In this document: one piece after another, positions 1-64,000 of the stretch | Position numbering within the stretch: the first letter of the stretch is position 1 | Layout of the letters: every line of letters begins with the position of its first letter | Origin: Naegleria gruberi | Lineage: Eukaryota | Direction: 5' to 3' (one strand) | DNA: 64,000 nucleotides | Assembly: GCA_000004985.1 (NCBI GenBank) | Contig: GG738898.1 | Notes under the pieces: model-generated | Told to the model about the DNA's origin: nothing | What the model saw: only the letters and a program-made list of their open reading frames with translations | The model's database searches: none | Program-made: the position numbers and the translations under genes

Positions 1-386
1 ATCGACATTTTTTTAATTATTGGAAATACGAAAGTTGTTTGTGTCCAAAATTTCTGAGTGGTTAAACTACAAAGTGAACTATTTACTAGTTTTTCATTAA
101 CAAATTATTAAGGACTAATTTCGATTTTTCACAACGTTACATGTATTTGTCAACCTGTAACGATATTGAAAACAATATTCGAAAATACATACTGGATACA
201 TACCATATTTAGTATCTTTCCAACTTTACAAATAAGGTAATTATGATAGTCCATACGAGCGACAGTAACTTTTGTGCATTTTCTATACAATCGTGAGCAG
301 TAATCAAATATTTGTTTACATAACAACGACATTGTTTTTTCATTTTCGTTGTGTTTAGTCTTGGATAACAAAAGAAATAACAAGAA

Positions 387-848
387 ATGGAACAAGTTAA
401 AGTTTACAGAAGTGCAGTTATTAATGCGAGTGTGGAGACTGTGTGGCAAGTTGTGAAGAATTTCAACGAGCTTCCAAAGTGGACGGGTGTTGTTTCGGAT
501 AGTGTATTGGAAGGTGGAATGCAAGATAATTCAATTGGATGTGTGAGAGTTGTTTCTCTGTTGAATCCGAATCCTCAAGATGATAGACCAATTAGAGAAC
601 AATTAATTGCCTATGATTCAAGAAATCACTCCTTCACATACAAGATTTTAAGTGGACCTAAACCTTTCGAATATTTTAATGAATATTATGCAACAGTAAC
701 TTTAGTCAAAATTACAGATTCTAATCAGACATTCATTGAGTGGAAATCTGAATTTACCTGTCCACAAGGAAACCAAGAACAATTCGAGAAATTTGCAGGT
801 GCAGTTTACATGAAGGGAATTAAATCTCTTCAACAACAATTTCCTTAA
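387..848 (+). CDS. Bet v1/SRPBCC-fold (polyketide-cyclase/START-like) small protein, 153 aa
   Basis: Intact single-exon ORF with ATG at 387 and TAA at 846-848. Size and pattern (…WTGVV…, conserved aromatic and Gly spacing) fit the Bet v1-like lipid/ligand-binding fold. Assigned by pattern recognition only. Confidence 0.5.
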   Translation: MEQVKVYRSAVINASVETVWQVVKNFNELPKWTGVVSDSVLEGGMQDNSIGCVRVVSLLNPNPQDDRPIREQLIAYDSRNHSFTYKILSGPKPFEYFNEYYATVTLVKITDSNQTFIEWKSEFTCPQGNQEQFEKFAGAVYMKGIKSLQQQFP

Positions 849-932
849 ATTGTTACAATAAATTTCAACATTTGAAAAGAAATCTTCAAAATTGGATGAA
901 AGTATTATTATTTACAATTATTCCAAGTACTT

Positions 933-1790
933 TTACTTGCCAAGGACCTTATTCAACACTTCAAGTGTATGTTTCCACACAATTTCTCTATAGTTTTCGG
1001 TATGATTTTTCGTTACACCCTTTGGCTCACCATACTGATCCAATAAGTAGAAACCCTTCCTAATCTTTTCTTCACTCAATGCAGCATTGAAAGTGTACTC
1101 TGCATACTGTTCAGGAGATCTAGCAAGCATAGTTCCAACATTCCATGCCCATCTCAAAGGAGCCCACAATTCACGTCCCCATTGAGTTGCAATGAATCCA
1201 GGATATTGATGCATGAATGCAATATTCTCATTTCCTTCGTCCCTTGATAGAGAATCCATTGCCAAATCATTGTAAAATCCAGAGGCATCTGCTGCATTTT
1301 TCAATGTATAATTCTGTTTTAAATCCAAATCATCCATATGAGTGTAGGAGTGAATTCCAGCTGACAGGACACTCAGAACTTTGACATTTGAATTTTTGGA
1401 TGTAGATCTCAATAAATCCTGTAATTGTCTAATGAACAACATTCTTCCATAATAATGGAGTGCAAGTTTAAATTCAAGACCTTCCTTAGTTTCTGTTCTT
1501 GCTCCCATATTTGCAATTCCTTGAGTGAGCACACAATAATCCAAACGATCATGATTTTTCTTGTACTCCTCACAAACTCTCTCAATGTCCTTCATAAGTG
1601 TTGCATCTACACTAATCATCTCAAATTTACCTTGGGGATTTAACTTTTGCATTTCCTCAATAATTTCCTTCCCTGCCTGCTCACTTCTTCCCATGATGGA
1701 AACATTGATCTTTTGTGAGGCCAATTTAATAGCGAGAGCTCTTCCGATACCAGAGGTTCCTCCCACACAGAGTGCTTGTTTAGTGGCCAT
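933..1790 (-). CDS. Short-chain dehydrogenase/reductase (SDR) family oxidoreductase, 285 aa
   Basis: N-terminal Rossmann dinucleotide motif VGGTSGIGRALA (TGxxxGxG). Single exon, ends in TAA. Confidence 0.65.
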   Translation of the reverse strand: MATKQALCVGGTSGIGRALAIKLASQKINVSIMGRSEQAGKEIIEEMQKLNPQGKFEMISVDATLMKDIERVCEEYKKNHDRLDYCVLTQGIANMGARTETKEGLEFKLALHYYGRMLFIRQLQDLLRSTSKNSNVKVLSVLSAGIHSYTHMDDLDLKQNYTLKNAADASGFYNDLAMDSLSRDEGNENIAFMHQYPGFIATQWGRELWAPLRWAWNVGTMLARSPEQYAEYTFNAALSEEKIRKGFYLLDQYGEPKGVTKNHTENYREIVWKHTLEVLNKVLGK

Positions 1791-2125
1791 TGTGTTTTCT
1801 TGTTGAATGTTGTCTCGTTTTTTTGTATTATAAAGTATGTGTGCTGAGATAATTTACATTTTGAAACACTACAAATTAATGCGTGCGCGCAAGATTAGGC
1901 AAAAGCAAGGAAAGAAAATGCGTACGAGCATAATCAAATCAATTTGATGGTATTATCAAATATTGAGAAGTATTTCCTCACTTCAGCTATTGTTCAATAT
2001 AGAATTCTATATTTCTTTTTTACAACATTCAAAATCTTTTTCTCCACAGAATACAATACATTACTTATTTCCACACCAACAGTTTCTCCTTCAATTAGTT
2101 TTTGTTCTGATAATCTCAATTAAAC

Positions 2126-3022
2126 CTACTTGTCCAATTGATTAAAATAGTCATCAATCCGTTCATAGGAATTCTCAATGCACCTTGAATAGGCATCATT
2201 ATCCAACAAGCACTTGTCAAACTCTGAATTGAGATTCTTTTCAAAGCAGGTTTGAATTTGTTTGGCACACATTAAACTTCCAATACATGCTTCACACATT
2301 TTACGATTTACAATTCTGTCACTTTCTAGCCATACTTCCCTATCCAATTCTGGTAAGCAATCTCTTTCCACTTGTTTTATCAATTCAGTTCCGTAATCTT
2401 GTTTTCCATTTAGAGCTAGTTGAGATGAATCATAGAAATATTTGAAAGCAATTTTAGGTGGTGACAAGTAAATCTTCTTTGCATTATTAAATAATTGAGA
2501 TACACACTTAGAATTATGCAGTGTCATGTACGAATTGACCAAACTCCTCATTTCCAACGAACGTACTTCCTCTGCATATTCATCATTAAATGGTTTATCA
2601 TCATTTCCTTTGTTTAACTTCATCAAATTAACAAACTTTTCCCAAGTTTCACCTTCAAGACAATCCCAATTTGCCACTTCTTTCCCCACACTCTCAAATT
2701 CCTTCGGAGATAAATCCAATATTTTCTCTCTATTACTCCACGATTTAAAAGCAATTCCAAATTCACTATTCATTGAATGAACAACACATGATTTTAGCAA
2801 AAAGTATAAAATCTCCAACTTGGCTCCATTATTATTTGTATTATTAATTGTATTATTTAATTCTGATGATGATGCTTGTGAAGAATTTAATTGTGAAAGT
2901 TTGTTAAAAAGAGGATTGCATGGGCTGCTTGTGTTTTGCTCGCCATGATTAGTGGATGATAATGCGAATAGCATTTTAAATGTGATACGAGCATCAGTGT
3001 GTGCTTGATTATTTGTTGACAT
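2126..3022 (-). CDS. Hypothetical protein with Cys-rich C-terminal region
   Basis: Long minus-strand ORF. First ATG (MSTNNQAH…) is near 3022; the track start at 3031 is upstream of it. No family recognised. N-terminal low-complexity Asn/Ser stretch. Confidence 0.4.
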   Translation of the reverse strand: MSTNNQAHTDARITFKMLFALSSTNHGEQNTSSPCNPLFNKLSQLNSSQASSSELNNTINNTNNNGAKLEILYFLLKSCVVHSMNSEFGIAFKSWSNREKILDLSPKEFESVGKEVANWDCLEGETWEKFVNLMKLNKGNDDKPFNDEYAEEVRSLEMRSLVNSYMTLHNSKCVSQLFNNAKKIYLSPPKIAFKYFYDSSQLALNGKQDYGTELIKQVERDCLPELDREVWLESDRIVNRKMCEACIGSLMCAKQIQTCFEKNLNSEFDKCLLDNDAYSRCIENSYERIDDYFNQLDK

Positions 3023-3441
3023 TTTTTTCAATATTTATTGTAAAGATTGAATTACATTTATTGTAATCTTTTATTCTTATGGATTCTGTAACAGTTTGTG
3101 AGCGTCATTAAGAATTAGAAATATTGGTGTGATAATTTTTGAAAACAATCAACACAGTATGGTAAAAACTCAGTTGGAGTGTTTGGAACCAAAAATGATT
3201 AACAATTCACCTATTCCATTATGAAACAAAATTGAAACGTTTCATTTTAGTCAACTATCCATTTTCACTCAACGAATTTCCCAATCCAACATAAAATCCA
3301 CAACAGTTGTTCCTTTTTTGTTAATTTTACATTTATAAACAAACTTTAGTACACAAAACACAATCTTTCAAACATATAAATACCCAACAAACTTCATCCT
3401 CATTCAAATTCAATTCACACATAAAAAACAACTCAAAAACA

Positions 3442-3876
3442 ATGAACAAATTCATCGCTGCTCTGGTAGCAACTCTACTCTTGGCTTCTTGCTTGGTCAA
3501 CTGTCAATACAGCAACAATTATGGTACTAATTATGGTACATCAGGGGGTTCAGGTTCTAACTATGGAGTCACTGGAGGAAATTACAATCAATATGGACAA
3601 AATACTCAATCCTATTTGAATCAAGTGAATGCAGTCAATTCAAATCCATACTCAAGTTATGGATCTTCATATACAGGACCAAGTAGTTATGGAACTAATT
3701 ATGGAAGTGCCTATTCAATGCCATTCTATGGTGGATACGGAGGAGGATATGGAATTCCATGTTATGGTGGATATGGTGGAGGTGTTCCATTCTACGGTGG
3801 ATACGGTGGTTATGGATATGGTGGTTATGGTGGATATGGTGGTGTGGGTTGTGTTGGAGGTGTTAGATGGTGTTAA
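3442..3876 (+). CDS. Secreted Gly/Tyr-rich low-complexity protein (signal peptide plus GYGG repeats, C-terminal Cys)
   Basis: N-terminal hydrophobic signal peptide MNKFIAALVATLLLASCLVNC. Then NYG/SYG repeats, then (GGYGGYG)n repeats with three Cys near the C-terminus. Ends in TAA. Nucleotide repeats of ggtggatatggtgga are visible. Confidence 0.55.
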   Translation: MNKFIAALVATLLLASCLVNCQYSNNYGTNYGTSGGSGSNYGVTGGNYNQYGQNTQSYLNQVNAVNSNPYSSYGSSYTGPSSYGTNYGSAYSMPFYGGYGGGYGIPCYGGYGGGVPFYGGYGGYGYGGYGGYGGVGCVGGVRWC

Positions 3877-4058
3877 GATCCAAAGAGTGGATGTTTTTCA
3901 TTCACATCCTTAATTTAGTGTTAATATTTAGTGTTTTAATATTTCTAGAGTGAATAAAAATTGATTAAATTTGTTTAAAATATTGTAGAGCTATCTTATT
4001 CGCGTTTGTTTAGGTTACGTTGTAATGAAAAGTTGTCAAATGTCCAAGATCAAAAAAA

Positions 4059-4790
4059 ATGCCATTATTTAAAAGTATTTGTGGAGCTGGTGATGCTGTC
4101 GATGATTTGAAAATGGTGAGAGAACCACCACTTCTGATCAGAGAGTTGTTGATTCATATTGGAAAATTCATGCTGGTCCGAGATTTATTCCACTTTTCAT
4201 GTTGCAATTCCTATTTATTAGAATTGTTTTTTGATCCGAAAGATTATAAGAAACTGTCGAAAGAAAAAAGAAGATTGATAAAGAAAAATCAACTAAATTA
4301 CAAATCAGAACTATTAATTCAAGAATATTCAAAGGAAGAACGAAATGATTTTTCACAAATTCAGTTGGAAATTTGGAAACGTTTAGTTTGTTTCTATTTT
4401 CCATCATTTGATTCGAATTTGAATGTTAAAAATTGGCTGCATGTGATGAGAAGGCGAGTAGAGCACATTACATTGTACAAACCAAGTGCTCTTCCGCTCA
4501 ACCCTGAAGTATCATGCACAGTAGATTTCTCAGTATTTAACAAATTTTTAGAACAAGGACATTTGGATAATTACATGTTGAATGATTCAACTTTTGTGGC
4601 AAATTGTGAATGGATCTATAAGTGCCCTCTGAATTTTTCTCAATTAATGTACTCTGACAGTTTTTTCTGTAAGGAATGTAATAAGAAGGTCTATAGAGTG
4701 AGCTCAGTTGAGGAGTTGAAGGAAAAGAGTGCTTTGGGACAGTGTATTGCATTTGGGGTAGAAGAGCAATTTTATGGAGGATTGATGTAA
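4059..4790 (+). CDS. Hypothetical protein with possible N-terminal F-box-like motif
   Basis: ATG at 4059, TAA stop, 243 aa. The N-terminal PPLLIRELLIHIGKFM resembles an F-box LPxEIxxxI core. Weak assignment. Confidence 0.35.
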   Translation: MPLFKSICGAGDAVDDLKMVREPPLLIRELLIHIGKFMLVRDLFHFSCCNSYLLELFFDPKDYKKLSKEKRRLIKKNQLNYKSELLIQEYSKEERNDFSQIQLEIWKRLVCFYFPSFDSNLNVKNWLHVMRRRVEHITLYKPSALPLNPEVSCTVDFSVFNKFLEQGHLDNYMLNDSTFVANCEWIYKCPLNFSQLMYSDSFFCKECNKKVYRVSSVEELKEKSALGQCIAFGVEEQFYGGLM

Positions 4791-4919
4791 TATTTCCAAC
4801 TTGTCCTTAGTGTAAAGTGGTCATTTAAATGGAAAAATAAAATATCATAAATTAAAATGGATTGGGTACCAGTAATTACAACAACCAGTGAGAATGAATA
4901 CCATGATTTAAAAGGAAAC

Positions 4920-4991
4920 GGGGACCAGTGGGAATCGAACCCACGGCCTCTCGCACCCAAAGCGAGAATCATACCACTAGACCATGGTCCC
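4920..4991 (-). tRNA. tRNA-Pro(UGG): tRNA-Pro (anticodon UGG), no intron
   Basis: Reverse complement is GGGACCATGGTCTAGTGGTATGATTCTCGCTTTGGGTGCGAGAGGCCGTGGGTTCGATTCCCACTGGTCCC plus discriminator C. It has a 7-bp acceptor stem and D, anticodon and T arms. The anticodon loop is TT-TGG-GT. It is very close to canonical eukaryotic cytosolic tRNA-Pro. Confidence 0.85.
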
Positions 4992-5117
4992 TAACATTAA
5001 ATGTCCATTTTATTTAAAATTCCAGCCTGTAACCGCCAAGTAGTTGAATAAGGTTTTGGACTAGGTCATTATTATCCACGTTTTAAGATATTTGCTTTTT
5101 AAATATTGTAACTACGG

Positions 5118-7305
5118 TTAATAATCAAAGCTCTCAATTAAAATATTCATGGCTGGAACTTTCAACTCTTTCAATATTTCTATCAAACTTTCATTGAATG
5201 GAGTCGGTCCACAAACGTAAACAACCCTTTCCTCAACATCTTTCACCAATTCACTCAACAATTTCATGTCCAATCTTTGGCACTTCACATCTTCCATTGA
5301 AACATCTTGCATTCTTGTAACACAATAATTCAATTGATTGATAATTCCCTTTTCCTTGTACTGATCCAACTCTGACTTGAATGGAATGTCATTTACAAAC
5401 TTTTCACTATGAATCCATTGAATATGAGGTGCATCTTTGATATCGAGAATGGAGTCTTGAATACTGTGAAAAGTTCCACGAATCATGGACATGAATGGAG
5501 TGATTCCGATTCCGCCACTCAGGAAGAGAACTTTCCATTGTAGATTGGAAGAAGTTTCTTGAGATTTCTTTAAGGCGACATGATAGGAAGTTTGAAGTGT
5601 AAAGTTTCCTTCAATTCCCATTAGAAATAGCTTTGTTTCACCTATTTTTGCATCTTGATGAAGCCATGAACTAGTTTTACCCAAACTAATCTTCTTGACC
5701 GATATTTCAAAGTTATTCGTTTCATTGGAAGGTCCACTTTCAATATTCCCATCTTTGGAAGGAGGAATAAGATACATGGCAGACGAAACTGTCCAACTTC
5801 TCATATAAGGATGATCTAAAGAGAGTGTAAATGTAGCATATTGTCCAGGAAGATAGGTAATATTTCTATGACCTTCCAAAATCTCAAATCCAAATGAGGA
5901 AATTTCATCAGTTATTTTTTTCACACTCACCAACTTGGCATGAACAATTTCTCCCAAATGTTTCTCCTTCATTAGTGGGGCTACATTGAAAACTTCCTTC
6001 CTGGATGGATTTAAACTTTCCAAATCATTGGAATCATTCAAGAGTGGATTGTGTGAAGACATGGATATGAAATCCCATTTGAAAGGACATTGATGATTAG
6101 AAACTTTCCACTTTTCAACCTTGAAAACAACTGTACGATCACTACCATCGAATCCGCTTCCTGGTTCTTCCCTCCATGTTACTTGAATATTGCCAGTCAA
6201 TTGGAGAATATGTCCATGATCAAAGTCAATAAAGAGTAAACCAGCAGAGGAGCAATTCTCTGTGTTTCCTAATGTTTGAAACATACCCTTTCCAACATAA
6301 TCACCCCATACTAGAGTGTCTCTGTCAATGATTCTGATAAAGCCAGGTCTTCCTCCTCGATGAGAACCTTAAATAGTTTGAATTGGTAAAGATTCGAATA
6401 GATGAAATAAACTTACAATCAGCTCCTTTTTCTGGGTGTACAGTAGAAATCATCATCGTATCTGCTCCCAGTATGAACTTGATAACATTTTCTGGCATTC
6501 CACCAGTTGAGAAATTATTATAATCTCTAGTTGACTTGCTCCATTCCTCAAATCCAATAATCGATTGAACAGCCCTCTGTTGAATATACTTTGGACAAGT
6601 AGAAAACGCTTCCCTAACCCTAATAGAAAACCCATCTCCACTCAATGGCTCTATAATCTCACCATTCGTTCTGTATCTCTTCCTCGAACATAAATCAAGG
6701 AAATTAATACTCACCAATGAGCCAAGTTGTGAACAAGTTTTCCACATTGGATCATTTTCATTGGGAGATTTGAGAATTTTGATGATTGTACCGTCCTTAC
6801 TAATCTTAATAAGTTGATTGAAATGGGACAAGTCGACCCGTTCGTGATGTTTCGAATTGAGATCTTGAGCACTTGAAACATTGCATGGATCATATAAGGA
6901 ACAGATTAATCGAGAGGTTTGTAATTCTTCTACGGAGGTGGAAACTTGAGCATTTAAGGGAATCCATGGAGAGTCCTTCTCTTGCTCATAGGAAGTCAAC
7001 TCATCTGATTCCAAAGTTGACTGTTTCGAATACATTTCATGTTGTTTAGGAGTTGCCCAAATCGATGAGCACCAACACTCATTAGTTTCCTTATCAAACG
7101 AAGCCACAAACACAACAAATCGTTCCATTAGAAATGAATGAAATTCCTCTGGGACATGATTCGTAATTTTTCTGCTACCCAAATGATTGGCAAACTCGAG
7201 AGTGTGAGCTTTTCTTTGGAAATCCAATTCTCCTTCGTGAAAAACTGATTTTTCTAAAGGTTTCGGTTGAGAAGTGGGTTGGTTAGATGTTGGTTGAGTG
7301 GACAT
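5118..7305 (-). CDS. Two-exon oxidoreductase: N-terminal pyridoxamine-5'-phosphate-oxidase-like FMN-binding split-barrel fused to a ferredoxin-NADP reductase-like FAD/NAD(P)-binding domain
   Basis: Exon 1 about 7305..6417, exon 2 about 6367..5118. A 49-nt intron (GTAAGT…TTAAG, about 6368..6416) joins track ORFs 6325..7305 and 5118..6284 in frame. The spliced junction reads …HPEKGAD|CSHRGGRPGFIRIIDRDTLVWGDYVGKGMFQTLGNTEN…. The C-terminal domain has the FNR NAD-binding motif LFLSGGIGITPFMSMI. Ends in TAA. Confidence 0.6.
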
Positions 7306-7620
7306 TTTTTTTACTTCATGATTTCGAATAGAAATTAAAAAGGATTATTTTAAAAATTGTAAATAGCCATGTTTGGTGAGTAGCTAAAATGAAAAGATTT
7401 AAATTGATGATGAAAATCAACCAGTTGATTGTAATCTTCAATGAAATTCAATTTTATTAAAATACTTTACAATGCGAATTTTTTGTGGAAATTTGTTTTT
7501 CATTTCCAAAAAAATGTACAAAAGTAATCAGCAGCTCGTGGACTGGTTGTCGAATCAGCAGTATTTTCCTTCGTTACTCTTGCATAGTAAGTTTGATCAC
7601 ACTTTCGAATAATATTTAGC

Positions 7621-8291
7621 TTGAATTTATTAGAAATTCGGGAGAGTGGTTGTGATGAAGAAACAATATTAAACACAGATTCACAATTTTTACTTGGAAG
7701 AATGTTTGAAAGTGGATATCTAGTAGAAAAATCCATGAAGAAAGCAAACGAATGGTATTCTAAAGCATTACAATCATTTGTTAAACCTGAAAATGAAAAC
7801 CAACCTCACATTCAGTACTATTTAGGAAATATGTGTTACAAAGGAATCATCTTGAAACAATCATATGAAAGGGCATTTAAATGGTTTCAAAAAGCAGCAA
7901 ATGGAAATCATGGAAAATCAATTTACAATTTAGGATTAATGTACTATTTTGGATTGAGAAATCTTATGAAAATGCAGTTGAATATTTTGAAAAAGCTTGT
8001 AATTTTGGAATGTACACAATGTCAAAGTATTACTTGAGTCACATGTATCAGAAAGGTTTAGGTGTGCCAATTTCGAATGAGAAATCGTTACAATTACTTT
8101 ATGAATCAGCGAGTCATGGGTTTGTGCATTCACAACTTCGTTTAGGACCTCGTTATAAGAATGGAGAGGGCATTGAGCAATCTTTCGAATTCTTTCAAAA
8201 ATCTGCCAATCAAGACCATATACAAGCTCAAACCGAGTCGGGAATAATGTTTTATCATGGACAAGGCGTTTTGAGATTATTGAACCACTAA
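7621..8291 (+). CDS. Sel1-like (SLR/TPR-like) repeat protein, interrupted by a 1-nt frameshift near 7951-7957
   Basis: Repeated Sel1 pattern (…A.EWY.KA…YYLG.MY..G.G…). Track ORFs 7621..8037 and 7881..8291 are consecutive repeats in different frames. Restoring one g in ggattg(g)agaaa gives a continuous …YYFGLEKSYENAVEYFEKA…. This is either a sequencing indel or a pseudogene. Confidence 0.5.
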
Positions 8292-8343
8292 CTGAAGTAA
8301 CTAAACCCAATATGAAAAAATTCAATTTATTGTACAATAAACT

Positions 8344-9564
8344 TTACATCATTGATTCATTCAATTGTTTCATCAGTTCATCCAAATCTTGATTTTCAAC
8401 ATTTACCAATTCCTTCTCATCAACCTTCTTATTGTGATGTTCGTATTGATATTCGAGACCGTGTGATAAATCTTCATGACGATGAGCATGTGAGTGAATG
8501 TCAATATCTTCAACTTCATCAGCAACAATTTCAATACCCCATTCATTTTCTGTGTGAACAATCTTCTTTTCATCAGCTTGTTCCTTATCTTCTTCATCGA
8601 GATCCAAGTCGAGTAAACCTTCTTCCTTCAATTTGGCAATTTCAGTTTGTCTCTTGAGACACATTGGATTGGAACATTGAGGATTTGGACGAACCTTCAT
8701 GGTTGGGAAATAATCATTAATGGCACTATAACCCAAGTAATAGCTAATCTTACCAAATCTCAACAAGTATTTCAATACAGATTGAACCAATAAACCAGCA
8801 GTAATACCCATAGTTGTTGGTAAACTGGCAGCACAAACACCTTCACGTTTAACTTGCTTAACACCACTTGCAACAACCAATGGTGGAGCACATTCATAAC
8901 AAGCAGTGAGACCAGGAACCATGAATTGAATGTGACCACTGACAGCATCTTCACTGACTCCACTTTCCATCCATCTAATATTCAATTCATTACAAGCTCT
9001 ATTAATTGCAACTCTAGCTTCAAAATTATCAACACATGACAATACTAAATCAACCTTTCCATTTGTTAATAAATTTCCAGTATTAATTGTATTCATAAAA
9101 GTATCAAAATTGTCCAAAGAAGTAATATTATATGAACATGTTTCAAAAACAACATCAGGATTAATCTTTGAAAGAGTTTCCTTTGAAGCATCCACCTTTG
9201 TCATACCAACTTGATCCGGAGTGAAGAACAAACGATTCATATTAGCAAGAGAGACAATATCAAAATCGAACAAGATTAATTTACCAATACCACATCTTGT
9301 TAACATTTCGCAAACAACAGCACCAACACCTCCCAATCCAACAACAGCCACAGTAAATTCTCTGATTTTTTCATAATTCTTAACAATACCCATCGATGAG
9401 AGAGCCATCAATCTAGAGTATGGATTATCGTCCTTAACTTCGGAAGAAATGACAGAAATTTTCTCTCGGATCACTTTTTGTTGTTGATTTTGAAGTTGAT
9501 TCTTCAGAGAGGCTACTTCCTCTTCCAATTGTTTGATACGTTCTTCCGATTGTTGTTGACTCAT
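8344..9564 (-). CDS. uba5: UFM1-activating E1-like enzyme (UBA5), 406 aa
   Basis: ThiF/MoeB adenylation domain with [21 protein letters not shown] and catalytic Cys context [27 protein letters not shown]. The UBA5-specific C-terminus is present, including [10 protein letters not shown]. Single exon, ATG at 9564, TAA stop. Confidence 0.8.
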
Positions 9565-9748
9565 TTTTTTAATATTATATTATTATTATTAGATTAAATA
9601 ATTTAATGACGTCATGTTTTTTTGAAAATTGAGAGCTCTGTTTTGTAATGTACAAAGAGGTGAATGTGTGTTGTTTTGAATGAAATGATTTCAAATTGGT
9701 AGTAGACCTATTTCACTCACTGGTGGAGGTTGGAGGTTCAGATGAGAT

Positions 9749-11937
9749 CTATCTATCTGGGAATTCAGGAGAGTAGGTGCCTGTGAAAAGATGAGAATTG
9801 TGGATGGTGTGATCGATAAGTTTTCCATTCTTGTCTACTTGAGAGAATGGACAAATGGTTTCTCCCCTCTCGTTTTCTAATGGTTTTGTTAGTTCCTTAT
9901 TATTGGTAGATGCTTCATTTCGTAGCCAGAATGCTCTGTCAAAAGCTTTCAGCAGCATGTGATCAGTTTGTTCCTGAATGTTTTGTTCAAAGTACATGAT
10001 TCCTCCTTCCTTTTCAATAACATAGACAAACTCGTCCAATAATTTGTGGGATGGGAAGGAAATGTCTTTCTGCTTGACAAGATCTTTCAGTTCCTTACTG
10101 GCATGTTTAGAATTTGTGATTAATTTTCGTTTCTTATCATCGACAAAATAGGTCATTTCACAAACACCGTTTTGTTTCAATCTATCAAGATACTTCTTGA
10201 CAGATCCTGAAACTCTATCAAAGAATCCTTCTGATAATCCCAATTTTGATAAAATATCCATTACAAAATGTTGACAATTTGCCTTTCTATTGTCATATGT
10301 CTTTGTACCATTCCATTCACAAACAACCTCGGATATAATTTTGAATGCATCTGTAATTTCTTTTTGATCTCTAAATGTATGAATATCTGCAACAAAAACA
10401 GCCTTACTACTACTCTTCTTTCTTACTGTGGCAATACTAGAGTCGCAAAACTCAATGTAAAATTCACCGACAATAAGCGCAGAGTGGTACATGCCAAATT
10501 GTTGATCCTTCAAGGCTCCAACAGTACTACCAAGTCTTCTGATAATTCTGTGAGCTGTGGAAGTACTCATTTCAGTAATAACCAGCTTTACCTTTAATCC
10601 CAATTTGGATGGATGGACTGGTCTGTCCACTCTATCTGGATTGAAATATTTATATCTGAATCTATCTGGAATGACACAATCTTGGGCTACAAGTTCGTGT
10701 AATTTTGGAGCTATTGGAGATCTTAAATTTTGAATTTTCTTCAAGCAATAGTTTCTTCTATCAATTTCTACTGGAGTCAGTTTCTTGTCAGGGAATGGTG
10801 CACATCTCTTTGGTTTTTTCTTTTTTCTCTTATCATCCTCTGGTACAGAAGTACTTGATGGAACTGATTTAAATTCTGTTGCTCTTGAAGCAAAGTACCC
10901 AGATGATTGAGGTTGATATTGTGGAATGTAAGATCCATAGCTAATCTTTGAATCATAATTCAGAGAAGTAGACAACTTGTCCAGATCTGTATAGAAACTT
11001 GTTGAAAGGGCTGGTTCTTCAGCAATCTCTGGAACATAAAAGCTTATTTTAGGTCCATTCATTTCCATAGCGGTACTCGAGCTAGATGGTGATGTGCTCA
11101 TGAGTGCTCTATAGTTAACATCTTCAATGTTATTCTGAATGGATTTATAATATTTGGCCTCTTCATCTTCTTCACCAACAGCGTATAAAAGATCCATGGT
11201 CAACTCCACATCATCTCTTGATGGTCTATCTTCCATGTTAATATTAAGTGATCCAGCACTGGTTGTGCTCTGAGAGTTTGACATATTTGGGGTAGATGGA
11301 TTTACAGAGGATGGAACTGAAGAAAGAAGGGAGCTTTGATTACTTTTTGTGTTATTATTACCATCAATATCAATGCTGATCGATGGTTTAGAAAAGTCTA
11401 TTACTGATGAAGAGTCACTTGGTGTTGATGAAACAGAGGACGACTCTAAAGTTTCCAATCGCTTGTTATTCGAAGGTGTCAGAATATATGGATTTTTAAC
11501 AGTATTGCCAACCTTTGGTATCTGTTTGATAGAGAGAACAGGTGGTGTCTCCCCTTTTAATTTATCAATTGGTGGTTCTCCGTGTTCCATAACATTATCA
11601 ATCCTGAGCTTATCCACAAATAACATAAAAACATTTGCTTGTCTTTCCTTGATTTTTAAATCATTAACACACTTTTCCAAAGTAAGTACATATAATTGTA
11701 TTCCTCCAAAATCTGATTTCTTTTCGACGGCTATTTATGATGATCAAATTGATTATTAATAAAATTGTTTTTTAGTTCATCATATTACTTACCCTTGATG
11801 ACATCGGTATGGATGCAAGAACTTCTCATCCATTGTAGAACCATCTTGTGATTCCATTCACAAATTGGATAGCTCTCCACCGAAGGACTTACACTAGAAC
11901 CTGAAGCCGTCGAATTCTTCTTTACGAAACTCAACAT
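9749..11937 (-). CDS. Two-exon protein with N-terminal SAM domain and C-terminal permuted papain-fold (LRAT / NlpC-P60 / PPPDE-like) domain
   Basis: Exon 1 about 11937..11793 (MLSFVKK…ICEWNHKMVLQWMRSSCIHTDVIK). 62-nt intron GTAAGT…ATAG at about 11731..11792. Exon 2 11730..9749. The SAM-like W…VLQWM…LT…L pattern spans the junction. The C-terminus has a His-box MYHSALIVGEFYIEF and NCQHFV, as in the H…C catalytic arrangement of LRAT/PPPDE. Ends in TAG. Confidence 0.5.
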
Positions 11938-12595
11938 GGCTGGGTCTTGTGATGTTGGTGATACTAATAATATTTCTTTTTTTTACCCTGATATTGTTGT
12001 CGCTCCTATTCTTCTGATTCAACTCCAAAGAGTCTGTTTCAAGCTTGAATGAGATGTAATAATAATAATAAATATTATTAAATTATTAAATTAGTATTAT
12101 CCAAATGGAAAAGAAGTCTTATCAATAAACTACAGTGCTAATCCAAATTTTTGATGATTTGTTTTCTTTTGTGCTATTGATGAGAATTGAAGGGAGTTGG
12201 AAGAACACCGTGATTATAATCAAAAACAACAAAAATATATGAAGTGGTGATAAACACCTAACTAGCTGATGAGGCGATGAAACACACTTTAAAATTGATT
12301 GCTCTCTCACCAATAACAAAGAAGAACAATAAAGAGTTAGACCTCGCTCTGTTGATGATGATTTTTTTCACTCAATTGCCCGAAAATCCTGTTGTTTTTA
12401 TTACTGCAAAAACTTATCAAGATTCCAAATTTATGAATTTATTAAGGAGCACCATAAGAAATGGATCTTCCGAATATTGAATGAATATGTCATTCTGTGG
12501 AGATGCTTCGTACTTTTGAAAATGCACAAGTTTTGGAATAGAGAGTTAGATGATGTACAGTTAGAGAGGTTGTTGAGCTGGCCTGCAGTACTACA

Positions 12596-13474
12596 TTAAT
12601 GGCTAGTATTGATAGAAGTGGAATCAAAGACGTGTTCATTCACTAATTGTTGGTACACTTCCCTCAACCTGTGATATTCCTTAATGCAGAAAATGATAGC
12701 ATGACTCACTTTGGAAATGTCAGATCTCATCAAATCAGATCCAGGTGGTTTTAGTATATTCATCCCCCAAATGAAAGCTAGATTGGATTCTGTCATTCTG
12801 GATGTTTCAATATTTGGTGGTTCTGATATTTTCCGTAAGAGAGAAAGTAAACTGATGAATAGTGATCTATTGCAAGGTGGAAGAGCAATGAAAAGCTTTT
12901 TCATAAATTCTCTGGCTTGTTCTGTATTTTCCATACTCGACAATTTAGTCCAATCATTGTATCCTTCATAGGTCAGAAGTGGATCTGGTAATTCTCTAAT
13001 ATACTTTTTCAGTAAACTTGCAACAGTGTTACAAGAGTAGGTTTTCAAATTTACTACTATTCCCGAGTCTACATCCTTAACAATCTTATCAATTTCCACA
13101 GATGACCCAGGTACTCTGAAAATTCCTTCCTTATCAACAAATTTCTCCAATCTCTCAAAACAGTGATAAGCTATCAGAGGTATTCTGGTAAATTCATTTC
13201 TATCATTGTAGGTTGTTATGGCTTGGTCGTGTTTTTCAATGATGGTTGTTTTTCTTCTGAGTTTTTTCGGTTTGTCTTTCGAGTCGTGTGTTGAAGGTCG
13301 TTCATCTTCCATCTCGAGACATTCCCTTCTCACAACCAGTTCCAGGGATACTTTAAATATGCTCAAATCTAGTGTCAAATCATGATCCTTTTCCCTTGTT
13401 AATAAATCCTGTTTATCGGATGACTTTTTAGAAGATGGCTGCTTGGCAAATAAATTCCTAAAGAATGATATCAT
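12596..13474 (-). CDS. RhoGAP-domain protein
   Basis: RhoGAP signatures GIFRVPGS (arginine finger), LKKYIRELPDPLLT, and NLAFIWGMNIL. The track ORF extends to 13732 from a TTG. First ATG (MISFFRNLF…) is near 13474. The upstream in-frame region is hydrophobic (possible TM), so the true start is uncertain. Confidence 0.65.
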   Translation of the reverse strand: MISFFRNLFAKQPSSKKSSDKQDLLTREKDHDLTLDLSIFKVSLELVVRRECLEMEDERPSTHDSKDKPKKLRRKTTIIEKHDQAITTYNDRNEFTRIPLIAYHCFERLEKFVDKEGIFRVPGSSVEIDKIVKDVDSGIVVNLKTYSCNTVASLLKKYIRELPDPLLTYEGYNDWTKLSSMENTEQAREFMKKLFIALPPCNRSLFISLLSLLRKISEPPNIETSRMTESNLAFIWGMNILKPPGSDLMRSDISKVSHAIIFCIKEYHRLREVYQQLVNEHVFDSTSINTSH

Positions 13475-13786
13475 TGTTGCTATTGCTATTGTTGTTGTTA
13501 AATATATTTGGAAATATTTATGCTGTTGTTGTTGATGATATTGTGGTGGTGTGAAATGGTAGTGTACAATAAAAATCCACACAAGTATCAAATCTAAGAG
13601 TGTAAGAGTGTGTATCAAGAGCACGACGTTAAGACACAGAGAAGGTTGTGTGAGAATTTTTTCCTTTGTGTATATTGAGGTGATAAAATTCGGGGTCGTG
13701 CAAAATAGTGTGATGGATTGGGAAAGAAACAATTATGGACAGTGAATGCATTTGTTGTGGTTCAAGCCGGCTGGCTTGATGGTATT

Positions 13787-16700
13787 CTATCTTTTCTGTT
13801 GCAGTTCGATAAATTTTCGAAGACCTTTAAAGTTGGGAAGTGGCTGAAGTTGGTTGAGGTTTAGCGACCTTAGAATGGAATTGACTTCTGAGAAGTGTAC
13901 ATTTGGAGGGTTGAGTTGAGGTTGGTGATCGAATATGAATGGTTCAATAGTGAGATTTTCACCAAGGTTCAAGTGCAATAAGCATTCATCATTAGGTGTT
14001 GATAGAACCTCAATGAAAGGGAAGATTGAAGAGTGCATAATTCTCTGATGAAGAGAAATCGAAAAAAGGAAAATTCCATTCATGGTGAAGTAAACCTCAC
14101 CTTGCTCTGTCAAACCACATCCAATTGTATCTCCACAATGTGCAATTATTTCCAATTCCTTATAAAGTATTTCCTTTTTATCGGCAGACATTATACAGCC
14201 GAATCCTTCCTGTGCCTGAAATGCATATTTTCTATCAACACAATTATTCTCACTAATGTTTGATCTGGCCATCAGTCCAATAGAAACCTTGGAGGATATC
14301 AATCGATGGATTTGAACTTCATAGTAGAATACAGTTTTCATGGAGGGTTTTCTAATGTTGGCAGATGGATTACCAAATCGCCTAGTTTCTGCAATTTCTG
14401 GTTGGAAAAAGAAGAGAGAATCTTTGGTGGTTAGTGACATTTTGGTAGCTCTAGAAGAAACAAAGTGTAGAGTTCGTTCATTATCCAATACCTTGAGTGG
14501 TGATCCTTGAAGATTTACAAGGTGTGAAAAATCTGCTTTGGTTTCAATAGGTACTGGACTATAGTTTCCAAGGTAGTGGTTGATGAGCTCTTTTTCATTT
14601 CCAAGAGTACTGTTTGGATGGTTATCAAAGTGGAAAACCTTGATATCGTTAGGATTCAAATTGTTACAGAGTAAATGATAAATCAATGTTTGTCTATCAA
14701 CGTAGGAGTAATTTTTCAAAAGGCCGAAAGTTAACAGACCACTACCGGTTGGAATGAGATAGTACATGCTATTTGGAAGTCCACATACATTATTATCTCC
14801 AACTATTGCCCCGAATTTCGTATTTCCAATTGTATGGTAGGTTGTAAACTTTTCAAGACTGAAGAAATCATAGAGGAAATTATTCATTACTCCTAGTACT
14901 CTATCTGCAGCACTCTCATCACCAGTGTCAAGAGCCAAGTTCAGTATCTTGGCAAGTTTTTGCCACACTGGTTTGATGATTGCTCTTCTGTGATGGAAAG
15001 GAATCTCATTGAAAACCTCGACTAGTATTGGCTCGATATTGTAATTTGGAGAAAGTAGAGTGGCATAGCCTGGTTCAATGAGTGAAATGTATGTATAGAT
15101 TCCTCTCAATAATTGAGTCTTTTTCTCTGAAAGTGGATCTGAAGATCTGCCAATTTTGCTTTGATTTCTTTCGAGCCACAAACAATAACCAACACGAGTT
15201 GACTTGTCATATTTGCAAAGGAAGAAGATTATTTTCAAGCAGGAAAGGGTGAAGAAAAATTCTGGACTATGGAAAACCTTGGCATGGATAAAATTCAAAA
15301 TACAAGTTGTGGAATATCTTCCCAATTCGTCAACAAGTAAGGAGGAGGTTTCATTTCTCATTTCTCTGATTATTCTCTTAATGTGTCTCTTATCTGTTTG
15401 ATTGTCATAGTATGTGAGTACTTGAGAAATTATACTCAGTGTGCTCTTGAAAATCTCATCATACATCTCATTCAACTCTACACTTGACTCTGTGTGAGCT
15501 CGATCTGAGAATAATTTTCTGGAAATGTAGAACATCAAAACGGGGAGGACTCTATACTCTGACATTAATTCGCAACATTTCTGCCGTAATTTTTCATTGG
15601 AGAGCAAGTCTTTCATGCCAAGAATGGATTTCTTAACAAAAAGACTGCTTGTGTCAAGTCCACTCAAAAATCCTAACAAGGATTCCGGCTTACTGAGAAT
15701 ATTCAACAATTGAGATGAGTCATTCTCAAAGATGAATCTCCATGTTTGTATGACTGGGTGTTCTAATAGTTCAGCTGCACTTTTTCTTTCCTCCCTAGCA
15801 CACACCATCATTTTCACAATTCTTTTTGATCCAATGTCAAATACATGTTCATGAATAAACTCAAAGTAGTGATTCGAACGCATAAATAACCAAAAGTCAA
15901 TATTATACCGTCTTGCTCTTTGATCGATTAATTGTTGGAAATCCTTCACAGTTAAAGTAGCCGAAACTTGCATAAAGATAATTCCTAGACTGTAAACATC
16001 AACTTTGTAATCATATTCAGCTCCAGGTTTAACCTCAGGAGCAACATAGGCCCGAGTACCACAAATAGTTGATGTAGAGTTTTGATGAACAAGTTGCTTA
16101 GCAAGACCAAAATCAATAATTTTCAAAGTAATCTTTCTAATTTCTTCCTCAAAATTATTCTTTAAATTATCAGAATCATATTGCACAATAATGTTTTGCG
16201 GTTTCAAATCTCTGTGAATAACCTTATTTTGATGGAGATAATTCATGACTTCGAGTAATTTGATGAACCATGAGAATCTGACATCCATGGTCAAAGTTTT
16301 GAGACCCTTACTTTCCTTTGTAATTTCATTCAAATCAGAAATAAACTGATCCAATATTTTACCACTACAATATTCCATAAGAATGCAGTAGTATCTCTTG
16401 TTAATGTCCATGAATGAGTCATAATATTTCACAATATTTGGATGATCCAGCATCATCATTAATTTCACTTCCTTTTCCTGATAGTCATTGATTGTGATTC
16501 TTTTTAGAGCAAAAATTCTATTGGTTCCAACTTGGACAACTCTGAATACAGTTCCATAAGATCCTTCTCCTAACTGCTCAAGTAGTTGGAAGGATTTTGT
16601 TTTCTTGNNNNNNNNNNNNNNNNNNNNNNNNNNNNNNNNNNNNNNNNNNNNNNNNNNATCGAAAGAGTTTGCGTTTCCGTTCATTACAAAATTCTTTTGG

Positions 16701-17941
16701 AAATTTGATGATGAATGAGATTTCTTTGAGGAGTGAGTTTTGCTTGTTTCAGAAGGTTTCGTCTCAATTTCTGATAGGCCCATGAGATCATACTCATCAT
16801 CATTGTCTGCAGTACTTCTTCTACCATCTTGAGGTTCGGATTTACCAGATCCCTCATCACTCACAAACAGAACATCACTATTGAAATCATGATTAACTTG
16901 TTGCTGAGGATTGGATGTAGTAGAAGGTTTAGATGCATGTAAAAATGCATTACTTTTAAAAGGTGAAGATCCAAAATCAATATCCATCTCATCAAATTCA
17001 TCCTGTGTTATTGGTGTGATCATGAAATTAGGTGTCGTGTTTTGAACTGGTTGTTGGATTGGTGAATGTATTGTATTAATGTTGAACGATCCAAAATTCT
17101 GATCAATATCATACCTCTCATCATCGTCGTCATCAATGAGATCGAACGATTCGAGGGCATCGTTTGGATTTGGCTTTTTAGGCACTGAGCTATAAGCAGG
17201 AGTTACACTAAAAGCAGGTGAAATTACAGAGATAGGTTGAGAATTTTTTGAAGACATGAATTCATCATCATCCTCATCGTCTTCCTCAATAACGAAAGAA
17301 TCGACTAGTTTCGTATTGGCAAGATTACTTCTTATTGTTCCTGTTGTCGAATATGAATTTGATGGAGATGGAACATAACTATTCGAAGGAGATTGAACAT
17401 ACAATGGAGATGGAGTAAACGTGAGAGGCACTTGTGGATAGTTATGATGATTGTGAAATTGACTCGGAAAATATGCTTGTTGTTGGTTTGTATTTACATT
17501 TCTCGTATTATTATGTTGTTGATGATTAAGAAAGAGAGGTGGAGATGATGATGTAGTATTTGTTTGTGGAAAACCATTTTGATTCGGCTGTTGTTGATTA
17601 GAATTTGGATGGAACACAAAATTATTATTCATCATGAATGGTGGCAATGTTTGACCGCCATTCATCATTTGATTATTGCCAATCAATGGAGAACCCATCA
17701 TTATTCTCGTGTTCGGTGAAGAAGCAGGTGAAGAAGTATTCGAATCTGCAGAGTTTCGTCCATTCATCGAAGGAGACGATGAAGGAGAAACTAGAATAGC
17801 CTTCCTCCTCTGTCTTCCACCTCCTACCTTTGGACTTGATGAATTAGGTGGTGATATCGAAGAAGCTCCTCCTCCACTTGATGATGACGAAGGCTGTATG
17901 AAATTCCTATTCGGTGATGTTGGATATCCATTCATGATCAT
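13787..17941 (-). CDS. NEK-like Ser/Thr protein kinase, about 1384 aa, with low-complexity N-terminus and large C-terminal region
   Basis: ATG at 17941 (MIMNGYP…). Kinase core LGEGSYGTVF…ALKRI…HPNIVKYYDSF…HRDLKPQNII…DFGLAK…GTRAYVAPE. The N-terminus is rich in Ser/Asn/Gln/Pro. A 50-nt N gap (16608..16657) lies inside the CDS just upstream of the kinase domain. Ends in TAG. Confidence 0.7.
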   Translation of the reverse strand: MIMNGYPTSPNRNFIQPSSSSSGGGASSISPPNSSSPKVGGGRQRRKAILVSPSSSPSMNGRNSADSNTSSPASSPNTRIMMGSPLIGNNQMMNGGQTLPPFMMNNNFVFHPNSNQQQPNQNGFPQTNTTSSSPPLFLNHQQHNNTRNVNTNQQQAYFPSQFHNHHNYPQVPLTFTPSPLYVQSPSNSYVPSPSNSYSTTGTIRSNLANTKLVDSFVIEEDDEDDDEFMSSKNSQPISVISPAFSVTPAYSSVPKKPNPNDALESFDLIDDDDDERYDIDQNFGSFNINTIHSPIQQPVQNTTPNFMITPITQDEFDEMDIDFGSSPFKSNAFLHASKPSTTSNPQQQVNHDFNSDVLFVSDEGSGKSEPQDGRRSTADNDDEYDLMGLSEIETKPSETSKTHSSKKSHSSSNFQKNFVMNGNANSFDXXXXXXXXXXXXXXXXXKKTKSFQLLEQLGEGSYGTVFRVVQVGTNRIFALKRITINDYQEKEVKLMMMLDHPNIVKYYDSFMDINKRYYCILMEYCSGKILDQFISDLNEITKESKGLKTLTMDVRFSWFIKLLEVMNYLHQNKVIHRDLKPQNIIVQYDSDNLKNNFEEEIRKITLKIIDFGLAKQLVHQNSTSTICGTRAYVAPEVKPGAEYDYKVDVYSLGIIFMQVSATLTVKDFQQLIDQRARRYNIDFWLFMRSNHYFEFIHEHVFDIGSKRIVKMMVCAREERKSAAELLEHPVIQTWRFIFENDSSQLLNILSKPESLLGFLSGLDTSSLFVKKSILGMKDLLSNEKLRQKCCELMSEYRVLPVLMFYISRKLFSDRAHTESSVELNEMYDEIFKSTLSIISQVLTYYDNQTDKRHIKRIIREMRNETSSLLVDELGRYSTTCILNFIHAKVFHSPEFFFTLSCLKIIFFLCKYDKSTRVGYCLWLERNQSKIGRSSDPLSEKKTQLLRGIYTYISLIEPGYATLLSPNYNIEPILVEVFNEIPFHHRRAIIKPVWQKLAKILNLALDTGDESAADRVLGVMNNFLYDFFSLEKFTTYHTIGNTKFGAIVGDNNVCGLPNSMYYLIPTGSGLLTFGLLKNYSYVDRQTLIYHLLCNNLNPNDIKVFHFDNHPNSTLGNEKELINHYLGNYSPVPIETKADFSHLVNLQGSPLKVLDNERTLHFVSSRATKMSLTTKDSLFFFQPEIAETRRFGNPSANIRKPSMKTVFYYEVQIHRLISSKVSIGLMARSNISENNCVDRKYAFQAQEGFGCIMSADKKEILYKELEIIAHCGDTIGCGLTEQGEVYFTMNGIFLFSISLHQRIMHSSIFPFIEVLSTPNDECLLHLNLGENLTIEPFIFDHQPQLNPPNVHFSEVNSILRSLNLNQLQPLPNFKGLRKFIELQQKR

Positions 17942-18744
17942 ATATGTAGGTTGATGATTTAGAGGTGATTTGTATTATAATTATTAATTATTAATTATTA
18001 ATTATTATGAATATTAAAATTATTATCGTGATTGAGATCAAATTAAGAAGGATTCGGCTGATGAGTTTTTTCAAGTTCTTGATTGGGTTTGATTGGGTTG
18101 ATAAAGTTATTGTCCCAATTATTGATGATGAATGGATAAATGAAGATGATGAAGATCCGACGTTTGTTGTTAGATCCAATTAATAAATTGCTTATAACAA
18201 CAATAAATTTCTGTGTTTCTCTGACTGCTACTTGAAATAATAATATTGTTGGTGTTTGATGACAAGAGCACTTGCCCAATTTTCTTCATTTGGCTTCAAA
18301 TGTTTCTTGTTCGTATTTTCTTCCACTTCTTGCTGGTTCTTGTTGTTGGTTATAATCGATTGATTGCTTGTTCAATCCTCTTCTATTGTTGATGAAGAGA
18401 GGACTAACTGGAAGGAACTGTTGCGTATGTCGGTTTTTTATGTGTTTTCTTTTGGAAGGTCACAATTATTTTCTAATGTTAGTGTTGAAAGGTTTAGTTT
18501 ATTAGATAATAATACAAACTAATTTCCAATGTTCAGCCCTGGTCGAAACTCCATCAATTAAAACTGGATCCTCTGAAACCATCACGACAACTTGAGGTTC
18601 CTGATATTAAGATCAATGCTTTTGTGTCTTTGGCCAATCAACCAAATCAAAGAATCTCATTCCCTTACAAAAGCATTTGATGGAGGTGGATCTTGTTAAC
18701 AACTAAAAATAATTTTTAAATAATTAAATCAAACTATTCAATAT

Positions 18745-20271
18745 TTATTCATCCTTAGCTTCCTTCTTTACGAATGCTTGCTTCTTTTTGTGATGGTTTC
18801 TTCTCTTATTTGGTTGTTTTTGTTCACCTCCTTCTGTTGTGGCTGTAGTGGTAGCAGTGGAAGATGAAGCTGAGCTAGTTGTTGACTCACTCTTTTCTGT
18901 TGAGCTAGATGCTCCCTTTTGTGTTGCAGGAGCCTTAGTATGATGCTTGGATGGTTTCTTTCCATTTGATGTTGATGTTGTTGCTACAGGTGTGGATTTA
19001 TCACCAAGTTGCTTAATATAGTTAAGAATATCTTTAGAGAACTTTCCCCATTCTTTATCTCCAATATCCAATTCCTTTCTCAAGGCTTTTTCGTCTGTGA
19101 GTGATAATCCTCTTTGTTTCATCTTCAAGACAGCATCTTTAACTTGACCCTTTTTGACATCATCAAATTTTTGCCAGTGAACTTCTTCGACATCAGCAGA
19201 CTTGACTTTGTACATGTTACGAGTAACAAGATAACCTTCAGAGTCCAACAAATATAATACATGGCCTTCAATGGCAAAGTGTTCATACTCATACTTGTGT
19301 TTAAGATTGTGTTGCTTTCTATACTCTTCATTCATCTTCAAGCTATCAGCTTGGAGCATCTTGCACAATTTCACACAACTGGCATGGGATTGATATGGAT
19401 AATACTTGATTGGACCAAATTCTTCCATTCCCTTAACTTTCATACATGGCTTGATCTTACCATTGGAGAACCCATAGAATAGTGGCTTCAAATCAACTCC
19501 AAATTCATATTTAACCAAGTGAGGAAGAGTGTTACCACAAACTTCGAATGAAATGCATTGAACACTTGGATTATTTAAAAATTCTTGAATATGAGGACTG
19601 TAGTGTGGATTGGCTGTATCATTGTGAATCTTGAGCAATTCATCTCTCAAACTCAATTCTTCATACTTTCCGATAAATTGATCCAAATGCAATGCAGTTA
19701 AAGTACTCGATAAAAAGTTACCAAAATCAGTGTCTGTCAATGTTGGCATACCCTTGGTCTTACCACTGATATATTCATTACCATCCTTATCATGATATTT
19801 AAACAAGAGAATATTGGTTCCATTCCACTTTTCGGAAATGTAATAAGAATCAATTTTTTCTTCCTCTTCAAACTTTTCAACATAATTATCAAAAGACTTA
19901 TTGTAGGCATATTTAAGCTTTGGTGTGGCATAGATGAATTCTCTCTTATCTGTTGTTTCATCCTTCAATGATTGTCCGTTTACACTGACAACATACAAAC
20001 TACCTCCAATTGGTCCATCACGCTTGCAAATAAATCCAAAGATTGATTGCTTATCCAAAATACTAAAAGAACGAACATCAAACTTTGGAGATTTGCACTT
20101 GAATACATTAAAGCAAACATCCTTGGTCTCGGAATACTCTGGAATAAATCTTTGTTTTTTCAAACCTGTTCCATCTTGTGCTTCATCTTCAGCTGTTTGT
20201 TCTTCCTCTTCTTTTTGTTCTTCAGCCGATGATGATGATGCTGCTAATTGTTGTTGTTCTACTTCAGACAT
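18745..20271 (-). CDS. Rnl2-family ATP-dependent RNA ligase, paralog A (intronless, about 508 aa, acidic/Ser-rich N-terminal extension)
   Basis: Nucleotidyltransferase motifs aligned to T4 Rnl2. Motif I is EKWNGTN (Rnl2 EKIHGTN; Lys is the adenylation site). SGKTKGMPTLTDTDFGNF matches AKRTGPILPAEDFFGY. Motif III ISFEVCGN matches QVFGEFAG. Motif IV IEGHVLYL matches AEGYVLKP. Motif V MYKVKS matches VAIKCKN. The Rnl2-type C-domain signature DKEWGKFSKDILNYIKQ matches PKDFGKVMGLTVQDIL. First ATG (MSEVEQQQ) is near 20271; the track start at 20361 is TTG. My own coordinate count put the stop one base lower than the track. Confidence 0.7.
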   Translation of the reverse strand: MSEVEQQQLAASSSSAEEQKEEEEQTAEDEAQDGTGLKKQRFIPEYSETKDVCFNVFKCKSPKFDVRSFSILDKQSIFGFICKRDGPIGGSLYVVSVNGQSLKDETTDKREFIYATPKLKYAYNKSFDNYVEKFEEEEKIDSYYISEKWNGTNILLFKYHDKDGNEYISGKTKGMPTLTDTDFGNFLSSTLTALHLDQFIGKYEELSLRDELLKIHNDTANPHYSPHIQEFLNNPSVQCISFEVCGNTLPHLVKYEFGVDLKPLFYGFSNGKIKPCMKVKGMEEFGPIKYYPYQSHASCVKLCKMLQADSLKMNEEYRKQHNLKHKYEYEHFAIEGHVLYLLDSEGYLVTRNMYKVKSADVEEVHWQKFDDVKKGQVKDAVLKMKQRGLSLTDEKALRKELDIGDKEWGKFSKDILNYIKQLGDKSTPVATTSTSNGKKPSKHHTKAPATQKGASSSTEKSESTTSSASSSTATTTATTEGGEQKQPNKRRNHHKKKQAFVKKEAKDE

Positions 20272-20547
20272 TATTCTTTTGGTTCTTAAGACGATCGATA
20301 TCGTTGTATTTTTTTTAATGTAATTGGAATCATCATGAAGACTTCTTATGAACTTGTTCAAGATGACGGTTCAAAGTCAGAGATGCACAAAATTGCAGCG
20401 TAAAGGGAAATGGTGAGGCATGCAAATTTTAGAGTAAACTTCAAAAGATTGCAAAAACAAAGTGAGTGATTATAATAGAAAATGATGCATTTTCAAAGAC
20501 AGAGTTTATGTACATGAATGAGGATTTGTTTAATAGAGTATTTACAT

Positions 20548-22281
20548 TTATTCTTCATCATTTTCAACTTCGACAATATTTTCATCATCCACAAGTACGT
20601 CCATGACATCTTCAACATCTTCGACCTTTTCTTCAGTAAAGATCATTTGCTTTTCTGCCAAGTTTCTATAGATACCTTGTGGAATCTTAATGAGCTCGCT
20701 GTGAGTGCCCTTTTCTTTCATGACACCCTTAACTAAGACACAGATAACATCTGAATTAATGACAGTTGTCAATCTGTGAGCAATACAAATGGTTGTTCTT
20801 CCCTTCATCAATTCATCCAAAGCAGCTTGAACTAATCTTTCAGATTCAGTATCGAGAGCAGATGTGGCTTCATCCAATAAGAGAATCTTTGGATCTTGCA
20901 AGAGAGCTCTTGCAATGGCAATTCTTTGTTTTTGACCACCAGACAAGGAAACACCCTTTTCACCCAAAATAGTGTCATACTTTTCAGGCAAATCCATAAT
21001 AAAGCTGTGAGCATTAGCTCTCTTGGCAGCATTTTCAACTTGTTCCATGGTGACAACTTTACCAGATTCGACACTATCATTAGGACCTAACAAGGCATAG
21101 GCAATGTTATATTTGATTGTTCCAGCAAATAATACAGGTTCTTGTGAGACAATACCCAAACAATTTCTGTGCAACCACATTGGATCGAGCTCAGCAACAT
21201 CAACTCCATCAATCTTAATTGTACCCTTATTTGGAGTATAGAATTTTTCTAAAAGACCTACAATGGTTGACTTGCCTGAACCTGATGGACCAACCAAAGC
21301 AATTTGTTGACCAGATTTGATATCCAAACTGAAATCAGTCATGACATTAGTATTTGGACGAGATGGGTAAGCGAAATCAACTCCAGTAATTTCAATATCA
21401 CCCTTAACTTGTTCAATCTTCTTACCACCCATGAATGGAATGGCTGGTTCTCNNNNNNNNNNNNNNNNNNNNNNNNNNNNNNNNNNNNNNNNNNNNNNNN
21501 NNGACATTGTATGTGAGAACAGAAAGTAAGTGGTGAGGTACTGACAAGAATGAGAGCCATTCTCCAATTGACAGTCATACTCAAAATGAAACCAACAATA
21601 AATTGAATGATTTCTTGCATGAAAATGAAGAATTCGTTTGTGTAAACATCTTGAATCTTTGGAATATCTTCACTGAGAACTACAGTGACACTACCAATCT
21701 TCTTAATATCGAAGAAACTCATTTCTTGTTTAGCCAATGCTGACATGTAAGCTCTTCTCATTGAAGTTCCCAATCTGGCATTTGACAATTGCAAGAAGAA
21801 ATGTTGCATACCGAAAGCAGCCATACCACAGAATGTAAGAATAGTGAGCTTTTTACAGAGATCGTCAACTGCTTCATAAGCAAGAGCTGTTTTCTGTTCT
21901 GTTGTTAAGGTTGATGATGTGGCATTTGCAAAACTGTCAATCAAATCTCCCAAAATATATTGAACAACTAGAATAAGGTTAATACTATTTGAAATTCGAA
22001 TACTATTACTACATACTAATAGGAATCAAACCATAAGCCATTGCACCAATACATCCAATAGCGATCAGTAAACAATTCCATCCAAAAATTCTCAACATGT
22101 GTAAATGAGAGAAGAAACCAATCTTTGGTTCTCTGTCATCTTTGATTTCATCACCAACTGGTTGTTGTTTCTTTGATTTCTTTGAAGTGTCATCTCTTTT
22201 TCTTCTCCTAATGATACGTTGTCTTCTTGTTGGTTGTTGCACTTCTTCCTTATTTTCAGGATTATCACTTTGAGCTGGCAT
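20548..22281 (-). CDS. ABCB-type (MDR/TAP-like) half-transporter, TMD plus NBD; partial because of an internal 50-nt N gap
   Basis: Exon 1 22281..22017 (MPAQSDNPENKEE…AYGLIPI). 49-nt intron GTATGT…TCTAG at 21968..22016. Exon 2 runs from 21967. The TMD is …GDLIDSF… plus transmembrane helices. The N gap 21453..21502 falls between TMD and NBD. The NBD has Walker A GPSGSGKST, signature LSGGQKQRIAIARAL, Walker B ILLLDEATSALD and H-loop IAHRL. Ends in TAA. Confidence 0.75.
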
Positions 22282-23211
22282 GTTGAAATTCTCTCGAGTC
22301 TGTTATGTTTACTAATAAATTAAATGTTGATGATTATATATACAATATGAACACACGAGCTGATTAAGCACTTGTTGTTGTTTGTTTTTTTTCAATTTGA
22401 ATATTGGAGTTGTTCTATCTTCGCTTTTGATTTAAATGTTTCATCTAATGTGCGAAAAGAGAGTCACGACAATCAGTACAAATTGGTAAACAGTCCCATA
22501 ACTGAGGCAGTTGTAAATTGTGTCCTGCAGAAGCAAGTGAAAACAGTTAGAAGCCTCGATTCTTTTGTGGATTCTTCCTACGATTGACTGCAGGAAGAAT
22601 AAAAAAACCTCAATATTAGTTGACAATTATTGAAAAGAGATGATATCCATGTTATCTACAACATTCAATATATTTCGATACCTTCTCTTCCTCAATAATA
22701 AAACCCTCTAATGCGCATCAAAACAACTGAGAATAGCACATAACTATGCTCTCATCGATTTAATCGAAGTAGGACAAATAATTTTCTAAACGACCTATGA
22801 AGAGAATCTTGCATTTTCTAACCGAGAGGACGTGCAAACTTTTTACGAGGGAAATTTAAAAAACTATGAAAGAGGGGTTTTAGAAAACTATAAAACCGAA
22901 CAAGGTCATATTACTTCCGAAACGCGAATTGAAAATGCCATAGGATAAAGATGGACTACTAACCATATTGAGTATTTGTCCAGAAGAAATGCAATGTTTG
23001 AGGACCTTATCCTCATCCATTAATGCAAGATGATGATGATTAAGGTGTTATTGTCGTAAAAGTTATCCATGCCAATCCATGTTTGATTCTAATAACCATA
23101 AACTAATGTTCAGCACTTAATCAATTTTATTTGCCGTTATCGCTTTGCCTCAGTCTTTGAAATGAAAACAAAATGATTTGAGATTTGTGAAATTTTAACC
23201 ATATTTGAAGT

Positions 23212-24544
23212 TTAACATATATGTTCATCAACGAATGTGATATCTTTGACAATACCAACTACACACACACAACCATTATCCCTCATTATAAACTTTCCAA
23301 GTTTAGGAATATTTTGTAATGTTTCAAGAGAGATTGGATTGTCAGGTTTCAGTAAAACACGAGCAACCTGGCCACGTCTAAGTTCTGATGGGTTTTCTTT
23401 CCTTTCAGTCTTTAATGGCATTTTGGAGCATTCATAAAACTGTATGAATTGACATCTGGTTTGTAGTGAGTGGCAGTGAAAAGTGGGTTTGTAACCAATC
23501 TTGATTGCTGTTCGTTTCAATACGATAATCTCTGCCTTGAAACATAGCACTTCTCGAGCAGGATCATTTCTACTGTCTGACAATACCATTCCAGACTTTA
23601 CATCTGAACGGCGCACATTTTGCAGTTTGATTGTTACAAACTGACCTGCTTTTGCTTCACTGACACGTTCCCTAAAAATTTCAATGGATTCAATGGTAAC
23701 ATGGGGAACTTTCTTGTTGGGTGTACATCTGAGTTTTGAGTCTAATTTCAATATTCCTGATTCAATTTTTCCAAACACAATTGGTTTGCCACGCTTGTTG
23801 TAAACCTTTGAAATTGGAATTCTAAGTGGTTTATCTTCAAGGTATGTTGGTATCTTTAGTGAATTGATAGCATCCAAAAGTGTTGGACCCTTATACCATT
23901 TCATATCGCAACAATCCACAACATTATCACCTGTCCAAGCAGAAACTGGTATCAACAAAGGATCTCCCTTGTATCCATGCATCTTGTAAATTTTACTCAT
24001 TTCACTATTTTGAATTTCCTTAAATTTTGTTTCCGAGTTTGCAACAAACATGCTATCCATCTTGTTTACACAAAAAATCAATTGAAACTCTCCTAAACTT
24101 TGAGTAGTCAATAATATCTCCTTAACGGTTTGTTGTTCCAAAGAACCAGATTCGGCATCCAAGACAATAATTCCAACATTTGCTTGTGATATTCCTCTAA
24201 TCATACTTTTTACAAACGGAGCAGCTTTCAATTTCTAAGTAAATTTCCAATAATTTCTAATAATTACCTGGAGCATCAATAATATTAATATGAAAATGTT
24301 TTGTCTCAGCCCTGCTATAGGCTAAATGTATACTTCTTCCTCTCCTTGTTTCTTCTCTTGTTCTGGACAGAACATTAGCATAGTGAGTTTTGGCAAATCC
24401 AAATTCTCTCGATTCAACTTGCAATCTTTCAATGATCGAATCATTAACCGTTCCGAGAGAATGTAGCAATCGTCCAGCCAATGTCGATTTACCAGAATCA
24501 ACGCGACCAAGAAACACAATGCTCAGTGTTGGCTTTTCAATCAT
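23212..24544 (-). CDS. EF1A-family translational GTPase paralog (eRF3/HBS1-like, divergent)
   Basis: G1 GRVDSGKST, G3 DAPG, G4 NKMD, G5 SAW. Domains II and III resemble EF1A (KPLRIPISKVY…, GKIESGILK…). A short intron lies near 24215..24256. The only frame-compatible GT-AG option (43 nt) joins …IIDAP to AAPFVKSMIRG… and drops the Gly of DxxG. The 33-nt option gives a stop. So the junction is unresolved, or another indel is present. First ATG is near 24544. Confidence 0.6.
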
Positions 24545-24674
24545 TTTTTTTTTGTAAAGTTTAGCAGCTGATCTGAGTATCAACAACGAATATAGAATCT
24601 GAATAGATTCGTTGTACAAGATAATAAACAGCACTACCAATTTTTTGTAAAGTTGTGAAATCTCTGAATACTTT

Positions 24675-26387
24675 TTATAAATAACTTGTCTCGGAATATT
24701 CAGAGAGCACTTCTTCCTCTGCATTATTCCAACTTGTACTGAGCTCTTTTTCAGCTTCTTTAGCCATTTCCATAAATTTTTCTCCTAATATTGTACACAA
24801 ATTATTGTAATGGAACATACTGCTAACACTATACAAGTTTGATGGCTTGAGCGAATCGACAACCTGTTCTTTACCAAATTTGTCAATCAATAGTTCTAGC
24901 CATTCTTTGTAACCAAACGTAGTTTCCTCATTCCACATATAATTATGAAGAATAATATAAGAACATAAGGATACTGTTTCGGTGGTTCCAGTCGATTTGT
25001 AGGTCCTTTCTATACATAAAGGGAAATCTAATGATTTGATCAAGTCAACTGGAACAAAAGGTGAATAATTAATACAAGAGAATAAAAATGATTGTTGGAG
25101 GTGTTTTGGAAGATTGTTAATCTCATTGTTGCTAGTATATTTTTGAAATATCTTATCAAATCTGTTTAACTTGTCATAAATAGATCTTCCATAGCAATAT
25201 TCTTGAGATGTGTCATTTCCATAATATTTTGTATAGGTGTCCATCAATAGTTCAATAATTTTGAAGACTTTTTGTTTGGTTTCATCTGACAATGTTCGTT
25301 CATCAAAACTATAATGGTGACCTTTATAACCTTTTGCTAGACATGATATAGATTGGTAAATGAAATCGACTTTGCACTGATTTGCAGGTTGAACGTTATA
25401 AGTAATATATCTAGATTTTTTCTTTTTGAACAAGTTTCTTTCTGTAAAGAACTTTTTTTGAAAGGTTTGATCAAATTTAAAGACTATTGCTAGTGTTTTT
25501 TCTAAAAAGTCCATGTAAGAGTTAAACGTGTCTTCAGTTAGTTGAACGTTGCCTTTAAATAGTAACGAATAGTAAATTCTCAAATAAGTAGAATGAAATT
25601 CCAACTCATGACGAAGATGATTCGAATAATCAAAAGCCCATTGAACTCTCCATTGGTGATCTTTGAGAATTTTCGGATTTCTTAAATTGATTTCTATGGA
25701 TTTTCTTCTCTTTTCTTCATCCCAAAAAGATGGCTTATTGGGCCTACGCATTGAGTTGTCCTCATAAGTAATTTCATCTGGATTATCAATTGGCTTTTCA
25801 ACTAATGTACATATTTTGATTGATTGTTTCAATGCTCTATCAATTCTATCTCTATACTCTTCATAAATATGAGGAAATTGCTCATTGCATTTAGCAATCA
25901 ACTTTCTCAGCTCACCTCTCAATTTACTCATACTGCTACCATTGGAAAGGACGTTTAATCGACTTCTAGTGTAGTAATGTCTTCTTACCCTCATTCTTCT
26001 TCCGTTACCAGTATTTCTTTGAGTTTCCAAAAGTGGCTTATAATTGTGTGAGTTATTTTCCTCATCATAATCATTCTCATTATTCACAAAAACAGATCTA
26101 TTTACAATTCGATCAATGACCAAATCTAATTGTCTAATTGTTAACTTTTCATTCAATAATCTGTAGAATAATCCTCCATCACGATTATTTTGTGAATTAA
26201 ATTCTGCAATATCGCATCCTATCAGTGCTGAAAATACACTTTTAGAAATGCCGAACAATTTAATTTTCTCTTGTTGATTGTTTGGTAGTGGAGGCAAATT
26301 GCTAATTGTTGAAGTCCGTAGCAATTCATCAAGAGTGAAAAATTGCAAAATAACTACCCATATATCTTGTGGAAGCTCGTTAACCAT
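24675..26387 (-). CDS. F-box protein, 570 aa
   Basis: N-terminal F-box LPQDIWVVILQFFTLDELLRTSTIS. The remainder is unassigned. ATG at 26387, TAA stop. The C-terminus abuts the GTPase gene upstream region. Confidence 0.5.
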   Translation of the reverse strand: MVNELPQDIWVVILQFFTLDELLRTSTISNLPPLPNNQQEKIKLFGISKSVFSALIGCDIAEFNSQNNRDGGLFYRLLNEKLTIRQLDLVIDRIVNRSVFVNNENDYDEENNSHNYKPLLETQRNTGNGRRMRVRRHYYTRSRLNVLSNGSSMSKLRGELRKLIAKCNEQFPHIYEEYRDRIDRALKQSIKICTLVEKPIDNPDEITYEDNSMRRPNKPSFWDEEKRRKSIEINLRNPKILKDHQWRVQWAFDYSNHLRHELEFHSTYLRIYYSLLFKGNVQLTEDTFNSYMDFLEKTLAIVFKFDQTFQKKFFTERNLFKKKKSRYITYNVQPANQCKVDFIYQSISCLAKGYKGHHYSFDERTLSDETKQKVFKIIELLMDTYTKYYGNDTSQEYCYGRSIYDKLNRFDKIFQKYTSNNEINNLPKHLQQSFLFSCINYSPFVPVDLIKSLDFPLCIERTYKSTGTTETVSLCSYIILHNYMWNEETTFGYKEWLELLIDKFGKEQVVDSLKPSNLYSVSSMFHYNNLCTILGEKFMEMAKEAEKELSTSWNNAEEEVLSEYSETSYL

Positions 26388-26550
26388 TTTTTTTGAATGT
26401 TAAATTTCAGAAATTACTTGGTTGACTGACTAATTGTAACATGTACAATTATCTATCAGCAAACGATGAATGATTAAGGTGATTTGTTGTTGTTAAACAA
26501 TTGTTTCAGATCACCAATCATGTCTTGTCACTGTTAACAATCAAAAAAAA

Positions 26551-27708
26551 ATGTTTCACTTTAAACTGCACTCTGCCAGCAATCTTCCGAAAGCTGATAC
26601 CATTGGTTCGATCGATGGCTACGCATTAGTAAAGATACCAATTTCTGGTGGACTCTATACCGAATTCAAGACCTCTGTTGTGAAAAACAGTTATGATCCC
26701 AAGTGGAAATTTACTTGTCCAATAGTTCATAATCCTGACACTAGTAGAGATGTAATTGTTGTGATTATGGATCATGACAAGGTGGGCCAGAATGATTTTG
26801 TCTGCCACTGTAGAATTTCCTTTGTAAATTTGTTAACTCCGTGCAGAAAGAATACATGGAAGTTGGAGTGTGAAAAGGGTTTTTCTCCACAAAGAAAAGG
26901 TGAAGATTGTCTCATCAAATTCTCTTCGTGTCTTTCACCATCTTTTGAACAACTGGTTGAAAGTGTAAAATCAAAGAATGAGGAAACTATTGTTGACTCT
27001 GCCAAGAAGCAAATCTTGGTTAAAATTCCATCCACTGGTTATTATTTGAGAGCTAAATACGGAAAGAATTTATCCCTATCCATCTATGATACAATGCAAG
27101 AGAGAGCAGGATTGGCCGAATTTGTCATTCCTGAACACAACTCTATTGTGAAGAATCATTTCAGTTCATTGCCTGATACTTTGAATGGATTGAAGGTTTA
27201 CAGACAAATCAAATTGAAGAAACAATTAATTCCTTCAGATATCTCAAATATTCAAATTGGAATCTCTCAACTTTCAACAGTGTTGGAAACAAAGGAAGGT
27301 GATGTCACAAGGAATCATGGATGGACTGGATCATTCAGTTATCAAGAAGCCAAGAAGGTCCTCAAAAACGTCATTTGTGATGATGGTCCTCAAACCATCT
27401 ACATGATTGAGGATTACTTCTTTATCAAATGTGATTGGGATAGCTCAAATGGTGATGAAGTAATTGGTCTATTAGATCCATTCAAATCTCAAGGTTATCA
27501 TTTGGAAAACAAGTACAGCAGTAAGCGTGAATTCTATGTAAAAACATTTGCAAAACCAAAGAATGTACTCGGAACAGGAAAGACCTACTCCCTCACATCA
27601 GAAGTTAAGGATTTGGAGTATCCTTATTCCTTGTCCGATATTACCATCACTCTCTCCAAAAAACAAGATACTCAATGCTATCCTCTTTCCAAATTTTTAT
27701 CTCATTAA
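26551..27708 (+). CDS. C2-domain protein, 385 aa
   Basis: The N-terminal about 110 aa have a C2 (Ca2+/lipid-binding) pattern: …YALVKI…SYDPKWKFTCPI…DVIVVIMDHDKVGQNDFVCH…. The C-terminal part is unassigned. TAA stop. Confidence 0.5.
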   Translation: MFHFKLHSASNLPKADTIGSIDGYALVKIPISGGLYTEFKTSVVKNSYDPKWKFTCPIVHNPDTSRDVIVVIMDHDKVGQNDFVCHCRISFVNLLTPCRKNTWKLECEKGFSPQRKGEDCLIKFSSCLSPSFEQLVESVKSKNEETIVDSAKKQILVKIPSTGYYLRAKYGKNLSLSIYDTMQERAGLAEFVIPEHNSIVKNHFSSLPDTLNGLKVYRQIKLKKQLIPSDISNIQIGISQLSTVLETKEGDVTRNHGWTGSFSYQEAKKVLKNVICDDGPQTIYMIEDYFFIKCDWDSSNGDEVIGLLDPFKSQGYHLENKYSSKREFYVKTFAKPKNVLGTGKTYSLTSEVKDLEYPYSLSDITITLSKKQDTQCYPLSKFLSH

Positions 27709-28116
27709 TAATGCCACTATTAATAATTATTACCACTCCTACTATTTCATGTAATTGAATGAGGAGATTTGTTCCGTACTAGATTCATTCGATCACGTGA
27801 TGGCTATAATCTTAATAAATAACAATTTAATTTGTGAATTGATGAATATTTTTTTTACATTGCATCGTCAGAAGTGTTCCTTATTTTCATTTTCTCTTAG
27901 AACCTATTCGATGTGCAAGTAGAAGAGAATTTAATTGTATACAGTGTTGATCCCGATACAAATTAGGTGTTTGTGCTGTATCTCGATCATTTCTCAAACA
28001 AGTATGAAATCCGTCATTACGTTATCTCCTTCAAATTCAAACAAGATCATGGAAGGATCCAATTGGTTATTACAATTCATCAAAAAAACAAAACAACATA
28101 TTATCATATCCACAAA

Positions 28117-28846
28117 ATGTCCATCGATTATCAAGCCATTACAAATAAGTGGGAAGAAGCAGTTACACTTGCTCAATCCTATGAAAAGACACCAGAAAAG
28201 TTTACTGCATACAGCACTGGTGAAACTACTATTACTTATTGTGAACATACTGATGGTACTATTATTAAAGGAGAGGTAGGTTTATTTGTTAGCAGTTTCG
28301 AATATATTTAATGATCTTTCCGATAACTTGATGATCATCACAAAATTAATTTACAAATAGTGCATTGTTTTAAATTGCAAAGCTTCTGAATTAATTGCTG
28401 TTCTTGAAGTCACCGATCAAAATGTCAGAAAGCAATTCGATGCCAAAACTAAATCATTGCAAGTATTAGAAACCTTCAACCAAGACAATGGCAAATACAC
28501 TGTCAGACACTATGTCGTCACCTCTCCATCCATGATGGTCTCTGAACGTGATTTCCTCTATGTTGAACATCACAAAACCGAAGGAAATGTCACAACTTAC
28601 CTTACCACTTCCATTGATGGTTTATATCCAGAAGATAAGTGCACTCCAGTTGGTGTTAGAGCAACTAATATCTTTTCATATTTCAAGATGATTGAAGAGG
28701 GAGATGATTTGCACGTTGTCTTTTTGGGTCAAGCTAATCCTAATGGATGGATTCCAACTGCTGTTGCTAATCAAGTTGTTTATGAGAGACCATTGGGTGT
28801 TGTTAATGCTGCTAAACATATTGGAAAGTCCACTAAGGGTGTTTAA
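28117..28846 (+). CDS. START-domain (StAR-related lipid-transfer) protein, 2 exons
   Basis: Exon 1 28117..28275 (MSIDYQAITNKWEEAV…IIKGE). 85-nt intron GTAGGT…AAATAG at 28276..28360. Exon 2 28361..28846. The C-terminal START hallmark is …VRATNIFSYFKM…DDLHVVFLGQANPNGWIPTAVANQVV…. About 150 nt of in-frame open sequence lie upstream of the first ATG. Confidence 0.6.
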
Positions 28847-28936
28847 ATAAACAAGTTAGCTCACAAACAATCTTAGCACTTTCGGTAATTCTTTTGAAAT
28901 ATCTATTCGAAAGTCCAATAAGTTTACAGAAATTGT

Positions 28937-29854
28937 TTAATATTTATTAATTCTCTTCTTTGGAAGAATAACTTGAATAGTACATTGTCTCAATTTGTCC
29001 TTCTTGATTTGATTCAAGAATTCTTGTCTTGTCTTTCTCCAATTATTCTTTGGTGCTTGAGTTGCTGATGAGGAGGAAGAATTCATTCTAATAATTTGCA
29101 ATTTCTTCAAATCCTTTTCACTCAACAATTTCTTCAAGTTGGTATTTCCACAGAATCTTTGGTGATGCTTCAAATAGGATGATCTGATGCATTTGTGGCA
29201 TTTGGAACATTCAGAAAATGTTTGTTTCTTTTGAATTGTTTCAGTTTGGCAGCTGGAAGTGTTGGTTGACTTGGATTCAGTTTGACATTCTTGATTTTTT
29301 ACAATTTTGGTGGAAGGATTTCTGATTAATTCTTTGAACAAGAGTTCCATTTGCATCAATCTACCCTTCAAGATGGAATTTTCTTCCTTGAGAGCTTTCT
29401 TTTCCTTTCTCAATGTTTCCAACTCATTATTGGAAACTTTCTTGGTAGACTTCTTGGCAGAATTCTTCTTGGCTTGTTCTTGTTGTTGCTTCAAAACCAA
29501 ATCAACTCTGATGGATTTTCTCCTCAAATATGGGAATGGACCTTGTGGTTTCTTATTAGAAACAGCAATTGGAGTTTCGTCAAAAGAGAATTGAGGAGCT
29601 GTTGAAGTGGAGAAACTGGTTTGTTGTTGAGTGAGAGTTGCTGGTTTACGAGTTGGAACGAGAATTGGAACGTTATCAAAGACTGATGACTTTGGAATAG
29701 TTTGATTTCTTCTAGTTTCGAATTCTTGCATAATCATTTTGCTTGTTTTTTTTGTGTTGTTGTTGATGCGTTGAGTGAATACTGTGAGGACGTTAAATAG
29801 CTGATTGTGATTTGATTCAAGTTGCCAATATTGGAAAGGAGGAAGGTCCATCAA
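28937..29854 (-). CDS. Basic/coiled-coil (bZIP-like) protein with C-terminal Cys/His zinc-finger-like motif
   Basis: A Lys/Arg-rich stretch is followed by heptad Leu spacing (LETLRKEKKALKEENSILKGRLMQMELLFKEL). Then CSKCHKCIRSSYLKHHQRFC. Low-complexity, weak family assignment. TAA stop. Confidence 0.3.
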   Translation of the reverse strand: MMDLPPFQYWQLESNHNQLFNVLTVFTQRINNNTKKTSKMIMQEFETRRNQTIPKSSVFDNVPILVPTRKPATLTQQQTSFSTSTAPQFSFDETPIAVSNKKPQGPFPYLRRKSIRVDLVLKQQQEQAKKNSAKKSTKKVSNNELETLRKEKKALKEENSILKGRLMQMELLFKELIRNPSTKIVKNQECQTESKSTNTSSCQTETIQKKQTFSECSKCHKCIRSSYLKHHQRFCGNTNLKKLLSEKDLKKLQIIRMNSSSSSATQAPKNNWRKTRQEFLNQIKKDKLRQCTIQVILPKKRINKY

Positions 29855-30032
29855 TACCTGTCACTTGCTTTTAACAAAATTCAAGGCAATTGTCAAAAAT
29901 AGACCTGTTCAAAGTAACCTCCCTCTTATACTTCCCTCATAATCTGGTTTATTAATAAAAAACATTAAGGAAATGTATTAAGGATGCTGTCTATAATGAA
30001 CATGTAAGGATACCATTGAACATGAAATGTAA

Positions 30033-30105
30033 GGGGATGTAGCTCACATGGTAGAGCGCTTCTTTAGCATGGAAGAGGTACGGGGATCGATACCCCGCAT
30101 CTCCA
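30033..30105 (+). tRNA. tRNA-Ala(AGC): tRNA-Ala (anticodon AGC), no intron
   Basis: GGGGATGTAGCTCACATGGTAGAGCGCTTCTTTAGCATGGAAGAGGTACGGGGATCGATACCCCGCATCTCCA. It has the G3:U70 Ala identity pair in the acceptor stem. The anticodon loop is TT-AGC-AT. A T7 run follows immediately downstream. Confidence 0.9.
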
Positions 30106-30111
30106 CTCTGA

Positions 30112-30118
30112 TTTTTTT
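30112..30118 (+). terminator. Pol III terminator T-run downstream of tRNA-Ala
   Basis: TTTTTTT lies 7 nt after the tRNA 3' end. Confidence 0.5.
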
Positions 30119-30399
30119 GTTTGGCTTAAATTTCTTATTAGGTGTTGGTGGAGCAAATTTGTTGAGCGGGAGGAGAATTTGGTGGGGTAGCCTGTTGACT
30201 AGAGGAAGAGAGCTGCTTTCATTTTCTTTAAGTCTCCCAACTCACTCTTTCCTCTGATCAAATTAAAATTGAAAAGCAAAGAACTTTTTCTATTTAAAAC
30301 TTTAAAAAAAATATTCAAATTGATTTGAACGTTTCTCGCTTTTTGAACAGCAACAGATTTTCAAAGTTCCATCAGTACACAGTATTTGATGGAGTAATA

Positions 30400-31934
30400 A
30401 TGGGGTCAAAATCATCAAAGGTGATCAAAACAAAACAACGACCACGTACAAATTCATCTTCTATTGTCATGACAGACCAACAATCATCAAGTACTCTTTC
30501 CGATCCTCAATATTGCAATCTTTCGAGTATTTATTCGGATCCTTGCCACTTATTTTCTGTGGCTACAAAGAAATTTGTCAGTGTTGATTTTCTGAAGAAA
30601 TTGGAGGGAAGAGTAGAAATCAAGGATTTTATTGGAGGCTCACAACATTTGTTTGTGTGGTTGGAGGATGATCCTTATGAAAATTTCATTCCCAACAAGG
30701 AATATATTGTCAATGTAAAACATAATTTGTATGGCACATTGGAAAATGATTATGGACAGTGTTCAGAGTTGACACCAAATCAAAAAGTCAAATTGGATTT
30801 GAAGGAGAGTGATTTTTTGGCAAAATTAAAGAAGGACAAGGATATTATAGCCAAGGCATCAAATCAAGTTTGGACTTTGAACAATTATTCATTCTTTCAT
30901 ATTATTACTAGAGGAGAATATAATATGGAACTAGTGCTCGGAAGTGGATGGAATAATGTTGGATGTTGCTCTGTTGGAGAAAGTACTAGTAGTATTGCTG
31001 AAGCAAGACCTGTTATATTCGATATTGAAGGAAATCATACACTCTTCTTGCCAGAAGGACAGGAAATTACGCATATTTGTACAGGGGTGAGTATCATTTG
31101 CTTCGTCAAAATATCTAATGATTTTAAAATTTGTAATTATATTTTTAGGGCTGTAACTCAATTATTGTCTCGAAAGATATTCACACAAATCAGCAATTTG
31201 TCTATGGATCTGGAGAAACTTTCCGTCATGTTAACTATGACTATGCTGCCACTTCACTGTTCACTTTGAATAAGCAAATGTGTCAGGATATAGGCTCTGG
31301 AAGATTCATTAAGAAAGCACTCTCAGGATATGGTTCAAGCCATTTTTTACTATCGGATGGTATTTTACTGACCTATGGAACCTATCCTCTGAGTAGATCA
31401 GGTCTCCATAAAATCGACTCTTCAATGATTCGACAAGAGACCATCTCAGATTTTATTTGCTACGAAGATTTGTTTGCAATTTTAACTAGAGAAGGAAATA
31501 TTTGGGTATCTTCAGCTGAAAGAGCATTGACTGTGAGTGAATTTGAACCAGGAACAATCGTTCAAATGGTACCTTCACTTAGATTCAATGCCATTACTTT
31601 AAGAACAAGAGATGATGATATTCTTCTCATCTCAGACAGAGATTTTGAAAACAGCCAGACGCTTAATGAGAAACTCTTACAACCTCTAACATTGGACTCA
31701 TTCATTACTCAAATGGGATTGACAGGAACTGAAGAAGATGAACGTAAATTAAGAACTCTTGCCAGATTAGCTCAATGCCAAGAATTTAGCATTTCAGTTC
31801 ATTGTCTACACAATTTTGTTATAGCTTTCAAACCAAATCAAAAGAAGAATGCTGCCAAGAAGAGAATGTTACAAAAACTCAAAGAACAATTACTTTCCTC
31901 ATCCAATCCTTTCCAAGATTTAACCTTTGTGTAA
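30400..31934 (+). CDS. Hypothetical protein, 2 exons, N-terminal myristoylation-type motif MGSKSSK; possible beta-propeller repeats
   Basis: Exon 1 30400..31086. 62-nt intron GTGAGT…TTTTTAG at 31087..31148. Exon 2 31149..31934. It joins track ORFs 30325..31269 and 31266..31934 (…HICTG|GCNSIIVSKD…). Repeated GSG/YG motifs (VYGSGETF, TYGTYPL) suggest RCC1/propeller-like blades. Weak assignment. TAA stop. Confidence 0.45.
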
Positions 31935-32259
31935 AAAATCACTGTAAATAATTATGCCTCTAAATTACATGTAATCTACTTGATCATTTGTAAAGATAAC
32001 CAGGAAACAAATGACGAATACTATCAACATGTTACCATAGATGTAACTTTCGAATAAAAAGTCACTGTAATTGAATTGTAAAGGCAATTGCATTTTTGTT
32101 GTTGATTGGTATGTTCAATTTATCAGCCCATCAGACAGTCAAACGTCACTTTTAATATTTATCAAATCAACAAGAAAAAAAATCCAAGAGACAATCTCTT
32201 TGTGAATACTCCCCACAAACACATACTCTAAAACGCAATAGTTAAAAAACTATTCCAAA

Positions 32260-33372
32260 ATGTCCAGTCAACTCTTCTCTGAATGGTCAGCCATCGCTGA
32301 CGCCATTGCTGATGTCAGATCCGATCAAACACCAACTAATTGGATGGTTTGTGGTTATGTTGATGGAGCTGTCAAGGTTTTGGAACTTAAAGCCAAAGGT
32401 GAAGGTGGTGTTGATGAAATGAAAGAACAATTCAAAGCAACCAATGCCTATTATGGTTTGGCTCGTATTGAAGAAATGATTGATTCCTCATTGACCATTA
32501 AATTTGCCTTTGTTAAATTTGTTGGTGATGATTTAAAGCCACTCCTTCGTGCTGGTATTACACCTCAAGTTGGTGATATTACTACCAAATTCAAGCCATA
32601 TCACGTTGATATGTACATTACCTCACAAGATGAAATTTCACAACATGTTATTGAAGAATTGGTTGGTAAGGCATCAATGAGTCGTTCCAATGTTATGGAA
32701 AAACACGAAGGTGAAAAGATTCAAAGAGATAATGAAGAAAGACAACGTAGATTGGATTCCCACGTCAAGTTACAACAACAATCATCATCTTCATCAACAG
32801 TTGGTACAAGCTCACCAACTACAAGCACTGCCACATCATCCCCTGTTCGTTCTGCCTCCACTACAACTAGACCAGTGAGTAGCAGTCCAAGACCAAGTAC
32901 TCCTCTCTCAAGTGGTGGAGGTGTTTCTGGTGGTGTTGAATTTGATAATATTGATTCCATTCAAGAAGCAATTAGATCTGTCAGAAATGATGGAGATGCT
33001 ACCAATTGGATGTCTATTACTTATGCACCAAATTCAAAGACTAAACTTACCTTGTTAGGAAAGGGTGAAGGTGGTGTTGATGAAATGAAGGATTCTTGGG
33101 GACCAACTGGTGTCTATTTCGGATTGGTTCGTGTCACTGAAATTATTGATGATTCTGAAACTGTTAAATTCGTCTTTGTTCACATGTTGGGTGATAATGT
33201 TCATCCAATGTTGAAGGGACGTGTCTCCACTCACAAGGGTCAAGTTGAAGCTTTATTACAACCTTATCACACTACCTTTTTCACAACCAATAAGGATGAA
33301 ATCTCACAAGAAGAACTCTCCATCTTGGTTGCTAAGGCATCTCAATCCTACAAGTGGGAAATTAAAAAGTAA
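32260..33372 (+). CDS. Tandem ADF-H (coactosin/Abp1-type actin-depolymerisation-factor homology) domain protein, 370 aa
   Basis: Two copies of the ADF-H pattern (W…CGYVDGAVKVLELKAKGEGGVDEMKE…KFAFVKFVGDD…YHVDMYIT… and WMSITYAPNSKTKLTLLGKGEGGVDEMKD…KFVFVHMLGDN…YHTTFFTT…). They are separated by a Ser/Thr/Pro-rich linker. Single exon, TAA stop. Confidence 0.7.
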   Translation: MSSQLFSEWSAIADAIADVRSDQTPTNWMVCGYVDGAVKVLELKAKGEGGVDEMKEQFKATNAYYGLARIEEMIDSSLTIKFAFVKFVGDDLKPLLRAGITPQVGDITTKFKPYHVDMYITSQDEISQHVIEELVGKASMSRSNVMEKHEGEKIQRDNEERQRRLDSHVKLQQQSSSSSTVGTSSPTTSTATSSPVRSASTTTRPVSSSPRPSTPLSSGGGVSGGVEFDNIDSIQEAIRSVRNDGDATNWMSITYAPNSKTKLTLLGKGEGGVDEMKDSWGPTGVYFGLVRVTEIIDDSETVKFVFVHMLGDNVHPMLKGRVSTHKGQVEALLQPYHTTFFTTNKDEISQEELSILVAKASQSYKWEIKK

Positions 33373-34003
33373 ACATCATCTCAATATGTGTTTTATTATT
33401 TTAACTCTCAATATTACATTCTGTCCTCTTTCCTTAATTCTAATTATTGGAGTTGCTTTCATAGTTCTAATTATTGAAGTAGAGTTAGTTGAACATTATT
33501 ATGAACTGTCACAGTCTCCTTTCCATACTCTTCATTCATTCGAACACCAAAACACTCCAAACCCTTATTGAACCACCTCCAGCTGTACCACATATATCTT
33601 ATAGGCCAACGGAATGATAACCGAACACATCCATTAAAGAATTTATTCAAAATGGATTGCTCAAATAAGTTGCCGCACAATCGTAAATGACAATCTCGCC
33701 TCTCCAAAACTGTCGTCATAATATACAATATTCCCTGTAGAAAAAAATTAGATTCTCTCTGACTATCTCCTCAGTTTTTTACTGCATCATCATCACCCAC
33801 AACAGTAGCGTTGAGATTTGTTTGGGGAGTGTATATAATACAAGTAATAGATTGCAATATTAAATTTTATATATAGTGGAAAATAGCAGAGACGATATTA
33901 TTTTAATAGGCTGCAACACGAAAACTTCTCTATTTGTAGATAATACGAGTTGTTATAAAAACTATAATCGGAAGCTTGTCTTTTAAGAAAATTGGATCAC
34001 AAG

Positions 34004-36892
34004 ATGAGTGTAAGCTTTCAACATCCTATATCCTCAACAGTTTCGGAATCCAAAGAAGATGAAATCTCTTCGGTTTGGTTTGATTCGAAAAAAGCATCAC
34101 TACCAACATCTAAATCATCGTTTTATTTGGTGCCAGAGGGAGACGATACAACCACTGCACCACCACCAACAAGACAAAGAGCATCAAGCACAGCTAACAT
34201 GTCCTTCATGGACCGAATATTTCATTACTTTAATAGAGAAGACGACAATTTTGAATATAGAAAGAATTCGATGGGAATGAGACTTAAATTTGTTTATTTA
34301 TTCTACTTTTTAATGGTTGGAAGTTTGGGATTTATATATATTGATGGAGTTACTCAAACTAGATTTGTATTTTATGTATTGATAGGAGCAGAGTTCATCC
34401 TTAATTCGCTGGTGATTAGGAATATCGAAAGGAATATACCAATGGCTAAGAAAGAGGCCCTGAATATGTTCATGACACTCTTTTCGTGTGCTAATAGAAT
34501 TGTACTTCAGGTGAGTATTTTTGATTATATTCGAAGAGTTTGATCATGATGGTAATAATTTCAGATTTATTACGGCCCTAATTTTCCTCTTTGGGGAATT
34601 AATACCTACCTTATAGTTATTACATCTAACTCGCTATACTTTAAAAAGTGGTCTACATTATTTAACTGTTTACTCATTTTGGCAACCACTCAATGCTCAC
34701 TATACTTTTCTTATCTGTTGATGGAATTTAGAGCAGATACTGGAGAAATATTTGGAAATGGACTTGAACGAATGGCACCAGTGTTGAATGGATTTGCATG
34801 TTTGAATTCTAGAAAATTCATCAAAATGACTGAAATTTGTGTTATGCAAATTATTGTAACAGCGAGTGGATTTATGTTTTCAGATGTATCTGAAAAGCAG
34901 TATGAAAAGATCTTCCGACAACAAATGGAAATTATGAAAGAAAAGGTTTTGAATGCCTCCAAGACAAAGTTTATTGGTAATCTCTCACATGAAGTGAGAA
35001 ATCCTTTACATGGTGTGGTAAGTAGTCTTTAAGAATTTTACAATAATTGGATTTCATTGATCAATGTATATTTCTAACAGGTTGGATCCATTCAAATATT
35101 AAAACATGAAGCTGAAAGATTAAACAGATTCACAGAATCCTCACTAAGAAAATCAAGCTCATTCAAAATGAGAAGACGAAAGAATTCCCTTCCCAGTTCA
35201 ATTCTCACTTCCTCTGAATGCCTTGAAGATTTATCAATAGACCATAGTATTGATGCGAATACAATAATTGCATCCAATCAAAGCTCTGTAGAATTAATTG
35301 ATGATATTTACAATAACTCCATACTGCTTTTAAACATATTTTCTAGATCATTACAACTAAGCAATTTAGAACTGGGTCAAGTCAAGTTGAATTTCCAAAA
35401 CTTTGACATGCTTGAATTGTTGGAAACAATGACTTCAGTATTTTACACATTGGCTTACGATAAGGGGATTTCTATTCAATCATTTTTTGATTTTGAAAAA
35501 GTGCCATTATTATTTAGAGGAGATCAGGTTAAGATTTCTCAAGTTTTGATGAACATCATTTCAAACAGTATCAAGTACACAAAGAAGGGATATGTTATGA
35601 TTACATGCGATCTTTGCAAAGATACTGATTTTGCCAAGTTTGGTTTAGATGAAAAAGCTCTAAAATCCATTCGAGATAATCTCACACTAGGAAACGAAGA
35701 GGAGGAAGTTGTCTTTCTCAAGATTAATTGTAACGATACTGGTCTTGGAATTTCACTCAATTCAATGAAAACTCTGTTCAAACCCTTCAGGACTATTGAA
35801 AACTCCTCACCAAGCTTTGAACAATACTACTCCAAGTATGAAAACCAAAAGGAAATTGCCAACTCTAGCTTTTCAGATCGTAACGGATTGGGGTTATCTA
35901 TTTGCAAGAGATTTTGTGATGTTATGCACGGGAAAATTGGCGTAGAAAGTGAAGTTGGAAATGGAACAAACATCTCAATCCTTTTACCTCTTGTGAAATG
36001 TTCTGAGAAAATTGAGACAGACTTTTCCAAAAAATCTGTTCATGACCAACTACTAACCTTGAAGAATATGAACATTCCAACTGTTTCCATCTATATTGTC
36101 GACTCGAACATTTGCTTGAGAAGAGTATTGACAGATTATCTTCGTTACATTTTTGAGGATTCTCCAATCTATGAATATGATAACTCTCAAAGTATTGATA
36201 TTAGCAATACTGATGTAAACAAGTTGCTAATTACCATTTACTCTGATGAGATGAATGATTCAATTCAAAAACAATTCGAATCATACCAATCTAGAACAAT
36301 ATTTATTCCTCTTTCTAACAGAGGTTTCTCTAAAAGAACAACTAACCTTAGGTACCTAACAAGACCGCTAAGAATTGGAGATTTGTTGAGTCTTTTAATT
36401 GATAACATGATAATCATGTTAGGAAAATTAGAAAATTCACATTCTTTACACTTTATTGAAAATGAAAAAGTTGAGGCGTTACCTCAAGAAATAACTGAGA
36501 TATCTTCGCCATCCAATAACTCAAATTATGCTCTAGTAGTTGACGACAATGAAATTAACAGGAAAGTTCTTCAAAAAATGTTGAAAATGGTTGGATTTGA
36601 TGAAATTGATGTGGCAGAGAATGGCCTTGTTGCATTTGAAAAGTTTAAGGAGAATCCAACCAAGTACAGAATAATATTTATGGATCTTTTAATGCCATTC
36701 GTATCTGGTAAAGAGTCTTGCGAACTCATTAGAAATCATACTACAAAATCTAACACTCTAATTGTTGCTGTCACAGCCAATATTTGGGAAACTAAGGAAA
36801 TGCTTTGTCAAGCAGGGTTTGATAGTGTGATATACAAGCCAATACTTTTAAATAATTTGCAAAAGGAGCTTACGAATTTGGGGTTACTATAA
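34004..36892 (+). CDS. Membrane-anchored hybrid histidine kinase (multi-TM sensor region, HisKA, HATPase_c, C-terminal receiver), 3 exons
   Basis: Exon 1 34004..34510. Intron 34511..34564 (GTGAGT…TTCAG). Exon 2 34565..35017. Intron 35018..35080 (GTAAGT…CTAACAG). Exon 3 35081..36892. The H-box LSHEVRNPLHGV|VGSIQIL spans intron 2. The N-box is …NIISNSIKYT. G-boxes are DTGLGI and GLGLSI. The receiver has ALVVDDNEINRKVL…IIFMDLLMP…YKP. At least four predicted TM helices lie in exons 1-2. Track start 33992 is TTG; first ATG is 34004. Confidence 0.8.
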
Positions 36893-36908
36893 TTTACTGT
36901 TATTTTTA

Positions 36909-39786
36909 CTATTTGAAAATTATTGCATAACCATCAAACTCTTTTCCAATAACAGACCTTTCAAGTCTTAGAGCTACCTCTAATTCTCCTTTACTGATGA
37001 CCTCATCACAAACAGTAACATGGCCACATTCAAGGAAGGAAATCAGATCTCTTTTTGTCAACATTTGTAACTGTGGAAAGACAACTTTAATTTTTCTAGC
37101 AAACCTTCTACCAAGAGAAGCCATATTTGGAATTGCAACAAGATTTACATCCTCATTCTTGTTGGTTATTTCAATCTCTCTACAATTGATTTGATCCTTT
37201 AGATTAGTTGAGATAGTTCGTAATTTCCCTACCAGACTTTCATCTAAAACAAATATTACACATTTCGAAATTGAGGTAACTTTTGAAATGTTGAACATTT
37301 TTCTAACTAGTGAAGAATTGTTGGTAATGTCATAAAATAAACTAATAATTTCGTCCAAATCCAAATCTATTACGCTTTCAAAGTGTAATTTGCTTTGTAA
37401 ATGTATTGAACCTTTTGTTCCTTTATCCAATAGTTTAAAGAGATACTCTGCTAGAAACGGCGTAAGCGGTGCCATCAAGTGAATCAGAATATTCAAATTC
37501 TTAAGAAGAATTGTTAGCAATGATAATCTATCTTCTTTTGAAATATTGGTTGATAAATATTTCTTCTTTTGAATAAAAAAATAAACCAAATCCTGTTCAT
37601 ATTCAAGTATTCTCTTCACGATATCAGAAACTTTGAGTAGAGAGAAGTTTTCCTCAACAAATTTGTAGAATTTCCTCTGGATGTAATAAATCTGTCAAAA
37701 ATGTCGCTTGTTTGTTGATCATTTTCCATTACTTCTCCCAACTCTATTGAATTTGTTTCAATACAATCAGCCAACTTGTGTGCGATTTTGTAAAGTGGTA
37801 AAATATTCTTACTAAACACTGCAGCGATTCCAGCATCTGTGACATTCAAAACCCCTCCACAAACTGCTTCAGATGATAGTAAATAAAGTCTGAGAGCATC
37901 CGAACCATAACAACTTAAATCTTCAGGAAATGAAAAGTGCTTGTTTTTGTGTTTACAATCTTGCACAAGTCCAGTGACAAGAGCAGCCTCTAATGGTTGT
38001 TTTTGATCTAATGCAGCTCCAATAACTTGCATGGCATGAAGCCATCCGTTACTTTGATTCATTCCCTCAGTAGCTAGATTACCAGTCAACCTTTTTTCAG
38101 ATTGAATATCAGCAAATGGAAACATCCAGATTCAAACCAGCCGTCAAACACATAGGGTACTCTTTTGAGAATTACATGTTCTCTTGTTGGACTTGGGATT
38201 GTCAAGTGGTCTATGAACTCTCTGTGAATATTTTCAAGTCCGCTTTTACCAGTCAATTTCTCCAATTCTTCTATGGATTCCACCACAATAATTTCTTCAC
38301 CATCTTCACTCATCCAAATTGGCAGAGGTGTTCCCCAATATCTTGATTTGGATATGAGCCAGAACTCGTATTGATTATTTGAAAATCTGTTAGCTATATT
38401 CTCAGGAAACCATTTCACATTTTTACAATTTTCCAAATACTTTGTATTGATAGATTTCATATCAAGGAACCATCCTTCAACTGCTTTGTAAATGAGAGTT
38501 CTCCCTGATATCCAACATGAATTTTGATAACTAGTTCTTTTCTCCTTTTTCAGTAACATTGACCTCAATGTGAGGTTTTTAACCAGTTGATTTGAAAGAT
38601 GATCTACATATTTTCCTTCAAACTCTGAGCCCTTCAATAGACACTTCCCGGTTTCATCTATTGGACAAGGTAATTCAGAACTCTCAACAAATCTCAATTC
38701 ATTACAAATATTGTAATCCTGGAGTGAAAGTCCAGGTGCAAGATGAATAATTCCAGTTCCTGTCTCGGTAACAGGATCACTACTTGGTATAATTCTAAAA
38801 GATCCTTCATTGTTCGAGTAATATTCAAAAGCTGGCACATATGTTAAACCCACCAATTCATGTCCTTTGAACGTGTCAACAATCTTCTCCTCTTTGAAAT
38901 GCTTCTCATAATATGATCTAGAAAGAATATATTCTTTTCCTGTTATTATTTTTACATAGTCTTTTTCTGGATTTACACAGAGAGCAACATTTGCAAGTAG
39001 TTTCCAACACGGATTCATACATGATGTCATTAAAAATGTTCCTTTGAATTTTTCCTTATCAGAAATAAGTTCAATTGAGATTGTAATTTCAAGTGAATCA
39101 ACGTTCAAATGGTTTTTCGCTTCAATATCTGACAGTGGGCTGGCACATCCAATACTGAATGGTAATAATTTTACATCCTTGTAAATGAGCTTATTATCCC
39201 ATAACTCTTTAAAAATCTTCCAAACATTTTCCATGTATTTTGGTTGACTTGTAGAGCAAGTATTTGAAAAATCAAGCCATCTTCCCATTCTGCTCAATCC
39301 ATTCTTCCACTCATCCATATGCTCAATTGAAATCTTTTCACATTCCTCATTATATTTTGCAATCCCAAGCTCTTCAATTTCAGAATAGGACCAAGCCAAT
39401 TTACCTCTTTTCTTTTCAAATTCATATTCGATCGGCAATCCATGACAATCCATCACAAATCTGCAATCCAATCCATATCCAAACTGAAAAGCAAATCTTG
39501 AAATCATATCTTTGATGGTTGTATTCAACAAATGTCCACAATGAGGTTTCTTTGATCAAATTCATCATCACACAAAATACTAATTATTAAATTCACCTAC
39601 CCCTGAAGCAAATGGAGGCTTTTCAAGCAATGAAAATTGATCATTTCTGCTCTGAGCCTCCCTTATCCATAAATCATCAATTTTGTGTTCCTTCCAATAT
39701 TGCATAATTTCTTTCTCCACCAATACTATTGATTTTTCTCCGATTATCAGAGGTTGAGTATTCTTTGTATTGTTGCTGTTGATCAT
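36909..39786 (-). CDS. Cytoplasmic-type isoleucyl-tRNA synthetase homolog (class I aaRS), interrupted by two 1-nt frameshifts
   Basis: Exon 1 39786..39601 (…EKPPFASG). 51-nt intron GTAGGT…CAAAG at 39550..39600. Exon 2 starts KPHCGHLLNTTIKDMISRFA (HIGH motif as HCGH). It then has …GWDCHGLPIE… and …WFESG. A frameshift lies near 38118-38131: restoring one a in ggaatg gives WFESGMFPFADIQ…GWLHAM…. A second lies near 37675-37690: restoring one c in tccc ag gives …ITSQRKFYKFVEE…LMAPLTPFLAEYL. The KMSKS-equivalent is GLVQDCKHKNKHFSFPED…YGSDALRLYL. TAG stop. Confidence 0.65.
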
Positions 39787-39962
39787 TTTTTTTGTGTTTG
39801 GTTTACAAAATCATTTCTTTCCAGTTCAATGTTCCAGTACTTGAATAGATAAATATCAATAAAAATTTTGGTCATTATGCACAAGAATTTTAACAATTTA
39901 GTTGGGAACTTTAAATTCATTTAAAGTTGTTGAAAGTTTACTAAAAAAAACATTTAAAAAAA

Positions 39963-40661
39963 ATGAAAAGAAAACTCTCGGAAACTATGTTAGGCAAATT
40001 TTTGATCGATGAAAATTGTCACCAAAAAATACAAGACGATTGTTTCATAGCTCCACACTTGAAGAAAATTAAGAATGCTACTGTTGTTGAGGATGAGGAG
40101 GATATGATGGATGATTCTTTGAGTTTTGATCAATCACGAATGCAGAAAATGATTAACCTATCGAATGTTACTACAGAGACAGCTTGTGTTGTGCATGGAA
40201 ATTGTGTAAATTTACCAAGTCAATCGAGTTTAATGTCCCTTTTTGAGAATCCTAGCAAGTATTTGCTTTTAGTGTTTCATTCACAAAATTTCACGCCATT
40301 TTCGTCCAGATTGTTACTAGTACTGAATCAGTCATTGGAAAGGTTTAGACAATTGAGTGCTGAGATGGTATCTGTGAGCTCTGACTCTCATTATTCACAT
40401 ATGATTTGGAGCAAGTTGCCAATTTCAGATATGAATGGGTTAGGTCATCAGAATCATATTCCTCTAATTTCTGATTTGAACCATGATATTTGCAAGAGAT
40501 TTTTAGGGAAATTCTCGAATGAGCCATGTATTTTCCTTATTGATATTATTGCAAACCATTGTTGTAAATTCGATTTGGCTCCTATTCAGATATCAAATAA
40601 TTTAGACATTATTCCCGATGCAATTTCACATATTGAAAATTTCATAAGAAATTTGAACTAA
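39963..40661 (+). CDS. Peroxiredoxin/AhpC-TSA-fold protein lacking the peroxidatic cysteine
   Basis: It has the thioredoxin-fold Prx pattern …LLLVFHSQNFTPFSSRLLLVL…EMVSVSSDSHYSHMIWSKLPISDMNGLGHQNHIPLISDLNHDICKRFLG…CIFLIDI…. The Cp position (FTFVCPTE in Prx) reads FTPFSSR here. Single exon, TAA stop. Confidence 0.5.
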   Translation: MKRKLSETMLGKFLIDENCHQKIQDDCFIAPHLKKIKNATVVEDEEDMMDDSLSFDQSRMQKMINLSNVTTETACVVHGNCVNLPSQSSLMSLFENPSKYLLLVFHSQNFTPFSSRLLLVLNQSLERFRQLSAEMVSVSSDSHYSHMIWSKLPISDMNGLGHQNHIPLISDLNHDICKRFLGKFSNEPCIFLIDIIANHCCKFDLAPIQISNNLDIIPDAISHIENFIRNLN

Positions 40662-41773
40662 TTCTCCTCATCTAGAAATAGTGCAATAGTACAAACATCA
40701 ATATCAATTTTCTTTTCAAATCCCAACTTGGAATACAAGTTACAACCACTCTCAGATGCATGTAATATGACATGATCATATCCCCTCAACTTGGCCAATT
40801 CCATCAATGTAACAACAATCATGGTGGCATAACCTCTTCCTCTAAATTGATCTCTTGTGGCAATACTGTAGATGGCCGCACAATTCGAATTCTCCTTGTA
40901 ATCTTTACTCTCCAACTCATTTCCATAAAGAATCATACCAGCTGAGGCAATTTCATTATTTTCCAAAATAATTACATAATCTGACAGAGGTTTACCACCA
41001 GCTCTCTCCAATTGAACTTGTCTATAGTAAATATTAAAGAGATGCTTTCTAAGAGAGGGATTCATTCGATTTCCTGATGCAAATTCAACTGTAATCTCAA
41101 AATATTTACAAAAATCCTCAAAATTGTCAGTGGCTGTTTTAAGAATAATTGTCTTGTCTTTTAGTTGATCCTCTGAGGTTAGAGAGCTATTATGTAAACT
41201 TTCACAATTCAATCGACAGAATACTCTCGTATCGAATTTTCTCATTGTATCCAATTTCCATTGATGTTTCGTCTTCATGGTATTCAACTGTGTGTTGAAG
41301 AATTCAGTGCTCGGAGCTGATGTTTTCCATATCATGCCACTCTCCTTGCTTTGGTGAGTGGTTGGAAATTTGGTTTTTAATCTGTTGACCAAGCTATTGT
41401 TGAGTTGATGAGGAAGGAAGAGACAAACAATGTAGTGCTGGGCAATCTTTTCAATTAAACTTTCCTTTTCAAAGATGAAGTGATTATTCAGCTCTTCTTT
41501 GTCAACGTTATTTGGAGAAGAGGTAGTATTGTCATTGTGAGGAACAGTAAATTGTGGCAATGTTGAATAGGCGTAGAAGAATAATTGTGCAATATCGTGA
41601 TGAGTGCTTTCCGCAGATGGATTGTCTACAGTGGAAGGAACAGCACATGTTTCCGAGCCTGAATACACATGATTAACAATACTATCACCAAATCTCCTTT
41701 TAAATATTTCGTTATAATCCCAAATGGCCTTGATGATTAATTGTTGCTCATCTTGTTGCTTATCACTCGACAT
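40658..41773 (-). CDS. Protein with C-terminal GNAT N-acetyltransferase domain
   Basis: The C-terminus has the acetyl-CoA-binding pattern …IATRDQFRGRGYATMIVVTLMELAKLRGYDHVILHASESGCNLYSKLGF…. Track start 41794 is TTG; first ATG (MSSDKQQ) is near 41773. Ends in TAG. The last codons overlap the 3' end of the Prx-like gene on the other strand by 4 nt. Confidence 0.5.
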   Translation of the reverse strand: MSSDKQQDEQQLIIKAIWDYNEIFKRRFGDSIVNHVYSGSETCAVPSTVDNPSAESTHHDIAQLFFYAYSTLPQFTVPHNDNTTSSPNNVDKEELNNHFIFEKESLIEKIAQHYIVCLFLPHQLNNSLVNRLKTKFPTTHQSKESGMIWKTSAPSTEFFNTQLNTMKTKHQWKLDTMRKFDTRVFCRLNCESLHNSSLTSEDQLKDKTIILKTATDNFEDFCKYFEITVEFASGNRMNPSLRKHLFNIYYRQVQLERAGGKPLSDYVIILENNEIASAGMILYGNELESKDYKENSNCAAIYSIATRDQFRGRGYATMIVVTLMELAKLRGYDHVILHASESGCNLYSKLGFEKKIDIDVCTIALFLDEEN

Positions 41774-41911
41774 TTTTCTTCTTGATGTTTTCAAAAAGCA
41801 GAATGAATAACAAACCTCGAATAATTAATTAAATTAGTTTATTCAGTTGCTAGCAGCATTAAAGATAAGAGTTGAATTTTAAGTTTTTTCGATATATTTA
41901 TTTTAGAGGGT

Positions 41912-42397
<486 letters not shown>

Positions 42398-42898
42398 TCA
42401 ACAAATTTTTAATAATTTTATTCTGGAGGTGGTTGATAAGCACAACAAGGAGACTTTACAATGAAAACTTTTGGAAGGGGCATTTTTACTGCAGCAGGAT
42501 ATTTTAAGAAGCTTTGGGATCGCCTCTTCAACTCTCGGCTCCACTGACTGTATTATTTGGATTTGATACAAGTGGCTAGAGAGAAATTAACCACCACAAT
42601 GAATGAAACCAATTAATTGTCATTGAGCAACATTGGCTGTTTGAAATTGAATTCAATTTCATGATGGAGTATCAAACCACTTTTATACATTTCAAACTGT
42701 TTCACATTATGATTGAACCAACAATAACCAACACCAATTATTAATTACTCCAACCAATTACAACATTCTCAATATCACATTCATAATTCCAATCTACTCC
42801 AATTCTCTTCCCCATTGGTTCTAATAGCAGCCTTCCTTAAACGATGTTGAGGAGGGAAAGGAGGATGAACATTAAAACTTCCTGCAACCAATCAAAAA

Positions 42899-44683
42899 AT
42901 GCAAAACGATCAAGGACTCCATGCAACATTCTCTTCAGTCGATGAGAACAAGATAAAGATTTGTTTTGTTATGATTGATGGTATTGGAGAGGTTAATATT
43001 GAAGAGTTGGGAAAGAAGACTGCATTGCAAAGTGCTCAAACTCCGAACATGGATCGTTTGGCAGGTAAGAGGATTATTAAATCATCAATTTATTGATTAT
43101 TTAAATTATAATAATAATAATAACATTGCTTGGATGGTTAATCATATTAATTTATAATGTTGATAACTAATTATTGGATTAATAATTATTTGGAAATTAA
43201 TTGAAATTATTATTCGGAAAAAGCTTGTGGTGTAAATGGCTTGATGGATCCTGTTCAACCTGGATTGGCTTGTGGTAGTGATACTGCGCACATGAGTATC
43301 TTTGGTTATGATCCGAGATTGTAAGTTGATTTAACCTTCGAATAGTAGTTTGTTAAATAGTTATTATTGTTATTATTTGACAATATAATTTGTTAATATA
43401 TTTACATCATTACGGACAACAATATCTACTCTGAATTTTGAATTACATTGAACGTAATCCATCTGAATATTATTATTATCCAATTCTATACTCATGAACA
43501 ATAATTTATTATTAATTATTTCTTATTTTCCAATTCAATACTGTCATGTTATTATTTATATTATTATAATAGACACTATAAGGGAAGAGGAAGTTTTGAA
43601 ACTATCGGAGCAGGTCTTGACATGTCTCCAGGTGATATTGCATTCAAGAGTAATTTTGCAACATGGAATTCAAAAACCAATATTGTTGAATTGAGAAGAG
43701 CAGATAGACATTTTGAAGAGATGGGACCAATTCTCTGTGACTATCTTCAACAACAATGTGAAGAGAAGGGGTTCAATGCCAAACATAATTGTACAGTCTC
43801 TATAAAATATGCAACAGAACACAGATGTGGAGTTAAGGTGAGCGGAAAGAATTTGAGTGGTGACATTACTGGAACTGATCCACTTGTGGATGATTTGGAA
43901 CTTGTAAAATGTGAACCTGTTAAGGGACTCAAAGGAGAGGAATTGGAAAAAGCTAAAAGAACAAGTGATCTCGTCAATGATCTTTCACACTTTATCTATG
44001 AACAACTCTCTAAACATGAAATTAACAAACAGAGAAAACAAGAAGGAAAGAATGAAGCCAATATAGTCTTATTGAGAGGTTGTGGTGTTTGTATAGATGT
44101 ACCACCATTCTCAGAGAGACATCCAGGATTGAGAGGTATGTTGGTTGCTCCAACTGCTATCATTGCTGGTCTGGGCAAGAGTGTTGGTATGGAATTGAAA
44201 AAAGTCGAAGGTGCAAGTGGAGATTATCGTACCAATTTAACCAAGAAGGGTAAAGGATTTTTGGAACATTTGGTGAATGGTGATGAATTTAATTTTGGTT
44301 TCTGTCATATTAAGGCAGTTGATGATACTGGTCATGATGGAAATTTTGTTTTAAAGAAGGAATTTATTGAAAAATCAGATCAAATGATTGGTATGCTTAT
44401 GGATGAATTTGAAAAGAGAAAACAACGAGTAGTATTTGTCATTACTGGAGATCACTCTACACCTTGCTATTACAAGGATCATAGTTATGAACCAGTTCCA
44501 TTAATTATTTCTGGCAATTATCTCAACTTGGAACAATATCCAGAGTTGACTGACTCAACAAAATCATTCGATGAAGTCTTTTCTCAAGGCTCCTTAGGCA
44601 GATTCACAGGAGCTCAAGTTTTTGACATTATTCGAAATTATGTCAATGTGACAACTGCTAACAAGAATTATTTCAAATTTTAA
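42899..44683 (+). CDS. apgM: Archaeal-type 2,3-bisphosphoglycerate-independent phosphoglycerate mutase (ApgM / PhosphMutase+Metalloenzyme), 3 exons
   Basis: Exon 1 42899..43064 (…TPNMDRLAG). 159-nt intron at 43065..43223. Exon 2 43224..43320 ([32 protein letters not shown]). 252-nt AT-rich intron at 43321..43572 (GTAAGT…TATAATAG). Exon 3 43573..44683 ([32 protein letters not shown]… with GDHSTP and [10 protein letters not shown]). All are family hallmarks. TAA stop. Confidence 0.8.
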
Positions 44684-44712
44684 ACGAGTATTTCATTCTA
44701 ACAATAAATTAT

Positions 44713-46211
44713 TTATTTCCATTCGAAATCTCCTGTGAGTTTGTTGAAGAGGTAATCTTTGCCATCCAAGTGCATGATACCACATTTGAGAGTACACTTC
44801 CATCTATTCTTGTGACGAGTGACCTTTTCATATTGGGCAAGAATAATGTTAGGGGTATCAGGATCCTTATCATCCTCAACGTCATCATCAGATCCTAATT
44901 CTTCTTCTCCAGTGGAAGCGGCACTCTTAGATGGTTCCTCTTCTTCTTCATCTTCTTCAGAGTCATCGTCTTCATCGTCTTCGTCGTCGTCATCATTTGC
45001 ACCATCATATTGTCTAAAGTTAGGATTATTATTATTGCCTAGTCTTGCATCATTAGAATTTGGATCCAACCTTAATCTCTTGTTGGTATCCAAAGGACTA
45101 GTGTAAGCAGGTGATTCTATTGAGGAAGAACTGAATGGTGTACCATATGGATTTGGTGAGTAAGCTGGAGGTAACATTGAACCAATGGAAGGAAGAGAAT
45201 TCTGGCCAAATTGTGGAGATTGAATACTTGGGAGAGTATTTTCACGAGCTTGTGGTAAGCTAAGAGGAGATTGATTTCTTCCCAAAATTGGATTTGAACT
45301 AAAAGAGACAGGAGGCATGTAACTTTCAGGTCTTCCAAATGAAGATATGGACTAGAGGCCATGAAATCAGATTTTGGAGTTGAAAAGGATGGAGGTGGAA
45401 TATTAGGCATACCATAAGGTGATTGAATTGGAGTTACTGGTGGAGGTAATGAAATTGTGCTACTGAAAATAGAGTTTGGTGTAGATGATGATGGAGTTGT
45501 TGCAGCAGGTAGAGAAGGAAGTGAAAGACCACCTCCACTTGCCAAGATGCCACCTCCAGTACTACTCGATAAGATGCCTCCACCACTACTATTACTTGGT
45601 GTATTGTAGAGTGGATTTGTTGGTGTGGAAATGTTATGATGATGTGCAGATGAGAGTGGAGAAATTGAAGGTAAACCAGGACTAATTGAAGGCAGACTTG
45701 GCATTGCCCCACTGAGAATGCCAGAAGAAAAACCTGGAGGTGGACCCAAATTTGGATTTGAAAAGGATGGAGGTGGAATTCTTGGTTGTGGAGGCATAAA
45801 TTCACTTGGAGTTCCAGCAACAATTGGTAATGTTGGAGCATGGTTACCACCGAGGATATCTTGTGATTGATTGATTTGGGTGGATTGAGTTCCGAGCTGA
45901 GAAGATTGTGTTGGAATTGCAGTGTTACTTGAAGAAGCAGCTGCATTTTGATTTCTTGATCTGGCTGCATTTCTCGAAGCAGCAGCACCTCTATTTGAAC
46001 CTCTCGAACTAGATTGTCCAGGGGTAATATTCCAAGCAGGTACAGCTCCACTTTCTCCAATTTTGTCTCCCCAAAGTTTCTTCAATTCATTTATAACATC
46101 GGAGTTGTAACCTTCCTCAACAAATATTTCTTGAATACCGGCAGCAACTTCATCAATCAGAGAACGATAAAAGTCAGCCACTAATTTTTCGTGGTTGGAA
46201 ACAGAAGACAT
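44713..46211 (-). CDS. TFIIA large subunit (TOA1/GTF2A1-like), frameshifted in the low-complexity middle
   Basis: The N-terminal four-helix region is MSSVSNHEKLVADFYRSLIDEVAAGIQEIFVEEGYNSDVINELKKLWGDKI. A long Ser/Pro/Asn-rich linker and an acidic stretch follow. The C-terminal beta-barrel region is …ILAQYEKVTRHKNRWKCTLKCGIMHLDGKDYLFNKLTGDFEW. The frame changes near 45330-45375, between track ORFs 45117..46211 and 44713..45318. No compatible intron fits; an indel is likely. TAA stop. Confidence 0.6.
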
Positions 46212-46640
46212 GTTGGTTTTGATTCACACAATGAGTAAAATTCCGAACTAGTTGTTGTTTCACTATTGTTGTACTATGTACACTGTGATCAGAGTTGTTT
46301 CTAGCTGAATGAAAGGTTGAAACAAAGAAATTCTTGTTGTTGCTATTCTTGACAAAAACTACTACAACAGAGAGTTGATACTAAATTCTTGTTAGGTGAG
46401 AGTTTAAAGAGAGTGTAGGGACGGTTTGTGTTGGGTTCAAAAAATATTCGCAAGTTGCTACAATGCTTTTTGCGATTTTTTTTTAAATTTTGTAATTTGG
46501 CCGTGCTTTAAACATCAGCGAACATTTTAAAGGCTTTTGGGTTATAAATAGAATGAAATGAGGAGAAAAAAAAGAGAATGAAGTAAGTGAAAACGAGATT
46601 TAATATTACCTATTGGTAAGGAATAATTTGAAATAAAGGT

Positions 46641-48012
46641 TTACTTTTTCTTCTTCTTTTTGGTTGATTTGGAAGAAGATGAGGAGGTGGTCTTTGCCAT
46701 TGCATTATATTGAACTCTTGCATATTGCATTAGATCGTGTTGGAATCGTGAGAATTCCTTTGGTCCAATATCTAATTCTTCAATCAGAGATTCTTTGGAA
46801 AAGTCCTTTTCTCTTTGAAGAAGTTTCTTGATTGCAATATTGACCAATTCTTTTTGTTTGTCTCCAAATACAGACCAGTGAACCTCTGTTTGGCAGTTAT
46901 TGAACTATGTAAATAGTTATAATTGATTACTAACCTTCAATATCTTTTGGTTTGATTTTGTACAATCTTCTATTGGTGACACCTGGCCAATTTTCCTTAC
47001 TTTCAATAGAAGGATGAATTGAAGACGGTTTGCAACAAATGTATAAAACAGCTCCTTCAGTGATAAAGTGATTATACTCATATCTTACTTCCAGATTGTT
47101 CATCTTTCTATATTCCTCATTCTTAATAAAGTCGGCTACTTGTCTTGATTTACAAATTTCTGTCATCTTTTCAAATCCATTGAATTCATATTGTTGATTG
47201 GATTCAGTATTCATGACTGGTTCAATAAATCCTCCATTTAAATGTTGCATGAATAGTGGTTTGAGATCAATATCAAAATCATACAGGACCAGATGAGGTT
47301 CTTTCTTTCCGCACAATTCACACGATAGAGATTGAATTTCAGGTCTAGTAATAAATTCTTTCAAAATGGCAGGTGGATTCTTTACATCAATTGACTTTCT
47401 GTCACTACTCGATCCATACAATGCCTCTAAGGTCAATGCATAAAAATCACCATATTGAGTATCAGTTAAAGTAGGACTTCCCTTTGTTTTGGCAGAGACA
47501 AATAAATTTCCATTCTTATCATAATATTTAAAGAATAATACATTTGTTCCATTCCACCTATTTTACAATTAATTGAATAATTTAAATTCTTCTTTGAAAA
47601 TTAATCTGTATACCTACTTGTTCGAAAGTACGAAATTTGTCACTTTATCATCAGTTTTAAAACTCTCCTTGTACTTTAATCCAGACAATTGCAATTCTTC
47701 TCCTCCTTCATTATCAGCACTATTTTCTTCCTTCTCTCCATCATGAACATCCTCATCATCATCTCTCTTCTTCTTCTTCTTATCGGAATATGGGTACAAC
47801 AACTTGGGAACACCATAAATCTTTTGTAATTTATCCAATTTTTGATTATTTACATGAGTGATCACAAGAGATCCTCCGAATGGACCATCCTTCTTACAAA
47901 TAAATCCAGAAATTTGTTGTTTCGGATTCAGTGGATCTGTGATATCAAAGGCTTTGATCTGTTTGTTGGACGTATCGAAAAAATCACAAGCTTCCTTCTT
48001 GTAGTTTGTCAT
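46641..48012 (-). CDS. Rnl2-family ATP-dependent RNA ligase, paralog B (3 exons)
   Basis: Exon 1 48012..47618 (MTNYKKEACDFF…VLSN-K). 60-nt intron GTAGGT…AAATAG at 47558..47617. Exon 2 47557..46935, beginning WNGTNVLFFKYYDKNGNLFVSAKTKGSPTLTDTQYGDF (motif I KWNGTN spans the junction). 49-nt intron GTTAGT…AACAG at 46886..46934. Exon 3 46885..46641 (EVHWSVFGDK…LIEELDIGPKEFSRFQHDLMQYAR… then a Ser-rich/poly-Lys tail). It is colinear with paralog A (…CGKKEPHLVLYDFDIDLKPLF…, …YEYNHFITEGAVLYI…, …LYKIKPKD…). TAA stop. Confidence 0.65.
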
Positions 48013-48223
48013 TATTTTTTTTTGTTGGAACTGTTTTCGAAATGGCAACATTCTGAAATTGTAAAGTATTAAATGTGGATTCAATTTGGCGATTGAATTA
48101 TTCTAAAGATTAAAGTGGAAATTGATGTGCAGAAAATGACTGGATGATAGTCGTCTTTAATATCAAAAATCCATTAACCTTAATCACAGATTGACTGTTT
48201 ATCATTAGTATTTTTGGTACTTG

Positions 48224-48327
48224 ATGGCTACGGCCATATCACGATGAATGCACCTCATCCCGTCCGATTTGAGAAGTTAAGCATCGTCGAGCCACATCAG
48301 TACTGAGGTGGAGACAACTTGGGAACC
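48224..48327 (+). rRNA. 5S: 5S rRNA, 3' end cut by a 50-nt assembly gap
   Basis: …GGCTACGGCCATATCACGATGAATGCACCTCATCCCGTCCGATTTGAGAAGTTAAGCATCGTCGAGCCACATCAGTACTGAGGTGGAGACAACTTGGGAACC. It matches the universal 5S boxes (ACGGCCATA…GAA…CCCGTCCGAT…AAGTTAAGC…AGTACT…GGGAAC). It runs into N gap 48328..48377. Confidence 0.8.
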
Positions 48328-48427
48328 NNNNNNNNNNNNNNNNNNNNNNNNNNNNNNNNNNNNNNNNNNNNNNNNNNGCAGCAGATTGGCTGTTTATTGT
48401 TAGTAATTTATGATATCATTAGAATCG

Positions 48428-48512
48428 TTAGATAACGTTTGAGAAGTTAAGCATCGTCGAACCACATCAGTACTGAGGTTGGATACAACTTGGGAACCTG
48501 TGGTGCTGTAGT
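48428..48512 (+). rRNA. 5'-truncated 5S rRNA copy (probable pseudogene) with intact 3' end and T-run
   Basis: TTAGATAACGTTTGAGAAGTTAAGCATCGTCGAACCACATCAGTACTGAGGTTGGATACAACTTGGGAACCTGTGGTGCTGTAGTA, then TTTTT. The 3' two-thirds are about 90% identical to copy 1. The 5' about 40 nt are replaced by unrelated sequence. A further degenerate 5S 5' fragment (GTGGCCATACTATTGAATGC) follows at about 48548. Confidence 0.5.
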
Positions 48513-48755
48513 ATTTTTGCAGATTTCATTGCACCAGATTTGTGTGGCCATACTATTGAATGCTGTTCAAATTCAACCTCACAAATGAAACTTGATAAAA
48601 CCATTGACTGTACTTTTACAGGATCCACTTCAAAAAAACATTATATTTTCTTAACAAGATTCTTGTATTATTTATTTATTTTGTTATCGGACAGTTTATT
48701 TCAAGTTGACAACTTGGAAAAGTGACAAGTTAATTTAAAAAAAAATCTTTGCAAG

Positions 48756-51531
48756 ATGTTAAATTCTTTCCACAAGAGAGAAAGAGAATATTCTGATGAA
48801 GAGGATACAACAGTAGAAGGAAACAAGGATGACCAAGCTGATGAACCTACCAGTGGCCCAACTCACTTTTTTATGCCAGAAACCTATGAACAAGCTATTC
48901 CGAAAAAGAAAAAGCTAATGGACTATGTTAATATTGATATTGAAAACAAAGTACAATTGCCTGAAGCAGAGAGTAGGAATGCAATTGAACACTACCTCAC
49001 AACAAATGTTGGAGCATCTTACTGTAAAAAGATTGGTGAGGGAGGAGGTGGAGATGTTTATCTTGTAAAGAAGGGAAACACCATGAAAGCAGTGAAACAC
49101 ATTCGCAGTTTTAGTAATGAATATAGTAGATTTGATGAGGTATTTCAAATTGCAAAGTTAAAGCACGACCACATTATTGAAATTGATGATTATTATTTGA
49201 TTAATAATGAATTTTGCTTCGAGATGGACTATTATGAAAAGGGCTCATTGGAAACATATAAGAATAAGTTGACAGTGGGTCAACTATTTCAAATAGCATG
49301 TCAAATTTCAAGTGCTATTAAATATATTTCAGAACAGGAACTATGTCATCGAGACGTCAAAATTGCTAACATACTCGTGAAGGAAATTACTGATTCTAAT
49401 ATTTATGTAGTATTGACAGACTTTGGAGTATCTTTTAAGAAAAACTCATACAAGCCCTACCAATTCAAAACTGGAACTGAGCAATATTACGATCCAGAAA
49501 TTGAAAAATACTTTAACACCGAAAAAAGAGGTTTACTAGAGTTTCCTTTCAAAACTGAAACTGATTTGTACGCCCTAGGTGTAACACTTGAACGATTATC
49601 CAACAAAACCACTATCAATAGTACTCCTCTTTTGAAAGAAATTATTACTAGTCTTACAAATTCAACTCTCCCAACAAGAATGAAAATGATGAATGTATTG
49701 GCTGATATTTCACTTGCAACTACCATAGCATTTAAAGATCCAAAAAACAGAACGCAGTGGGATAAGTACTTGCATGCTTGTGTTATGAACCCAAATTGTT
49801 TCATATTTTGCCCTTACAACAAAAATAAGCGATTTATTTACAAAGTATTGGATATCAATCACCATATTTTCGAAATGGTTCCTGACGATTTGTTGGATGA
49901 AAATATAGTTATAAAGTCAATAAGAGATGTCAGATCAGTATTAATATTTCAAAACAGAAATAAGGCTTGCATAGATAAGTTCAAGTCTTTAATTTCACAC
50001 CTCATAGACGTTCATGTACTTAGAAATGTACAATATAATACAGGAGAGAGAATCCAGACAGAGATGGAAAAGTTAAGTGAGAGTCAGTTGGAAATATTGG
50101 TATATTATAACTCTCGTTTTTTTAAATATTTTCCGATCAAGTACACATTGAATCGAAATATTGTATTTTCATTCATCAAAAAAGTGGAAGAATGTTTCCA
50201 GCATTGTAGTTACCGAGACGATGAAGAAATAATTCAATATGTACTAGAGAAAAATCCAAAGTTTATCACTTTCATCAGTTTTGAGTTAAGATTTAAATAT
50301 GAACAACAATATGCAAAGGAAATTTTGGAAGTGGATCCGTCTTTTTATTCATCCTTAAGTGAAATTAGTTTAAAAGATAGATTATTTGCCAAACTTGCAA
50401 TGAAAGGCTGCAAGTCACAACGTGATTTTGATTCAAATTTTGATTGTCTACCTGAAGATCTTAAAACTCAAGATTTTTTTATAGAGATAATTACAGAAAA
50501 TTCCAAGACTTTCCATAATTTGAAGAACCATTTGGATCATGACTCATTGGTACAGGTAATAACACCTAGTTTATATTTTACTTTGGAAGATAGAAGAAAA
50601 ATGGATCGAGATATTCTCAGAAAAATATTATCAGAGAAGTTTTCAAGTGAAGAAATAGAAAAAATATTGAATTGTTTGAGTGAAAATTATTATCACTCAC
50701 ATTTCAAACAGGAATTGTTTGAAAATATTTCAAAAGAAAGCGTGTTAGATTTAATATTGTTGGGTGTACCACTGCCTGAGTGTGTCTACTATCAACAGAC
50801 GCAGATTTCATATTGGAAATTATTACTCGTACCAAAAAAGGGTATTTTACATCAAGTTTTTTGAAAGATTCTACAATTAATATTTCCACATTGGTTTGGA
50901 TTTTATTAAGAAATTGTGCCTTGATAAACAGGGTTTCTCTCACTTGATTCATGCCATTGAAGTTAAAGAACAAGGAAATGAATTGATGCAAAAATGTTCA
51001 GATGACATTGAATTGGTAAATCAAATAATTGAAATATCTCCTGATCTATATGAAAATCTATCATGCAATAATTTAAAAAATAATGAAATAATAATTGAAA
51101 CTTATCTGAATCATACCTACTATCCTCGATTATCCAAAGATTTAAAACTTGATGATGAATTCCAAGCAAAGCATTTAAAAAAATTAATTGATTCAGGATA
51201 CATTACAAAACCAAATAGAGAATTAGTAAGGAGTGGAATATTTAAATCAAAGGATATAGGTTTATTGCTTTATTTGGAATCCAAGGATTTAGACGACAAA
51301 GAATTTATGCTTCCAATATTAGAGAAATTTCCTCGTGCTTATTTGAGCTGTAGATCCTTATTAATAGACAAGGAAATAATCAAGATGGTCATTCGTAAAA
51401 ATGATGAAATTTATGAAGATCTCGATACTACTTTTCAAAAAGATGAGGAAATATTATCTGTCCTTAATGAACCAAAAAGTTCCATCGATTCAATAATGGC
51501 AGAAGTTAATGATAATACTTCTGAGAAATAA
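48756..51531 (+). CDS. Protein kinase domain fused to a long array of DUF4116-like alpha-helical repeats; interrupted around 50862-50895
   Basis: The N-terminal kinase is …IGEGGGGDVYLVKK…AVKHI…CHRDVKIANILV…LTDFGVS…. The remainder (track ORF 48756..50864 plus 50896..51531, both repeat-rich) has recurring about 35-aa units such as DEEIIQYVLEKNPKFITFIS, QDFFIEIITENSKTF and KEFMLPILEKFPRAYLS. The first ORF ends at a TGA. The second continues in the +1 frame after an in-frame TAA. No GT-AG intron reconciles the frames. A single gene with an indel is likely; two genes are possible. Confidence 0.5.
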
Positions 51532-51829
51532 CTTGATAAATGTATCTGCTTGGTACTTTCAATCTTCGTTTCCCTCTTGTCCATTTCACTTCTGTATGTT
51601 GCTTGTTACTTTTTGAAAAAGACAAATGAAAATGACAGGTAAAGATGTTAAGTGGAATGTAAAAGAATAAGAGTTGATGAAGGAACTTGTTAAAATCAAA
51701 AAGAATCACCCACCAATCACTAAATCATAGCCTTCACACTGTAGGATGGTCAGATTGCAGAGCTGCATGAGCTAACAGTGAGTGAAATCTGGGATTAAAA
51801 TATTAATACTCATCTATAAAATCCTCTTC

Positions 51830-52455
51830 TTCATCTTCCTCTTGGATGAGATCGAAAGAATTGGTATCAAGGGATGGGAAAGATTCATCATCTTCCTCTT
51901 CTTCCTACTGTGCCCAAAATCAGCCAATTTGATAGTTCCACTCTTGGTTTCTATTAAAATATTACCTCCCTTGATGTCTCTGTGGATAATATTCTTATCA
52001 TGTATTTCAAACCAAACAGTGTTTGTCTTGTATATTGTCTTACTACACTTTCATCAAGTTTGCCAACATTTTTGAGAACGACTTCCACCATCTATCAACT
52101 GTGATTCGATCCTAAATAGTAGTAAGCAAATATGTAGATTACTGAGATAAACTGGGTAGTTTCCATCATGTTATTACAACGACAATTTTTGAATTTTTCT
52201 ACAATATTTCAATGAAAGATTCCTCACCATTGAATAGTTCATGCACAGCTCCTTAACTGCTGATGAATGATGATAATTCAGAGCTTTCAGTAATAATTTC
52301 GTTATGACCTCTTCTCCAAATAATCACATCTACAATTCATCAAGTGGTAAATCATCTACTAACTTGCTGTATTCTTGAATAATTCTAGTGTAATAAGTTG
52401 TTTCCACATCGAACTCAGCCAAGGAATCCAAAAACTTCTTATCATGTTCACTAAA
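51830..52455 (-). CDS. Partial STE/MAP3K-like Ser/Thr kinase (catalytic subdomains V–VII only); 5' part lost in the 4.2 kb gap
   Basis: The minus strand reads …[16 protein letters not shown], then after an interruption [59 protein letters not shown]. An in-frame TAA and at least one intron or frame change are unresolved. The sequence after DFG does not continue as kinase subdomain VIII in any single frame. Confidence 0.35.
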
Positions 52456-55400
52456 NNNNNNNNNNNNNNNNNNNNNNNNNNNNNNNNNNNNNNNNNNNNN
52501 NNNNNNNNNNNNNNNNNNNNNNNNNNNNNNNNNNNNNNNNNNNNNNNNNNNNNNNNNNNNNNNNNNNNNNNNNNNNNNNNNNNNNNNNNNNNNNNNNNNN
52601 NNNNNNNNNNNNNNNNNNNNNNNNNNNNNNNNNNNNNNNNNNNNNNNNNNNNNNNNNNNNNNNNNNNNNNNNNNNNNNNNNNNNNNNNNNNNNNNNNNNN
52701 NNNNNNNNNNNNNNNNNNNNNNNNNNNNNNNNNNNNNNNNNNNNNNNNNNNNNNNNNNNNNNNNNNNNNNNNNNNNNNNNNNNNNNNNNNNNNNNNNNNN
52801 NNNNNNNNNNNNNNNNNNNNNNNNNNNNNNNNNNNNNNNNNNNNNNNNNNNNNNNNNNNNNNNNNNNNNNNNNNNNNNNNNNNNNNNNNNNNNNNNNNNN
52901 NNNNNNNNNNNNNNNNNNNNNNNNNNNNNNNNNNNNNNNNNNNNNNNNNNNNNNNNNNNNNNNNNNNNNNNNNNNNNNNNNNNNNNNNNNNNNNNNNNNN
53001 NNNNNNNNNNNNNNNNNNNNNNNNNNNNNNNNNNNNNNNNNNNNNNNNNNNNNNNNNNNNNNNNNNNNNNNNNNNNNNNNNNNNNNNNNNNNNNNNNNNN
53101 NNNNNNNNNNNNNNNNNNNNNNNNNNNNNNNNNNNNNNNNNNNNNNNNNNNNNNNNNNNNNNNNNNNNNNNNNNNNNNNNNNNNNNNNNNNNNNNNNNNN
53201 NNNNNNNNNNNNNNNNNNNNNNNNNNNNNNNNNNNNNNNNNNNNNNNNNNNNNNNNNNNNNNNNNNNNNNNNNNNNNNNNNNNNNNNNNNNNNNNNNNNN
53301 NNNNNNNNNNNNNNNNNNNNNNNNNNNNNNNNNNNNNNNNNNNNNNNNNNNNNNNNNNNNNNNNNNNNNNNNNNNNNNNNNNNNNNNNNNNNNNNNNNNN
53401 NNNNNNNNNNNNNNNNNNNNNNNNNNNNNNNNNNNNNNNNNNNNNNNNNNNNNNNNNNNNNNNNNNNNNNNNNNNNNNNNNNNNNNNNNNNNNNNNNNNN
53501 NNNNNNNNNNNNNNNNNNNNNNNNNNNNNNNNNNNNNNNNNNNNNNNNNNNNNNNNNNNNNNNNNNNNNNNNNNNNNNNNNNNNNNNNNNNNNNNNNNNN
53601 NNNNNNNNNNNNNNNNNNNNNNNNNNNNNNNNNNNNNNNNNNNNNNNNNNNNNNNNNNNNNNNNNNNNNNNNNNNNNNNNNNNNNNNNNNNNNNNNNNNN
53701 NNNNNNNNNNNNNNNNNNNNNNNNNNNNNNNNNNNNNNNNNNNNNNNNNNNNNNNNNNNNNNNNNNNNNNNNNNNNNNNNNNNNNNNNNNNNNNNNNNNN
53801 NNNNNNNNNNNNNNNNNNNNNNNNNNNNNNNNNNNNNNNNNNNNNNNNNNNNNNNNNNNNNNNNNNNNNNNNNNNNNNNNNNNNNNNNNNNNNNNNNNNN
53901 NNNNNNNNNNNNNNNNNNNNNNNNNNNNNNNNNNNNNNNNNNNNNNNNNNNNNNNNNNNNNNNNNNNNNNNNNNNNNNNNNNNNNNNNNNNNNNNNNNNN
54001 NNNNNNNNNNNNNNNNNNNNNNNNNNNNNNNNNNNNNNNNNNNNNNNNNNNNNNNNNNNNNNNNNNNNNNNNNNNNNNNNNNNNNNNNNNNNNNNNNNNN
54101 NNNNNNNNNNNNNNNNNNNNNNNNNNNNNNNNNNNNNNNNNNNNNNNNNNNNNNNNNNNNNNNNNNNNNNNNNNNNNNNNNNNNNNNNNNNNNNNNNNNN
54201 NNNNNNNNNNNNNNNNNNNNNNNNNNNNNNNNNNNNNNNNNNNNNNNNNNNNNNNNNNNNNNNNNNNNNNNNNNNNNNNNNNNNNNNNNNNNNNNNNNNN
54301 NNNNNNNNNNNNNNNNNNNNNNNNNNNNNNNNNNNNNNNNNNNNNNNNNNNNNNNNNNNNNNNNNNNNNNNNNNNNNNNNNNNNNNNNNNNNNNNNNNNN
54401 NNNNNNNNNNNNNNNNNNNNNNNNNNNNNNNNNNNNNNNNNNNNNNNNNNNNNNNNNNNNNNNNNNNNNNNNNNNNNNNNNNNNNNNNNNNNNNNNNNNN
54501 NNNNNNNNNNNNNNNNNNNNNNNNNNNNNNNNNNNNNNNNNNNNNNNNNNNNNNNNNNNNNNNNNNNNNNNNNNNNNNNNNNNNNNNNNNNNNNNNNNNN
54601 NNNNNNNNNNNNNNNNNNNNNNNNNNNNNNNNNNNNNNNNNNNNNNNNNNNNNNNNNNNNNNNNNNNNNNNNNNNNNNNNNNNNNNNNNNNNNNNNNNNN
54701 NNNNNNNNNNNNNNNNNNNNNNNNNNNNNNNNNNNNNNNNNNNNNNNNNNNNNNNNNNNNNNNNNNNNNNNNNNNNNNNNNNNNNNNNNNNNNNNNNNNN
54801 NNNNNNNNNNNNNNNNNNNNNNNNNNNNNNNNNNNNNNNNNNNNNNNNNNNNNNNNNNNNNNNNNNNNNNNNNNNNNNNNNNNNNNNNNNNNNNNNNNNN
54901 NNNNNNNNNNNNNNNNNNNNNNNNNNNNNNNNNNNNNNNNNNNNNNNNNNNNNNNNNNNNNNNNNNNNNNNNNNNNNNNNNNNNNNNNNNNNNNNNNNNN
55001 NNNNNNNNNNNNNNNNNNNNNNNNNNNNNNNNNNNNNNNNNNNNNNNNNNNNNNNNNNNNNNNNNNNNNNNNNNNNNNNNNNNNNNNNNNNNNNNNNNNN
55101 NNNNNNNNNNNNNNNNNNNNNNNNNNNNNNNNNNNNNNNNNNNNNNNNNNNNNNNNNNNNNNNNNNNNNNNNNNNNNNNNNNNNNNNNNNNNNNNNNNNN
55201 NNNNNNNNNNNNNNNNNNNNNNNNNNNNNNNNNNNNNNNNNNNNNNNNNNNNNNNNNNNNNNNNNNNNNNNNNNNNNNNNNNNNNNNNNNNNNNNNNNNN
55301 NNNNNNNNNNNNNNNNNNNNNNNNNNNNNNNNNNNNNNNNNNNNNNNNNNNNNNNNNNNNNNNNNNNNNNNNNNNNNNNNNNNNNNNNNNNNNNNNNNNN

Positions 55401-56688
55401 NNNNNNNNNNNNNNNNNNNNNNNNNNNNNNNNNNNNNNNNNNNNNNNNNNNNNNNNNNNNNNNNNNNNNNNNNNNNNNNNNNNNNNNNNNNNNNNNNNNN
55501 NNNNNNNNNNNNNNNNNNNNNNNNNNNNNNNNNNNNNNNNNNNNNNNNNNNNNNNNNNNNNNNNNNNNNNNNNNNNNNNNNNNNNNNNNNNNNNNNNNNN
55601 NNNNNNNNNNNNNNNNNNNNNNNNNNNNNNNNNNNNNNNNNNNNNNNNNNNNNNNNNNNNNNNNNNNNNNNNNNNNNNNNNNNNNNNNNNNNNNNNNNNN
55701 NNNNNNNNNNNNNNNNNNNNNNNNNNNNNNNNNNNNNNNNNNNNNNNNNNNNNNNNNNNNNNNNNNNNNNNNNNNNNNNNNNNNNNNNNNNNNNNNNNNN
55801 NNNNNNNNNNNNNNNNNNNNNNNNNNNNNNNNNNNNNNNNNNNNNNNNNNNNNNNNNNNNNNNNNNNNNNNNNNNNNNNNNNNNNNNNNNNNNNNNNNNN
55901 NNNNNNNNNNNNNNNNNNNNNNNNNNNNNNNNNNNNNNNNNNNNNNNNNNNNNNNNNNNNNNNNNNNNNNNNNNNNNNNNNNNNNNNNNNNNNNNNNNNN
56001 NNNNNNNNNNNNNNNNNNNNNNNNNNNNNNNNNNNNNNNNNNNNNNNNNNNNNNNNNNNNNNNNNNNNNNNNNNNNNNNNNNNNNNNNNNNNNNNNNNNN
56101 NNNNNNNNNNNNNNNNNNNNNNNNNNNNNNNNNNNNNNNNNNNNNNNNNNNNNNNNNNNNNNNNNNNNNNNNNNNNNNNNNNNNNNNNNNNNNNNNNNNN
56201 NNNNNNNNNNNNNNNNNNNNNNNNNNNNNNNNNNNNNNNNNNNNNNNNNNNNNNNNNNNNNNNNNNNNNNNNNNNNNNNNNNNNNNNNNNNNNNNNNNNN
56301 NNNNNNNNNNNNNNNNNNNNNNNNNNNNNNNNNNNNNNNNNNNNNNNNNNNNNNNNNNNNNNNNNNNNNNNNNNNNNNNNNNNNNNNNNNNNNNNNNNNN
56401 NNNNNNNNNNNNNNNNNNNNNNNNNNNNNNNNNNNNNNNNNNNNNNNNNNNNNNNNNNNNNNNNNNNNNNNNNNNNNNNNNNNNNNNNNNNNNNNNNNNN
56501 NNNNNNNNNNNNNNNNNNNNNNNNNNNNNNNNNNNNNNNNNNNNNNNNNNNNNNNNNNNNNNNNNNNNNNNNNNNNNNNNNNNNNNNNNNNNNNNNNNNN
56601 NNNNNNNNNNNNNNNNNNNNNNNNNNNNNNNNNNNNNNNNNNNNNNNNNNNNNNNNNNNNNNNNNNNNNNNNNNNNNNNNNNNNNNNN
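52456..56688. other. Assembly gap (4233 N)
   Basis: A continuous run of n. The three giant track ORFs (52359..56747, 52375..56700, 52451..56734) are artefacts of translating N. Additional 50-nt gaps lie at 16608..16657, 21453..21502 and 48328..48377. There is one ambiguous base at 60277. Confidence 0.99.
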
Positions 56689-56999
56689 TGCAGACGATGA
56701 TAGTTACGAGAATTGTGAATGACAGCAGATTCAAATCGAGCCATCAAAACTTGAATTCTATTCTACAACCTCATTGGAAGAGTAATGACGAAGTGTTTTG
56801 GCTGAGACAAAACTTAAGACATCTCCATCGGATAGTCTATCGCCAACTTCATAGTTACGTCTAATCTCCTTGATAGTAGTTAGAACCCATGCCTTTTTAC
56901 CTCATGAAGTTTTAATCTGCTAAATTAACTTTTCAAATTCTTAGCTCAATGTTCATCACATGTCTTCCATCAACACACAATTATTTTACAATAAAAAAA

Positions 57000-58116
57000 A
57001 TGTCTGAAGAAGTAGCCCTCGTTATTGACAATGGTTCTGGAATGTGTAAAGCTGGTTTTTCTGGTGATGATGCTCCTCGTGTAGTGTTTCCTTCTATCAT
57101 CGGTCAACCAAAACACTTGTCAGAAATGTCCGAATTCTACGTTGGAGATGAAGCTCAATCAAAACGAGGTCTATTAAATTTGAGAAATCCAATCAATCAA
57201 GGAATTGTCAATAATTGGGATGATATGGAAAGGATTTGGTTTCATACTTTTTACAATGAATTGAGAGTTGCTCCTGAGGAATATCCAATATTGATGAGTG
57301 AAGTTTCGTTGAATCTCAAGACAAATAGAGAAATGATGTCACAAATCATGTTTGAAAAATTTTGTGTGCCAGCTCTGTATGTTGCTAATAGAGCTGTCTT
57401 GGCATTGTACGCTTCTGGAAAAAGTACTGGAATGATTGTGAATTCTGGAGATTCTGTCACTCATGCCGTTCCTATTTACGAAGGTCATGCTCTGCCATGC
57501 CATTTTGAAAATGGATTTAGGTGGTCGAGATTTAACAAATTATTTAATGAAAATGTTGACAGAAAGAGGATACACTTTCACTAACACTGCTGAAAGAGAA
57601 ATAGTTAGAGATCGTAAAGAAAAGCTCTGTTACCTTGCTCTAGATTTTCAAGAGGAAATGAATTCGGTTGTAAGAGAAGAACCAACCATTGATAGAAAAT
57701 TGTATGATATACCAGAGGGTAATGTTGTCACTCTTGGGAATGAAAGATTCAGATGTCCAGAGATTTTATTCCATCCAAATATGATTGATGTGGAATCTAA
57801 AGTTGGAATTCATGAAATGACTTTCAATTCAATTGGACAATGTGATCCTGATATAAGAAAGGAATTGTTTGGAAATATTTTCTTATCTGGTGGCAATACC
57901 ATGTTTGAGGGAATTACTGACAGAATGAGTAAGGAATTAACTGCTCTCGCTCCAGAATCCTTCAATATTAAGGTGACTGCTCCACCTGAGAGAAAATACT
58001 CAACTTGGATTGGTGGTTCAATGCTTGCACTCAGTTCCACTTTTAAAGATAATTGGATGACAAGGGAGGATTATGAAGAGGTTGGACCAGCCATCATACA
58101 CAGAAAGTGTTTTTAA
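57000..58116 (+). CDS. Divergent actin paralog (about 55-60% identity to conventional actin), interrupted by a 2-nt deletion near 57493-57500
   Basis: [35 protein letters not shown]…[48 protein letters not shown]…PIYEGHALP then frame change then [17 protein letters not shown]…[15 protein letters not shown]…[11 protein letters not shown]…[16 protein letters not shown]…[10 protein letters not shown]. It is colinear with actin throughout. Restoring ca in ctgcca(ca)tgcc gives …[11 protein letters not shown]…. TAA stop. Confidence 0.75.
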
Positions 58117-58386
58117 AATTTAAACACCAAGTTCCCAAAATGTTTTTCATTGGAGTTCATTTTATCTTTTGCCAGCTATTTATAAACATGATGACGAAAT
58201 TTTCGTCATCATTACAAAAAGAATGATGTCAGCGACTCCGAAATTAAATTGCTGATGAAGAAGACACTGAGGGTTTTCATTCAAATAATGCCCATTCATG
58301 AATGATATTCTTGAAAAAAACAAGACAATTTAATTTGCAAACAAGCAATTCAACTAACAACTAACAACAACAATAACTCAACAAAA

Positions 58387-58935
58387 ATGGACTTTTTCAA
58401 AAAGATTGGTCAATTCTTCTCTGGATGGCTCAAAGGTTTATTCGAAAATAAGGAAGCCAAGATTCTATTCCTTGGTTTGGATGCAGCTGGTAAAACTTCA
58501 GCTCTATATAAGATTCAATTAGATGAAAATGTCAGCACCATTCCAACTATTGGTTTCAATGCTGAAGTTATACAATATAAGAAGGTTACTTTCAGAGTGT
58601 TTGATATTGGTGGTCAGGATAAGATTAGAAAGTTATGGAGACACTATTATCAATCGACGAATGCTATCATTTTCATTGTCGATTCTAATGATACTGAGAG
58701 ATTTAAAGAAGCTGCTGAAACCTTACGGGAAGTTATGCAAGATGATCTGTTGAAAGATGCCAAGTTATTGGTGTGGGCTAATAAGCAAGATTTACCAAGA
58801 GCTGCCAATGTTAAAGACATGGTCAATACTTTGAAATTACACGAGATCAAGCAAGAATGGTACATCCAACCATGTAGTGCCCTGTCTGGAAATGGATTAT
58901 TCGAAGGTTTAGATTGGTTATCCAGTAAATTGTAA
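58387..58935 (+). CDS. ARF-family small GTPase (ARF/ARL), 182 aa
   Basis: It has ARF signatures. The N-terminal amphipathic helix is [15 protein letters not shown]1 is GLDAAGKTS. Then …TIPTIGFN… and G3 [17 protein letters not shown]4 is ANKQDL and G5 is CSA. Single exon, TAA stop. Confidence 0.8.
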
Positions 58936-58975
58936 ATATCACAATGAATAAAATCATGTCCAATGGAGACACTAT

Positions 58976-59560
58976 TCAAATATCTTCTTTTTCGTCAAGT
59001 AATTCGTGAATTCGAGATCCATCTGTTGACTCACCAACACTCTTATAAACTCCTTCTTTCTTGAGATGATAATACACAAGGCAATTACAACTCCAATAAT
59101 CCACCAGTGAGAGATCCAACGGTTGCTGCATCCAAATTCCAATAATTGAATTTACTGCCAGTTGTTGAAACTTTTGGAACAATGCAATCAGAAAGTGTTG
59201 GCGTAATACGCACGGCACCAGTTCCTTTCGAATAGATAGCATCAACCAGAATGTATATTCATTGGGGCTTCTGATGGATTCACACTGGTTTTTGTTGAGG
59301 TTCCATCCATAAAGAAGTCAAATCCAGAGAATGTTGGTATTGTATTCATTCCAATAAACATCTGGATCAAATGCTGAACGAATGAACAGAATAATCTTTG
59401 CTCTTGAAGGTGAATGACGCATGAAGAACACATCTATTGGAATTGTTTTGTCTAAATTCCACAATAGAATTGTCAATGCTATTTTCAAGAATGGGATTTG
59501 GTTGCCTCTCATAAAGATTGAAAAGATAGTTTCGTTTTGGGGAAGTGGACAAATAATTTA
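58976..59560 (-). pseudogene. Fragmented ORF for a probable single-pass membrane protein; four consecutive frame segments (3 frame changes) within about 600 bp
   Basis: Minus-strand segments are MRGNQIPFLKIALTILLWNLDKTIPIDVFFMRHSPSRAKIILFIRSAFDPDVYWNEYNTNIL, then …GMNTIPTFSGFDFFMDGTSTKTSVNPSEAPMNIHSG, then …VDAIYSKGTGAVRITPTLSDCIVPKVSTTGSKFNYWNLDAATVGSLTGGLLEL, then …IIGVVIALCIIISRKKEFIRVLVSQQMDLEFTNYLTKKKIFE (TM helix plus short tail). No GT-AG introns reconcile the frames. Confidence 0.3.
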
Positions 59561-60105
59561 GCCATCTTCATCCAACACGAATAATCTGAATGTAGGATTT
59601 AAATTCATTAATGGAGGAGGGTTTCCAGTCAGGTTAATCTTCAACTCATTTGCTCAATGAAAGGAAGATGATATTATGCCAAAATATTGTACAGTTTGGC
59701 TCTGCTCCAGGATTCTCATCTTCATACACAGCTTTGTAGTTCGACAATATTAATTATGCACTTGTTTCATCAGCTTAAATACTATCCAGTCAAAATTTGA
59801 TGTAGATAAATGAAGGAGTTTTTTAAAGTGGAAAGTTGACAATGTTTGAAAATGAAACTCTTCCACACATTACTCAATATTTTAAATACAACGAGTGTAT
59901 TCTTTCATCAGATACATGTAAGAAAGAAATTGTAAACCCAATTGAACTGCAAGCTCTTCAATTATTGTAAAGTTTACAATAAAAAAAACTCAGCTCGTCC
60001 TTAAAAGTCCGCACGAGCCAAAAAACATTCGCACAAACATAAATTCCCATAAAAGAAACCACATGCCACGTATTCGAAAAATCAAAAACAAAACACAAAA
60101 AAAAA

Positions 60106-60992
60106 ATGTCCACTACTACTATTACTACTACTTCTAAAACTACATCCCGTGTCTGGCTTATTGTTGGTACTTCCACAGGTTTCGGAAGAGAATTTGTCAA
60201 GTCTGTCCTTCATAGAGGTGAAAAGGTTATAGCCACAGCTCGTTCCTTGGACAAGATTCAAGATTTGAAGGAATTGNGTGCTCATACTATGCAACTTGAT
60301 GTTACCTCCGATCAAGGTACATTAAATTTGTTTGCTGAGCAGGCAATTGGAGTGTATGGTCATGTTGATATTCTCATCAATAATGCTGCCTATGTTTTGA
60401 ATGGGACTATTGAGGAGACATGAGGAGATCAACACTTGTTTAATACCAATGTTTTTGGATTGTTGAATACGACACGTGCTATTCTTCCACATTTTCGTGA
60501 AAGAAAGAGTGGAATTATTGTAAATATTCATCCATTGGTGGAATAGCTAGTGTTAAAGTTGGTGGATTGTATTGTGCTACTAAATTTGCTGTGGAAGCAA
60601 TTTCTGAAGCACTCAAAGATGAAGTTGCTCATTTGGGAATTAAGGTTGTCGTTGTTGAACCAGGTTACTTTAGAACTGATTTGCTTTCGTCTAGTAATAT
60701 GAAGGATGCTAAAAAAACTATTTCAGATTATGAACCAATTTACAAGGAAGTTGATTTCCATGCTGTTAATCACAAGCAAAGAGGTGATCCTGTAAAGTTA
60801 TCCGAAAGACTCGTTGATGTTTTGACCCAGAGTGGAGTTGCTGCTGGAAGAGAAATTCCATTCAGAATTCCATTTGGTGTTGATGCTTATCCATTCATTG
60901 AAGGTAAATGTCAAACTGTTTTGAAGGAAATGAAGGAATGGGAAGATGTCATTAAGAGTACTGATCATGATGATGTCACTCCTCAACAATAA
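60106..60992 (+). CDS. SDR-family oxidoreductase, second copy, with an in-frame TGA at 60421-60423 and a 1-nt frameshift near 60526-60530
   Basis: The Rossmann motif is LIVGTSTGFGREF. Then …NNAAYVLNGTIEET-TGA-GDQHLFNTNVFGLLNTTRAILPHFRERKSGIIVNI. After restoring one t (att(t)catcc) it continues SSIGGIASVKVGGLYCATKFAVEAISEALKDEVAHLGIKVVVVEPGYFRTDL…. That gives the active-site Tyr-x3-Lys (YCATK). One ambiguous base (n) lies at 60277. TAA stop at 60990-60992. Confidence 0.6.
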
Positions 60993-61079
60993 TTGTAAAA
61001 TATTTAACATTTCTAAAATAAAGAGTTGTAGATTCAGCTCTAAATGTTCAAGAAATTGATATAAAGATATATATTTAAG

Positions 61080-63591
61080 TTACAATTTAAAGATTGGCTC
61101 ACCAGGTTTCAAATAACTGGTAAAATGAGAGCCCACCACTGTGTGATAATTCATGAAATTGAGTGATTTCTCTTCGTGTTGTGAATGAGATTTTGTAAGC
61201 AAGTGCTCCAATCTTTCAACTACCTTATCTTCTACACCTGATGATTTATGACTGGAAAGATGGGACAGAATATTATCAACTTGCTCTTGATTGATTCCGT
61301 TTTCTGTTTCGAATATTTGACAAAAATCTGCATTGAATTCGTCCATCTTGGAATTTGCCTTCTTTTGCTCCAATTCGTATAACCATTCATCATCTTGAAC
61401 TTGAGAACGTTTCAACAATTGATAAACAGAGTGAATATGATGATTCTCTGCAAAAATTCTTTCCACTGGTCTGAAAATGAACGATTGTTTCGTAAACTTG
61501 TAAGATGACCAATCACAAACTATTGGAATATCCAAAAAGTTTGAAAATTCATTCAATTCCTTTGCTCTATTTATAACTGAACCAATCATGGCAAAGAAAC
61601 GCATCTGCTTACTTCCCACATTACCCATAATTCCATTTCCTGATGCACCCGATGCGCACATCTTAATTTTCGGTTGGTTATCCTTACTCAATGTTTCGTT
61701 CAAAGAGTTCAGTAAGGTAAGGATCTTGAGGGAAGTTTCCAAAGCAGCTGCTTGAGGATTCTTATCGGTAAAGGTAATAACATATTCATTGTAACTCTTG
61801 ATTTGAAGATCTGCCTTTGAGGTCTTACAGATTGTTGAAATGGAGGTCAATGCTTTGGAAATTAAATTCGAAAGCATACCAGATTCGAATTCATAGGAAT
61901 CTTCATTGAGGTTTGGAACTGTCAAGTAGATAATTGCACATTCCTTCATGGAGAGACCAAGTTTGAATAGATTGTTGGCAATATTTTCCTTCTTGGAAAT
62001 TTTCGAATGGTTTCCACTGCTATGGGACATGTGACTCCTCGATTCCTTTCTTGAGTGGAACGACTCATAAGCATTGTGATGATTGTTATCTTGCTTGTCA
62101 TCTTCAGTTTCAAGCTTGGTCATTTCCAATTGATTCAAAACCGAATCTGGAATAAATGCTCTAATTTCACCCAACCATCTCACAGTTTCAGTTAAACTTG
62201 AATAGATTGCATTGGCTTCCGTGAATATCGAAGATCTTGGTTTGATATTCGCCAAATCCAAAATCTCAATCTTTTTGAAATCTTGTTGTAATTTGATAAA
62301 TGGACTTGCAACTGACCACCCAATAAGAATACTCATTATTACACCAAGTAAACAAACTCCTATAGAAACTCCTATAATAACATAACTACTCATAATAATA
62401 CCATTCTTTACCTCTCTTTCATCAAAAACTAAGGTCATTCTCCATTTTAGGTTAAAAAATATATATGGTGATGAAGAAACCAAGAAACTTTCACCTGCAT
62501 CATTGGTTAATGTTAGTCTAATATCTGTAGTTTCGTTTAAATTGTTATCTTTCTGATGTTGCAAGAGTTTGGTCATGAGTGTTCCAGCTCCTCTTGTGGT
62601 CACATTGGTTGCCTTCATTCTCTTCAAAACAATGTCGGGAATTGTGAGAGAACTACCAATGATATAGTCATTTCCATATTCTGATAGGATGACATATCCC
62701 TTTTCTAGAACTTTGATTGCTGACAAGAATTGAGCAATGGCATCGAGTGAGATGTTGATTTTGGCAAATCCAATTCTATTCTTCTTTCCTGAAGGTAATT
62801 CGGTTCTATTGTAAATTGGGGTTGACCAATAGGTTGATTGAGGTCCATTAATTACTATATTAACAATTTCATTACAATAAAATATTCGAAACTAAACACT
62901 TACCCTTATAAGGAGCTCCAAATGCACCATCTGGATACATCTTCATCAACTCTATAGATTCCAAATAATAATCAGTCTTACCAACAGCATAGGTAATATT
63001 TGTCGAATAAGAATTCGGATTATATAAACCAGTTGTCATATTCGCAGCATACACCACAAAATTTCCTTTTTGTCTCTTCATAGCCAAAGCTAAAGATTTA
63101 GTCTTTACATCTGCTGAAAATGCATAGAGTGCATTATTACCTTGCTCTCCCAAGCAAAAATTTGTAACTGTCACGCCAAATGTCTTAATTCTTTGATAGA
63201 GATAGGTCAATACAGTATCAGCAAAGTCAATGTGATAATTATGATAATCATCTGCTAAACTATCTGCAATGTATTTGGCGGGAATTAATTGACCATTCAT
63301 GAAAGCTTGGATTTTCTCATTCATGTTTGTGATTAAAACGTCAACTTGTTCGAGAGCTGCTGCTTCGTTCATGGTGTAGGCAGCTGACCAAATTGGGATG
63401 GCTGTCATGAGGACAATTAGGACAATGGCAATGATGAGGAATAGTCTGATACTTAGAATAAACTTTAGAAGAAAGTTTCTATTCGAATTGGCTGGTTTGG
63501 CAAAGAGTTCTGCATTAGAATCAGTTTCGTCTTGAAGAATGTCTAGAGATTGACGAGGAGGTTGCTTTTCTTCTGGTGCTATCTTTGTCAT
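61080..63591 (-). CDS. Receptor-type class III nucleotidyl cyclase homolog (TM – extracellular sensor domain – TM – cyclase homology domain), 2 exons; catalytic-site residues degenerate
   Basis: Exon 1 63591..62904 (MTKIAPEEK…, signal-anchor TM LLKFILSIRLFLIIAIVLIVLMTAIPIW, then extracellular domain). 49-nt intron GTAAGT…ATATAG at 62855..62903. Exon 2 62854..61080, with a second TM IIGVSIGVCLLGVIMSILIGW. Then the cyclase homology domain …ECAIIYLTVPNLNEDSYEF…IKMCASGASGNGIMGNVGSKQMRFFAMIGSVINRAKEL… (canonical …FADIVGFT…IGIHTGPVVAGVVG.K.PRYCLFGDTVNTASRMES…). Both metal-binding Asp positions and the GDTVN Asp are substituted. TAA stop. Confidence 0.6.
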
Positions 63592-64000
63592 TCTATTAAG
63601 TATTCTAAAGGACAGCTATTAGAAAGTTGTTTTTTTTGGTTTAGTTTTTAACGTGTTCATCTGAAAACATCAACTCATTTGAAGGATAAGATGCAACATC
63701 ATGCATCATCGTAATCTCCCAAGAATCAATCAGTTTAGTTCAGTTTCTTATTAATCAATATTGAAATCCAATAATATTGAAATGTCGGTTTGTCCCTGTT
63801 TTGGTTGATAAGTATTCAAAGCCTTTCAAAAGTTGTAAAATCTCTAAACAATTCAAGGAATGGGCTTTGTTAAGTTTATTCAATGTTTCGACTCTAGACA
63901 AAAGCAGGCATACCAAGACCATGTATGGATCACGATTTTTCTTTAAGCACCTTCATTCCTTATAAGTTAACTCGTACTTCTTGCAATATCTCACTACATA

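Follow-up and report, generated by a model that had tools for sequence, protein, structure and literature searches.

Do the small indels that interrupt several otherwise recognizable genes of this locus come from errors in the deposited sequence, from true decay of the genes, or from breaks that are bypassed during expression? The window, i.e. the whole 64-kb stretch of DNA that we analysed, belongs to a scaffold of 310,422 bp in the published JGI draft (Sanger) of the amoeba Naegleria gruberi NEG-M, and its ORFs are identical to the NEG-M proteins EFC39583-EFC39653, which belong to one 310,422-bp contig. Sanger is the platform listed for NEG-M ATCC 30224 (Table 1 of PMC9928731), and the NEG-M assembly comprises 1977 contigs and 784 scaffolds, with an N50 of 159,679 bp (PMC6125883). 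The window is made up of five contigs. The N gaps and the ambiguous base announced in the preliminary description are indeed there: three gaps of 50 N (16608-16657, 21453-21502 and 48328-48377), a sized scaffold gap of 4233 N (52456-56688) and a lone N at 60277. The contigs on either side of the 50-N gap at 48328 seemed to overlap at their ends, which was considered as a sign of poor contig ends; this was dropped as such evidence because the overlap corresponds to two copies of the 5S rRNA gene. Searches of the literature on frameshifted genes or sequencing errors in the assembly of N. gruberi, and on the project PRJEB11402, returned nothing specific.

Six genes have frame breaks that are really present in the deposited sequence: a Sel1-repeat gene, a divergent IleRS-like paralog, the TFIIA large subunit gene (TFIIA-L), a protein kinase gene with DUF4116 repeats, an actin paralog and a short-chain dehydrogenase (SDR) gene. 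To read the missing bases we used the contigs of a relative, about 97% identical to the window (L001 for actin, L005 for the SDR, L008 for Sel1 and L009 for a GTPase). The breaks amount to about ten short deletions, six of which are net −1 shifts, while the others are losses of 2, 5 and 7 nt and one further loss of 1 nt; frame arithmetic makes every shift a net loss of bases. Wherever such a comparison could be made (Sel1, actin and SDR), the ORF of the relative is intact, and the orthologs of TFIIA-L are also continuous. At the six broken genes the residues flanking the breaks are contiguous with those of their homologs; sequence is thus missing rather than extra, and therefore introns do not apply. 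The GT...AG pairs that would restore the frame were all enumerated, but this gave no information: each of them removes conserved residues. All the remaining ORF junctions of the window are canonical introns of 43-85 nt. In the deposited sequence, each of the six genes is homologous to a functional gene and carries disabling lesions.

Two further sites, also listed as breaks, turned out to be of another nature. First, the break suspected near 24240 in a paralog of the EF1A-family GTPase is a 43-nt GT-AG intron (24225..24267, minus strand), the removal of which yields DAPAAPFVKSM and a protein that equals the JGI model EFC39645 exactly; the corresponding intron of the relative is also 43 nt long, with two substitutions, and the coding sequence shows no indel. 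Second, the membrane-protein ORF with three breaks placed at 58976-59560 is not established as a gene, since this ORF has no Pfam match and, by accession numbering, no JGI model, and most of the region is absent from the relative. In a three-frame view the unannotated stretch (58976..59813, minus strand) consists of short ORF fragments in several frames, and 758 nt of it (59056-59813) are replaced in the relative by 82 unrelated nt. It is probably a decay remnant, of the same kind as the Sel1 gene described below.

Could the breaks be bypassed in expression, through programmed −1 ribosomal frameshifting, insertional RNA editing or very short unconventional introns? The net −1 geometry is the same as that of −1 frameshifting, a heptamer of the X_XXY_YYZ type (AAATTTG) occurs within the zone permitted for the second IleRS-like site, and a run of six A occurs in the first kinase zone. 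However, a slippery heptamer is absent from five of the seven −1 sites, and the heptamers found are about as many as expected by chance and lie downstream of the shift as placed by homology. Furthermore, the missing bases are too heterogeneous to fit one editing system, and nothing is conserved, since the ORFs of the relatives run uninterrupted through the corresponding places of Sel1, actin, SDR and TFIIA-L. These uninterrupted ORFs exclude programmed frameshifting, and we regard a bypass of any kind as extremely improbable. The lesions are features of the deposited sequence, and are neither introns nor recoding signals.

The TFIIA linker of the metagenome contig L006 also changes frame, and was considered as a possibly conserved feature. 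It was rejected, since the ortholog P0424, at least 90% identical, is continuous and the frame change of L006 lies elsewhere than that of the window.

The Sel1-repeat gene (7621..8288, plus strand; Pfam Sel1 matches in both ORFs) differs from the five others. The relative has an intact ortholog, whose Sel1 ORF runs without interruption for at least 463 aa, and four deletions appear in the alignment: 318 nt at 7676/7677; 7 nt (GGATTTG) at 7950/7951, which shifts the frame and is flanked by GGATT direct repeats; 12 nt at 8181/8182; and 382 nt at 8270/8271, which also shifts the frame. The break reported near 7955 therefore exists, but it results from the deletion of these 7 nt and not from a lost g. 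The four deletions disrupt Sel1 repeats and are spread along the whole gene, 8-10 kb from the nearest gap. The pN/pS ratio is about 0.6 (from the small counts of seven nonsynonymous and three synonymous changes), as compared to 0.06-0.25 in the neighbouring genes, and accession order indicates that there is no JGI model for it between D2VU76 and D2VU77. Because 318, 12 and 382 nt are missing in addition to the 7 nt, and no JGI model exists, we conclude that Sel1 is a genuinely decayed gene in NEG-M. The losses of 318, 382, 12 and 7 nt are beyond what base-calling can produce.

This last point bears on the mechanism drawn from the preliminary description (where four such cases had been reconstructed), in which every lesion would be an error caused by the under-calling of one base in a homopolymer of 2-3 nt. 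That the draft is gapped and contains an N, that every shift is a net loss and that the orthologs are intact are all as expected from such errors. Nevertheless, several lines of evidence make this proposal improbable. First, the missing bases are known at four lesions (GGATTTG, CA, GTACT and C), and none of the four is homopolymeric. Second, all 208 coding homopolymers of at least 5 nt, 50 of which reach at least 6 nt, are in frame. Third, 51% of the coding bases have an identical neighbour, so that a context of 2-3 identical nucleotides is expected by chance and is therefore uninformative. Fourth, the platform was Sanger, a chemistry that, to our knowledge, does not share the homopolymer-length errors of flow- or pore-based platforms. 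It is worth adding that the noncoding indels that are not multiples of three are balanced (the window lacks 28 and has 24 extra), and therefore do not suggest that bases were generally under-called. Seven other genes, which make up most of the 9.8 kb of coding sequence compared with the relative, have no indels other than multiples of three, which favours local errors for the lesions outside Sel1.

The SDR gene (60106..60992, plus strand; delimited from the sequence and from the alignments with the relative and with PDB 3m1a) is the only one with a gap or an ambiguous call near its lesions. The N at 60277 is a G in the relative, 5 nt (GTACT) are missing at 60418-60420, 1 nt (a C between A and T) is missing at 60428/60429, and a net −1 lesion occurs at 60528/60529. 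From the N to the 5-nt loss there are 141 nt, and the three deletions then fall within 111 nt, so that all four features are contained in 252 nt. Similarly to what was noticed earlier, a TGA is present in frame (60421-60423), but it is no substitution; it is there because the 5-nt and 1-nt losses put CATGAG out of frame. In the alignment with 3m1a the residues NI|SSIGG are contiguous, which confirms the break at 60528, and the protein is two residues short at the TGA.

The kinase-DUF4116 gene (48756..51531, plus strand; Pfam Pkinase and DUF4116 matches) is also hit twice within a short distance, by net −1 lesions in 50780-50796 and 50881-50890, about 100 nt apart. Its frame is broken near 50870 as stated earlier, but not by a single event: in a three-frame view the stops cannot be bridged by any one indel, hence two −1 shifts are needed. 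The segment read in the middle frame, DFILEIITRTKKGY, is weakly similar to the repeat DFFIEIITENSKTF.

The IleRS-like paralog (36909..39750, minus strand, with one 5' intron) is read as three successive ORFs that match consecutive parts of the Pfam tRNA-synt_1 and Anticodon_1 profiles. It carries two net −1 lesions, at 38126/38125 and 37680/37679, i.e. within 446 nt of each other and 8-10 kb from any gap. Alignment to PDB sequences shows ESG|MFPFAD to be contiguous and a one-residue gap at FITS|QRKF, and with two bases put back the gene is open for 942 codons. Both of the breaks described earlier thus stand, but the missing bases that had been named (a at 38125 and c at 37680, as well as t at 60528 in the SDR) cannot be read from the sequence, because GGN and TCN take any base and several bases are plausible in xCA.

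In TFIIA-L (44713..46211, minus strand) the N- and C-terminal parts of the Pfam profile (positions 2-106 and 317-415) are matched in separate frames. Alignment to continuous orthologs (P0265 from Willaertia magna and P0424 from ENA) places the break at ASSP|ISSFGRPES, in agreement with the position near 45350 given earlier; the net −1 lesion is located in 45335-45351, and 45349/45348 is its simplest position. One would expect TFIIA-L to be essential, and we saw no second copy of it. A break in a presumably essential gene points to a local error of the draft consensus.

The actin paralog NAEGRDRAFT_60876 (57000..58116, plus strand) matches the profile in two frames (positions 3-167 and 164-410), and the 2-nt break described near 57497 is confirmed by the relative, which shows that the CA of CCACATGCC (one CA of a CACA) is missing at 57495/57496. 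The protein of the relative (P0241) is uninterrupted over 372 aa. The JGI model masks the lesion with a 28-nt pseudo-intron (57456-57483), at the cost of ten conserved residues. On the 5' side of the lesion only 1 of about 580 nt differs from the relative, and the pN/pS ratio, about 0.2, indicates purifying selection and normal constraint.

Once corrected, the ORFs show no further stop over 372 to 942 codons, which agrees with the earlier statement that the genes are otherwise conserved and free of accumulated stops, except for Sel1 with its three additional deletions. Neither the repaired actin nor the truncated ORFs had an exact match in a protein collection, which is no evidence for either side. 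A homology search with a 1681-aa chimeric query of the broken genes returned distant Sel1 matches only, and a scan of JGI metagenome contigs with this query found no close relative.

The lesions are clustered: four of the distances between neighbouring lesions are below 500 nt (P = 0.004, as compared to random placement in coding sequence), and each cluster is confined to a single gene. Clusters confined to single genes are also predicted by decay. However, we estimate the clusters to be much tighter than uniform decay along a gene of 0.9-2.8 kb would make them, and the tight ones of the SDR and the kinase point to local errors of the draft consensus.

A possible, though less probable, alternative is that all the lesions are real in NEG-M, either as fixed young pseudogenes or as null alleles of one haplotype that were picked by a collapsed consensus. 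Several observations are in its favour. First, Sel1 is demonstrably decayed, and the relative itself carries a large in-frame deletion (243 nt) in its PNPOx-FNR gene. Second, the known losses are of 7, 5, 2 and 1 nt; three of the four are multi-nucleotide, and two of these lie in short direct or dinucleotide repeats (GGATT...GGATT and CACA), a pattern typical of real slippage and unusual for base-calling. Third, five of the six broken genes (Sel1, kinase-DUF4116, actin, SDR and IleRS-like) belong to paralogous or expanded families, whereas housekeeping genes of the window such as UBA5, ubiquitin-S27a and Arf are intact, a pattern that gene decay predicts. Fourth, the IleRS-like copy has HKNKH instead of KMSKS in the PDB alignment, its nearest database match is only about 33-34% identical, and the database search found no close ortholog. 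Fifth, NEG-M is reported to be heterozygous (Fritz-Laylin 2010, as cited in PMC9928731). NEG-M, a heterozygous clonal strain that has been in laboratory culture for decades, might then truly carry null alleles on one haplotype in about one-sixth of the genes here, TFIIA-L included, with a consensus that displays allelic decay, but we consider this version unlikely.

Against the view that all lesions are real, six broken genes out of about 35 would, by our reasoning, far exceed a reasonable density of very recent nulls, and one of them is the presumably essential, apparently single-copy TFIIA-L. In addition, the SDR lesions adjoin an ambiguous base call, the clusters (100 nt and 111 nt) are tighter than independent mutations would produce, the corrected ORFs are free of stops and the actin paralog is under purifying selection. 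We therefore favour, with a probability of roughly one-half, a mixed origin in which Sel1 is truly decayed and the remaining lesions are, most likely, local errors of the draft consensus, not homopolymer under-calls. The SDR, kinase, IleRS-like, TFIIA-L and actin lesions would most likely be such errors, which may arise where the read support is thin or poor, or where two haplotypes have been merged. We infer this sorting into errors and true mutations; the source of the DNA, the positions of the breaks, the bases missing at four lesions and the fact that the orthologs are intact are read directly from the comparisons above. The earlier preference for error over mass pseudogenisation is thus partly supported, by the gapped draft, the clustered lesions, the break in TFIIA-L and the intact orthologs, but not as regards Sel1 or the homopolymer mechanism.

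The importance of these findings is mainly practical, in that reference gene models of N. gruberi on this scaffold are affected. Those of TFIIA-L, SDR, kinase and IleRS-like are suspect, Sel1 has none, and comparative studies of Naegleria that count genes as present, absent or pseudogenes would go astray. The earlier advice to use indel-aware gene prediction is sound, as the JGI actin model already hides a lesion. A mix of one decayed gene and draft-consensus errors, as the lesions seem to be, is ordinary and leaves the biology unchanged unless the lesions are real in NEG-M.

Like genes with programmed frameshifting (+1 in Euplotes; −1 at X_XXY_YYZ in viruses), the broken genes consist of adjacent ORFs in different frames, but here the shift is not conserved, most breaks have no stop-linked or slippery site, and the sizes vary (1, 2, 5 and 7 nt). 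The homopolymer errors of 454, Ion Torrent or nanopore sequencing resemble the lesions in outcome only (single-base shifts in otherwise good ORFs), and differ in that the platform is Sanger, the long runs are intact and the known missing bases are not homopolymeric. Young pseudogenes of protist families, unitary or paralogous, are well matched by Sel1, with its four deletions, raised pN/pS, absence of a model and intact ortholog in the 97%-identical relative, but not by the other broken genes, which lack stops and large deletions, include TFIIA-L and, in the case of actin, show normal constraint. Finally, the lesions differ from the consensus errors of low-coverage Sanger whole-genome shotgun assemblies in that several are multi-nucleotide or in short direct repeats, and some are far from gaps, but they share with them a gapped scaffold with an ambiguous base, small lesions that are all losses and are clustered (though always inside single genes) below the length of a read, and an annotation in which a pseudo-intron sidesteps at least one lesion.

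Six genes of the window (Sel1, IleRS-like, TFIIA-L, kinase-DUF4116, actin paralog and SDR) are disrupted by short deletions, and the lesions form a mixture of one decayed gene, Sel1, and, most likely, local errors of the draft consensus. The preliminary description holds in part, both as observation and as interpretation; it had listed two further sites, a membrane-protein ORF and, as a possibility, an EF1A-family GTPase, neither of which is retained. For comparison we used five contigs, all from a single ENA metagenome assembly (ERZ929261; run ERR1078381) and reached by cluster look-ups, which are 95-99% identical to the window over 12.1 kb (9.8 kb coding) and, as they come from a relative and not from NEG-M, reveal the intact form and the missing bases, not whether NEG-M truly lacks them. 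In seven other genes, the only indels between the window and the relative are of 3n. One contig, L005, starts (61-326) with only 83% identity to window 58129-58324, a stretch over which another, L001, is about 97% identical, and 34 nt from the 5' end of Arf lie inverted within it; hence, either two or more Naegleria lineages are present in the metagenome, or L005 is a chimera. In contig L008, an in-frame stretch of 81 codons (243 nt; window 5587-5829) is absent from within the FAD-binding region encoded by the PNPOx-ferredoxin-reductase gene EFC39638, owing to a true deletion or to faulty assembly of the metagenome.

The UBA5, F-box, C2, cofilin-like, ubiquitin-S27a and Arf ORFs match 100% of the residues of the NEG-M proteins EFC39639, EFC39646, EFC39583, EFC39585, EFC39650 and EFC39591, respectively, all encoded on a single 310,422-bp contig, and our hand-spliced models equal the JGI models EFC39638, EFC39653, EFC39584, EFC39649 and EFC39645 exactly. 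The introns are canonical and 43-85 nt long, with donors such as GTAAGT, GTGAGT and GTAGGT, and occupy the other ORF junctions (about 6368-6416, 31087-31148, 62851-62904, 34512-34563, 35019-35080, 28276-28360 and 47563-47616, and the 5' end of the IleRS-like gene). The suspected EF1A-family frame break near 24240 is such an intron (43 nt, GT-AG, 24225-24267), whose removal yields EFC39645; in the relative the intron is also 43 nt long and differs by two substitutions, and there are no coding indels. This paralog (23212-24724, minus strand) carries DAPAAPF in place of the DxPGH-DF of translational GTPases, thus lacking the G3 glycine and the catalytic histidine, as does the relative's contig L009; from its sequence, it may be a pseudo-GTPase. 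As for the supposed broken membrane-protein gene (58976-59560), it has no family match and, judged from accession order, no JGI model, and 758 nt of NEG-M (59056-59813) are replaced by 82 unrelated nt in the relative (L005 893-974). At the remaining sites, the residues from two frames are contiguous in homologs, so that sequence is missing rather than extra, and by frame arithmetic every shift is a net base loss.

The Sel1 break near 7955 exists, but it is a loss of 7 nt between GGATT direct repeats (relative TATTTTGGATTTGGGATTGAG, window TATTTTGGATTGAG), not of the single g proposed earlier. As compared to the intact ortholog, which runs uninterrupted for at least 463 aa in the relative, Sel1 also lacks 318 nt at 7676/7677, 12 nt at 8181/8182 (NEKA lost from a repeat) and 382 nt at 8270/8271 (GTT microhomology). 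These four lesions are distributed along the gene, and pN/pS is about 0.6 versus 0.06-0.25 in its neighbours (small counts). As base-calling is unable to produce such changes, the comparison indicates that Sel1 is genuinely decayed in NEG-M. From the order of EFC/UniProt accessions, both Sel1 (7621-8288, plus strand) and a START-domain gene (28117-28846, plus strand) apparently have no JGI model.

The actin paralog is split between two frames (profile positions 3-167 and 164-410), which are separated by a lesion that reads CCACATGCC in the relative, where the protein is continuous (372 aa), and CCATGCC in the window; the JGI model (362 aa) invokes a 28-nt GT-AG pseudo-intron (57456-57483) that cuts out ten conserved residues. 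Identity to L001 is mosaic: 56916-57533 carries 1 substitution and 57534-58453 carries 23, and the change sets in 38 nt 3' of the lesion; it may mark a boundary of recombination or between haplotypes, or stem from a chimeric metagenome contig. In SDR, GAGGAGAGTACTCATGAGGAGACTCAA of the relative compared with GAGGAGACATGAGGAGATCAA shows that the window lacks 5 nt, then 1 nt, which explains the two-residue gap relative to PDB 3m1a, and turns the reported in-frame TGA (60421) into CATGAG read out of frame; NI and SSIGG are contiguous with 3m1a, and the ambiguous N60277 is G in the relative. None of the four lesions with missing bases established from the relative (Sel1, actin and two in SDR) is the under-call in 2-3-nt homopolymers previously proposed, and all 208 of 208 coding homopolymers of at least 5 nt are in frame. 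Coding bases adjoin an identical base in 51% of cases. At GGN and TCN codons any base repairs the frame, so the homopolymer context is unreadable from the sequence. Non-3n indels in noncoding sequence are missing from the window about as often as they are extra in it (28 against 24), so that a general under-calling bias is not visible.

The two IleRS breaks (about 38125 and 37680) are borne out: three ORFs correspond in turn to tRNA-synt_1 positions 37-310, tRNA-synt_1 positions 323-407 and Anticodon_1; a 942-codon ORF opens once single bases are restored at 38126/38125 and 37680/37679; and alignment to PDB is gapless between ESG and MFPFAD and one residue short between FITS and QRKF. This gene (36909-39750, minus strand) shares no more than about 33-34% of its residues with any IleRS, which holds for the canonical N. 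gruberi enzyme too, and no close ortholog was found among 5.8 billion proteins; its sequence is that of a divergent paralog, possibly non-catalytic. The TFIIA-L break (about 45350) likewise stands, with profile positions 2-106 and 317-415 in different frames and the continuous orthologs from Willaertia magna (KAL9656442, P0265) and ENA (P0424) placing it between ASSP and ISSFGRPES. In the JGI metagenome contig L006, the TFIIA linker shows a separate frame change (280-340) relative to P0424 (at least 90% identical), which could alternatively be read as a 56-nt GTAGTG...CAG intron; the contig also keeps the tail-to-tail order of TFIIA-L and an archaeal-type cofactor-independent phosphoglycerate mutase gene (43573-44683, plus strand; Pfam PhosphMutase PF10143 and Metalloenzyme). 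The kinase-DUF4116 break (about 50870) is real but not a single site: the upstream-frame stop (50862) precedes the downstream-frame opening (50881), so two -1 shifts are needed, through a middle-frame segment (DADFILEIITRTKKGY) similar to a repeat elsewhere in the protein.

We propose that the lesions outside Sel1 are most likely local draft-consensus errors, as the preliminary description had suggested for all breaks, from the following lines of evidence. First, the repaired ORFs are stop-free across 372-942 codons. Second, the lesions cluster (an ambiguous base and three deletions inside 252 nt in SDR; two lesions about 100 nt apart in the kinase gene and 446 nt apart in the IleRS-like gene; P=0.004 versus random placement in coding sequence), a spacing that we estimate to be tighter than uniform decay predicts within 0.9-2.8-kb genes, though decay too would place clusters inside single genes, as here. 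Third, TFIIA-L would be expected to be essential, yet it is broken here while its orthologs are continuous. Fourth, very recent null mutations would not plausibly have struck six of about 35 genes. Fifth, the actin paralog is under normal constraint (pN/pS comparison), with 1 of about 580 nt differing from the relative 5' of its lesion. Sixth, the seven other genes compared with the relative have only the 3n indels noted above. Recoding that bypasses the breaks is excluded in practice, since the relatives' ORFs are continuous at all four checkable genes, the X_XXY_YYZ heptamer is absent at five of the seven -1 sites, and shift sizes vary among sites. Heterozygous null alleles may instead lie behind the lesions, given that, of the four lesions whose missing bases are established, three exceed one nucleotide (two of these in short repeats), that most broken genes are family paralogs, that the IleRS-like copy has HKNKH where KMSKS is expected and lacks a close ortholog, and that noncoding indels show the balance described above; consensus error nevertheless remains the reading that we favour.

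Unresolved bases in the window comprise three 50-N gaps, a 4233-N gap and the single N at 60277. The gap at 21453-21502 interrupts an ABC transporter, of which ABC_membrane profile positions 156-274 are absent, which puts the true gap at about 360 nt or more and makes "50 N" a placeholder, not a size. A 5S rRNA gene (48226-48343; Rfam, 60.7 bits) enters another gap at 48328, beyond which lies a partial second copy (about 48438-48510; 95% identical to the first), and this gap is probably within a small 5S repeat; Rfam also finds two tRNA genes (4920-4991, minus strand; 30033-30105, plus strand). With five contigs per 64 kb, the window is more fragmented than the average of the NEG-M genome, which was sequenced on the Sanger platform (PMC9928731) and assembled into 784 scaffolds and 1977 contigs with a contig N50 of 159,679 bp (PMC6125883). 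The frame breaks are an ordinary quality issue of an already known reference genome.

Follow-up and report, generated by a model that had tools for sequence, protein, structure and literature searches.

Two genes in a 64,000-nucleotide stretch of Naegleria gruberi DNA (hereafter the window), named paralog A and paralog B, probably encode active ATP-dependent RNA ligases that were anciently duplicated and belong to an uncatalogued clade, as judged from their sequences and a modelled structure. The adenylyltransferase domain of both proteins, which is made up of an N sub-domain and a nucleotidyltransferase (NTase) core, is most like that of Rnl3, and then like those of the ligase domain of Trl1 (Trl1-LIG) and T4 Rnl1. 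The clade is probably a new one among RNA ligases: no description of it, including under the name 'Rnl7', was found in the literature consulted, to which the survey of RNA-repair ligases by Burroughs & Aravind 2016 (NAR 44:8525) did not belong.

Gene structure and domain layout of the two paralogs

Paralog A (18745..20271, minus strand, as for all features given here) is an intronless coding sequence of 508 aa plus stop, and paralog B consists of three exons (48012-47618, 47557-46935 and 46885-46641), whose spliced product has 420 aa. The translations are identical to XP_002672387.1 (EFC39643.1, NAEGRDRAFT_59229) and XP_002672396.1 (EFC39652.1, NAEGRDRAFT_72583), respectively, both annotated in N. 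gruberi as "predicted protein" only; the positions and the two introns of B given in the initial annotation are matched by these proteins. The identity between A and B, earlier put at about 35-40%, is 38% over 406 columns (BLASTP, E 7e-81), far above chance level, and they are indeed anciently duplicated paralogs.

Protein A begins with an acidic low-complexity extension (residues 1-41, 20149..20271), which is conserved in Naegleria only. It is followed by a conserved N sub-domain composed of a helix and an antiparallel beta-sheet (residues 42-135, 19867..20148), which terminates in an invariant T-P-K118-L-x-Y-P element and is paired by hhalign with G-[FY]-P-x-I-x-R in the N-domain of Rnl3. 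The NTase core (residues 136-357, 19201..19866) carries motif I (EK148WNGTN, 19813-19833), motif Ia (GK171TK173G, 19750-19764), motif III (FE243VCG, 19534-19548), motif IIIa (LKPLF265, 19471-19491), motif IV (E335G336HVLY, 19252-19269) and motif V (YK355VK357, 19201-19212). Behind it, residues 358-425 (18997..19200) comprise an EEVH365W element and then a clade-specific three-helix C-terminal module (C-module) bearing the signature ELDIGDK406E407W408GKF. The remaining part (residues 426-508 plus stop, 18745..18996) is an unconserved low-complexity tail, Ser/Thr-rich and then Lys/His-rich, and it is only a guess that it might serve nuclear targeting or non-specific RNA binding.

In paralog B, exon 1 (47618..48012) encodes residues 1-131 and the K132 codon up to its second base, that is, the N sub-domain with a poly-Lys/acidic insert. 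Intron 1 (47558..47617, 60 nt, GT..AG) falls within the motif I lysine codon, between AA and G, and exon 2 (46935..47557) encodes NK132WNGTN, AKTKG, CELCG, EGAVLY and YKIK. Intron 2 (46886..46934, 49 nt, GT..AG) splits the E339 codon of EEVHW, after which exon 3 (46641..46885) encodes EVHW, the three-helix C-module with ELDIGPKEFSRF, and a Ser/Lys tail plus stop. The motif strings quoted in the initial annotation (EKWNGTN/NKWNGTN, GKTKG...DFGNF, FEVCG/CELCG, EGHVLY/EGAVLY and YKVK/YKIK), its C-terminal strings DKEWGKFSKDIL and GPKEFSRFQHDL, and the added modules that it described (the acidic N-extension in A, the Lys/acidic insert and Ser/Lys tail in B) were all found again.

The ligase core and its relatives

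The structure predicted by AF2 for A residues 42-425 (pLDDT 88, pTM 0.80) has the NTase fold of ATP-dependent RNA ligases, and its significant Foldseek matches are RNA ligases without exception, including MthRnl (E 9.5e-7), Trl1-LIG (1e-6), T4 Rnl2 (1e-4), REL1 (3.5e-4) and NgrRnl (6e-4). Motif I of such enzymes is Kx(D/H/N)G, with the lysine as nucleophile (PMC4797309); it is present in both paralogs, and its K, G and N are invariant across 42 relatives (18 of group 1 and 24 of bacterial group 2), over which residue conservation was scored. The other motifs are collinear and invariant or nearly so, Ia being KTKG, III FE(V/L)CG, IIIa LKPLF, IV EGxVLY and V YK(V/I)K; the lysine of EGxVxK in motif IV is replaced by Tyr across the clade. 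In the relatives, K148, G151, N153, K171, K/R173, E243, G246, E335, G336, K355 and K357 are invariant, as are P117 and E362, and K118, F265 and H365 are almost so; every one of these residues is kept by both A and B. The motifs are also in register with those of Rnl3, Rnl1 and Rnl2 in hhalign alignments, for Rnl2 only under a greedy, non-significant one.

No match to A or B was found in Pfam (hmmscan), NCBIfam or PHROGs, and no ligase was found for them among PDB sequences, either by phmmer or with profiles built from alignments of 17, 24 and 122 sequences. Therefore, the ligase assignment is drawn from the predicted structure, the conserved motifs and transitive homology; sub-threshold PF09414 matches occur in 27 of 87 relatives (best 2e-6), mostly in bacterial group 2. 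The earlier assignment to covalent nucleotidyltransferases of the ATP-dependent RNA-ligase type with a motif I lysine stands, but not the membership in the Rnl2 family.

At E<1e-3, 879 relatives were detected. A and B are stand-alone ligases; among the relatives, some have the order ligase, kinase and tRNA_lig_CPD (P0038) or ligase-like domain, kinase and 2H (P0120), and others the order Metallophos, ligase and AAA_33 kinase (P0022, P0024). The latter two, together with L004 7116-9407, are relatives from phages and metagenomes in which a kinase of PNK type and a calcineurin-like phosphoesterase share a single chain with an ATP-dependent ligase. The clade is fused to two chemically different 3′-end healing modules, metallophosphoesterase and 2H/CPD, the second of which leaves a 2′-phosphate. 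Kinase-fused relatives come from Acanthamoeba (a ligase-kinase fusion), metagenomes and large phages, and the fused kinase best matches the Mucorales tRNA-splicing RNA 5′-OH kinase (9DRZ/9D8A, E 1e-40/1e-35), followed by mammalian PNKP (4e-17), the CthPnkp kinase (5e-12) and T4 Pnk (6e-5). The motif I lysine is missing from at least one relative (P0120), so inactive versions exist.

A has orthologs in N. fowleri, N. lovaniensis and Willaertia, and B has one in Willaertia (61%). Viral homologs were found solely in IMG/VR contigs, the tblastn search of INPHARED phage genomes giving none. On a 167-kb viral contig the trifunctional form adjoins a DNA ligase and an RNA ligase of Rnl5 layout, and on a 133-kb viral contig the stand-alone form is flanked by two PF09414 RNA ligases. 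Around the 48 bacterial group-2 genes, no conserved neighbourhood was seen beyond lineage-specific synteny.

Position among the RNA ligase families

RNA ligase families share a common nucleotidyltransferase core and are told apart by the modules appended to it. The initial annotation had regarded A and B as nick-sealing ligases of the Rnl2 family, in which an NTase domain is followed by an Rnl2-type C-domain that gives specificity for duplex nicks; this now appears highly improbable. The most Rnl2-like segment is motif I (EKWNGTN vs EKIHGTN) with the residues behind it (GKTKGMP...DFGN vs AKRTGP...DFFG), and greedy hhalign brings motifs I, Ia, IV and V into register and even pairs GDKEWGKF with GPKDFGKV. 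This short K[DE][FW]GK resemblance of the C-module to T4-like Rnl2 lies about 50 residues past motif V at a loop-to-helix junction in both families, and K-[DE]-[FW]-G-[KR] is strongly conserved in T4-like Rnl2 (K in 113 of 115 sequences, D in 112, F and G in 115 each). However, the glycine of KEWGK is found in just 9 of 18 members of the clade, B reads KEFSR, and the position equivalent to T4 D292 ('KDIL' in A) is unconserved. The hhalign comparison of the A/B family with T4 Rnl2 or a 115-sequence Rnl2 alignment is not significant (E 0.05-0.33; probability about 1% at E 0.05-0.13). Nor does the whole-length alignment to T4 Rnl2 claimed before hold: in T4 Rnl2 and REL1/2 the chain starts directly with the NTase domain, the motif I lysine being residue 35 in T4 Rnl2 and 148 in A, whereas K148 is preceded by the conserved sub-domain of about 95 aa, which has no Rnl2 counterpart. 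The Pfam models PF09414 and PF18043 give no match to either paralog at a cut-off as loose as E<=10. PF18043, which models the all-helical T4 Rnl2 C-domain (T4 residues 244-329) and is present on 119 of 120 T4 Rnl2 homologs among the matches listed, was not detected in the 87 relatives either. The C-module scored 14.2 against the Rnl2 C-domain profile, inside the range of column-shuffled controls (10.5 ± 1.8, max 15.6) and in another register than the one proposed. In structure prediction, the isolated C-module is a generic three-helix bundle resembling DNA-binding helix-turn-helix folds, and T4 Rnl2 was not retrieved by it (2HVQ not among the top 60); the C-domain likeness therefore lacks the structural support whose failure the initial annotation itself had named as refuting it. 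In addition, one phage has a ligase of this clade adjoining a separate PF09414 ligase of Rnl2 layout. The premise that Rnl2 ligases are nearly unknown in non-kinetoplastid eukaryotes is likewise dated, since five Rnl2-type and seven Rnl1-type ligases of N. gruberi were listed by Unciuleac & Shuman 2015 (PMC4408790), and a paper of the same year described a Diplonema/Naegleria Rnl2 (PMC4599027). A and B are absent from the ligase lists of both papers and are not among the 13 ATP-dependent RNA ligases published for N. gruberi.

The closest known systems are the Rnl3 enzymes (Pyrococcus abyssi Pab1020, Methanobacterium MthRnl and Palaeococcus PpaRnl; PDB 2VUG, 5D1O, 8UCE), and A and B, like them, have an N-terminal domain of Rnl1-like topology followed by the NTase core. 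The strongest profile-profile link of the A/B family is that with Rnl3 (E 3.8e-4, with an hhalign probability of just 36%), which starts at the TPKL element, takes in motifs I-IV and exceeds the control pairs Rnl3-Rnl2 (0.003), Rnl3-Rnl1 (0.065) and Rnl2-Rnl1 (0.4). It would nevertheless be surprising, if somewhat less so than membership in Rnl2, for A and B to be divergent Rnl3 of the Pab1020/MthRnl type, that is, homodimers circularising single-stranded RNA, and not a separate clade. Every full-length Rnl3 homolog among the matches listed carries PF09414 and PF18330 (the Pab1020 C-terminal domain), but A, B and 87 relatives have neither PF18330 nor an above-threshold PF09414. Low-complexity tails aside, the A/B family stops about 70 residues past motif V with its short three-helix C-module, while Rnl3 has about 130 residues more, which make up dimerisation and C-terminal domains (PMC4797309). 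No Rnl3 chain was found in the profile searches of PDB sequences. Rnl3 occurs in thermophilic archaea and Aquificae, the A/B clade in eukaryotes, phages and mesophilic bacteria, where it is often fused to kinase and phosphoesterase; no Rnl3 is known to carry fused healing domains. It is also very doubtful that the fold works here without joining RNA, whether as DNA-end ligases, as RNA or protein adenylyltransferases halting after step 1 or 2 of ligation, or as regulatory pseudo-enzymes. The Tyr in motif IV, the lysine lost from P0120 and the helix-turn-helix likeness of the C-module would suit such proteins, but none of the nucleotidyl-transfer residues varies among A, B and 40 relatives, and the fusion partners are RNA end-healing enzymes nearest to tRNA-splicing kinases and CPD.

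PF09511 does not match A or B, unlike the ligase domain of the fungal and plant tRNA ligase Trl1 (Rnl6; PDB 6N0T/6N0V/6N67), whose motif I is quoted as TLKENG in Chaetomium; the Trl1 C-module has about 80 aa, whereas that of the clade has about 65 and does not retrieve Trl1-LIG. Trl1 has the order LIG-KIN-CPD, with a GTP-dependent kinase and a 2H-type CPD, but both are absent from A and B, and the metallophosphoesterase of some relatives would not leave the 2′-PO4 that Trl1 requires. T4 Rnl1 (PDB 2C5U, 5TT6, 9DO4) has a tRNA-specific helical C-domain and a PF09511 adenylyltransferase, neither of which is seen in A or B, and its motif I is KEDGSL, unlike theirs; hhalign against the A/B family is not significant (E 0.1-0.5). 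Bacterial Pnkp/Hen1 (Rnl4; kinase-metallophosphoesterase-ligase) is similar in domain content to the single-chain relatives P0022, P0024 and L004 7116-9407. As for NgrRnl (Rnl5, PDB 5COT), the characterised nick-sealing RNA ligase of N. gruberi, it has no sequence match to A or B and differs in layout, with an unrelated N-domain of its own, the NTase domain at the C-terminus and no C-terminal module.

Proposed role and meaning for RNA repair

As RNA ligases of a separate clade, A and B would follow the classic three-step ligase mechanism: Lys148 (A) or Lys132 (B) would attack ATP to form ligase-AMP, the AMP would be passed to the 5′-phosphate of RNA, and AppRNA would then be attacked by the 3′-OH, so that the break is sealed. 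The C-module may act as an RNA-binding specificity element. Because relatives carry the ligase fused to a 5′-OH kinase and to metallophosphoesterase or 2H/CPD, A and B may perform the sealing within a heal-and-seal pathway of RNA repair or processing. Since the Naegleria ligases stand alone, healing would be done in trans by separate enzymes. When kinase, metallophosphoesterase, CPD and 2H sequences were used as tblastn queries, no healing partner gene was found in the window, so the putative Naegleria pathway is extrapolated from the fusions in other organisms. The sole P-loop match in the window is a nearby ABC-transporter ATPase.

It is further possible, though put forward tentatively, that the clade as a whole combines an adenylyltransferase of Rnl3/Rnl1 type with its own three-helix C-module (ELDMGPKEW) and that in amoebae and large phages it was repeatedly joined with kinase and with metallophosphoesterase or 2H phosphoesterase, giving RNA repair enzymes that heal and seal in a single chain. 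The clade would also raise the number of ATP-dependent RNA ligases in N. gruberi from 13 to 15 or more. So far, every RNA ligase family has come with a substrate logic of its own, be it tRNA loops, duplex nicks, circularisation or 2′-phosphate ends. A clade of about 880 detectable relatives that escapes Pfam, NCBIfam and PHROGs would enlarge the repertoire of RNA repair enzymes. With its new one-chain phosphoesterase-ligase-kinase, phages would have a candidate sealing enzyme for countering defence by anticodon nucleases, and RNA-seq library chemistry would gain new enzymes. If the enzymes act as predicted, a new family and new architectures would be gained, and no new chemistry or principle. 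The RNA-ligase inventory of Naegleria, already exceptional, would be extended, also in the pathogen N. fowleri with its ortholog of A, and one may ask what all these ligases are there to repair.

Gene models of paralogs A and B and their surroundings

The window is N. gruberi nuclear DNA of about 34% G+C with assembly gaps, and its two candidate ATP-dependent RNA ligase genes lie on the same strand, 26 kb apart. Paralog A is an uninterrupted minus-strand ORF of 508 aa without introns (ATG at 20271, stop at 18745), and paralog B is a spliced minus-strand gene of 420 aa (48012-47618, 47557-46935 and 46885-46641), whose reading frame is restored once two GT..AG introns, 60 and 49 nt long, are removed. 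Intron 1 (47558-47617) falls inside the catalytic lysine codon of motif I, between AA and G, and intron 2 (46886-46934) inside the codon for the first Glu of EEVHW, a conserved element. The products are identical to the deposited gene models XP_002672387.1/EFC39643.1 (A) and XP_002672396.1/EFC39652.1 (B), which are named only 'predicted/uncharacterized protein'. Since A and B share 38% identity (E 7e-81) and every motif string quoted in the initial annotation is present, the paralogy and the motifs proposed there are real.

N runs of 50 nt occur at 16608-16657, at 21453-21502 (within an ABC-transporter-like ORF just upstream of A) and at 48328-48377 (about 300 nt upstream of the start codon of B), and the long ORFs at 52.4-56.7 kb are artefacts of a 4233-nt run at 52456-56688. 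Seven neighbouring ORFs, 8344-9564(-), 13787-17941(-), 20548-21567(-), 32260-33372(+), 35168-36892(+), 38086-39531(-) and 48756-50864(+), between them encode a ThiF-family E1-like enzyme, two protein kinases, a twinfilin-like double ADF/cofilin protein, a hybrid histidine kinase/response regulator, a class I aminoacyl-tRNA synthetase and, as identified from the translation, an ABC-transporter ATPase C-terminus. The neighbours in the window are ordinary eukaryotic genes, none of them tied to RNA repair. Directly downstream of B, the ORF 45117-46211(-) begins with MSSVSNHEKLVADFYRSLIDEV…ELKKLWGDKI, which we take to resemble the N-terminus of the TFIIA large subunit, and continues as a long Ser/Pro/Gln-rich low-complexity sequence.

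Ligase fold and family placement

Pfam matched neither paralog, even with the cut-off relaxed to E<=10, and no ligase was found among the PDB sequences by phmmer or by the family profile. Where these direct sequence methods are silent, structure prediction gives a clear answer to the ligase question. The AlphaFold2 model of A residues 42-425, built from a 16-sequence alignment (pLDDT 88, pTM 0.80), gave paired comparison values of 14.9 and 250 with MthRnl (Rnl3), 14.3 and 261 with Trl1-LIG (Rnl6), 13.5 and 240/246 with the Aquifex and Palaeococcus Rnl3 proteins, and 13.1 and 236 with T4 Rnl1; these were followed by the T4 Rnl2 NTase domain (10.1, 173), NgrRnl (10.1, 163), full-length T4 Rnl2 (9.4, 185) and REL1 (8.9, 173), with first values of <=7.5 for DNA ligases and <=6.5 for capping enzymes. 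A and B retain the motif I lysine and motifs Ia, III, IV and V, none of which varies among 18 close and 24 distant relatives; the Phe of motif IIIa is almost as constant (39/42 relatives). The initial annotation was right to regard both proteins as RNA ligases in the general sense.

It had further assigned them to the Rnl2 family with an Rnl2-type C-terminal domain, and this is unsupported. PF18043, the Pfam model of the T4 Rnl2 C-domain, is found on 119 of 120 listed T4 Rnl2 homologs and matches neither A, B nor their relatives. The profile of the C-module, a three-helix C-terminal module of about 65 aa, scored 14.2 against the Rnl2 C-domain profile, within the range of column-shuffled controls (10.5 +/- 1.8, maximum 15.6), and the best register differs from that originally proposed. 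In favour of the Rnl2 reading, K-E-[WF]-[GS]-[KR] occurs in the clade at a similar distance past motif V as the K-[DE]-[FW]-G-[KR] strongly conserved in T4-like Rnl2; its Gly is present in only 9/18 members of the clade (B has KEFSR), the element is missing from the bacterial relatives, and the residue aligned with T4 D292 varies, so that the element is treated as a short-motif resemblance and not as evidence for a shared domain.

In profile-profile comparison, the family aligned with Rnl3 (59 sequences) at E 3.8e-4, from the conserved N sub-domain element TPKL through motifs I, Ia, III, IIIa and IV, against 0.05-0.13 for Rnl2 and 0.1-0.5 for T4 Rnl1; by the same method, the established families gave 0.003 (Rnl3-Rnl2), 0.065 (Rnl3-Rnl1) and 0.4 (Rnl2-Rnl1). 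Because these scores agree with the structure comparison, Rnl3 is nearest to the adenylyltransferase domain of A and B. Membership of Rnl3 itself was rejected on the appended domains: PF09414 and the Pab1020 C-terminal domain PF18330 occur together in all listed Rnl3 homologs of full length, whereas the A/B family has neither, and its chain, unlike that of Rnl3, stops about 70 residues past motif V.

Relatives, domain fusions and viral contigs

An exhaustive HMM search recovered 879 relatives at E<1e-3, in two groups. Group 1, recognised by its KWNG[TM]N motif and by the signature ELDMGPKEWGKFG, includes A, B, orthologs in N. fowleri, N. lovaniensis and Willaertia magna, an Acanthamoeba castellanii protein, marine-eukaryote transcripts and many metagenomic and viral proteins. 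Group 2 (about 390 aa; K[LYW]DGTN and FKCKP..IE.IHW) has a longer and different C-terminal domain and is chromosomal on the GTDB contigs (L005-L084) of Binatia, Poribacteria, Verrucomicrobiota, Acidobacteriota, Planctomycetota, Nitrospirales, Patescibacteria and others; no conserved neighbour gene was found for it on bacterial chromosomes, and no curated family model exists for it. It is an uncharacterised bacterial ligase-like family, sister to group 1, and a bridge from the A/B family to Pfam, with sub-threshold PF09414 matches in 27 of 87 members and PF09511 matches in 4.

Many group-1 proteins are fusions: metallophosphoesterase, ligase and P-loop kinase (about 765 aa), ligase and kinase (the Acanthamoeba protein), ligase, kinase and tRNA-ligase-type CPD (P0038), or ligase-like, kinase and 2H modules (P0120). 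The last (1050 aa, metagenomic, eukaryote-like and Ala-rich) joins a ligase-like domain to PNK kinase and 2H-SAK phosphoesterase domains and has …ALRRHARPLV… where EKWNGTN is expected; the loss of the motif I lysine probably leaves this ligase module without catalytic activity. The fused kinase module matches the Mucorales stand-alone tRNA-splicing RNA 5'-OH kinase (E 1e-40), mammalian PNKP (4e-17), the Clostridium Pnkp kinase (5e-12) and T4 Pnk (6e-5).

On the 167-kb viral contig IMGVR_UViG_3300032213_002832 (L004), a 763-aa ORF (7116-9407) combines a calcineurin-like metallophosphoesterase, an A/B-family ligase and a PNK-type kinase, in a domain order different from that of bacterial Pnkp, and seems to be a phage RNA repair enzyme built as one chain. 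It adjoins an ATP-dependent DNA ligase (4254-5498) and an RNA ligase of Rnl5 layout with a PHA02142 OB domain (5498-6613), beside NAMPT, an NMNAT/NUDIX protein and ClpP. The 133-kb viral contig IMGVR_UViG_3300029288_001928 (L003) has three different RNA-ligase-type genes within 4.5 kb (5530-10055), set apart only by a segE-like ORF: a stand-alone A/B-family member (7965-8972, no Pfam match) is flanked by two PF09414 ligases, one with the NTase at its C-terminus and the other at its N-terminus, and an N6/N4 DNA methylase, a segE-like GIY-YIG protein, NAPRTase and NAD synthase lie nearby.

Novelty and proposed role

N. gruberi is credited with 13 ATP-dependent RNA ligases (seven Rnl1-type, five Rnl2-type and NgrRnl) and two RtcB (Unciuleac & Shuman 2015, PMC4408790); A and B are absent from those accessions and differ from the Naegleria protein of the Diplonema Rnl2 study. 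The family lies outside all Pfam, NCBIfam and PHROG models. Neither the name 'Rnl7' nor a description of the clade was found in the literature searched. The 2016 in-silico survey of Burroughs and Aravind, reportedly wide-ranging in its treatment of RNA repair systems, may mention the clade and is the main caveat on its novelty.

A and B are best read as members of an uncatalogued clade of RNA ligases, in which an Rnl3-like adenylyltransferase domain is combined with a small C-module peculiar to the clade. Since the expected chemistry is the classic three-step ligase pathway, the clade is no new kind of enzyme. A and B are considered likely to be active RNA ligases belonging to a distinct clade; any particular substrate is put forward with low confidence. 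Mainly on the basis of the 'Rosetta-stone' fusions, the ligase would seal RNA ends readied by a 5'-kinase and a 2',3'-phosphoesterase, the same heal-and-seal logic as in T4 Pnkp/Rnl1, bacterial Pnkp/Hen1 and Trl1. By analogy, this role may extend to stand-alone A and B, which have no kinase or phosphoesterase partners in the window, and the clade could, with less assurance than its ligase activity, supply the sealing step in heal-and-seal RNA repair.

What the first reader, a model, noticed from the sequence alone, without database searches (positions are those of the whole stretch)
42899..44683. Archaeal-type cofactor-independent phosphoglycerate mutase (ApgM) encoded by a three-exon eukaryotic gene
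The protein has the ApgM hallmarks (RLA…GLMDPV.PG…GSDTAH.S.FGYDP; GDHSTP; HSYEPVPLI). These differ from both the animal/fungal dPGM and the bacterial/plant GpmI-type iPGM. Two canonical GT-AG introns (159 and 252 nt) interrupt the conserved N-terminal domain. The neighbours are typical eukaryotic genes, ubiquitin-S27a and TFIIA. So this is a resident nuclear gene rather than prokaryotic contamination. It is a candidate lateral acquisition of a glycolytic enzyme.
Basis: partly seen in the sequence, partly recalled or inferred. Interest (0 to 1): 0.55.

Follow-up and report, generated by a model that had tools for sequence, protein, structure and literature searches.

The report
Naegleria's ancient archaeal-type phosphoglycerate mutase gene
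The three-exon gene is real and encodes an archaeal-type cofactor-independent phosphoglycerate mutase, but it is the already annotated Naegleria gruberi gene XP_002672332.1 and belongs to a family found across eukaryotes and inherited from their common ancestor, so it is not a recent lateral acquisition.

Summary
Exons 42899-43064, 43224-43320 and 43573-44683, split by GT-AG introns of 159 and 252 nt, give a 457-aa protein. It passes the ApgM thresholds (TIGR00306, PF10143 and PF01676) and aligns end to end with the solved Pyrococcus ApgM (2zkt). The product is residue-for-residue identical to XP_002672332.1, 'cofactor-independent phosphoglycerate mutase [Naegleria gruberi]', so the gene is already annotated.

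It is a resident nuclear gene. The locus is colinear with N. fowleri, and both introns are conserved there.

- The best 120 homologues are all eukaryotic: Heterolobosea, Mucoromycota, chytrids, dictyostelids, Anaeramoeba, oomycetes, green algae and land plants.
- In my tree a 79-member eukaryote-type clade has 100% bootstrap support, and Heterolobosea form a 100% subclade inside it.
- Both Naegleria introns sit at the same codon and phase as introns in Mucor and in a green alga.
- A 2025 paper infers APGM in the last eukaryotic common ancestor (LECA), sister to Asgard archaea.

The genus also has a canonical cofactor-dependent mutase, dPGM (N. fowleri, PDB 5VVE).

Verdict: real, ordinary, already known.

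The parts
42899..43064 (+). Exon 1 of the ApgM-type gene (ATG at 42899; ends in codon phase 1). It encodes the N-terminal metal-ligand motif MIDGIGE (D27).
43065..43223 (+). Intron 1: 159 nt, GTAAG...AAAG, GC 17%, phase 1. The position is shared with N. fowleri, Willaertia, Mucor and the green alga Myrmecia.
43224..43320 (+). Exon 2 (97 nt). It encodes [27 protein letters not shown], which contains the presumed phosphoserine nucleophile S74.
43321..43572 (+). Intron 2: 252 nt, GTAAG...ATAG, GC 20%, phase 2. The position is shared with N. fowleri, Mucor and Myrmecia.
43573..44683 (+). Exon 3 (1111 nt including the TAA stop). It encodes the rest of the PhosphMutase insert domain and the C-terminal metal-ligand motifs DDTGHD, GDHSTP and DHSYEPVP.
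42377..42898 (.). A 522-bp intergenic region between the divergently transcribed ubiquitin-S27a and ApgM genes. It is presumably a shared promoter region (inference only).
41912..42376 (-). Upstream neighbour: the ubiquitin-ribosomal protein S27a fusion gene (XP_002672394.1).
44713..46211 (-). Downstream neighbour, convergent, with stop codons 29 bp apart: the TFIIA alpha/beta subunit gene. It lies in two overlapping ORFs in different frames, so at least one intron lies around 45117-45318. The exact splice sites were not determined.

Best explanation
This is the resident nuclear gene of Naegleria gruberi already annotated as XP_002672332.1. It encodes an ApgM-type, 2,3-bisphosphoglycerate-independent phosphoglycerate mutase of the alkaline-phosphatase (metalloenzyme) superfamily.

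Inferred mechanism: two divalent metal ions are held by D27, D338/H342, D381-H382 and H391. They activate S74 in the GSDTAH motif. S74 takes the phosphate from 3-phosphoglycerate as a phosphoserine intermediate and returns it to the 2-hydroxyl of the reoriented glycerate, giving 2-phosphoglycerate (reversible).

Evolution: the gene belongs to a eukaryote-wide ApgM clade that was already intron-bearing in an early eukaryotic ancestor. It was inherited vertically into Heterolobosea. According to published work the clade derives from the Asgard-archaeal host lineage. It was not acquired laterally by the Naegleria lineage.

Shown here: gene structure, family membership, conservation of the catalytic motifs, identity with the annotated protein, synteny, the eukaryote-wide clade and the shared introns. 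Inferred: the enzyme activity and its role in glycolysis.
For: - Gene model and splice sites.
- Exact identity with XP_002672332.1 on a 310,422-bp N. gruberi scaffold.
- ApgM thresholds passed.
- Full-length alignment to P. horikoshii ApgM 2zkt (residues 21-446 against 7-405, E 6e-76), with GSDTAH and TGDHSTP identical and DG.G, D..GHD and HS..PVPL retained.
- The same residues are invariant in 12 diverse eukaryotic orthologues.
- The best 120 homologues are all eukaryotic: N. fowleri 80%, Willaertia 73%, Acrasis 57%, Mucoromycota about 52%, dictyostelids about 48%, Anaeramoeba 48%, plants about 45%.
- Neighbour-joining (NJ) tree of 133 sequences, 403 columns, 200 bootstraps: eukaryote-type clade 100%, Heterolobosea 100%, streptophytes 98%, dictyostelids 100%, fungi 82%.
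- Borderline clade members sit on eukaryotic contigs (neighbours Tim17 and ETF-QO; EMP24, SUN and Mlp1), and one is from Carpediemonas.
- The nearest prokaryote-type proteins reach at most 41% identity. All seven whose source gives a name are Archaea; five of them are named to a group (Promethearchaeota, Thermococcus, Micrarchaeota, Thermoproteota and an unnamed 'Candidatus' lineage among them).
- Introns at alignment column 71 phase 1 and column 103 phase 2 occur in N. gruberi, N. fowleri, Mucor circinelloides and Myrmecia bisecta. Further positions are shared among Mucor, Medicago, Dictyostelium and Anaeramoeba. The chance of a double coincidence under uniform placement is about 3-5e-5.
- Colinear synteny with N. 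fowleri.
- Published LECA/Asgard inference for APGM (89% UFBoot): PMC11976288.
Against: - No enzymology exists for any eukaryotic ApgM-type protein that I could find.
- The protein scores below the NCBIfam equivalog cut-offs for the archaeal enzymes (NF003104: 389.7 bits against 489). Function therefore transfers only at subfamily level.
- The family also contains non-PGM enzymes, a proposed homoserine kinase and PhpG.
- The genus has a canonical dPGM (N. fowleri 5VVE), so this enzyme need not carry the glycolytic flux.
- My NJ tree does not resolve which archaea are sister to the eukaryotic clade (8-35% support). The Asgard origin rests on the published analysis alone.
- Deep branches inside the eukaryotic clade are unresolved, so some eukaryote-to-eukaryote transfer cannot be excluded.
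Confidence: 0.88

Rival explanations
1. One reading: the Naegleria lineage, or Heterolobosea, took an ApgM gene laterally from an archaeon or bacterium, and the gene then gained two spliceosomal introns.
For: The family is archaeal in type, and the closest solved structures are archaeal. Its distribution in eukaryotes is patchy, with no animals or Dikarya among the hits.
Against: The 120 closest homologues are all eukaryotic at 43-80% identity, while the best prokaryote-type proteins reach at most 41%. The eukaryote-type clade has 100% bootstrap support. Both introns lie at the same codon and phase as introns in a fungus and a green alga, which independent gain after a lineage-specific transfer does not explain. 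The eukaryote-specific motifs ACGSDTAH[ML] and DIAFK[SC]NF gave one confirmed hit in one genome each of 185,579 prokaryotic species, and that hit looks like a eukaryotic exon fragment.
Confidence: 0.03
2. The locus is prokaryotic contamination, or a chimeric join in the assembly.
For: The window has assembly gaps (N runs at 16608-16657, 21453-21502, 48328-48377 and 52456-56688).
Against: No gap lies within 3.6 kb of the gene. The same gene order (histidine kinase, acetyltransferase, ubiquitin-S27a, ApgM, TFIIA) is found in the independently assembled N. fowleri genome. An independent metagenome contig is 98.6% identical over 43228-44769, covering nearly all of exon 2, intron 2, exon 3 and the start of the TFIIA 3' end. 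The gene has spliceosomal introns, and its GC3 of 0.27 lies within the window's range.
Confidence: 0.01
3. The gene is ancestral in eukaryotes, but the eukaryotic ApgM-type protein is not, or not mainly, a glycolytic phosphoglycerate mutase. It would use the same phosphoserine/metal chemistry on another phosphorylated substrate, or act in a specialised pathway.
For: It co-occurs with canonical PGMs: a dPGM in N. fowleri, and GpmI-type iPGAM1/2 in Arabidopsis, whose double knockout is severe although four genes, including At3g30840 and At4g09520, are annotated as iPGAMs. That these two are ApgM-type is my recollection and was not tested. Eukaryote-specific invariant motifs ([17 protein letters not shown]) are missing from most archaeal-type members. 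Some eukaryotic members are fused to GGACT/AIG2-like or FAD-dependent oxidoreductase (DAO) domains. The score is below the equivalog cut-offs, and the family includes non-PGM enzymes.
Against: All catalytic and metal-ligand motifs of the archaeal enzymes are retained. The best family models are the PGM ones. The published analysis treats it as an isofunctional EMP enzyme retained differentially. The fusions may be gene-model artefacts and come from unidentified lineages.
Confidence: 0.2
4. The eukaryotic clade arose from a single ancient transfer from an archaeon into one early eukaryotic lineage and then spread by eukaryote-to-eukaryote transfer. On this view it was not inherited from the Asgard host through LECA.
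For: The distribution is patchy. Deep nodes inside the eukaryotic clade are unresolved in my tree, and the sister group is unresolved too (8-35% support).
Against: Major groups are recovered as clades in line with organismal relationships: Heterolobosea with Acrasis outside Willaertia plus Naegleria, fungi, streptophytes and dictyostelids. Intron positions are shared among Discoba, Opisthokonta, Amoebozoa, Archaeplastida and Metamonada. The published tree gives a LECA clade sister to Asgardarchaeota.
Confidence: 0.08

Closest known systems
XP_002672332.1 / EFC39588.1 / UniRef D2VU94, 'cofactor-independent phosphoglycerate mutase [Naegleria gruberi]'
   Same: Identical over all 457 residues, so the annotated three-exon model is the same gene model.
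   Different: Nothing. The finding is this annotated gene.
Eukaryotic APGM orthogroup (a LECA clade in Nat Ecol Evol 2025, PMC11976288). Examples: N. fowleri FDP41_011744, Willaertia ABK040_005202, Acrasis kona, Mucor HMPREF1544_04979, and proteins of Dictyostelium, Anaeramoeba, Medicago and Chara.
   Same: 43-80% identity over the full length. Shared invariant motifs [20 protein letters not shown](S/T)TP and H(S/T)xEPVP. Shared intron positions.
   Different: The Naegleria and Willaertia proteins have a short N-terminal extension and lack the C-terminal insertion of the plant and algal proteins. Naegleria keeps only 2 of the ancestral-looking introns, and Acrasis keeps none.
Archaeal ApgM, i.e. 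TIGR00306/PRK04024 enzymes. Solved structures: 2zkt (Pyrococcus horikoshii according to my memory of the entry) and 3kd8/3idd.
   Same: Same two-domain architecture (PF01676 core with a PF10143 insert). Colinear full-length alignment. Identical GSDTAH and TGDHSTP motifs.
   Different: At most about 41% identity to the closest archaeal representatives. The score is below the archaeal equivalog cut-offs. There are eukaryote-specific conserved Cys-containing motifs and spliceosomal introns.
GpmI-type iPGM (TIGR01307, e.g. PDB 5kgl/5kgn/7knf) and dPGM (GpmA/PGAM1, e.g. N. fowleri 5VVE)
   Same: The same overall reaction is presumed. GpmI shares the alkaline-phosphatase-superfamily core and the N-terminal metal and Ser motifs (weak match over residues 19-81).
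   Different: GpmI has a different substrate-binding insert domain (20.4 bits against a cutoff of 330.65). dPGM is an unrelated histidine-phosphatase fold, and no match to it was found.

Membership tests
ApgM-type cofactor-independent phosphoglycerate mutase (TIGR00306; PF10143 + PF01676) | Scores above the curated thresholds of the family models | tested here: met
   TIGR00306 scores 352.4 bits (cutoff 320). PF10143 scores 156.6 (cutoff 21.5). PF01676 scores 134.8 (cutoff 24.3)..
ApgM-type cofactor-independent phosphoglycerate mutase (TIGR00306; PF10143 + PF01676) | Full-length colinear similarity to a solved ApgM structure | tested here: met
   2zkt_A: E 6.3e-76, query residues 21-446 against chain residues 7-405. 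3kd8 and 3idd: E about 4e-68..
ApgM-type cofactor-independent phosphoglycerate mutase (TIGR00306; PF10143 + PF01676) | Nucleophilic Ser and metal-ligand Asp/His motifs of the alkaline-phosphatase superfamily core (DG.G, GSD, D...H, DH, H) | tested here: met
   D27, S74-D75, D338/D339...H342, D381-H382 and H391 are invariant in 12 eukaryotic orthologues and align with the same motifs in 2zkt. The assignment of roles rests on established knowledge of the superfamily, not on a test here.
ApgM-type cofactor-independent phosphoglycerate mutase (TIGR00306; PF10143 + PF01676) | Equivalog-level match to the characterised archaeal enzymes (NF003104 / NF003160 / NF003242) | tested here: not met
   389.7 bits against a cutoff of 489, 246.3 against 468, and 222 against 426. 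Membership therefore holds at subfamily level only.
ApgM-type cofactor-independent phosphoglycerate mutase (TIGR00306; PF10143 + PF01676) | Catalyses 3PG/2PG interconversion without 2,3-bisphosphoglycerate | not testable with these tools
   This needs recombinant enzyme assays. I found no enzymology for any eukaryotic member.
Eukaryote-wide (LECA) APGM clade | Branches inside a well-supported clade made only of eukaryotic sequences | tested here: met
   The 79-member clade has 100% bootstrap support, and Heterolobosea have 100% inside it. The unnamed borderline members that I checked lie on eukaryotic contigs. The published LECA clade.
Eukaryote-wide (LECA) APGM clade | Intron positions shared with distant eukaryotes | tested here: met
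   Column 71 phase 1 and column 103 phase 2 are shared by N. gruberi, N. fowleri, Mucor and Myrmecia.
[quoted passage not shown] | Closest relatives are prokaryotic, and the gene is nested in a prokaryotic donor clade apart from other eukaryotes | tested here: not met
   All 120 best hits are eukaryotic. The best prokaryote-type proteins reach at most 41% identity and fall outside the eukaryotic clade.
GpmI-type iPGM (TIGR01307 / iPGM_N) | Score above the family threshold and presence of the iPGM_N insert domain | tested here: not met
   TIGR01307 scores 20.4 bits against 330.65, over residues 20-64 only. There is no PF06415 hit.
dPGM (histidine phosphatase superfamily) | His_Phos_1 domain with the RHGE motif | tested here: not met
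   No such Pfam hit. A tblastn search of human PGAM1 against the window finds nothing.

The most novel reading that the evidence does not exclude
The eukaryote-wide ApgM-type enzyme may not be a redundant glycolytic mutase. It may be a conserved enzyme with a distinct, still uncharacterised substrate or role, and that role could explain why it persists beside canonical PGMs. Three observations leave this open: its eukaryote-specific invariant Cys-containing motifs, its recurrent fusions to GGACT/AIG2-like and FAD-oxidoreductase domains in some lineages, and its co-occurrence with dPGM or GpmI. A smaller point: this Asgard-derived gene carries at least two to four introns shared across eukaryotic supergroups, so it is a clean marker of intron gain before LECA.
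Probability: 0.2. Interest if true: 0.45.

Novelty: already known. Interest (0 to 1): 0.15.

Why it matters
There is little here beyond confirmation. The gene has been in the N. gruberi annotation under the same three-exon model since the genome was deposited. The intron-position evidence gathered here is a small, independent line of support for that view. It shows that the family's patchy distribution comes from loss or replacement and not from lineage-specific transfer. The real open question is biochemical: what this enzyme does in organisms that also have a canonical PGM. That may bear on Naegleria metabolism, where glycolytic enzymes are considered drug targets in N. fowleri.

Tried and rejected
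1. Scanning one genome each of 185,579 prokaryotic species with patterns from the eukaryotic alignment gave no usable outgroup. The patterns chosen (ACGSDTAH[ML], DIAFK[SC]NF) are eukaryote-specific. The one confirmed hit is a 66-nt fragment at the end of a MAG contig, and it looks like a eukaryotic exon.

2. I took outgroups from the 50%-identity representative search instead. That library has no names, so I needed cluster look-ups. Many representatives are unnamed Logan, ENA or JGI sequences.

3. My NJ tree could not resolve which archaea are sister to the eukaryotic clade (8-35% support). No maximum-likelihood software is installed. I therefore did not confirm the Asgard sister relationship independently.

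4. I could not search the rest of the N. gruberi assembly for dPGM or GpmI, because only the window is available and it contains neither. I used the N. fowleri dPGM structure 5VVE as genus-level evidence.

5. The supplements of PMC11976288 are not held, so I could not check whether Naegleria is listed in its APGM clade.

6. Literature searches found no enzymology for any eukaryotic ApgM-type protein.

7. I considered structure prediction and fold search and did not run them. The sequence match to solved ApgM structures (E 6e-76) already settles the fold.
Full report

Yes. The region 42899-44683 on the + strand holds three coding segments. Joined at 43064|43224 and 43320|43573, they form one open frame of 1374 nt (457 codons plus TAA). 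The two intervening segments are 159 and 252 nt long. Both begin with GTAAG and end with AG. They have 17% and 20% G+C, against 36-44% in the exons, and reading through the first one meets several stop codons at once.

Pfam finds PhosphMutase (PF10143, 156.6 bits) inserted in the Metalloenzyme core (PF01676, 134.8 bits). NCBIfam TIGR00306 'apgM' is passed (352.4 bits, cutoff 320). The GpmI model TIGR01307 scores only 20.4 bits against a cutoff of 330.65, and no histidine-phosphatase (dPGM) domain is found.

The best solved structures are the ApgM entries 2zkt, 3kd8 and 3idd. The alignment to 2zkt covers residues 21-446, with GSDTAH and TGDHSTP identical.

**2. What and whose gene is it?**

An exact-sequence look-up shows that the spliced 457-aa product is identical from first to last residue to XP_002672332.1/EFC39588.1, 'cofactor-independent phosphoglycerate mutase [Naegleria gruberi]', on a 310,422-bp scaffold. 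Three other ORFs of the window are also exact N. gruberi proteins. The window is therefore N. gruberi, and the three-exon model is already the public annotation.

**3. Resident gene or artefact?**

It is resident.

- The N. fowleri orthologue (80% identity) lies in a colinear block: histidine kinase, acetyltransferase, ubiquitin-S27a, ApgM, TFIIA. N. fowleri has two extra genes inserted between ubiquitin-S27a and ApgM.
- N. fowleri has two introns at exactly the same codons and phases. Its exon 2 is 97 nt, as in N. gruberi. Willaertia magna keeps the first intron only.
- An independent environmental contig (ERR1078381) is 98.6% identical over 43228-44769.
- The gene's GC3 of 0.27 falls within the window's range (mean 0.32, sd 0.06). 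Base composition is even along the window.
- The nearest assembly gap is a 50-N run at 48328-48377, 3.6 kb away. A 4233-N gap lies at 52456-56688.

**4. Lateral acquisition?**

The evidence is against it, on three independent lines.

(a) *Similarity.* The best 120 of 1994 homologues are all eukaryotic: Heterolobosea (Naegleria, Willaertia, Acrasis), many Mucoromycota and Zoopagomycota, a blastoclad or chytrid, dictyostelids, Anaeramoeba, an oomycete, green algae, Chara and many land plants, at 43-80% identity. In an exhaustive phmmer search of 1.84 billion representatives, proteins with the eukaryote-type motifs ([17 protein letters not shown]) fill the top ranks. Prokaryote-type proteins first appear at 38-41% identity. 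Seven of the ten nearest prokaryote-type representatives I looked up carry a source name, and all seven names are archaeal. They include a Promethearchaeota (Asgard) MAG, Thermococcus, Micrarchaeota and Thermoproteota.

(b) *Phylogeny.* I built a neighbour-joining tree from 133 full-length sequences, 403 trimmed columns, Kimura distances and 200 bootstraps.
- All 79 eukaryote-type sequences form one clade with 100% support.
- Inside it, Heterolobosea have 100% support, with Acrasis outside Willaertia plus Naegleria.
- Streptophytes have 98%, dictyostelids 100%, and fungi 82%.
- Unnamed members near the base of the clade lie on contigs with plainly eukaryotic neighbours (Tim17 and ETF-QO; EMP24, a SUN-domain protein and Mlp1), or come from Carpediemonas.
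- The eukaryote-specific peptide patterns are essentially absent from one genome each of 185,579 prokaryotic species.

(c) *Introns.* I mapped the annotated introns of seven further orthologues onto an ungapped, highly conserved part of the alignment.

| Organism | Introns at the Naegleria positions | Other shared positions |
|---|---|---|
| N. gruberi, N. fowleri | column 71 phase 1; column 103 phase 2 | none |
| Willaertia magna | column 71 phase 1 | none |
| Acrasis kona | none (intronless) | none |
| Mucor circinelloides | column 71 phase 1; column 103 phase 2 | 129 phase 0; 165 phase 2; 249; 442 |
| Myrmecia bisecta (green alga) | column 71 phase 1; column 103 phase 2 | none (7 other introns) |
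| Medicago | none | 129 phase 0 |
| Dictyostelium | none | 129 phase 0; 249; 442 |
| Anaeramoeba | none | 129 phase 0; 165 phase 2 |

Both Naegleria introns thus coincide in column and phase with introns of a fungus and a green alga. Under uniform placement, the chance that both Naegleria introns coincide with introns of one such partner is about 3-5e-5. The gene was therefore already intron-bearing in a common ancestor of Discoba, Amorphea and Archaeplastida.

**5. Published context.**

'Chimeric origins and dynamic evolution of central carbon metabolism in eukaryotes' (Nat Ecol Evol 2025, PMC11976288) reports that APGM forms a putative LECA clade nested within Archaea, sister to Asgardarchaeota (89% UFBoot). 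It concludes that the enzyme was inherited from the asgardarchaeal ancestor. It explains the patchy distribution by replacement with bacterial-type analogues (PGMA/B) in some lineages. My tree agrees with the eukaryotic clade but does not resolve the sister group (8-35% support). I did not confirm the Asgard relationship independently.

**6. How it most likely works.**

*Shown.* The protein keeps every motif that carries the catalytic machinery in the alkaline-phosphatase superfamily core: D27 (DG.G), S74-D75 (GSD), D338/D339-H342, D381-H382 and H391. All are invariant in 12 diverse eukaryotic orthologues and aligned with the same motifs in the solved archaeal enzyme.

*Inferred, from established knowledge of cofactor-independent PGMs.* Two divalent metal ions activate the serine. 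The serine accepts the phosphate of 3-phosphoglycerate as a phosphoserine intermediate. The PF10143 insert domain holds and reorients the glycerate, and the phosphate returns to the 2-position.

*Caveats.* The score is below the equivalog cut-offs for the characterised archaeal enzymes, and the wider family includes a proposed homoserine kinase and PhpG. I found no enzymology for any eukaryotic member.

The genus also has a canonical dPGM. N. fowleri NF0048460 (PDB 5VVE) is described as likely cofactor-dependent (PMC7990177), and it matches human PGAM1 at E 1.9e-104 over the full length. In Arabidopsis the double knockout of the two GpmI-type iPGAMs is severe although two further genes (At3g30840, At4g09520) are annotated as iPGAMs (PMC3193020). 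That those two are ApgM-type is my recollection and was not tested here. Which enzyme carries the glycolytic flux in Naegleria is unknown.

**7. Comparison and novelty.**

The gene is a member of the ApgM subfamily and of the eukaryote-wide APGM orthogroup. It is not GpmI-type and not dPGM. It is already annotated, and the evolutionary history of its family has been published. The only addition here is the intron-position evidence, which supports pre-LECA ancestry independently. I rate it 'already known', with interest 0.15.

The most novel reading still open is that the eukaryotic ApgM-type enzymes have a function distinct from bulk glycolysis. The hints are their eukaryote-specific invariant motifs, their fusions to GGACT/AIG2-like and FAD-oxidoreductase domains in some unidentified eukaryotic lineages, and their co-occurrence with canonical PGMs. 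I give this a probability of about 0.2.

**8. Limits.**

- No maximum-likelihood software was available.
- The rest of the N. gruberi assembly could not be searched. The window itself contains no dPGM and no second ApgM copy.
- Splicing is supported by frame, splice sites, conservation and the public annotation, but not by transcript data.

Noticed in passing
Proteins P0160, P0169, P0177, P0254 confirmed by Pfam; P0175, P0181, P0197, P0198, P0267 by N-terminal resemblance only (not in the window): Several eukaryote-type ApgM representatives (615-1234 aa) carry an N-terminal GGACT/AIG2-like gamma-glutamyl cyclotransferase domain, with an 'FVYGTLKR' start. They are only about 40% identical to every named eukaryotic orthologue, so their lineage is unknown. 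The fusion could be real, or it could come from merged gene models.
   Followed up: partly
Proteins P0144 (1202 aa) and P0162 (986 aa), not in the window: Two eukaryote-type ApgM representatives are fused at the C-terminus to an FAD-dependent oxidoreductase (DAO, PF01266) domain. P0144 is closest to green-algal orthologues and P0162 to fungal ones. This may hint at a functional link, or the gene models may be merged.
   Followed up: partly
L001:1501-1566 (contig CALAYR010000155.1, an 'uncultured Acidimicrobiaceae' MAG, within about 150 nt of the contig end): A 66-nt stretch encodes the eukaryote-type peptide [17 protein letters not shown]. It is followed by GTGAGC exactly at the column-103 phase-2 intron position. 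The upstream sequence is not ApgM-like. It looks like a fragment of a GC-rich eukaryotic (algal?) exon joined chimerically to, or mis-binned in, a bacterial MAG.
   Followed up: partly
window 52456-56688; also 16608-16657, 21453-21502, 48328-48377: There are assembly gaps: one run of 4233 N and three runs of 50 N. The long 'ORFs' listed across 52359-56747 are artefacts of the N run.
   Followed up: yes
L002:3975-7835 (N. fowleri) against window 42377-42898: N. fowleri has two extra genes between ubiquitin-S27a and ApgM: one of 477 aa with no Pfam hit, and one of 648 aa with faint TPR hits. In N. gruberi these two neighbours are only 522 bp apart. This is a lineage-specific insertion or deletion within otherwise colinear synteny.
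   Followed up: no
L003:8152-8193 (Willaertia magna): The only annotated intron of the Willaertia orthologue is just 42 nt, a multiple of three, and tblastn reads through it in frame. It sits at the conserved column-71 phase-1 position, but whether it is really spliced is uncertain.
   Followed up: no
window 41912-42376 (-): UniRef names this protein 'Ubiquitin-ribosomal protein eL40 fusion protein'. Its C-terminal domain matches Ribosomal_S27a (eS31; PF01599, 71.9 bits), so the UniRef name appears to be wrong.
   Followed up: yes
window 44684-44712: The stop codons of the convergent ApgM and TFIIA genes are only 29 bp apart, so the two 3' UTRs must overlap or be extremely short.
   Followed up: no

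What the first reader, a model, noticed from the sequence alone, without database searches (positions are those of the whole stretch)
61080..63591. Receptor-architecture class III cyclase whose catalytic residues are substituted (candidate pseudo-cyclase)
The topology (signal-anchor TM, about 200-aa extracellular domain, second TM, cytoplasmic cyclase homology domain) is that of sensor adenylyl/guanylyl cyclases. But the two metal-coordinating Asp positions (FxDIxGFT and IGDxYM equivalents read YLTVPNL and IKSYNEY). The transition-state motif GDTVNTASR reads GSVINRAKE. The rest of the fold is conserved (…IKMCASGASGNGIMGNVGSKQMRFF…). Either it needs a partner cyclase domain to form a heterodimeric active site, or it has been repurposed as a regulatory or binding module.
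Basis: partly seen in the sequence, partly recalled or inferred. Interest (0 to 1): 0.55.

Follow-up and report, generated by a model that had tools for sequence, protein, structure and literature searches.

The report
Catalytically dead cyclase-like amoeba receptor
This is an intact gene of a Naegleria-like amoeba for a membrane receptor with a bacterial-type double-Cache sensor outside and an adenylyl/guanylyl-cyclase-like domain inside that has lost most residues needed to make cAMP or cGMP, and it belongs to a large, conserved family of such "pseudo-cyclases", so some of the many cyclases counted in these amoebae probably do not make cyclic nucleotides.

Summary
The gene lies on the minus strand at 61080..63591. 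It has two exons split by a 49-nt GT..AG intron (62855..62903) and encodes 820 aa.

Its parts, in order:
- TM1
- a roughly 318-aa ectodomain, not about 200 aa; a model of the N. gruberi-like homologue folds as dCache
- TM2
- a HAMP-like domain
- an LP-motif helix
- a poorly conserved Ser-rich linker
- a class III cyclase homology domain (CHD)
- a conserved DEWxYEL motif and a helical tail

The CHD assignment is solid. The family profile hits PDB cyclases at E = 1e-6, Foldseek gives TM 0.7 to CyaB, Cya2 and Rv1625c, and hhalign to catalytically intact relatives gives 99.8%.

Four of the six universal catalytic residues are replaced:
- Asp1 to T541
- Asp2 to N585
- the transition-state Arg to E662
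- the beta7-beta8 Lys to E699/H701

Both base-recognition residues are also replaced (I581, A651). Only N658 and R648 remain.

This is not a sequencing artefact. Among 119 representative relatives from Naegleria, Willaertia, Percolomonas and metagenomes, none keeps more than 3 of the 6 residues. The CHD is nevertheless as conserved as the sensor domain.

Both half-sites are degenerate, so a partner cannot complete an active site. The most likely role is a non-catalytic, ligand-gated signalling receptor.

The parts
61080..63591 (-). Whole CDS of the receptor (820 aa). Exon 1 is 62904..63591, exon 2 is 61080..62854, and the stop codon is 61080..61082.
   Evidence: ORFs and sequence. The spliced translation is in frame with no internal stop. 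It aligns end to end with Naegleria homologues.
62855..62903 (-). 49-nt spliceosomal intron (GTAAGT...ATATAG), phase 1, lying inside the ectodomain-coding region.
   Evidence: Read directly from the sequence. The junction peptide YKVINGPQSTYW matches homologues (YKVLNGPQSTYW).
63394..63462 (-). TM1 (residues 44-66), a signal-anchor helix that follows a 43-aa, poorly conserved cytoplasmic N-terminus.
   Evidence: Kyte-Doolittle peak of 3.07. The model of the homologue shows one long helix here.
62391..63393 (-). Extracellular double-Cache (dCache) sensor domain, residues 67-384 (about 318 aa, interrupted by the intron). It carries six N-x-S/T sequons.
   Evidence: Pfam dCache_1 E = 0.0022, below the cut-off. 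The AF2 model of the N. gruberi-like homologue P0001, which is 64% identical in this region, has pLDDT 83. Foldseek finds dCache ligand-binding domains: McpX 6d8v, Mlp24 6ior, PctA 5t65 and TlpA, at E = 1e-9 to 1e-10 and target TM 0.70-0.73. Sequons.
62319..62390 (-). TM2 (residues 385-408).
   Evidence: Kyte-Doolittle peak of 2.77. The model shows a continuous helix running into the HAMP-like region.
62169..62318 (-). HAMP-like two-helix domain (residues 409-458) with the hallmark P414 and E442.
   Evidence: P414 is present in 123 of 126 family sequences and E442 in 135 of 136. All 18 hits of the region profile A4 against the PDB are HAMP domains (Af1503, NarQ, EnvZ chimeras), at marginal E = 0.03-1.2 and aligned over 49 positions. 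Together with the LP-motif helix, this is the most conserved region: 58-88% identity to homologues.
62109..62168 (-). Conserved helix E-x-R-A-F-I-P-D-S-V-L-N-Q-L (residues 459-478). It resembles the cyclase-transducer element or signalling helix that normally abuts the CHD.
   Evidence: F463 is present in 123 of 143 sequences, P465 in 142 of 143 and L469 in 102 of 142. Intact relatives have FLKYVPHDVVKTI at the same place, about 25 aa before beta1. The identification as a CTE is an inference from the motif and was not tested against a CTE model.
61980..62108 (-). Ser/His/Lys-rich low-complexity linker (residues 479-521) inserted between the transducer-like helix and the CHD.
   Evidence: It is only 8-50% identical to homologues, against 40-72% for the CHD. 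The model has pLDDT below 50 here. It is absent from intact relatives.
61407..61979 (-). Degenerate class III cyclase homology domain (residues 522-712).
   Evidence: details are given under the observation check.
61920..61922 (-). Codon ACA, T541, at the position of metal-binding Asp 1 (end of beta1).
   Evidence: hhalign pairs FTDIVQFT with YLTVPNLN. In the model beta1 ends at residue 541. The family has D here in only 3 of 119 sequences and R/K in 50 of 119.
61785..61802 (-). Codons for I581-K582-S583-Y584-N585-E586, the beta2-beta3 hairpin. I581 sits at the substrate Lys position and N585 at metal-binding Asp 2. In the alternative register, shifted by one residue, these would be K582 and E586.
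   Evidence: hhalign, ungapped. The alternative register comes from HMMER against OaPAC. In the family, position 585 is D in 37 of 119 sequences and position 586 is E in 54 of 119.
61557..61625 (-). Codons for G640-N-V-G-S-K-Q-M-R648-F-F-A651-M-I-G-S-V-I-N658-R-A-K-E662. The GNxG motif and the phosphate-positioning Arg (R648) are kept, the base-recognition Thr/Asp is A651, the ribose Asn (N658) is kept, and the transition-state Arg is E662.
   Evidence: hhalign. In the family G640 is present in 148 of 149 sequences, N641 in 129 of 149 and G643 in 147 of 149. R/K648 is present in 118 of 119, N at 658 in 15 of 119 and R at 662 in 6 of 119.
61083..61406 (-). C-terminal extension (residues 713-820): the family-specific D718-E-W-L-Y-E-L motif followed by three predicted helices, which at family level resemble a TPR motif.
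   Evidence: W720 is present in 135 of 137 sequences, E719 in 122 of 137 and Y722 in 117 of 134. The helices have pLDDT 50-70. The family profile A5 hits TPR proteins, for example CTPR3 1na0 at E = 2.5e-5 and YbgF at 0.0016. In the query itself the TPR-like motif is diverged.

Best explanation
This is an intact, selectively maintained gene of a Naegleria-like heterolobosean amoeba. It encodes a type-II-oriented, two-TM receptor: an extracellular dCache ligand sensor, then a HAMP-like domain, an LP-motif signalling helix, a disordered Ser-rich linker, a class III cyclase homology domain and a DEWxYEL/helical tail.

The CHD keeps its fold but has lost both metal-binding Asp, the transition-state Arg, the beta7-beta8 Lys and both base-recognition residues. 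It therefore cannot make cAMP or cGMP by the canonical two-metal mechanism. It cannot complete a site with a partner either.

The protein belongs to an old, expanded, Heterolobosea-wide family of pseudo-cyclase receptors. The family derives from catalytically intact dCache-HAMP-CHD cyclases that still coexist in the lineage.

Most likely mode of action (inferred, not shown): ligand binding to the dCache dimer is relayed through TM2 and HAMP, as in bacterial receptors. The pseudo-CHD dimer, together with the conserved DEWxYEL/TPR-like tail and the Ser-rich linker, then acts as a ligand-controlled interaction platform rather than as an enzyme.
For: Shown here:
- Gene model and integrity.
- Topology.
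- dCache fold of the ectodomain of the N. gruberi-like homologue.
- HAMP-like region.
- CHD homology and fold.
- Residue mapping against intact relatives: T541, I581, N585, A651 and E662, and E699/N700/H701 in place of KGK, compared with the list of universal catalytic residues in PMC2576301.
- Family-wide degeneracy: none of 119 representative CHDs has more than 3 of 6 canonical residues, and only 3 of 119 have D at Asp1.
- Purifying constraint: the CHD is 40-72% identical to homologues, like the ectodomain (42-64%). The HAMP and helix region is 58-88% identical and the linker only 8-50%.
- Family-specific conserved motifs, including DEWxYEL with W in 135 of 137 sequences.
- The family is large: 90 clusters at E <= 1e-30 and 947 at E <= 1e-10. 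It spans Naegleria gruberi, N. fowleri and N. lovaniensis, Willaertia and Percolomonas.
- Intact relatives with the same architecture exist, including one from Willaertia (P0084).
- The same cytoplasmic module is joined to other N-termini, such as ankyrin repeats plus dCache, as expected of a functional output module.
Against: No biochemical data exist, so inactivity is inferred from residue identity only. A basic residue (R/K648) and the GNxG motif are almost invariant, and an acidic residue often sits next to the Asp2 position (E586). Some nucleotide or phosphate binding, or a non-canonical chemistry, therefore cannot be excluded. The interaction-platform output is an inference, and no partner is known. 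The TPR-like signal is a family-level signal and is weak in the query. The disordered linker between the transducer helix and the CHD makes it unclear how a HAMP signal would reach the CHD. The dCache fold was modelled on a homologue that is 64% identical in that region, not on the window protein itself.
Confidence: 0.55

Rival explanations
1. It is a modulatory or 'poison' subunit. The pseudo-CHD, with its TM and HAMP dimer, pairs with a catalytically intact paralogue, so that ligand binding to its dCache domain tunes (most likely lowers) the cAMP or cGMP output of that partner.
For: CHDs are obligate dimers with sites at the interface (PMC2576301). Intact paralogues with the same dCache-HAMP-CHD-tail architecture coexist in Heterolobosea (P0084 from Willaertia). 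The CHD core and the HAMP and helix regions are well conserved. Degenerate CHDs paired with intact ones are known in heterodimeric rhodopsin-cyclases (PMC10622942).
Against: Both half-sites are degenerate, so the heterodimer would have no complete site and only inhibition is possible. The pseudo family is far larger than the set of intact dCache relatives recovered: 4 of about 123 CHDs among the top 150 hits. There is no partner gene in the window. The Ser-rich insert and the DEWxYEL motif distinguish the family from intact relatives. No interaction data exist.
Confidence: 0.2
2. The domain is not dead but re-tooled. It still binds a nucleotide or phosphate ligand (ATP/GTP or a cNMP sensor), or it catalyses a different or metal-independent reaction. 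It would use the invariant GNxG-R/K648 element and the Arg/Lys that many family members carry at the Asp1 position.
For: R/K648 is present in 118 of 119 sequences and GNxG is almost invariant. The Asp1 position is Arg or Lys in 50 of 119 family members, a pattern that could replace a metal by a side-chain charge. The module is combined with several kinds of sensor N-termini, like a true effector.
Against: In the query the Asp1 position is Thr, not a basic residue. The P-loop-like G-F-T after beta1 reads N-L-N, and the beta7-beta8 KGK hairpin is replaced or deleted, so most canonical triphosphate contacts are gone. The conserved GNxG, R and G positions are also structural in intact cyclases. 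There is no precedent I know of.
Confidence: 0.17
3. It is an ordinary active receptor cyclase, and the apparent substitutions are alignment or sequencing artefacts.
For: The query-only hits to cyclase models are weak (E = 0.01-0.02), so alignment error is conceivable. A one-residue register ambiguity exists at the beta2-beta3 hairpin.
Against: The profile-profile alignment to intact relatives has 99.8% probability and is ungapped through beta1-beta3. No Asp lies within 3 residues of the Asp1 position, and no Arg lies at the transition-state position in either register. The same substitutions occur in homologues from independently sequenced genomes. The ORF is uninterrupted.
Confidence: 0.05
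4. It is a decaying pseudogene or an assembly artefact.
For: The contig is a draft assembly, with N gaps at 16608, 21453, 48328 and 52456-56688 and a single N at 60277.
Against: The 820 codons have no stop or frameshift, and the intron is canonical. The CHD is as conserved as the sensor domain. The family shares motifs across genera.
Confidence: 0.03

Closest known systems
Bacterial-type TM-dCache-TM-HAMP-class III nucleotidyl cyclases of Discoba. These include the 'Cache adenylate cyclase' of Naegleria in Upadhyay et al. 2016 (PMC4822843), the Cache1-HAMP-NCIII subfamily of Euglena and N. gruberi in Ebenezer et al. 2019 (PMC6366073), and the intact relatives P0071, P0069, P0084 and P0150 found here.
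   Same: The overall architecture and order of domains are the same. The sensor region is homologous: the family profile matches their residues about 40-460. They share the LP-motif helix before the CHD, the CHD fold, and a C-terminal helical tail with an F..A...F....P.D...L pattern.
   Different: Those proteins keep FTDIVQFT, KYIGDA, GDxVNxxxR and VKGK, and they score 56-95 bits on PF00211. The window protein has T541, I581, N585, A651, E662 and E699/H701 and scores 15 bits. It also carries a roughly 45-aa Ser-rich insert between the helix and the CHD, and the DEWxYEL motif.
Half-degenerate CHDs of heterodimeric or pseudo-heterodimeric cyclases: mammalian membrane AC C1/C2 and soluble guanylyl cyclase alpha/beta (established knowledge), and fungal heterodimeric rhodopsin-guanylyl cyclases, including CcNeoR4 (PMC10622942).
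   Same: A CHD that lacks part of the catalytic set yet is retained. CcNeoR4 likewise lacks a canonical CTE and the conserved metal- and base-binding residues.
   Different: In C1/C2 and sGC alpha/beta each chain keeps one complete half-site, so one composite site works. Here both half-sites are defective, so complementation is impossible. No partner gene is adjacent. The sensor is a dCache domain, not a 6-TM bundle, a haem domain or a rhodopsin.
Pseudoenzyme signalling domains in receptors: the kinase-homology domain of receptor guanylyl cyclases, and degenerate GGDEF/EAL domains of bacteria. This is an analogy from general knowledge and was not tested here.
   Same: An enzyme fold is kept under selection after loss of catalytic residues and is used for regulation, binding or scaffolding.
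   Different: The fold family and lineage differ. For those cases ligands and partners are known, and here none is.

Membership tests
Class III nucleotidyl cyclase (Pfam Guanylate_cyc PF00211) | [quoted passage not shown] | tested here: met
   The query alone scores 15.4 bits, below the 21.9-bit cut-off. The family profile against the PDB returns only class III cyclases, with E = 1.3e-6. 12 of 16 relatives hit PF00211. hhalign to intact relatives gives 99.8%. Foldseek gives target TM 0.70-0.74.
Class III nucleotidyl cyclase (Pfam Guanylate_cyc PF00211) | Two metal-binding Asp residues (end of beta1 and the beta2-beta3 turn). | tested here: not met
   T541 and N585. In the alternative register the second is E586. 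No Asp is present in either register. The family has D at Asp1 in 3 of 119 sequences.
Class III nucleotidyl cyclase (Pfam Guanylate_cyc PF00211) | Ribose-orienting Asn and transition-state Arg in helix alpha4 (N-x-x-x-R). | tested here: not met
   The Asn is kept (N658) but the Arg is E662. In the family N is present in 15 of 119 sequences, R in 6 of 119, and no sequence has both.
Class III nucleotidyl cyclase (Pfam Guanylate_cyc PF00211) | Triphosphate-positioning Arg (beta4) and Lys (beta7-beta8 loop). | tested here: not met
   The Arg is present (R648, with the register uncertain by one residue; R/K in 118 of 119 family sequences). The KGK hairpin reads E699-N700-H701, and this hairpin is deleted in more than half of the family.
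Class III nucleotidyl cyclase (Pfam Guanylate_cyc PF00211) | Base-recognition pair: Lys or Glu in beta2, plus Asp, Thr or Cys before alpha4. | tested here: not met
   I581 and A651. In the alternative register K582 would fill the Lys position.
Class III nucleotidyl cyclase (Pfam Guanylate_cyc PF00211) | Cyclase activity (NTP converted to cNMP plus PPi). | not testable with these tools
   This needs an enzyme assay of the recombinant protein.
Complementary heterodimeric cyclase subunit (C1/C2 type or sGC alpha/beta type) | One complete half-site: either both Asp, or the Lys + Asp/Thr + Asn + Arg set. | tested here: not met
   Both half-sites are incomplete: T541/N585 on one side and I581/A651/N658/E662 on the other. 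There is no second CHD in the window.
dCache_1 extracellular sensor (PF02743) | Two tandem PAS-like (PDC) modules on a long N-terminal helix, lying between two TM helices. | tested here: met
   The sequence match is below threshold (18 bits against a cut-off of 45, E = 0.0022). The fold was tested on the N. gruberi-like homologue P0001 (pLDDT 83). Foldseek finds dCache ligand-binding domains at E = 2.5e-10 to 1e-8 and target TM 0.70-0.73. The window protein's own membrane-proximal module was modelled with pLDDT 75-87.
dCache_1 extracellular sensor (PF02743) | A known ligand-binding motif, for example the amino-acid-binding motif of dCache_1AA. | not tested
   By eye, the region TDYY...PY...NIS does not obviously carry the R-x-W-Y...Y...D pattern recalled from the literature. 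No model or alignment was run.
HAMP domain (PF00672) | A roughly 50-aa two-helix unit directly after the last TM, with Pro in helix 1 and a conserved Glu at the start of helix 2. | tested here: inconclusive
   There is no Pfam hit for the query. All 18 PDB hits of the family profile of residues 409-478 are HAMP domains, but at E = 0.03-1.2. P414 and E442 are almost invariant. The model predicts two helices, with a low-confidence connector.

The most novel reading that the evidence does not exclude
Part of the large 'cyclase' repertoire reported for Naegleria and its relatives is not cyclases at all. It would instead be an ancient family of dCache (or ankyrin-dCache) chemoreceptors whose CHD-derived output domain has acquired a new, non-cyclase signalling activity. 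Candidates are nucleotide or phosphate sensing through the invariant GNxG-R/K element with a basic residue in place of the metal site, or ligand-gated recruitment of effectors through the DEWxYEL/TPR-like tail. That would be a eukaryotic transmembrane chemosensory pathway of a previously undescribed type.
Probability: 0.2. Interest if true: 0.7.

Novelty: new variant of a known kind. Interest (0 to 1): 0.45.

Why it matters
Naegleria and related amoebae are reported to carry about 80 or more membrane cyclases, taken as evidence of rich cAMP/cGMP-based environmental sensing (PMC9928731). These counts rest on domain hits, and database names such as "Guanylate cyclase domain-containing protein" do too.

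This analysis shows a conserved family that fails four of the six universal catalytic-residue tests. At least 90 clusters (50% identity) match at E <= 1e-30. The family occurs in Naegleria, including N. fowleri, and in Willaertia and Percolomonas. It still keeps an intact sensor, HAMP-like region and CHD fold.

If the family is inactive, cyclase counts are inflated. These organisms would then possess a set of dCache receptors with an unknown, non-cyclase output. That gives a tractable pseudoenzyme system, with intact paralogues as built-in controls. It also provides one of the few examples of bacterial-type dCache receptors diversifying inside a eukaryote.

Tried and rejected
I therefore modelled the exon-2 product (residues 231-820) for the cytoplasmic part. 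For the ectodomain I modelled the N. gruberi-like homologue P0001.
- I scanned all six frames of the window for a second CHD, as a possible partner, using the family HMM with filters off. Nothing scored better than E = 1.2.
- The exact source organism could not be identified. The best matches are 58% (N. gruberi-like), 67% (metagenome contig L001) and 72% over 297 aa (P0039, an ENA fragment). The organism is a Naegleria-like heterolobosean that is not N. gruberi, N. fowleri or N. lovaniensis.
- Literature searches for pseudo-cyclase or degenerate-cyclase descriptions in Naegleria found nothing specific.
- I considered that E586 is a conservative Asp-to-Glu replacement of the second metal ligand, as HMMER against OaPAC suggests. 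The ungapped profile-profile alignment to the nearest intact relatives and the conserved Phe at +6 favour N585.
- I considered E547/D548, just after the beta1-alpha1 loop, as shifted metal ligands. They lie at +6 and +7, and position 547 is not conserved in the wider family (E in 23 and D in 14 of 119 sequences).
- I rejected the indel and sequencing-error explanation and the pseudogene explanation (see the rival explanations).
Full report
**1. What is at the coordinates**

The window is eukaryotic: GC is about 34%, introns are short and the assembly contains scaffold gaps. On the minus strand, an ATG at 63591 opens a 239-codon ORF, and a 548-codon ORF ends at 61080. The two are joined by a 49-nt intron, GTAAGT...ATATAG, at 62855..62903. 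Splicing gives an 820-aa protein with no internal stop. The junction peptide ...GAPYK-V-INGPQSTYWSTP... is collinear with all homologues. The neighbouring dehydrogenase-like gene is split in the same way.

**2. Architecture**

- Hydropathy gives two TM segments, at residues 44-66 and 385-408. The ectodomain is therefore about 318 aa, with six N-glycosylation sequons, and not about 200 aa.
- The ectodomain matches Pfam dCache_1 only below threshold (E = 0.0022). An AlphaFold model of the same region of the N. gruberi-like homologue (64% identical here; pLDDT 83) superposes on chemoreceptor and kinase dCache ligand-binding domains. These include McpX 6d8v, Mlp24 6ior, PctA 5t65, TlpA and mmHK1S, at E = 1e-10 to 1e-8 and target TM 0.70-0.73.
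- After TM2 comes a HAMP-like unit. P414 and E442 are nearly invariant. A profile of this region hits only HAMP domains in the PDB, although at marginal E-values.
- Next is a conserved helix, RAFIPDSVLNQL. Intact relatives carry FLKYVPHDVVKTI at the same position.
- Then comes a Ser/His/Lys-rich linker that is disordered and poorly conserved, followed by the CHD (residues 522-712).
- The protein ends with a tail that starts with DEWLYELE and continues as three helices. At family level these helices resemble a TPR motif.

**3. Is it really a cyclase homology domain?**

Yes. The query alone is weak (PF00211 at 15.4 bits against a 21.9-bit cut-off; OaPAC E = 0.019). The profile of 16 homologues finds only class III cyclases in the PDB (E = 1.3e-6 and upward), and 12 of 16 members match PF00211. 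The AF2 model of residues 231-820 has a CHD pLDDT of about 80. Its best structural matches are CyaB, Cya2, Rv1625c, CyaC, OaPAC/bPAC and sGC (E about 1e-8, target TM 0.70-0.74).

**4. Catalytic residues**

Winger et al. 2008 (PMC2576301) list six residues as conserved across all adenylyl and guanylyl cyclases:
- two metal-binding Asp and a triphosphate-positioning Arg from one monomer;
- a ribose-orienting Asn, a transition-state Arg and a beta7-beta8 Lys from the other monomer.

The exhaustive search recovered four catalytically intact relatives with the same dCache-HAMP-CHD-tail architecture (P0071, P0069, P0084, P0150). hhalign of the family against these four gives 99.8% probability and E = 1e-29, and the alignment is ungapped from before beta1 through beta3. 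It maps the positions as follows.

| Canonical residue | Residue in this protein |
|---|---|
| Metal-binding Asp 1 | T541 |
| Substrate Lys | I581 |
| Metal-binding Asp 2 | N585 |
| Triphosphate Arg | about R648 (retained) |
| Substrate Thr | A651 |
| Ribose Asn | N658 (retained) |
| Transition-state Arg | E662 |
| KGK hairpin (beta7-beta8 Lys) | E699-N700-H701 |

HMMER alignments to OaPAC shift the beta2-beta3 hairpin by one residue, which would put K582 on the Lys and E586 on the second Asp. I favour the hhalign register. It is ungapped, the templates are the closest intact relatives, and the conserved Phe six residues after the Asp is matched (F591). Neither register gives an Asp at either metal site.

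**5. It is a family trait, not an accident**

- Close homologues come only from Naegleria gruberi, N. fowleri, N. lovaniensis and metagenomes, at 41-69% identity.
- The exhaustive profile search finds 90 clusters (50% identity) at E <= 1e-30 and 947 at E <= 1e-10. Named members come from Naegleria, Willaertia magna and Percolomonas cosmopolitus.
- Among 119 representative CHDs, Asp1 is D in 3 and R/K in 50. Asp2 is D in 37. The Asn is N in 15 and the Arg is R in 6.
- No sequence has more than 3 of the 6 canonical residues, and the beta7-beta8 hairpin is deleted in more than half.
- By contrast, G640-N-x-G643, R/K648, G654, R691-P692 and D718-E-W-x-Y-E-L are nearly invariant.
- Within the close family the CHD is as conserved as the sensor (40-72% against 42-64% identity to the query). 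The HAMP and helix region is the most conserved (58-88%) and the linker the least (8-50%).
- The cytoplasmic module also occurs behind other N-termini, for example ankyrin repeats plus dCache.

This is the signature of a maintained pseudoenzyme family that derives from intact dCache-HAMP cyclases. One such intact cyclase (P0084) still exists in Willaertia.

**6. How it most likely works**

Shown: an intact receptor gene, the dCache/TM/HAMP-like/CHD anatomy, loss of the canonical catalytic set, and conservation.

Inferred:
- (a) No cAMP or cGMP synthesis by the two-metal mechanism is possible.
- (b) No rescue by a partner is possible. In a dimer, each site takes the two Asp from one chain and Lys/Thr/Asn/Arg from the other, and this protein is defective in both roles. 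A heterodimer with an intact paralogue would have zero complete sites.
- (c) The transmembrane relay is still in use, because the HAMP and helix region is the most conserved part. The output must therefore be non-catalytic.

My best guess for the output is a ligand-controlled interaction platform formed by the pseudo-CHD dimer, the DEWxYEL/TPR-like tail and the Ser-rich linker, which may be phosphorylated.

The rivals are an inhibitory or modulatory heterodimer subunit, a re-tooled nucleotide or phosphate sensor or non-canonical enzyme, an active cyclase after all, and a pseudogene or artefact. The last two are largely excluded.

**7. Comparison with what is known**

The TM-Cache-HAMP-cyclase architecture in Naegleria and Euglena is described in Upadhyay 2016 (PMC4822843) and Ebenezer 2019 (PMC6366073). 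Naegleria's cyclases are counted by domain (PMC9928731). Degenerate CHDs are known as halves of heterodimeric enzymes, and CcNeoR4 in chytrids lacks the CTE and the metal- and base-binding residues (PMC10622942). I found no description of a doubly degenerate, expanded receptor family in Heterolobosea, though the searchable library is incomplete.

The protein therefore has the homology and fold of a class III cyclase but fails the catalytic membership tests. I file it as a new variant (a pseudoenzyme clade) of a known kind.

**8. Verdict**

Pseudoenzymes are common and no mechanism has been shown. On the other side, the family is large and conserved, occurs in a genus that includes a human pathogen, and bears directly on how the "cyclase-rich" signalling of these amoebae is read.

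Noticed in passing
window 60106..60992 (+): The neighbouring gene looks like a short-chain dehydrogenase/reductase, with motifs VGTSTGFGREF and YCATKFAVE. It is split into two ORFs (60106..60423 and 60567..60992), presumably by a short intron, and has a single N at 60277.
   Followed up: no
window 16608-16657, 21453-21502, 48328-48377, 52456-56688: There are three 50-N gaps and one 4233-N gap, so the window is a scaffolded draft assembly. About 4.2 kb just upstream of the region of interest is unknown and could hide a gene.
   Followed up: no
family alignment, column of query residue 541: At the position of the first metal-binding Asp, 50 of 119 family representatives carry Arg or Lys (the query has Thr). 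A basic side chain where a metal ligand used to be might be a functional replacement rather than random decay.
   Followed up: partly
window 61980..62108 (residues 479-521) and the homologous linkers: The insert between the transducer-like helix and the CHD is low-complexity and fast-evolving. It is Ser-rich throughout the family: columns 494, 497, 506 and 513 are Ser in 55-66% of sequences. These may be phosphorylation sites, or the pattern may only reflect composition.
   Followed up: no
P0056, P0086, P0108, P0142 (metagenome proteins): These relatives of 1150-1265 aa place 3-4 ankyrin-repeat blocks in front of the dCache/pseudo-CHD module. JGI names them 'ankyrin repeat protein/class 3 adenylate cyclase'. 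Their organism is unknown.
   Followed up: partly
L001 (ENA metagenome contig ERZ929261 k127_567817, 2611 nt): This contig carries the closest long homologue (67% identity over 600 aa). Its called protein starts MQCISLTCLIITVINGPQ..., meaning the gene caller started at or near the intron. This suggests that the intron position is conserved and that such metagenome gene calls for eukaryotic contigs are truncated.
   Followed up: no
P0003 and P0011 (N. gruberi): Two family members are reported from a longest contig of the same length (158,571 nt). They may be linked paralogues in N. gruberi. P0003 appears to be a mis-predicted version (missing most of the CHD) of a gene nearly identical to P0001.
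   Followed up: no
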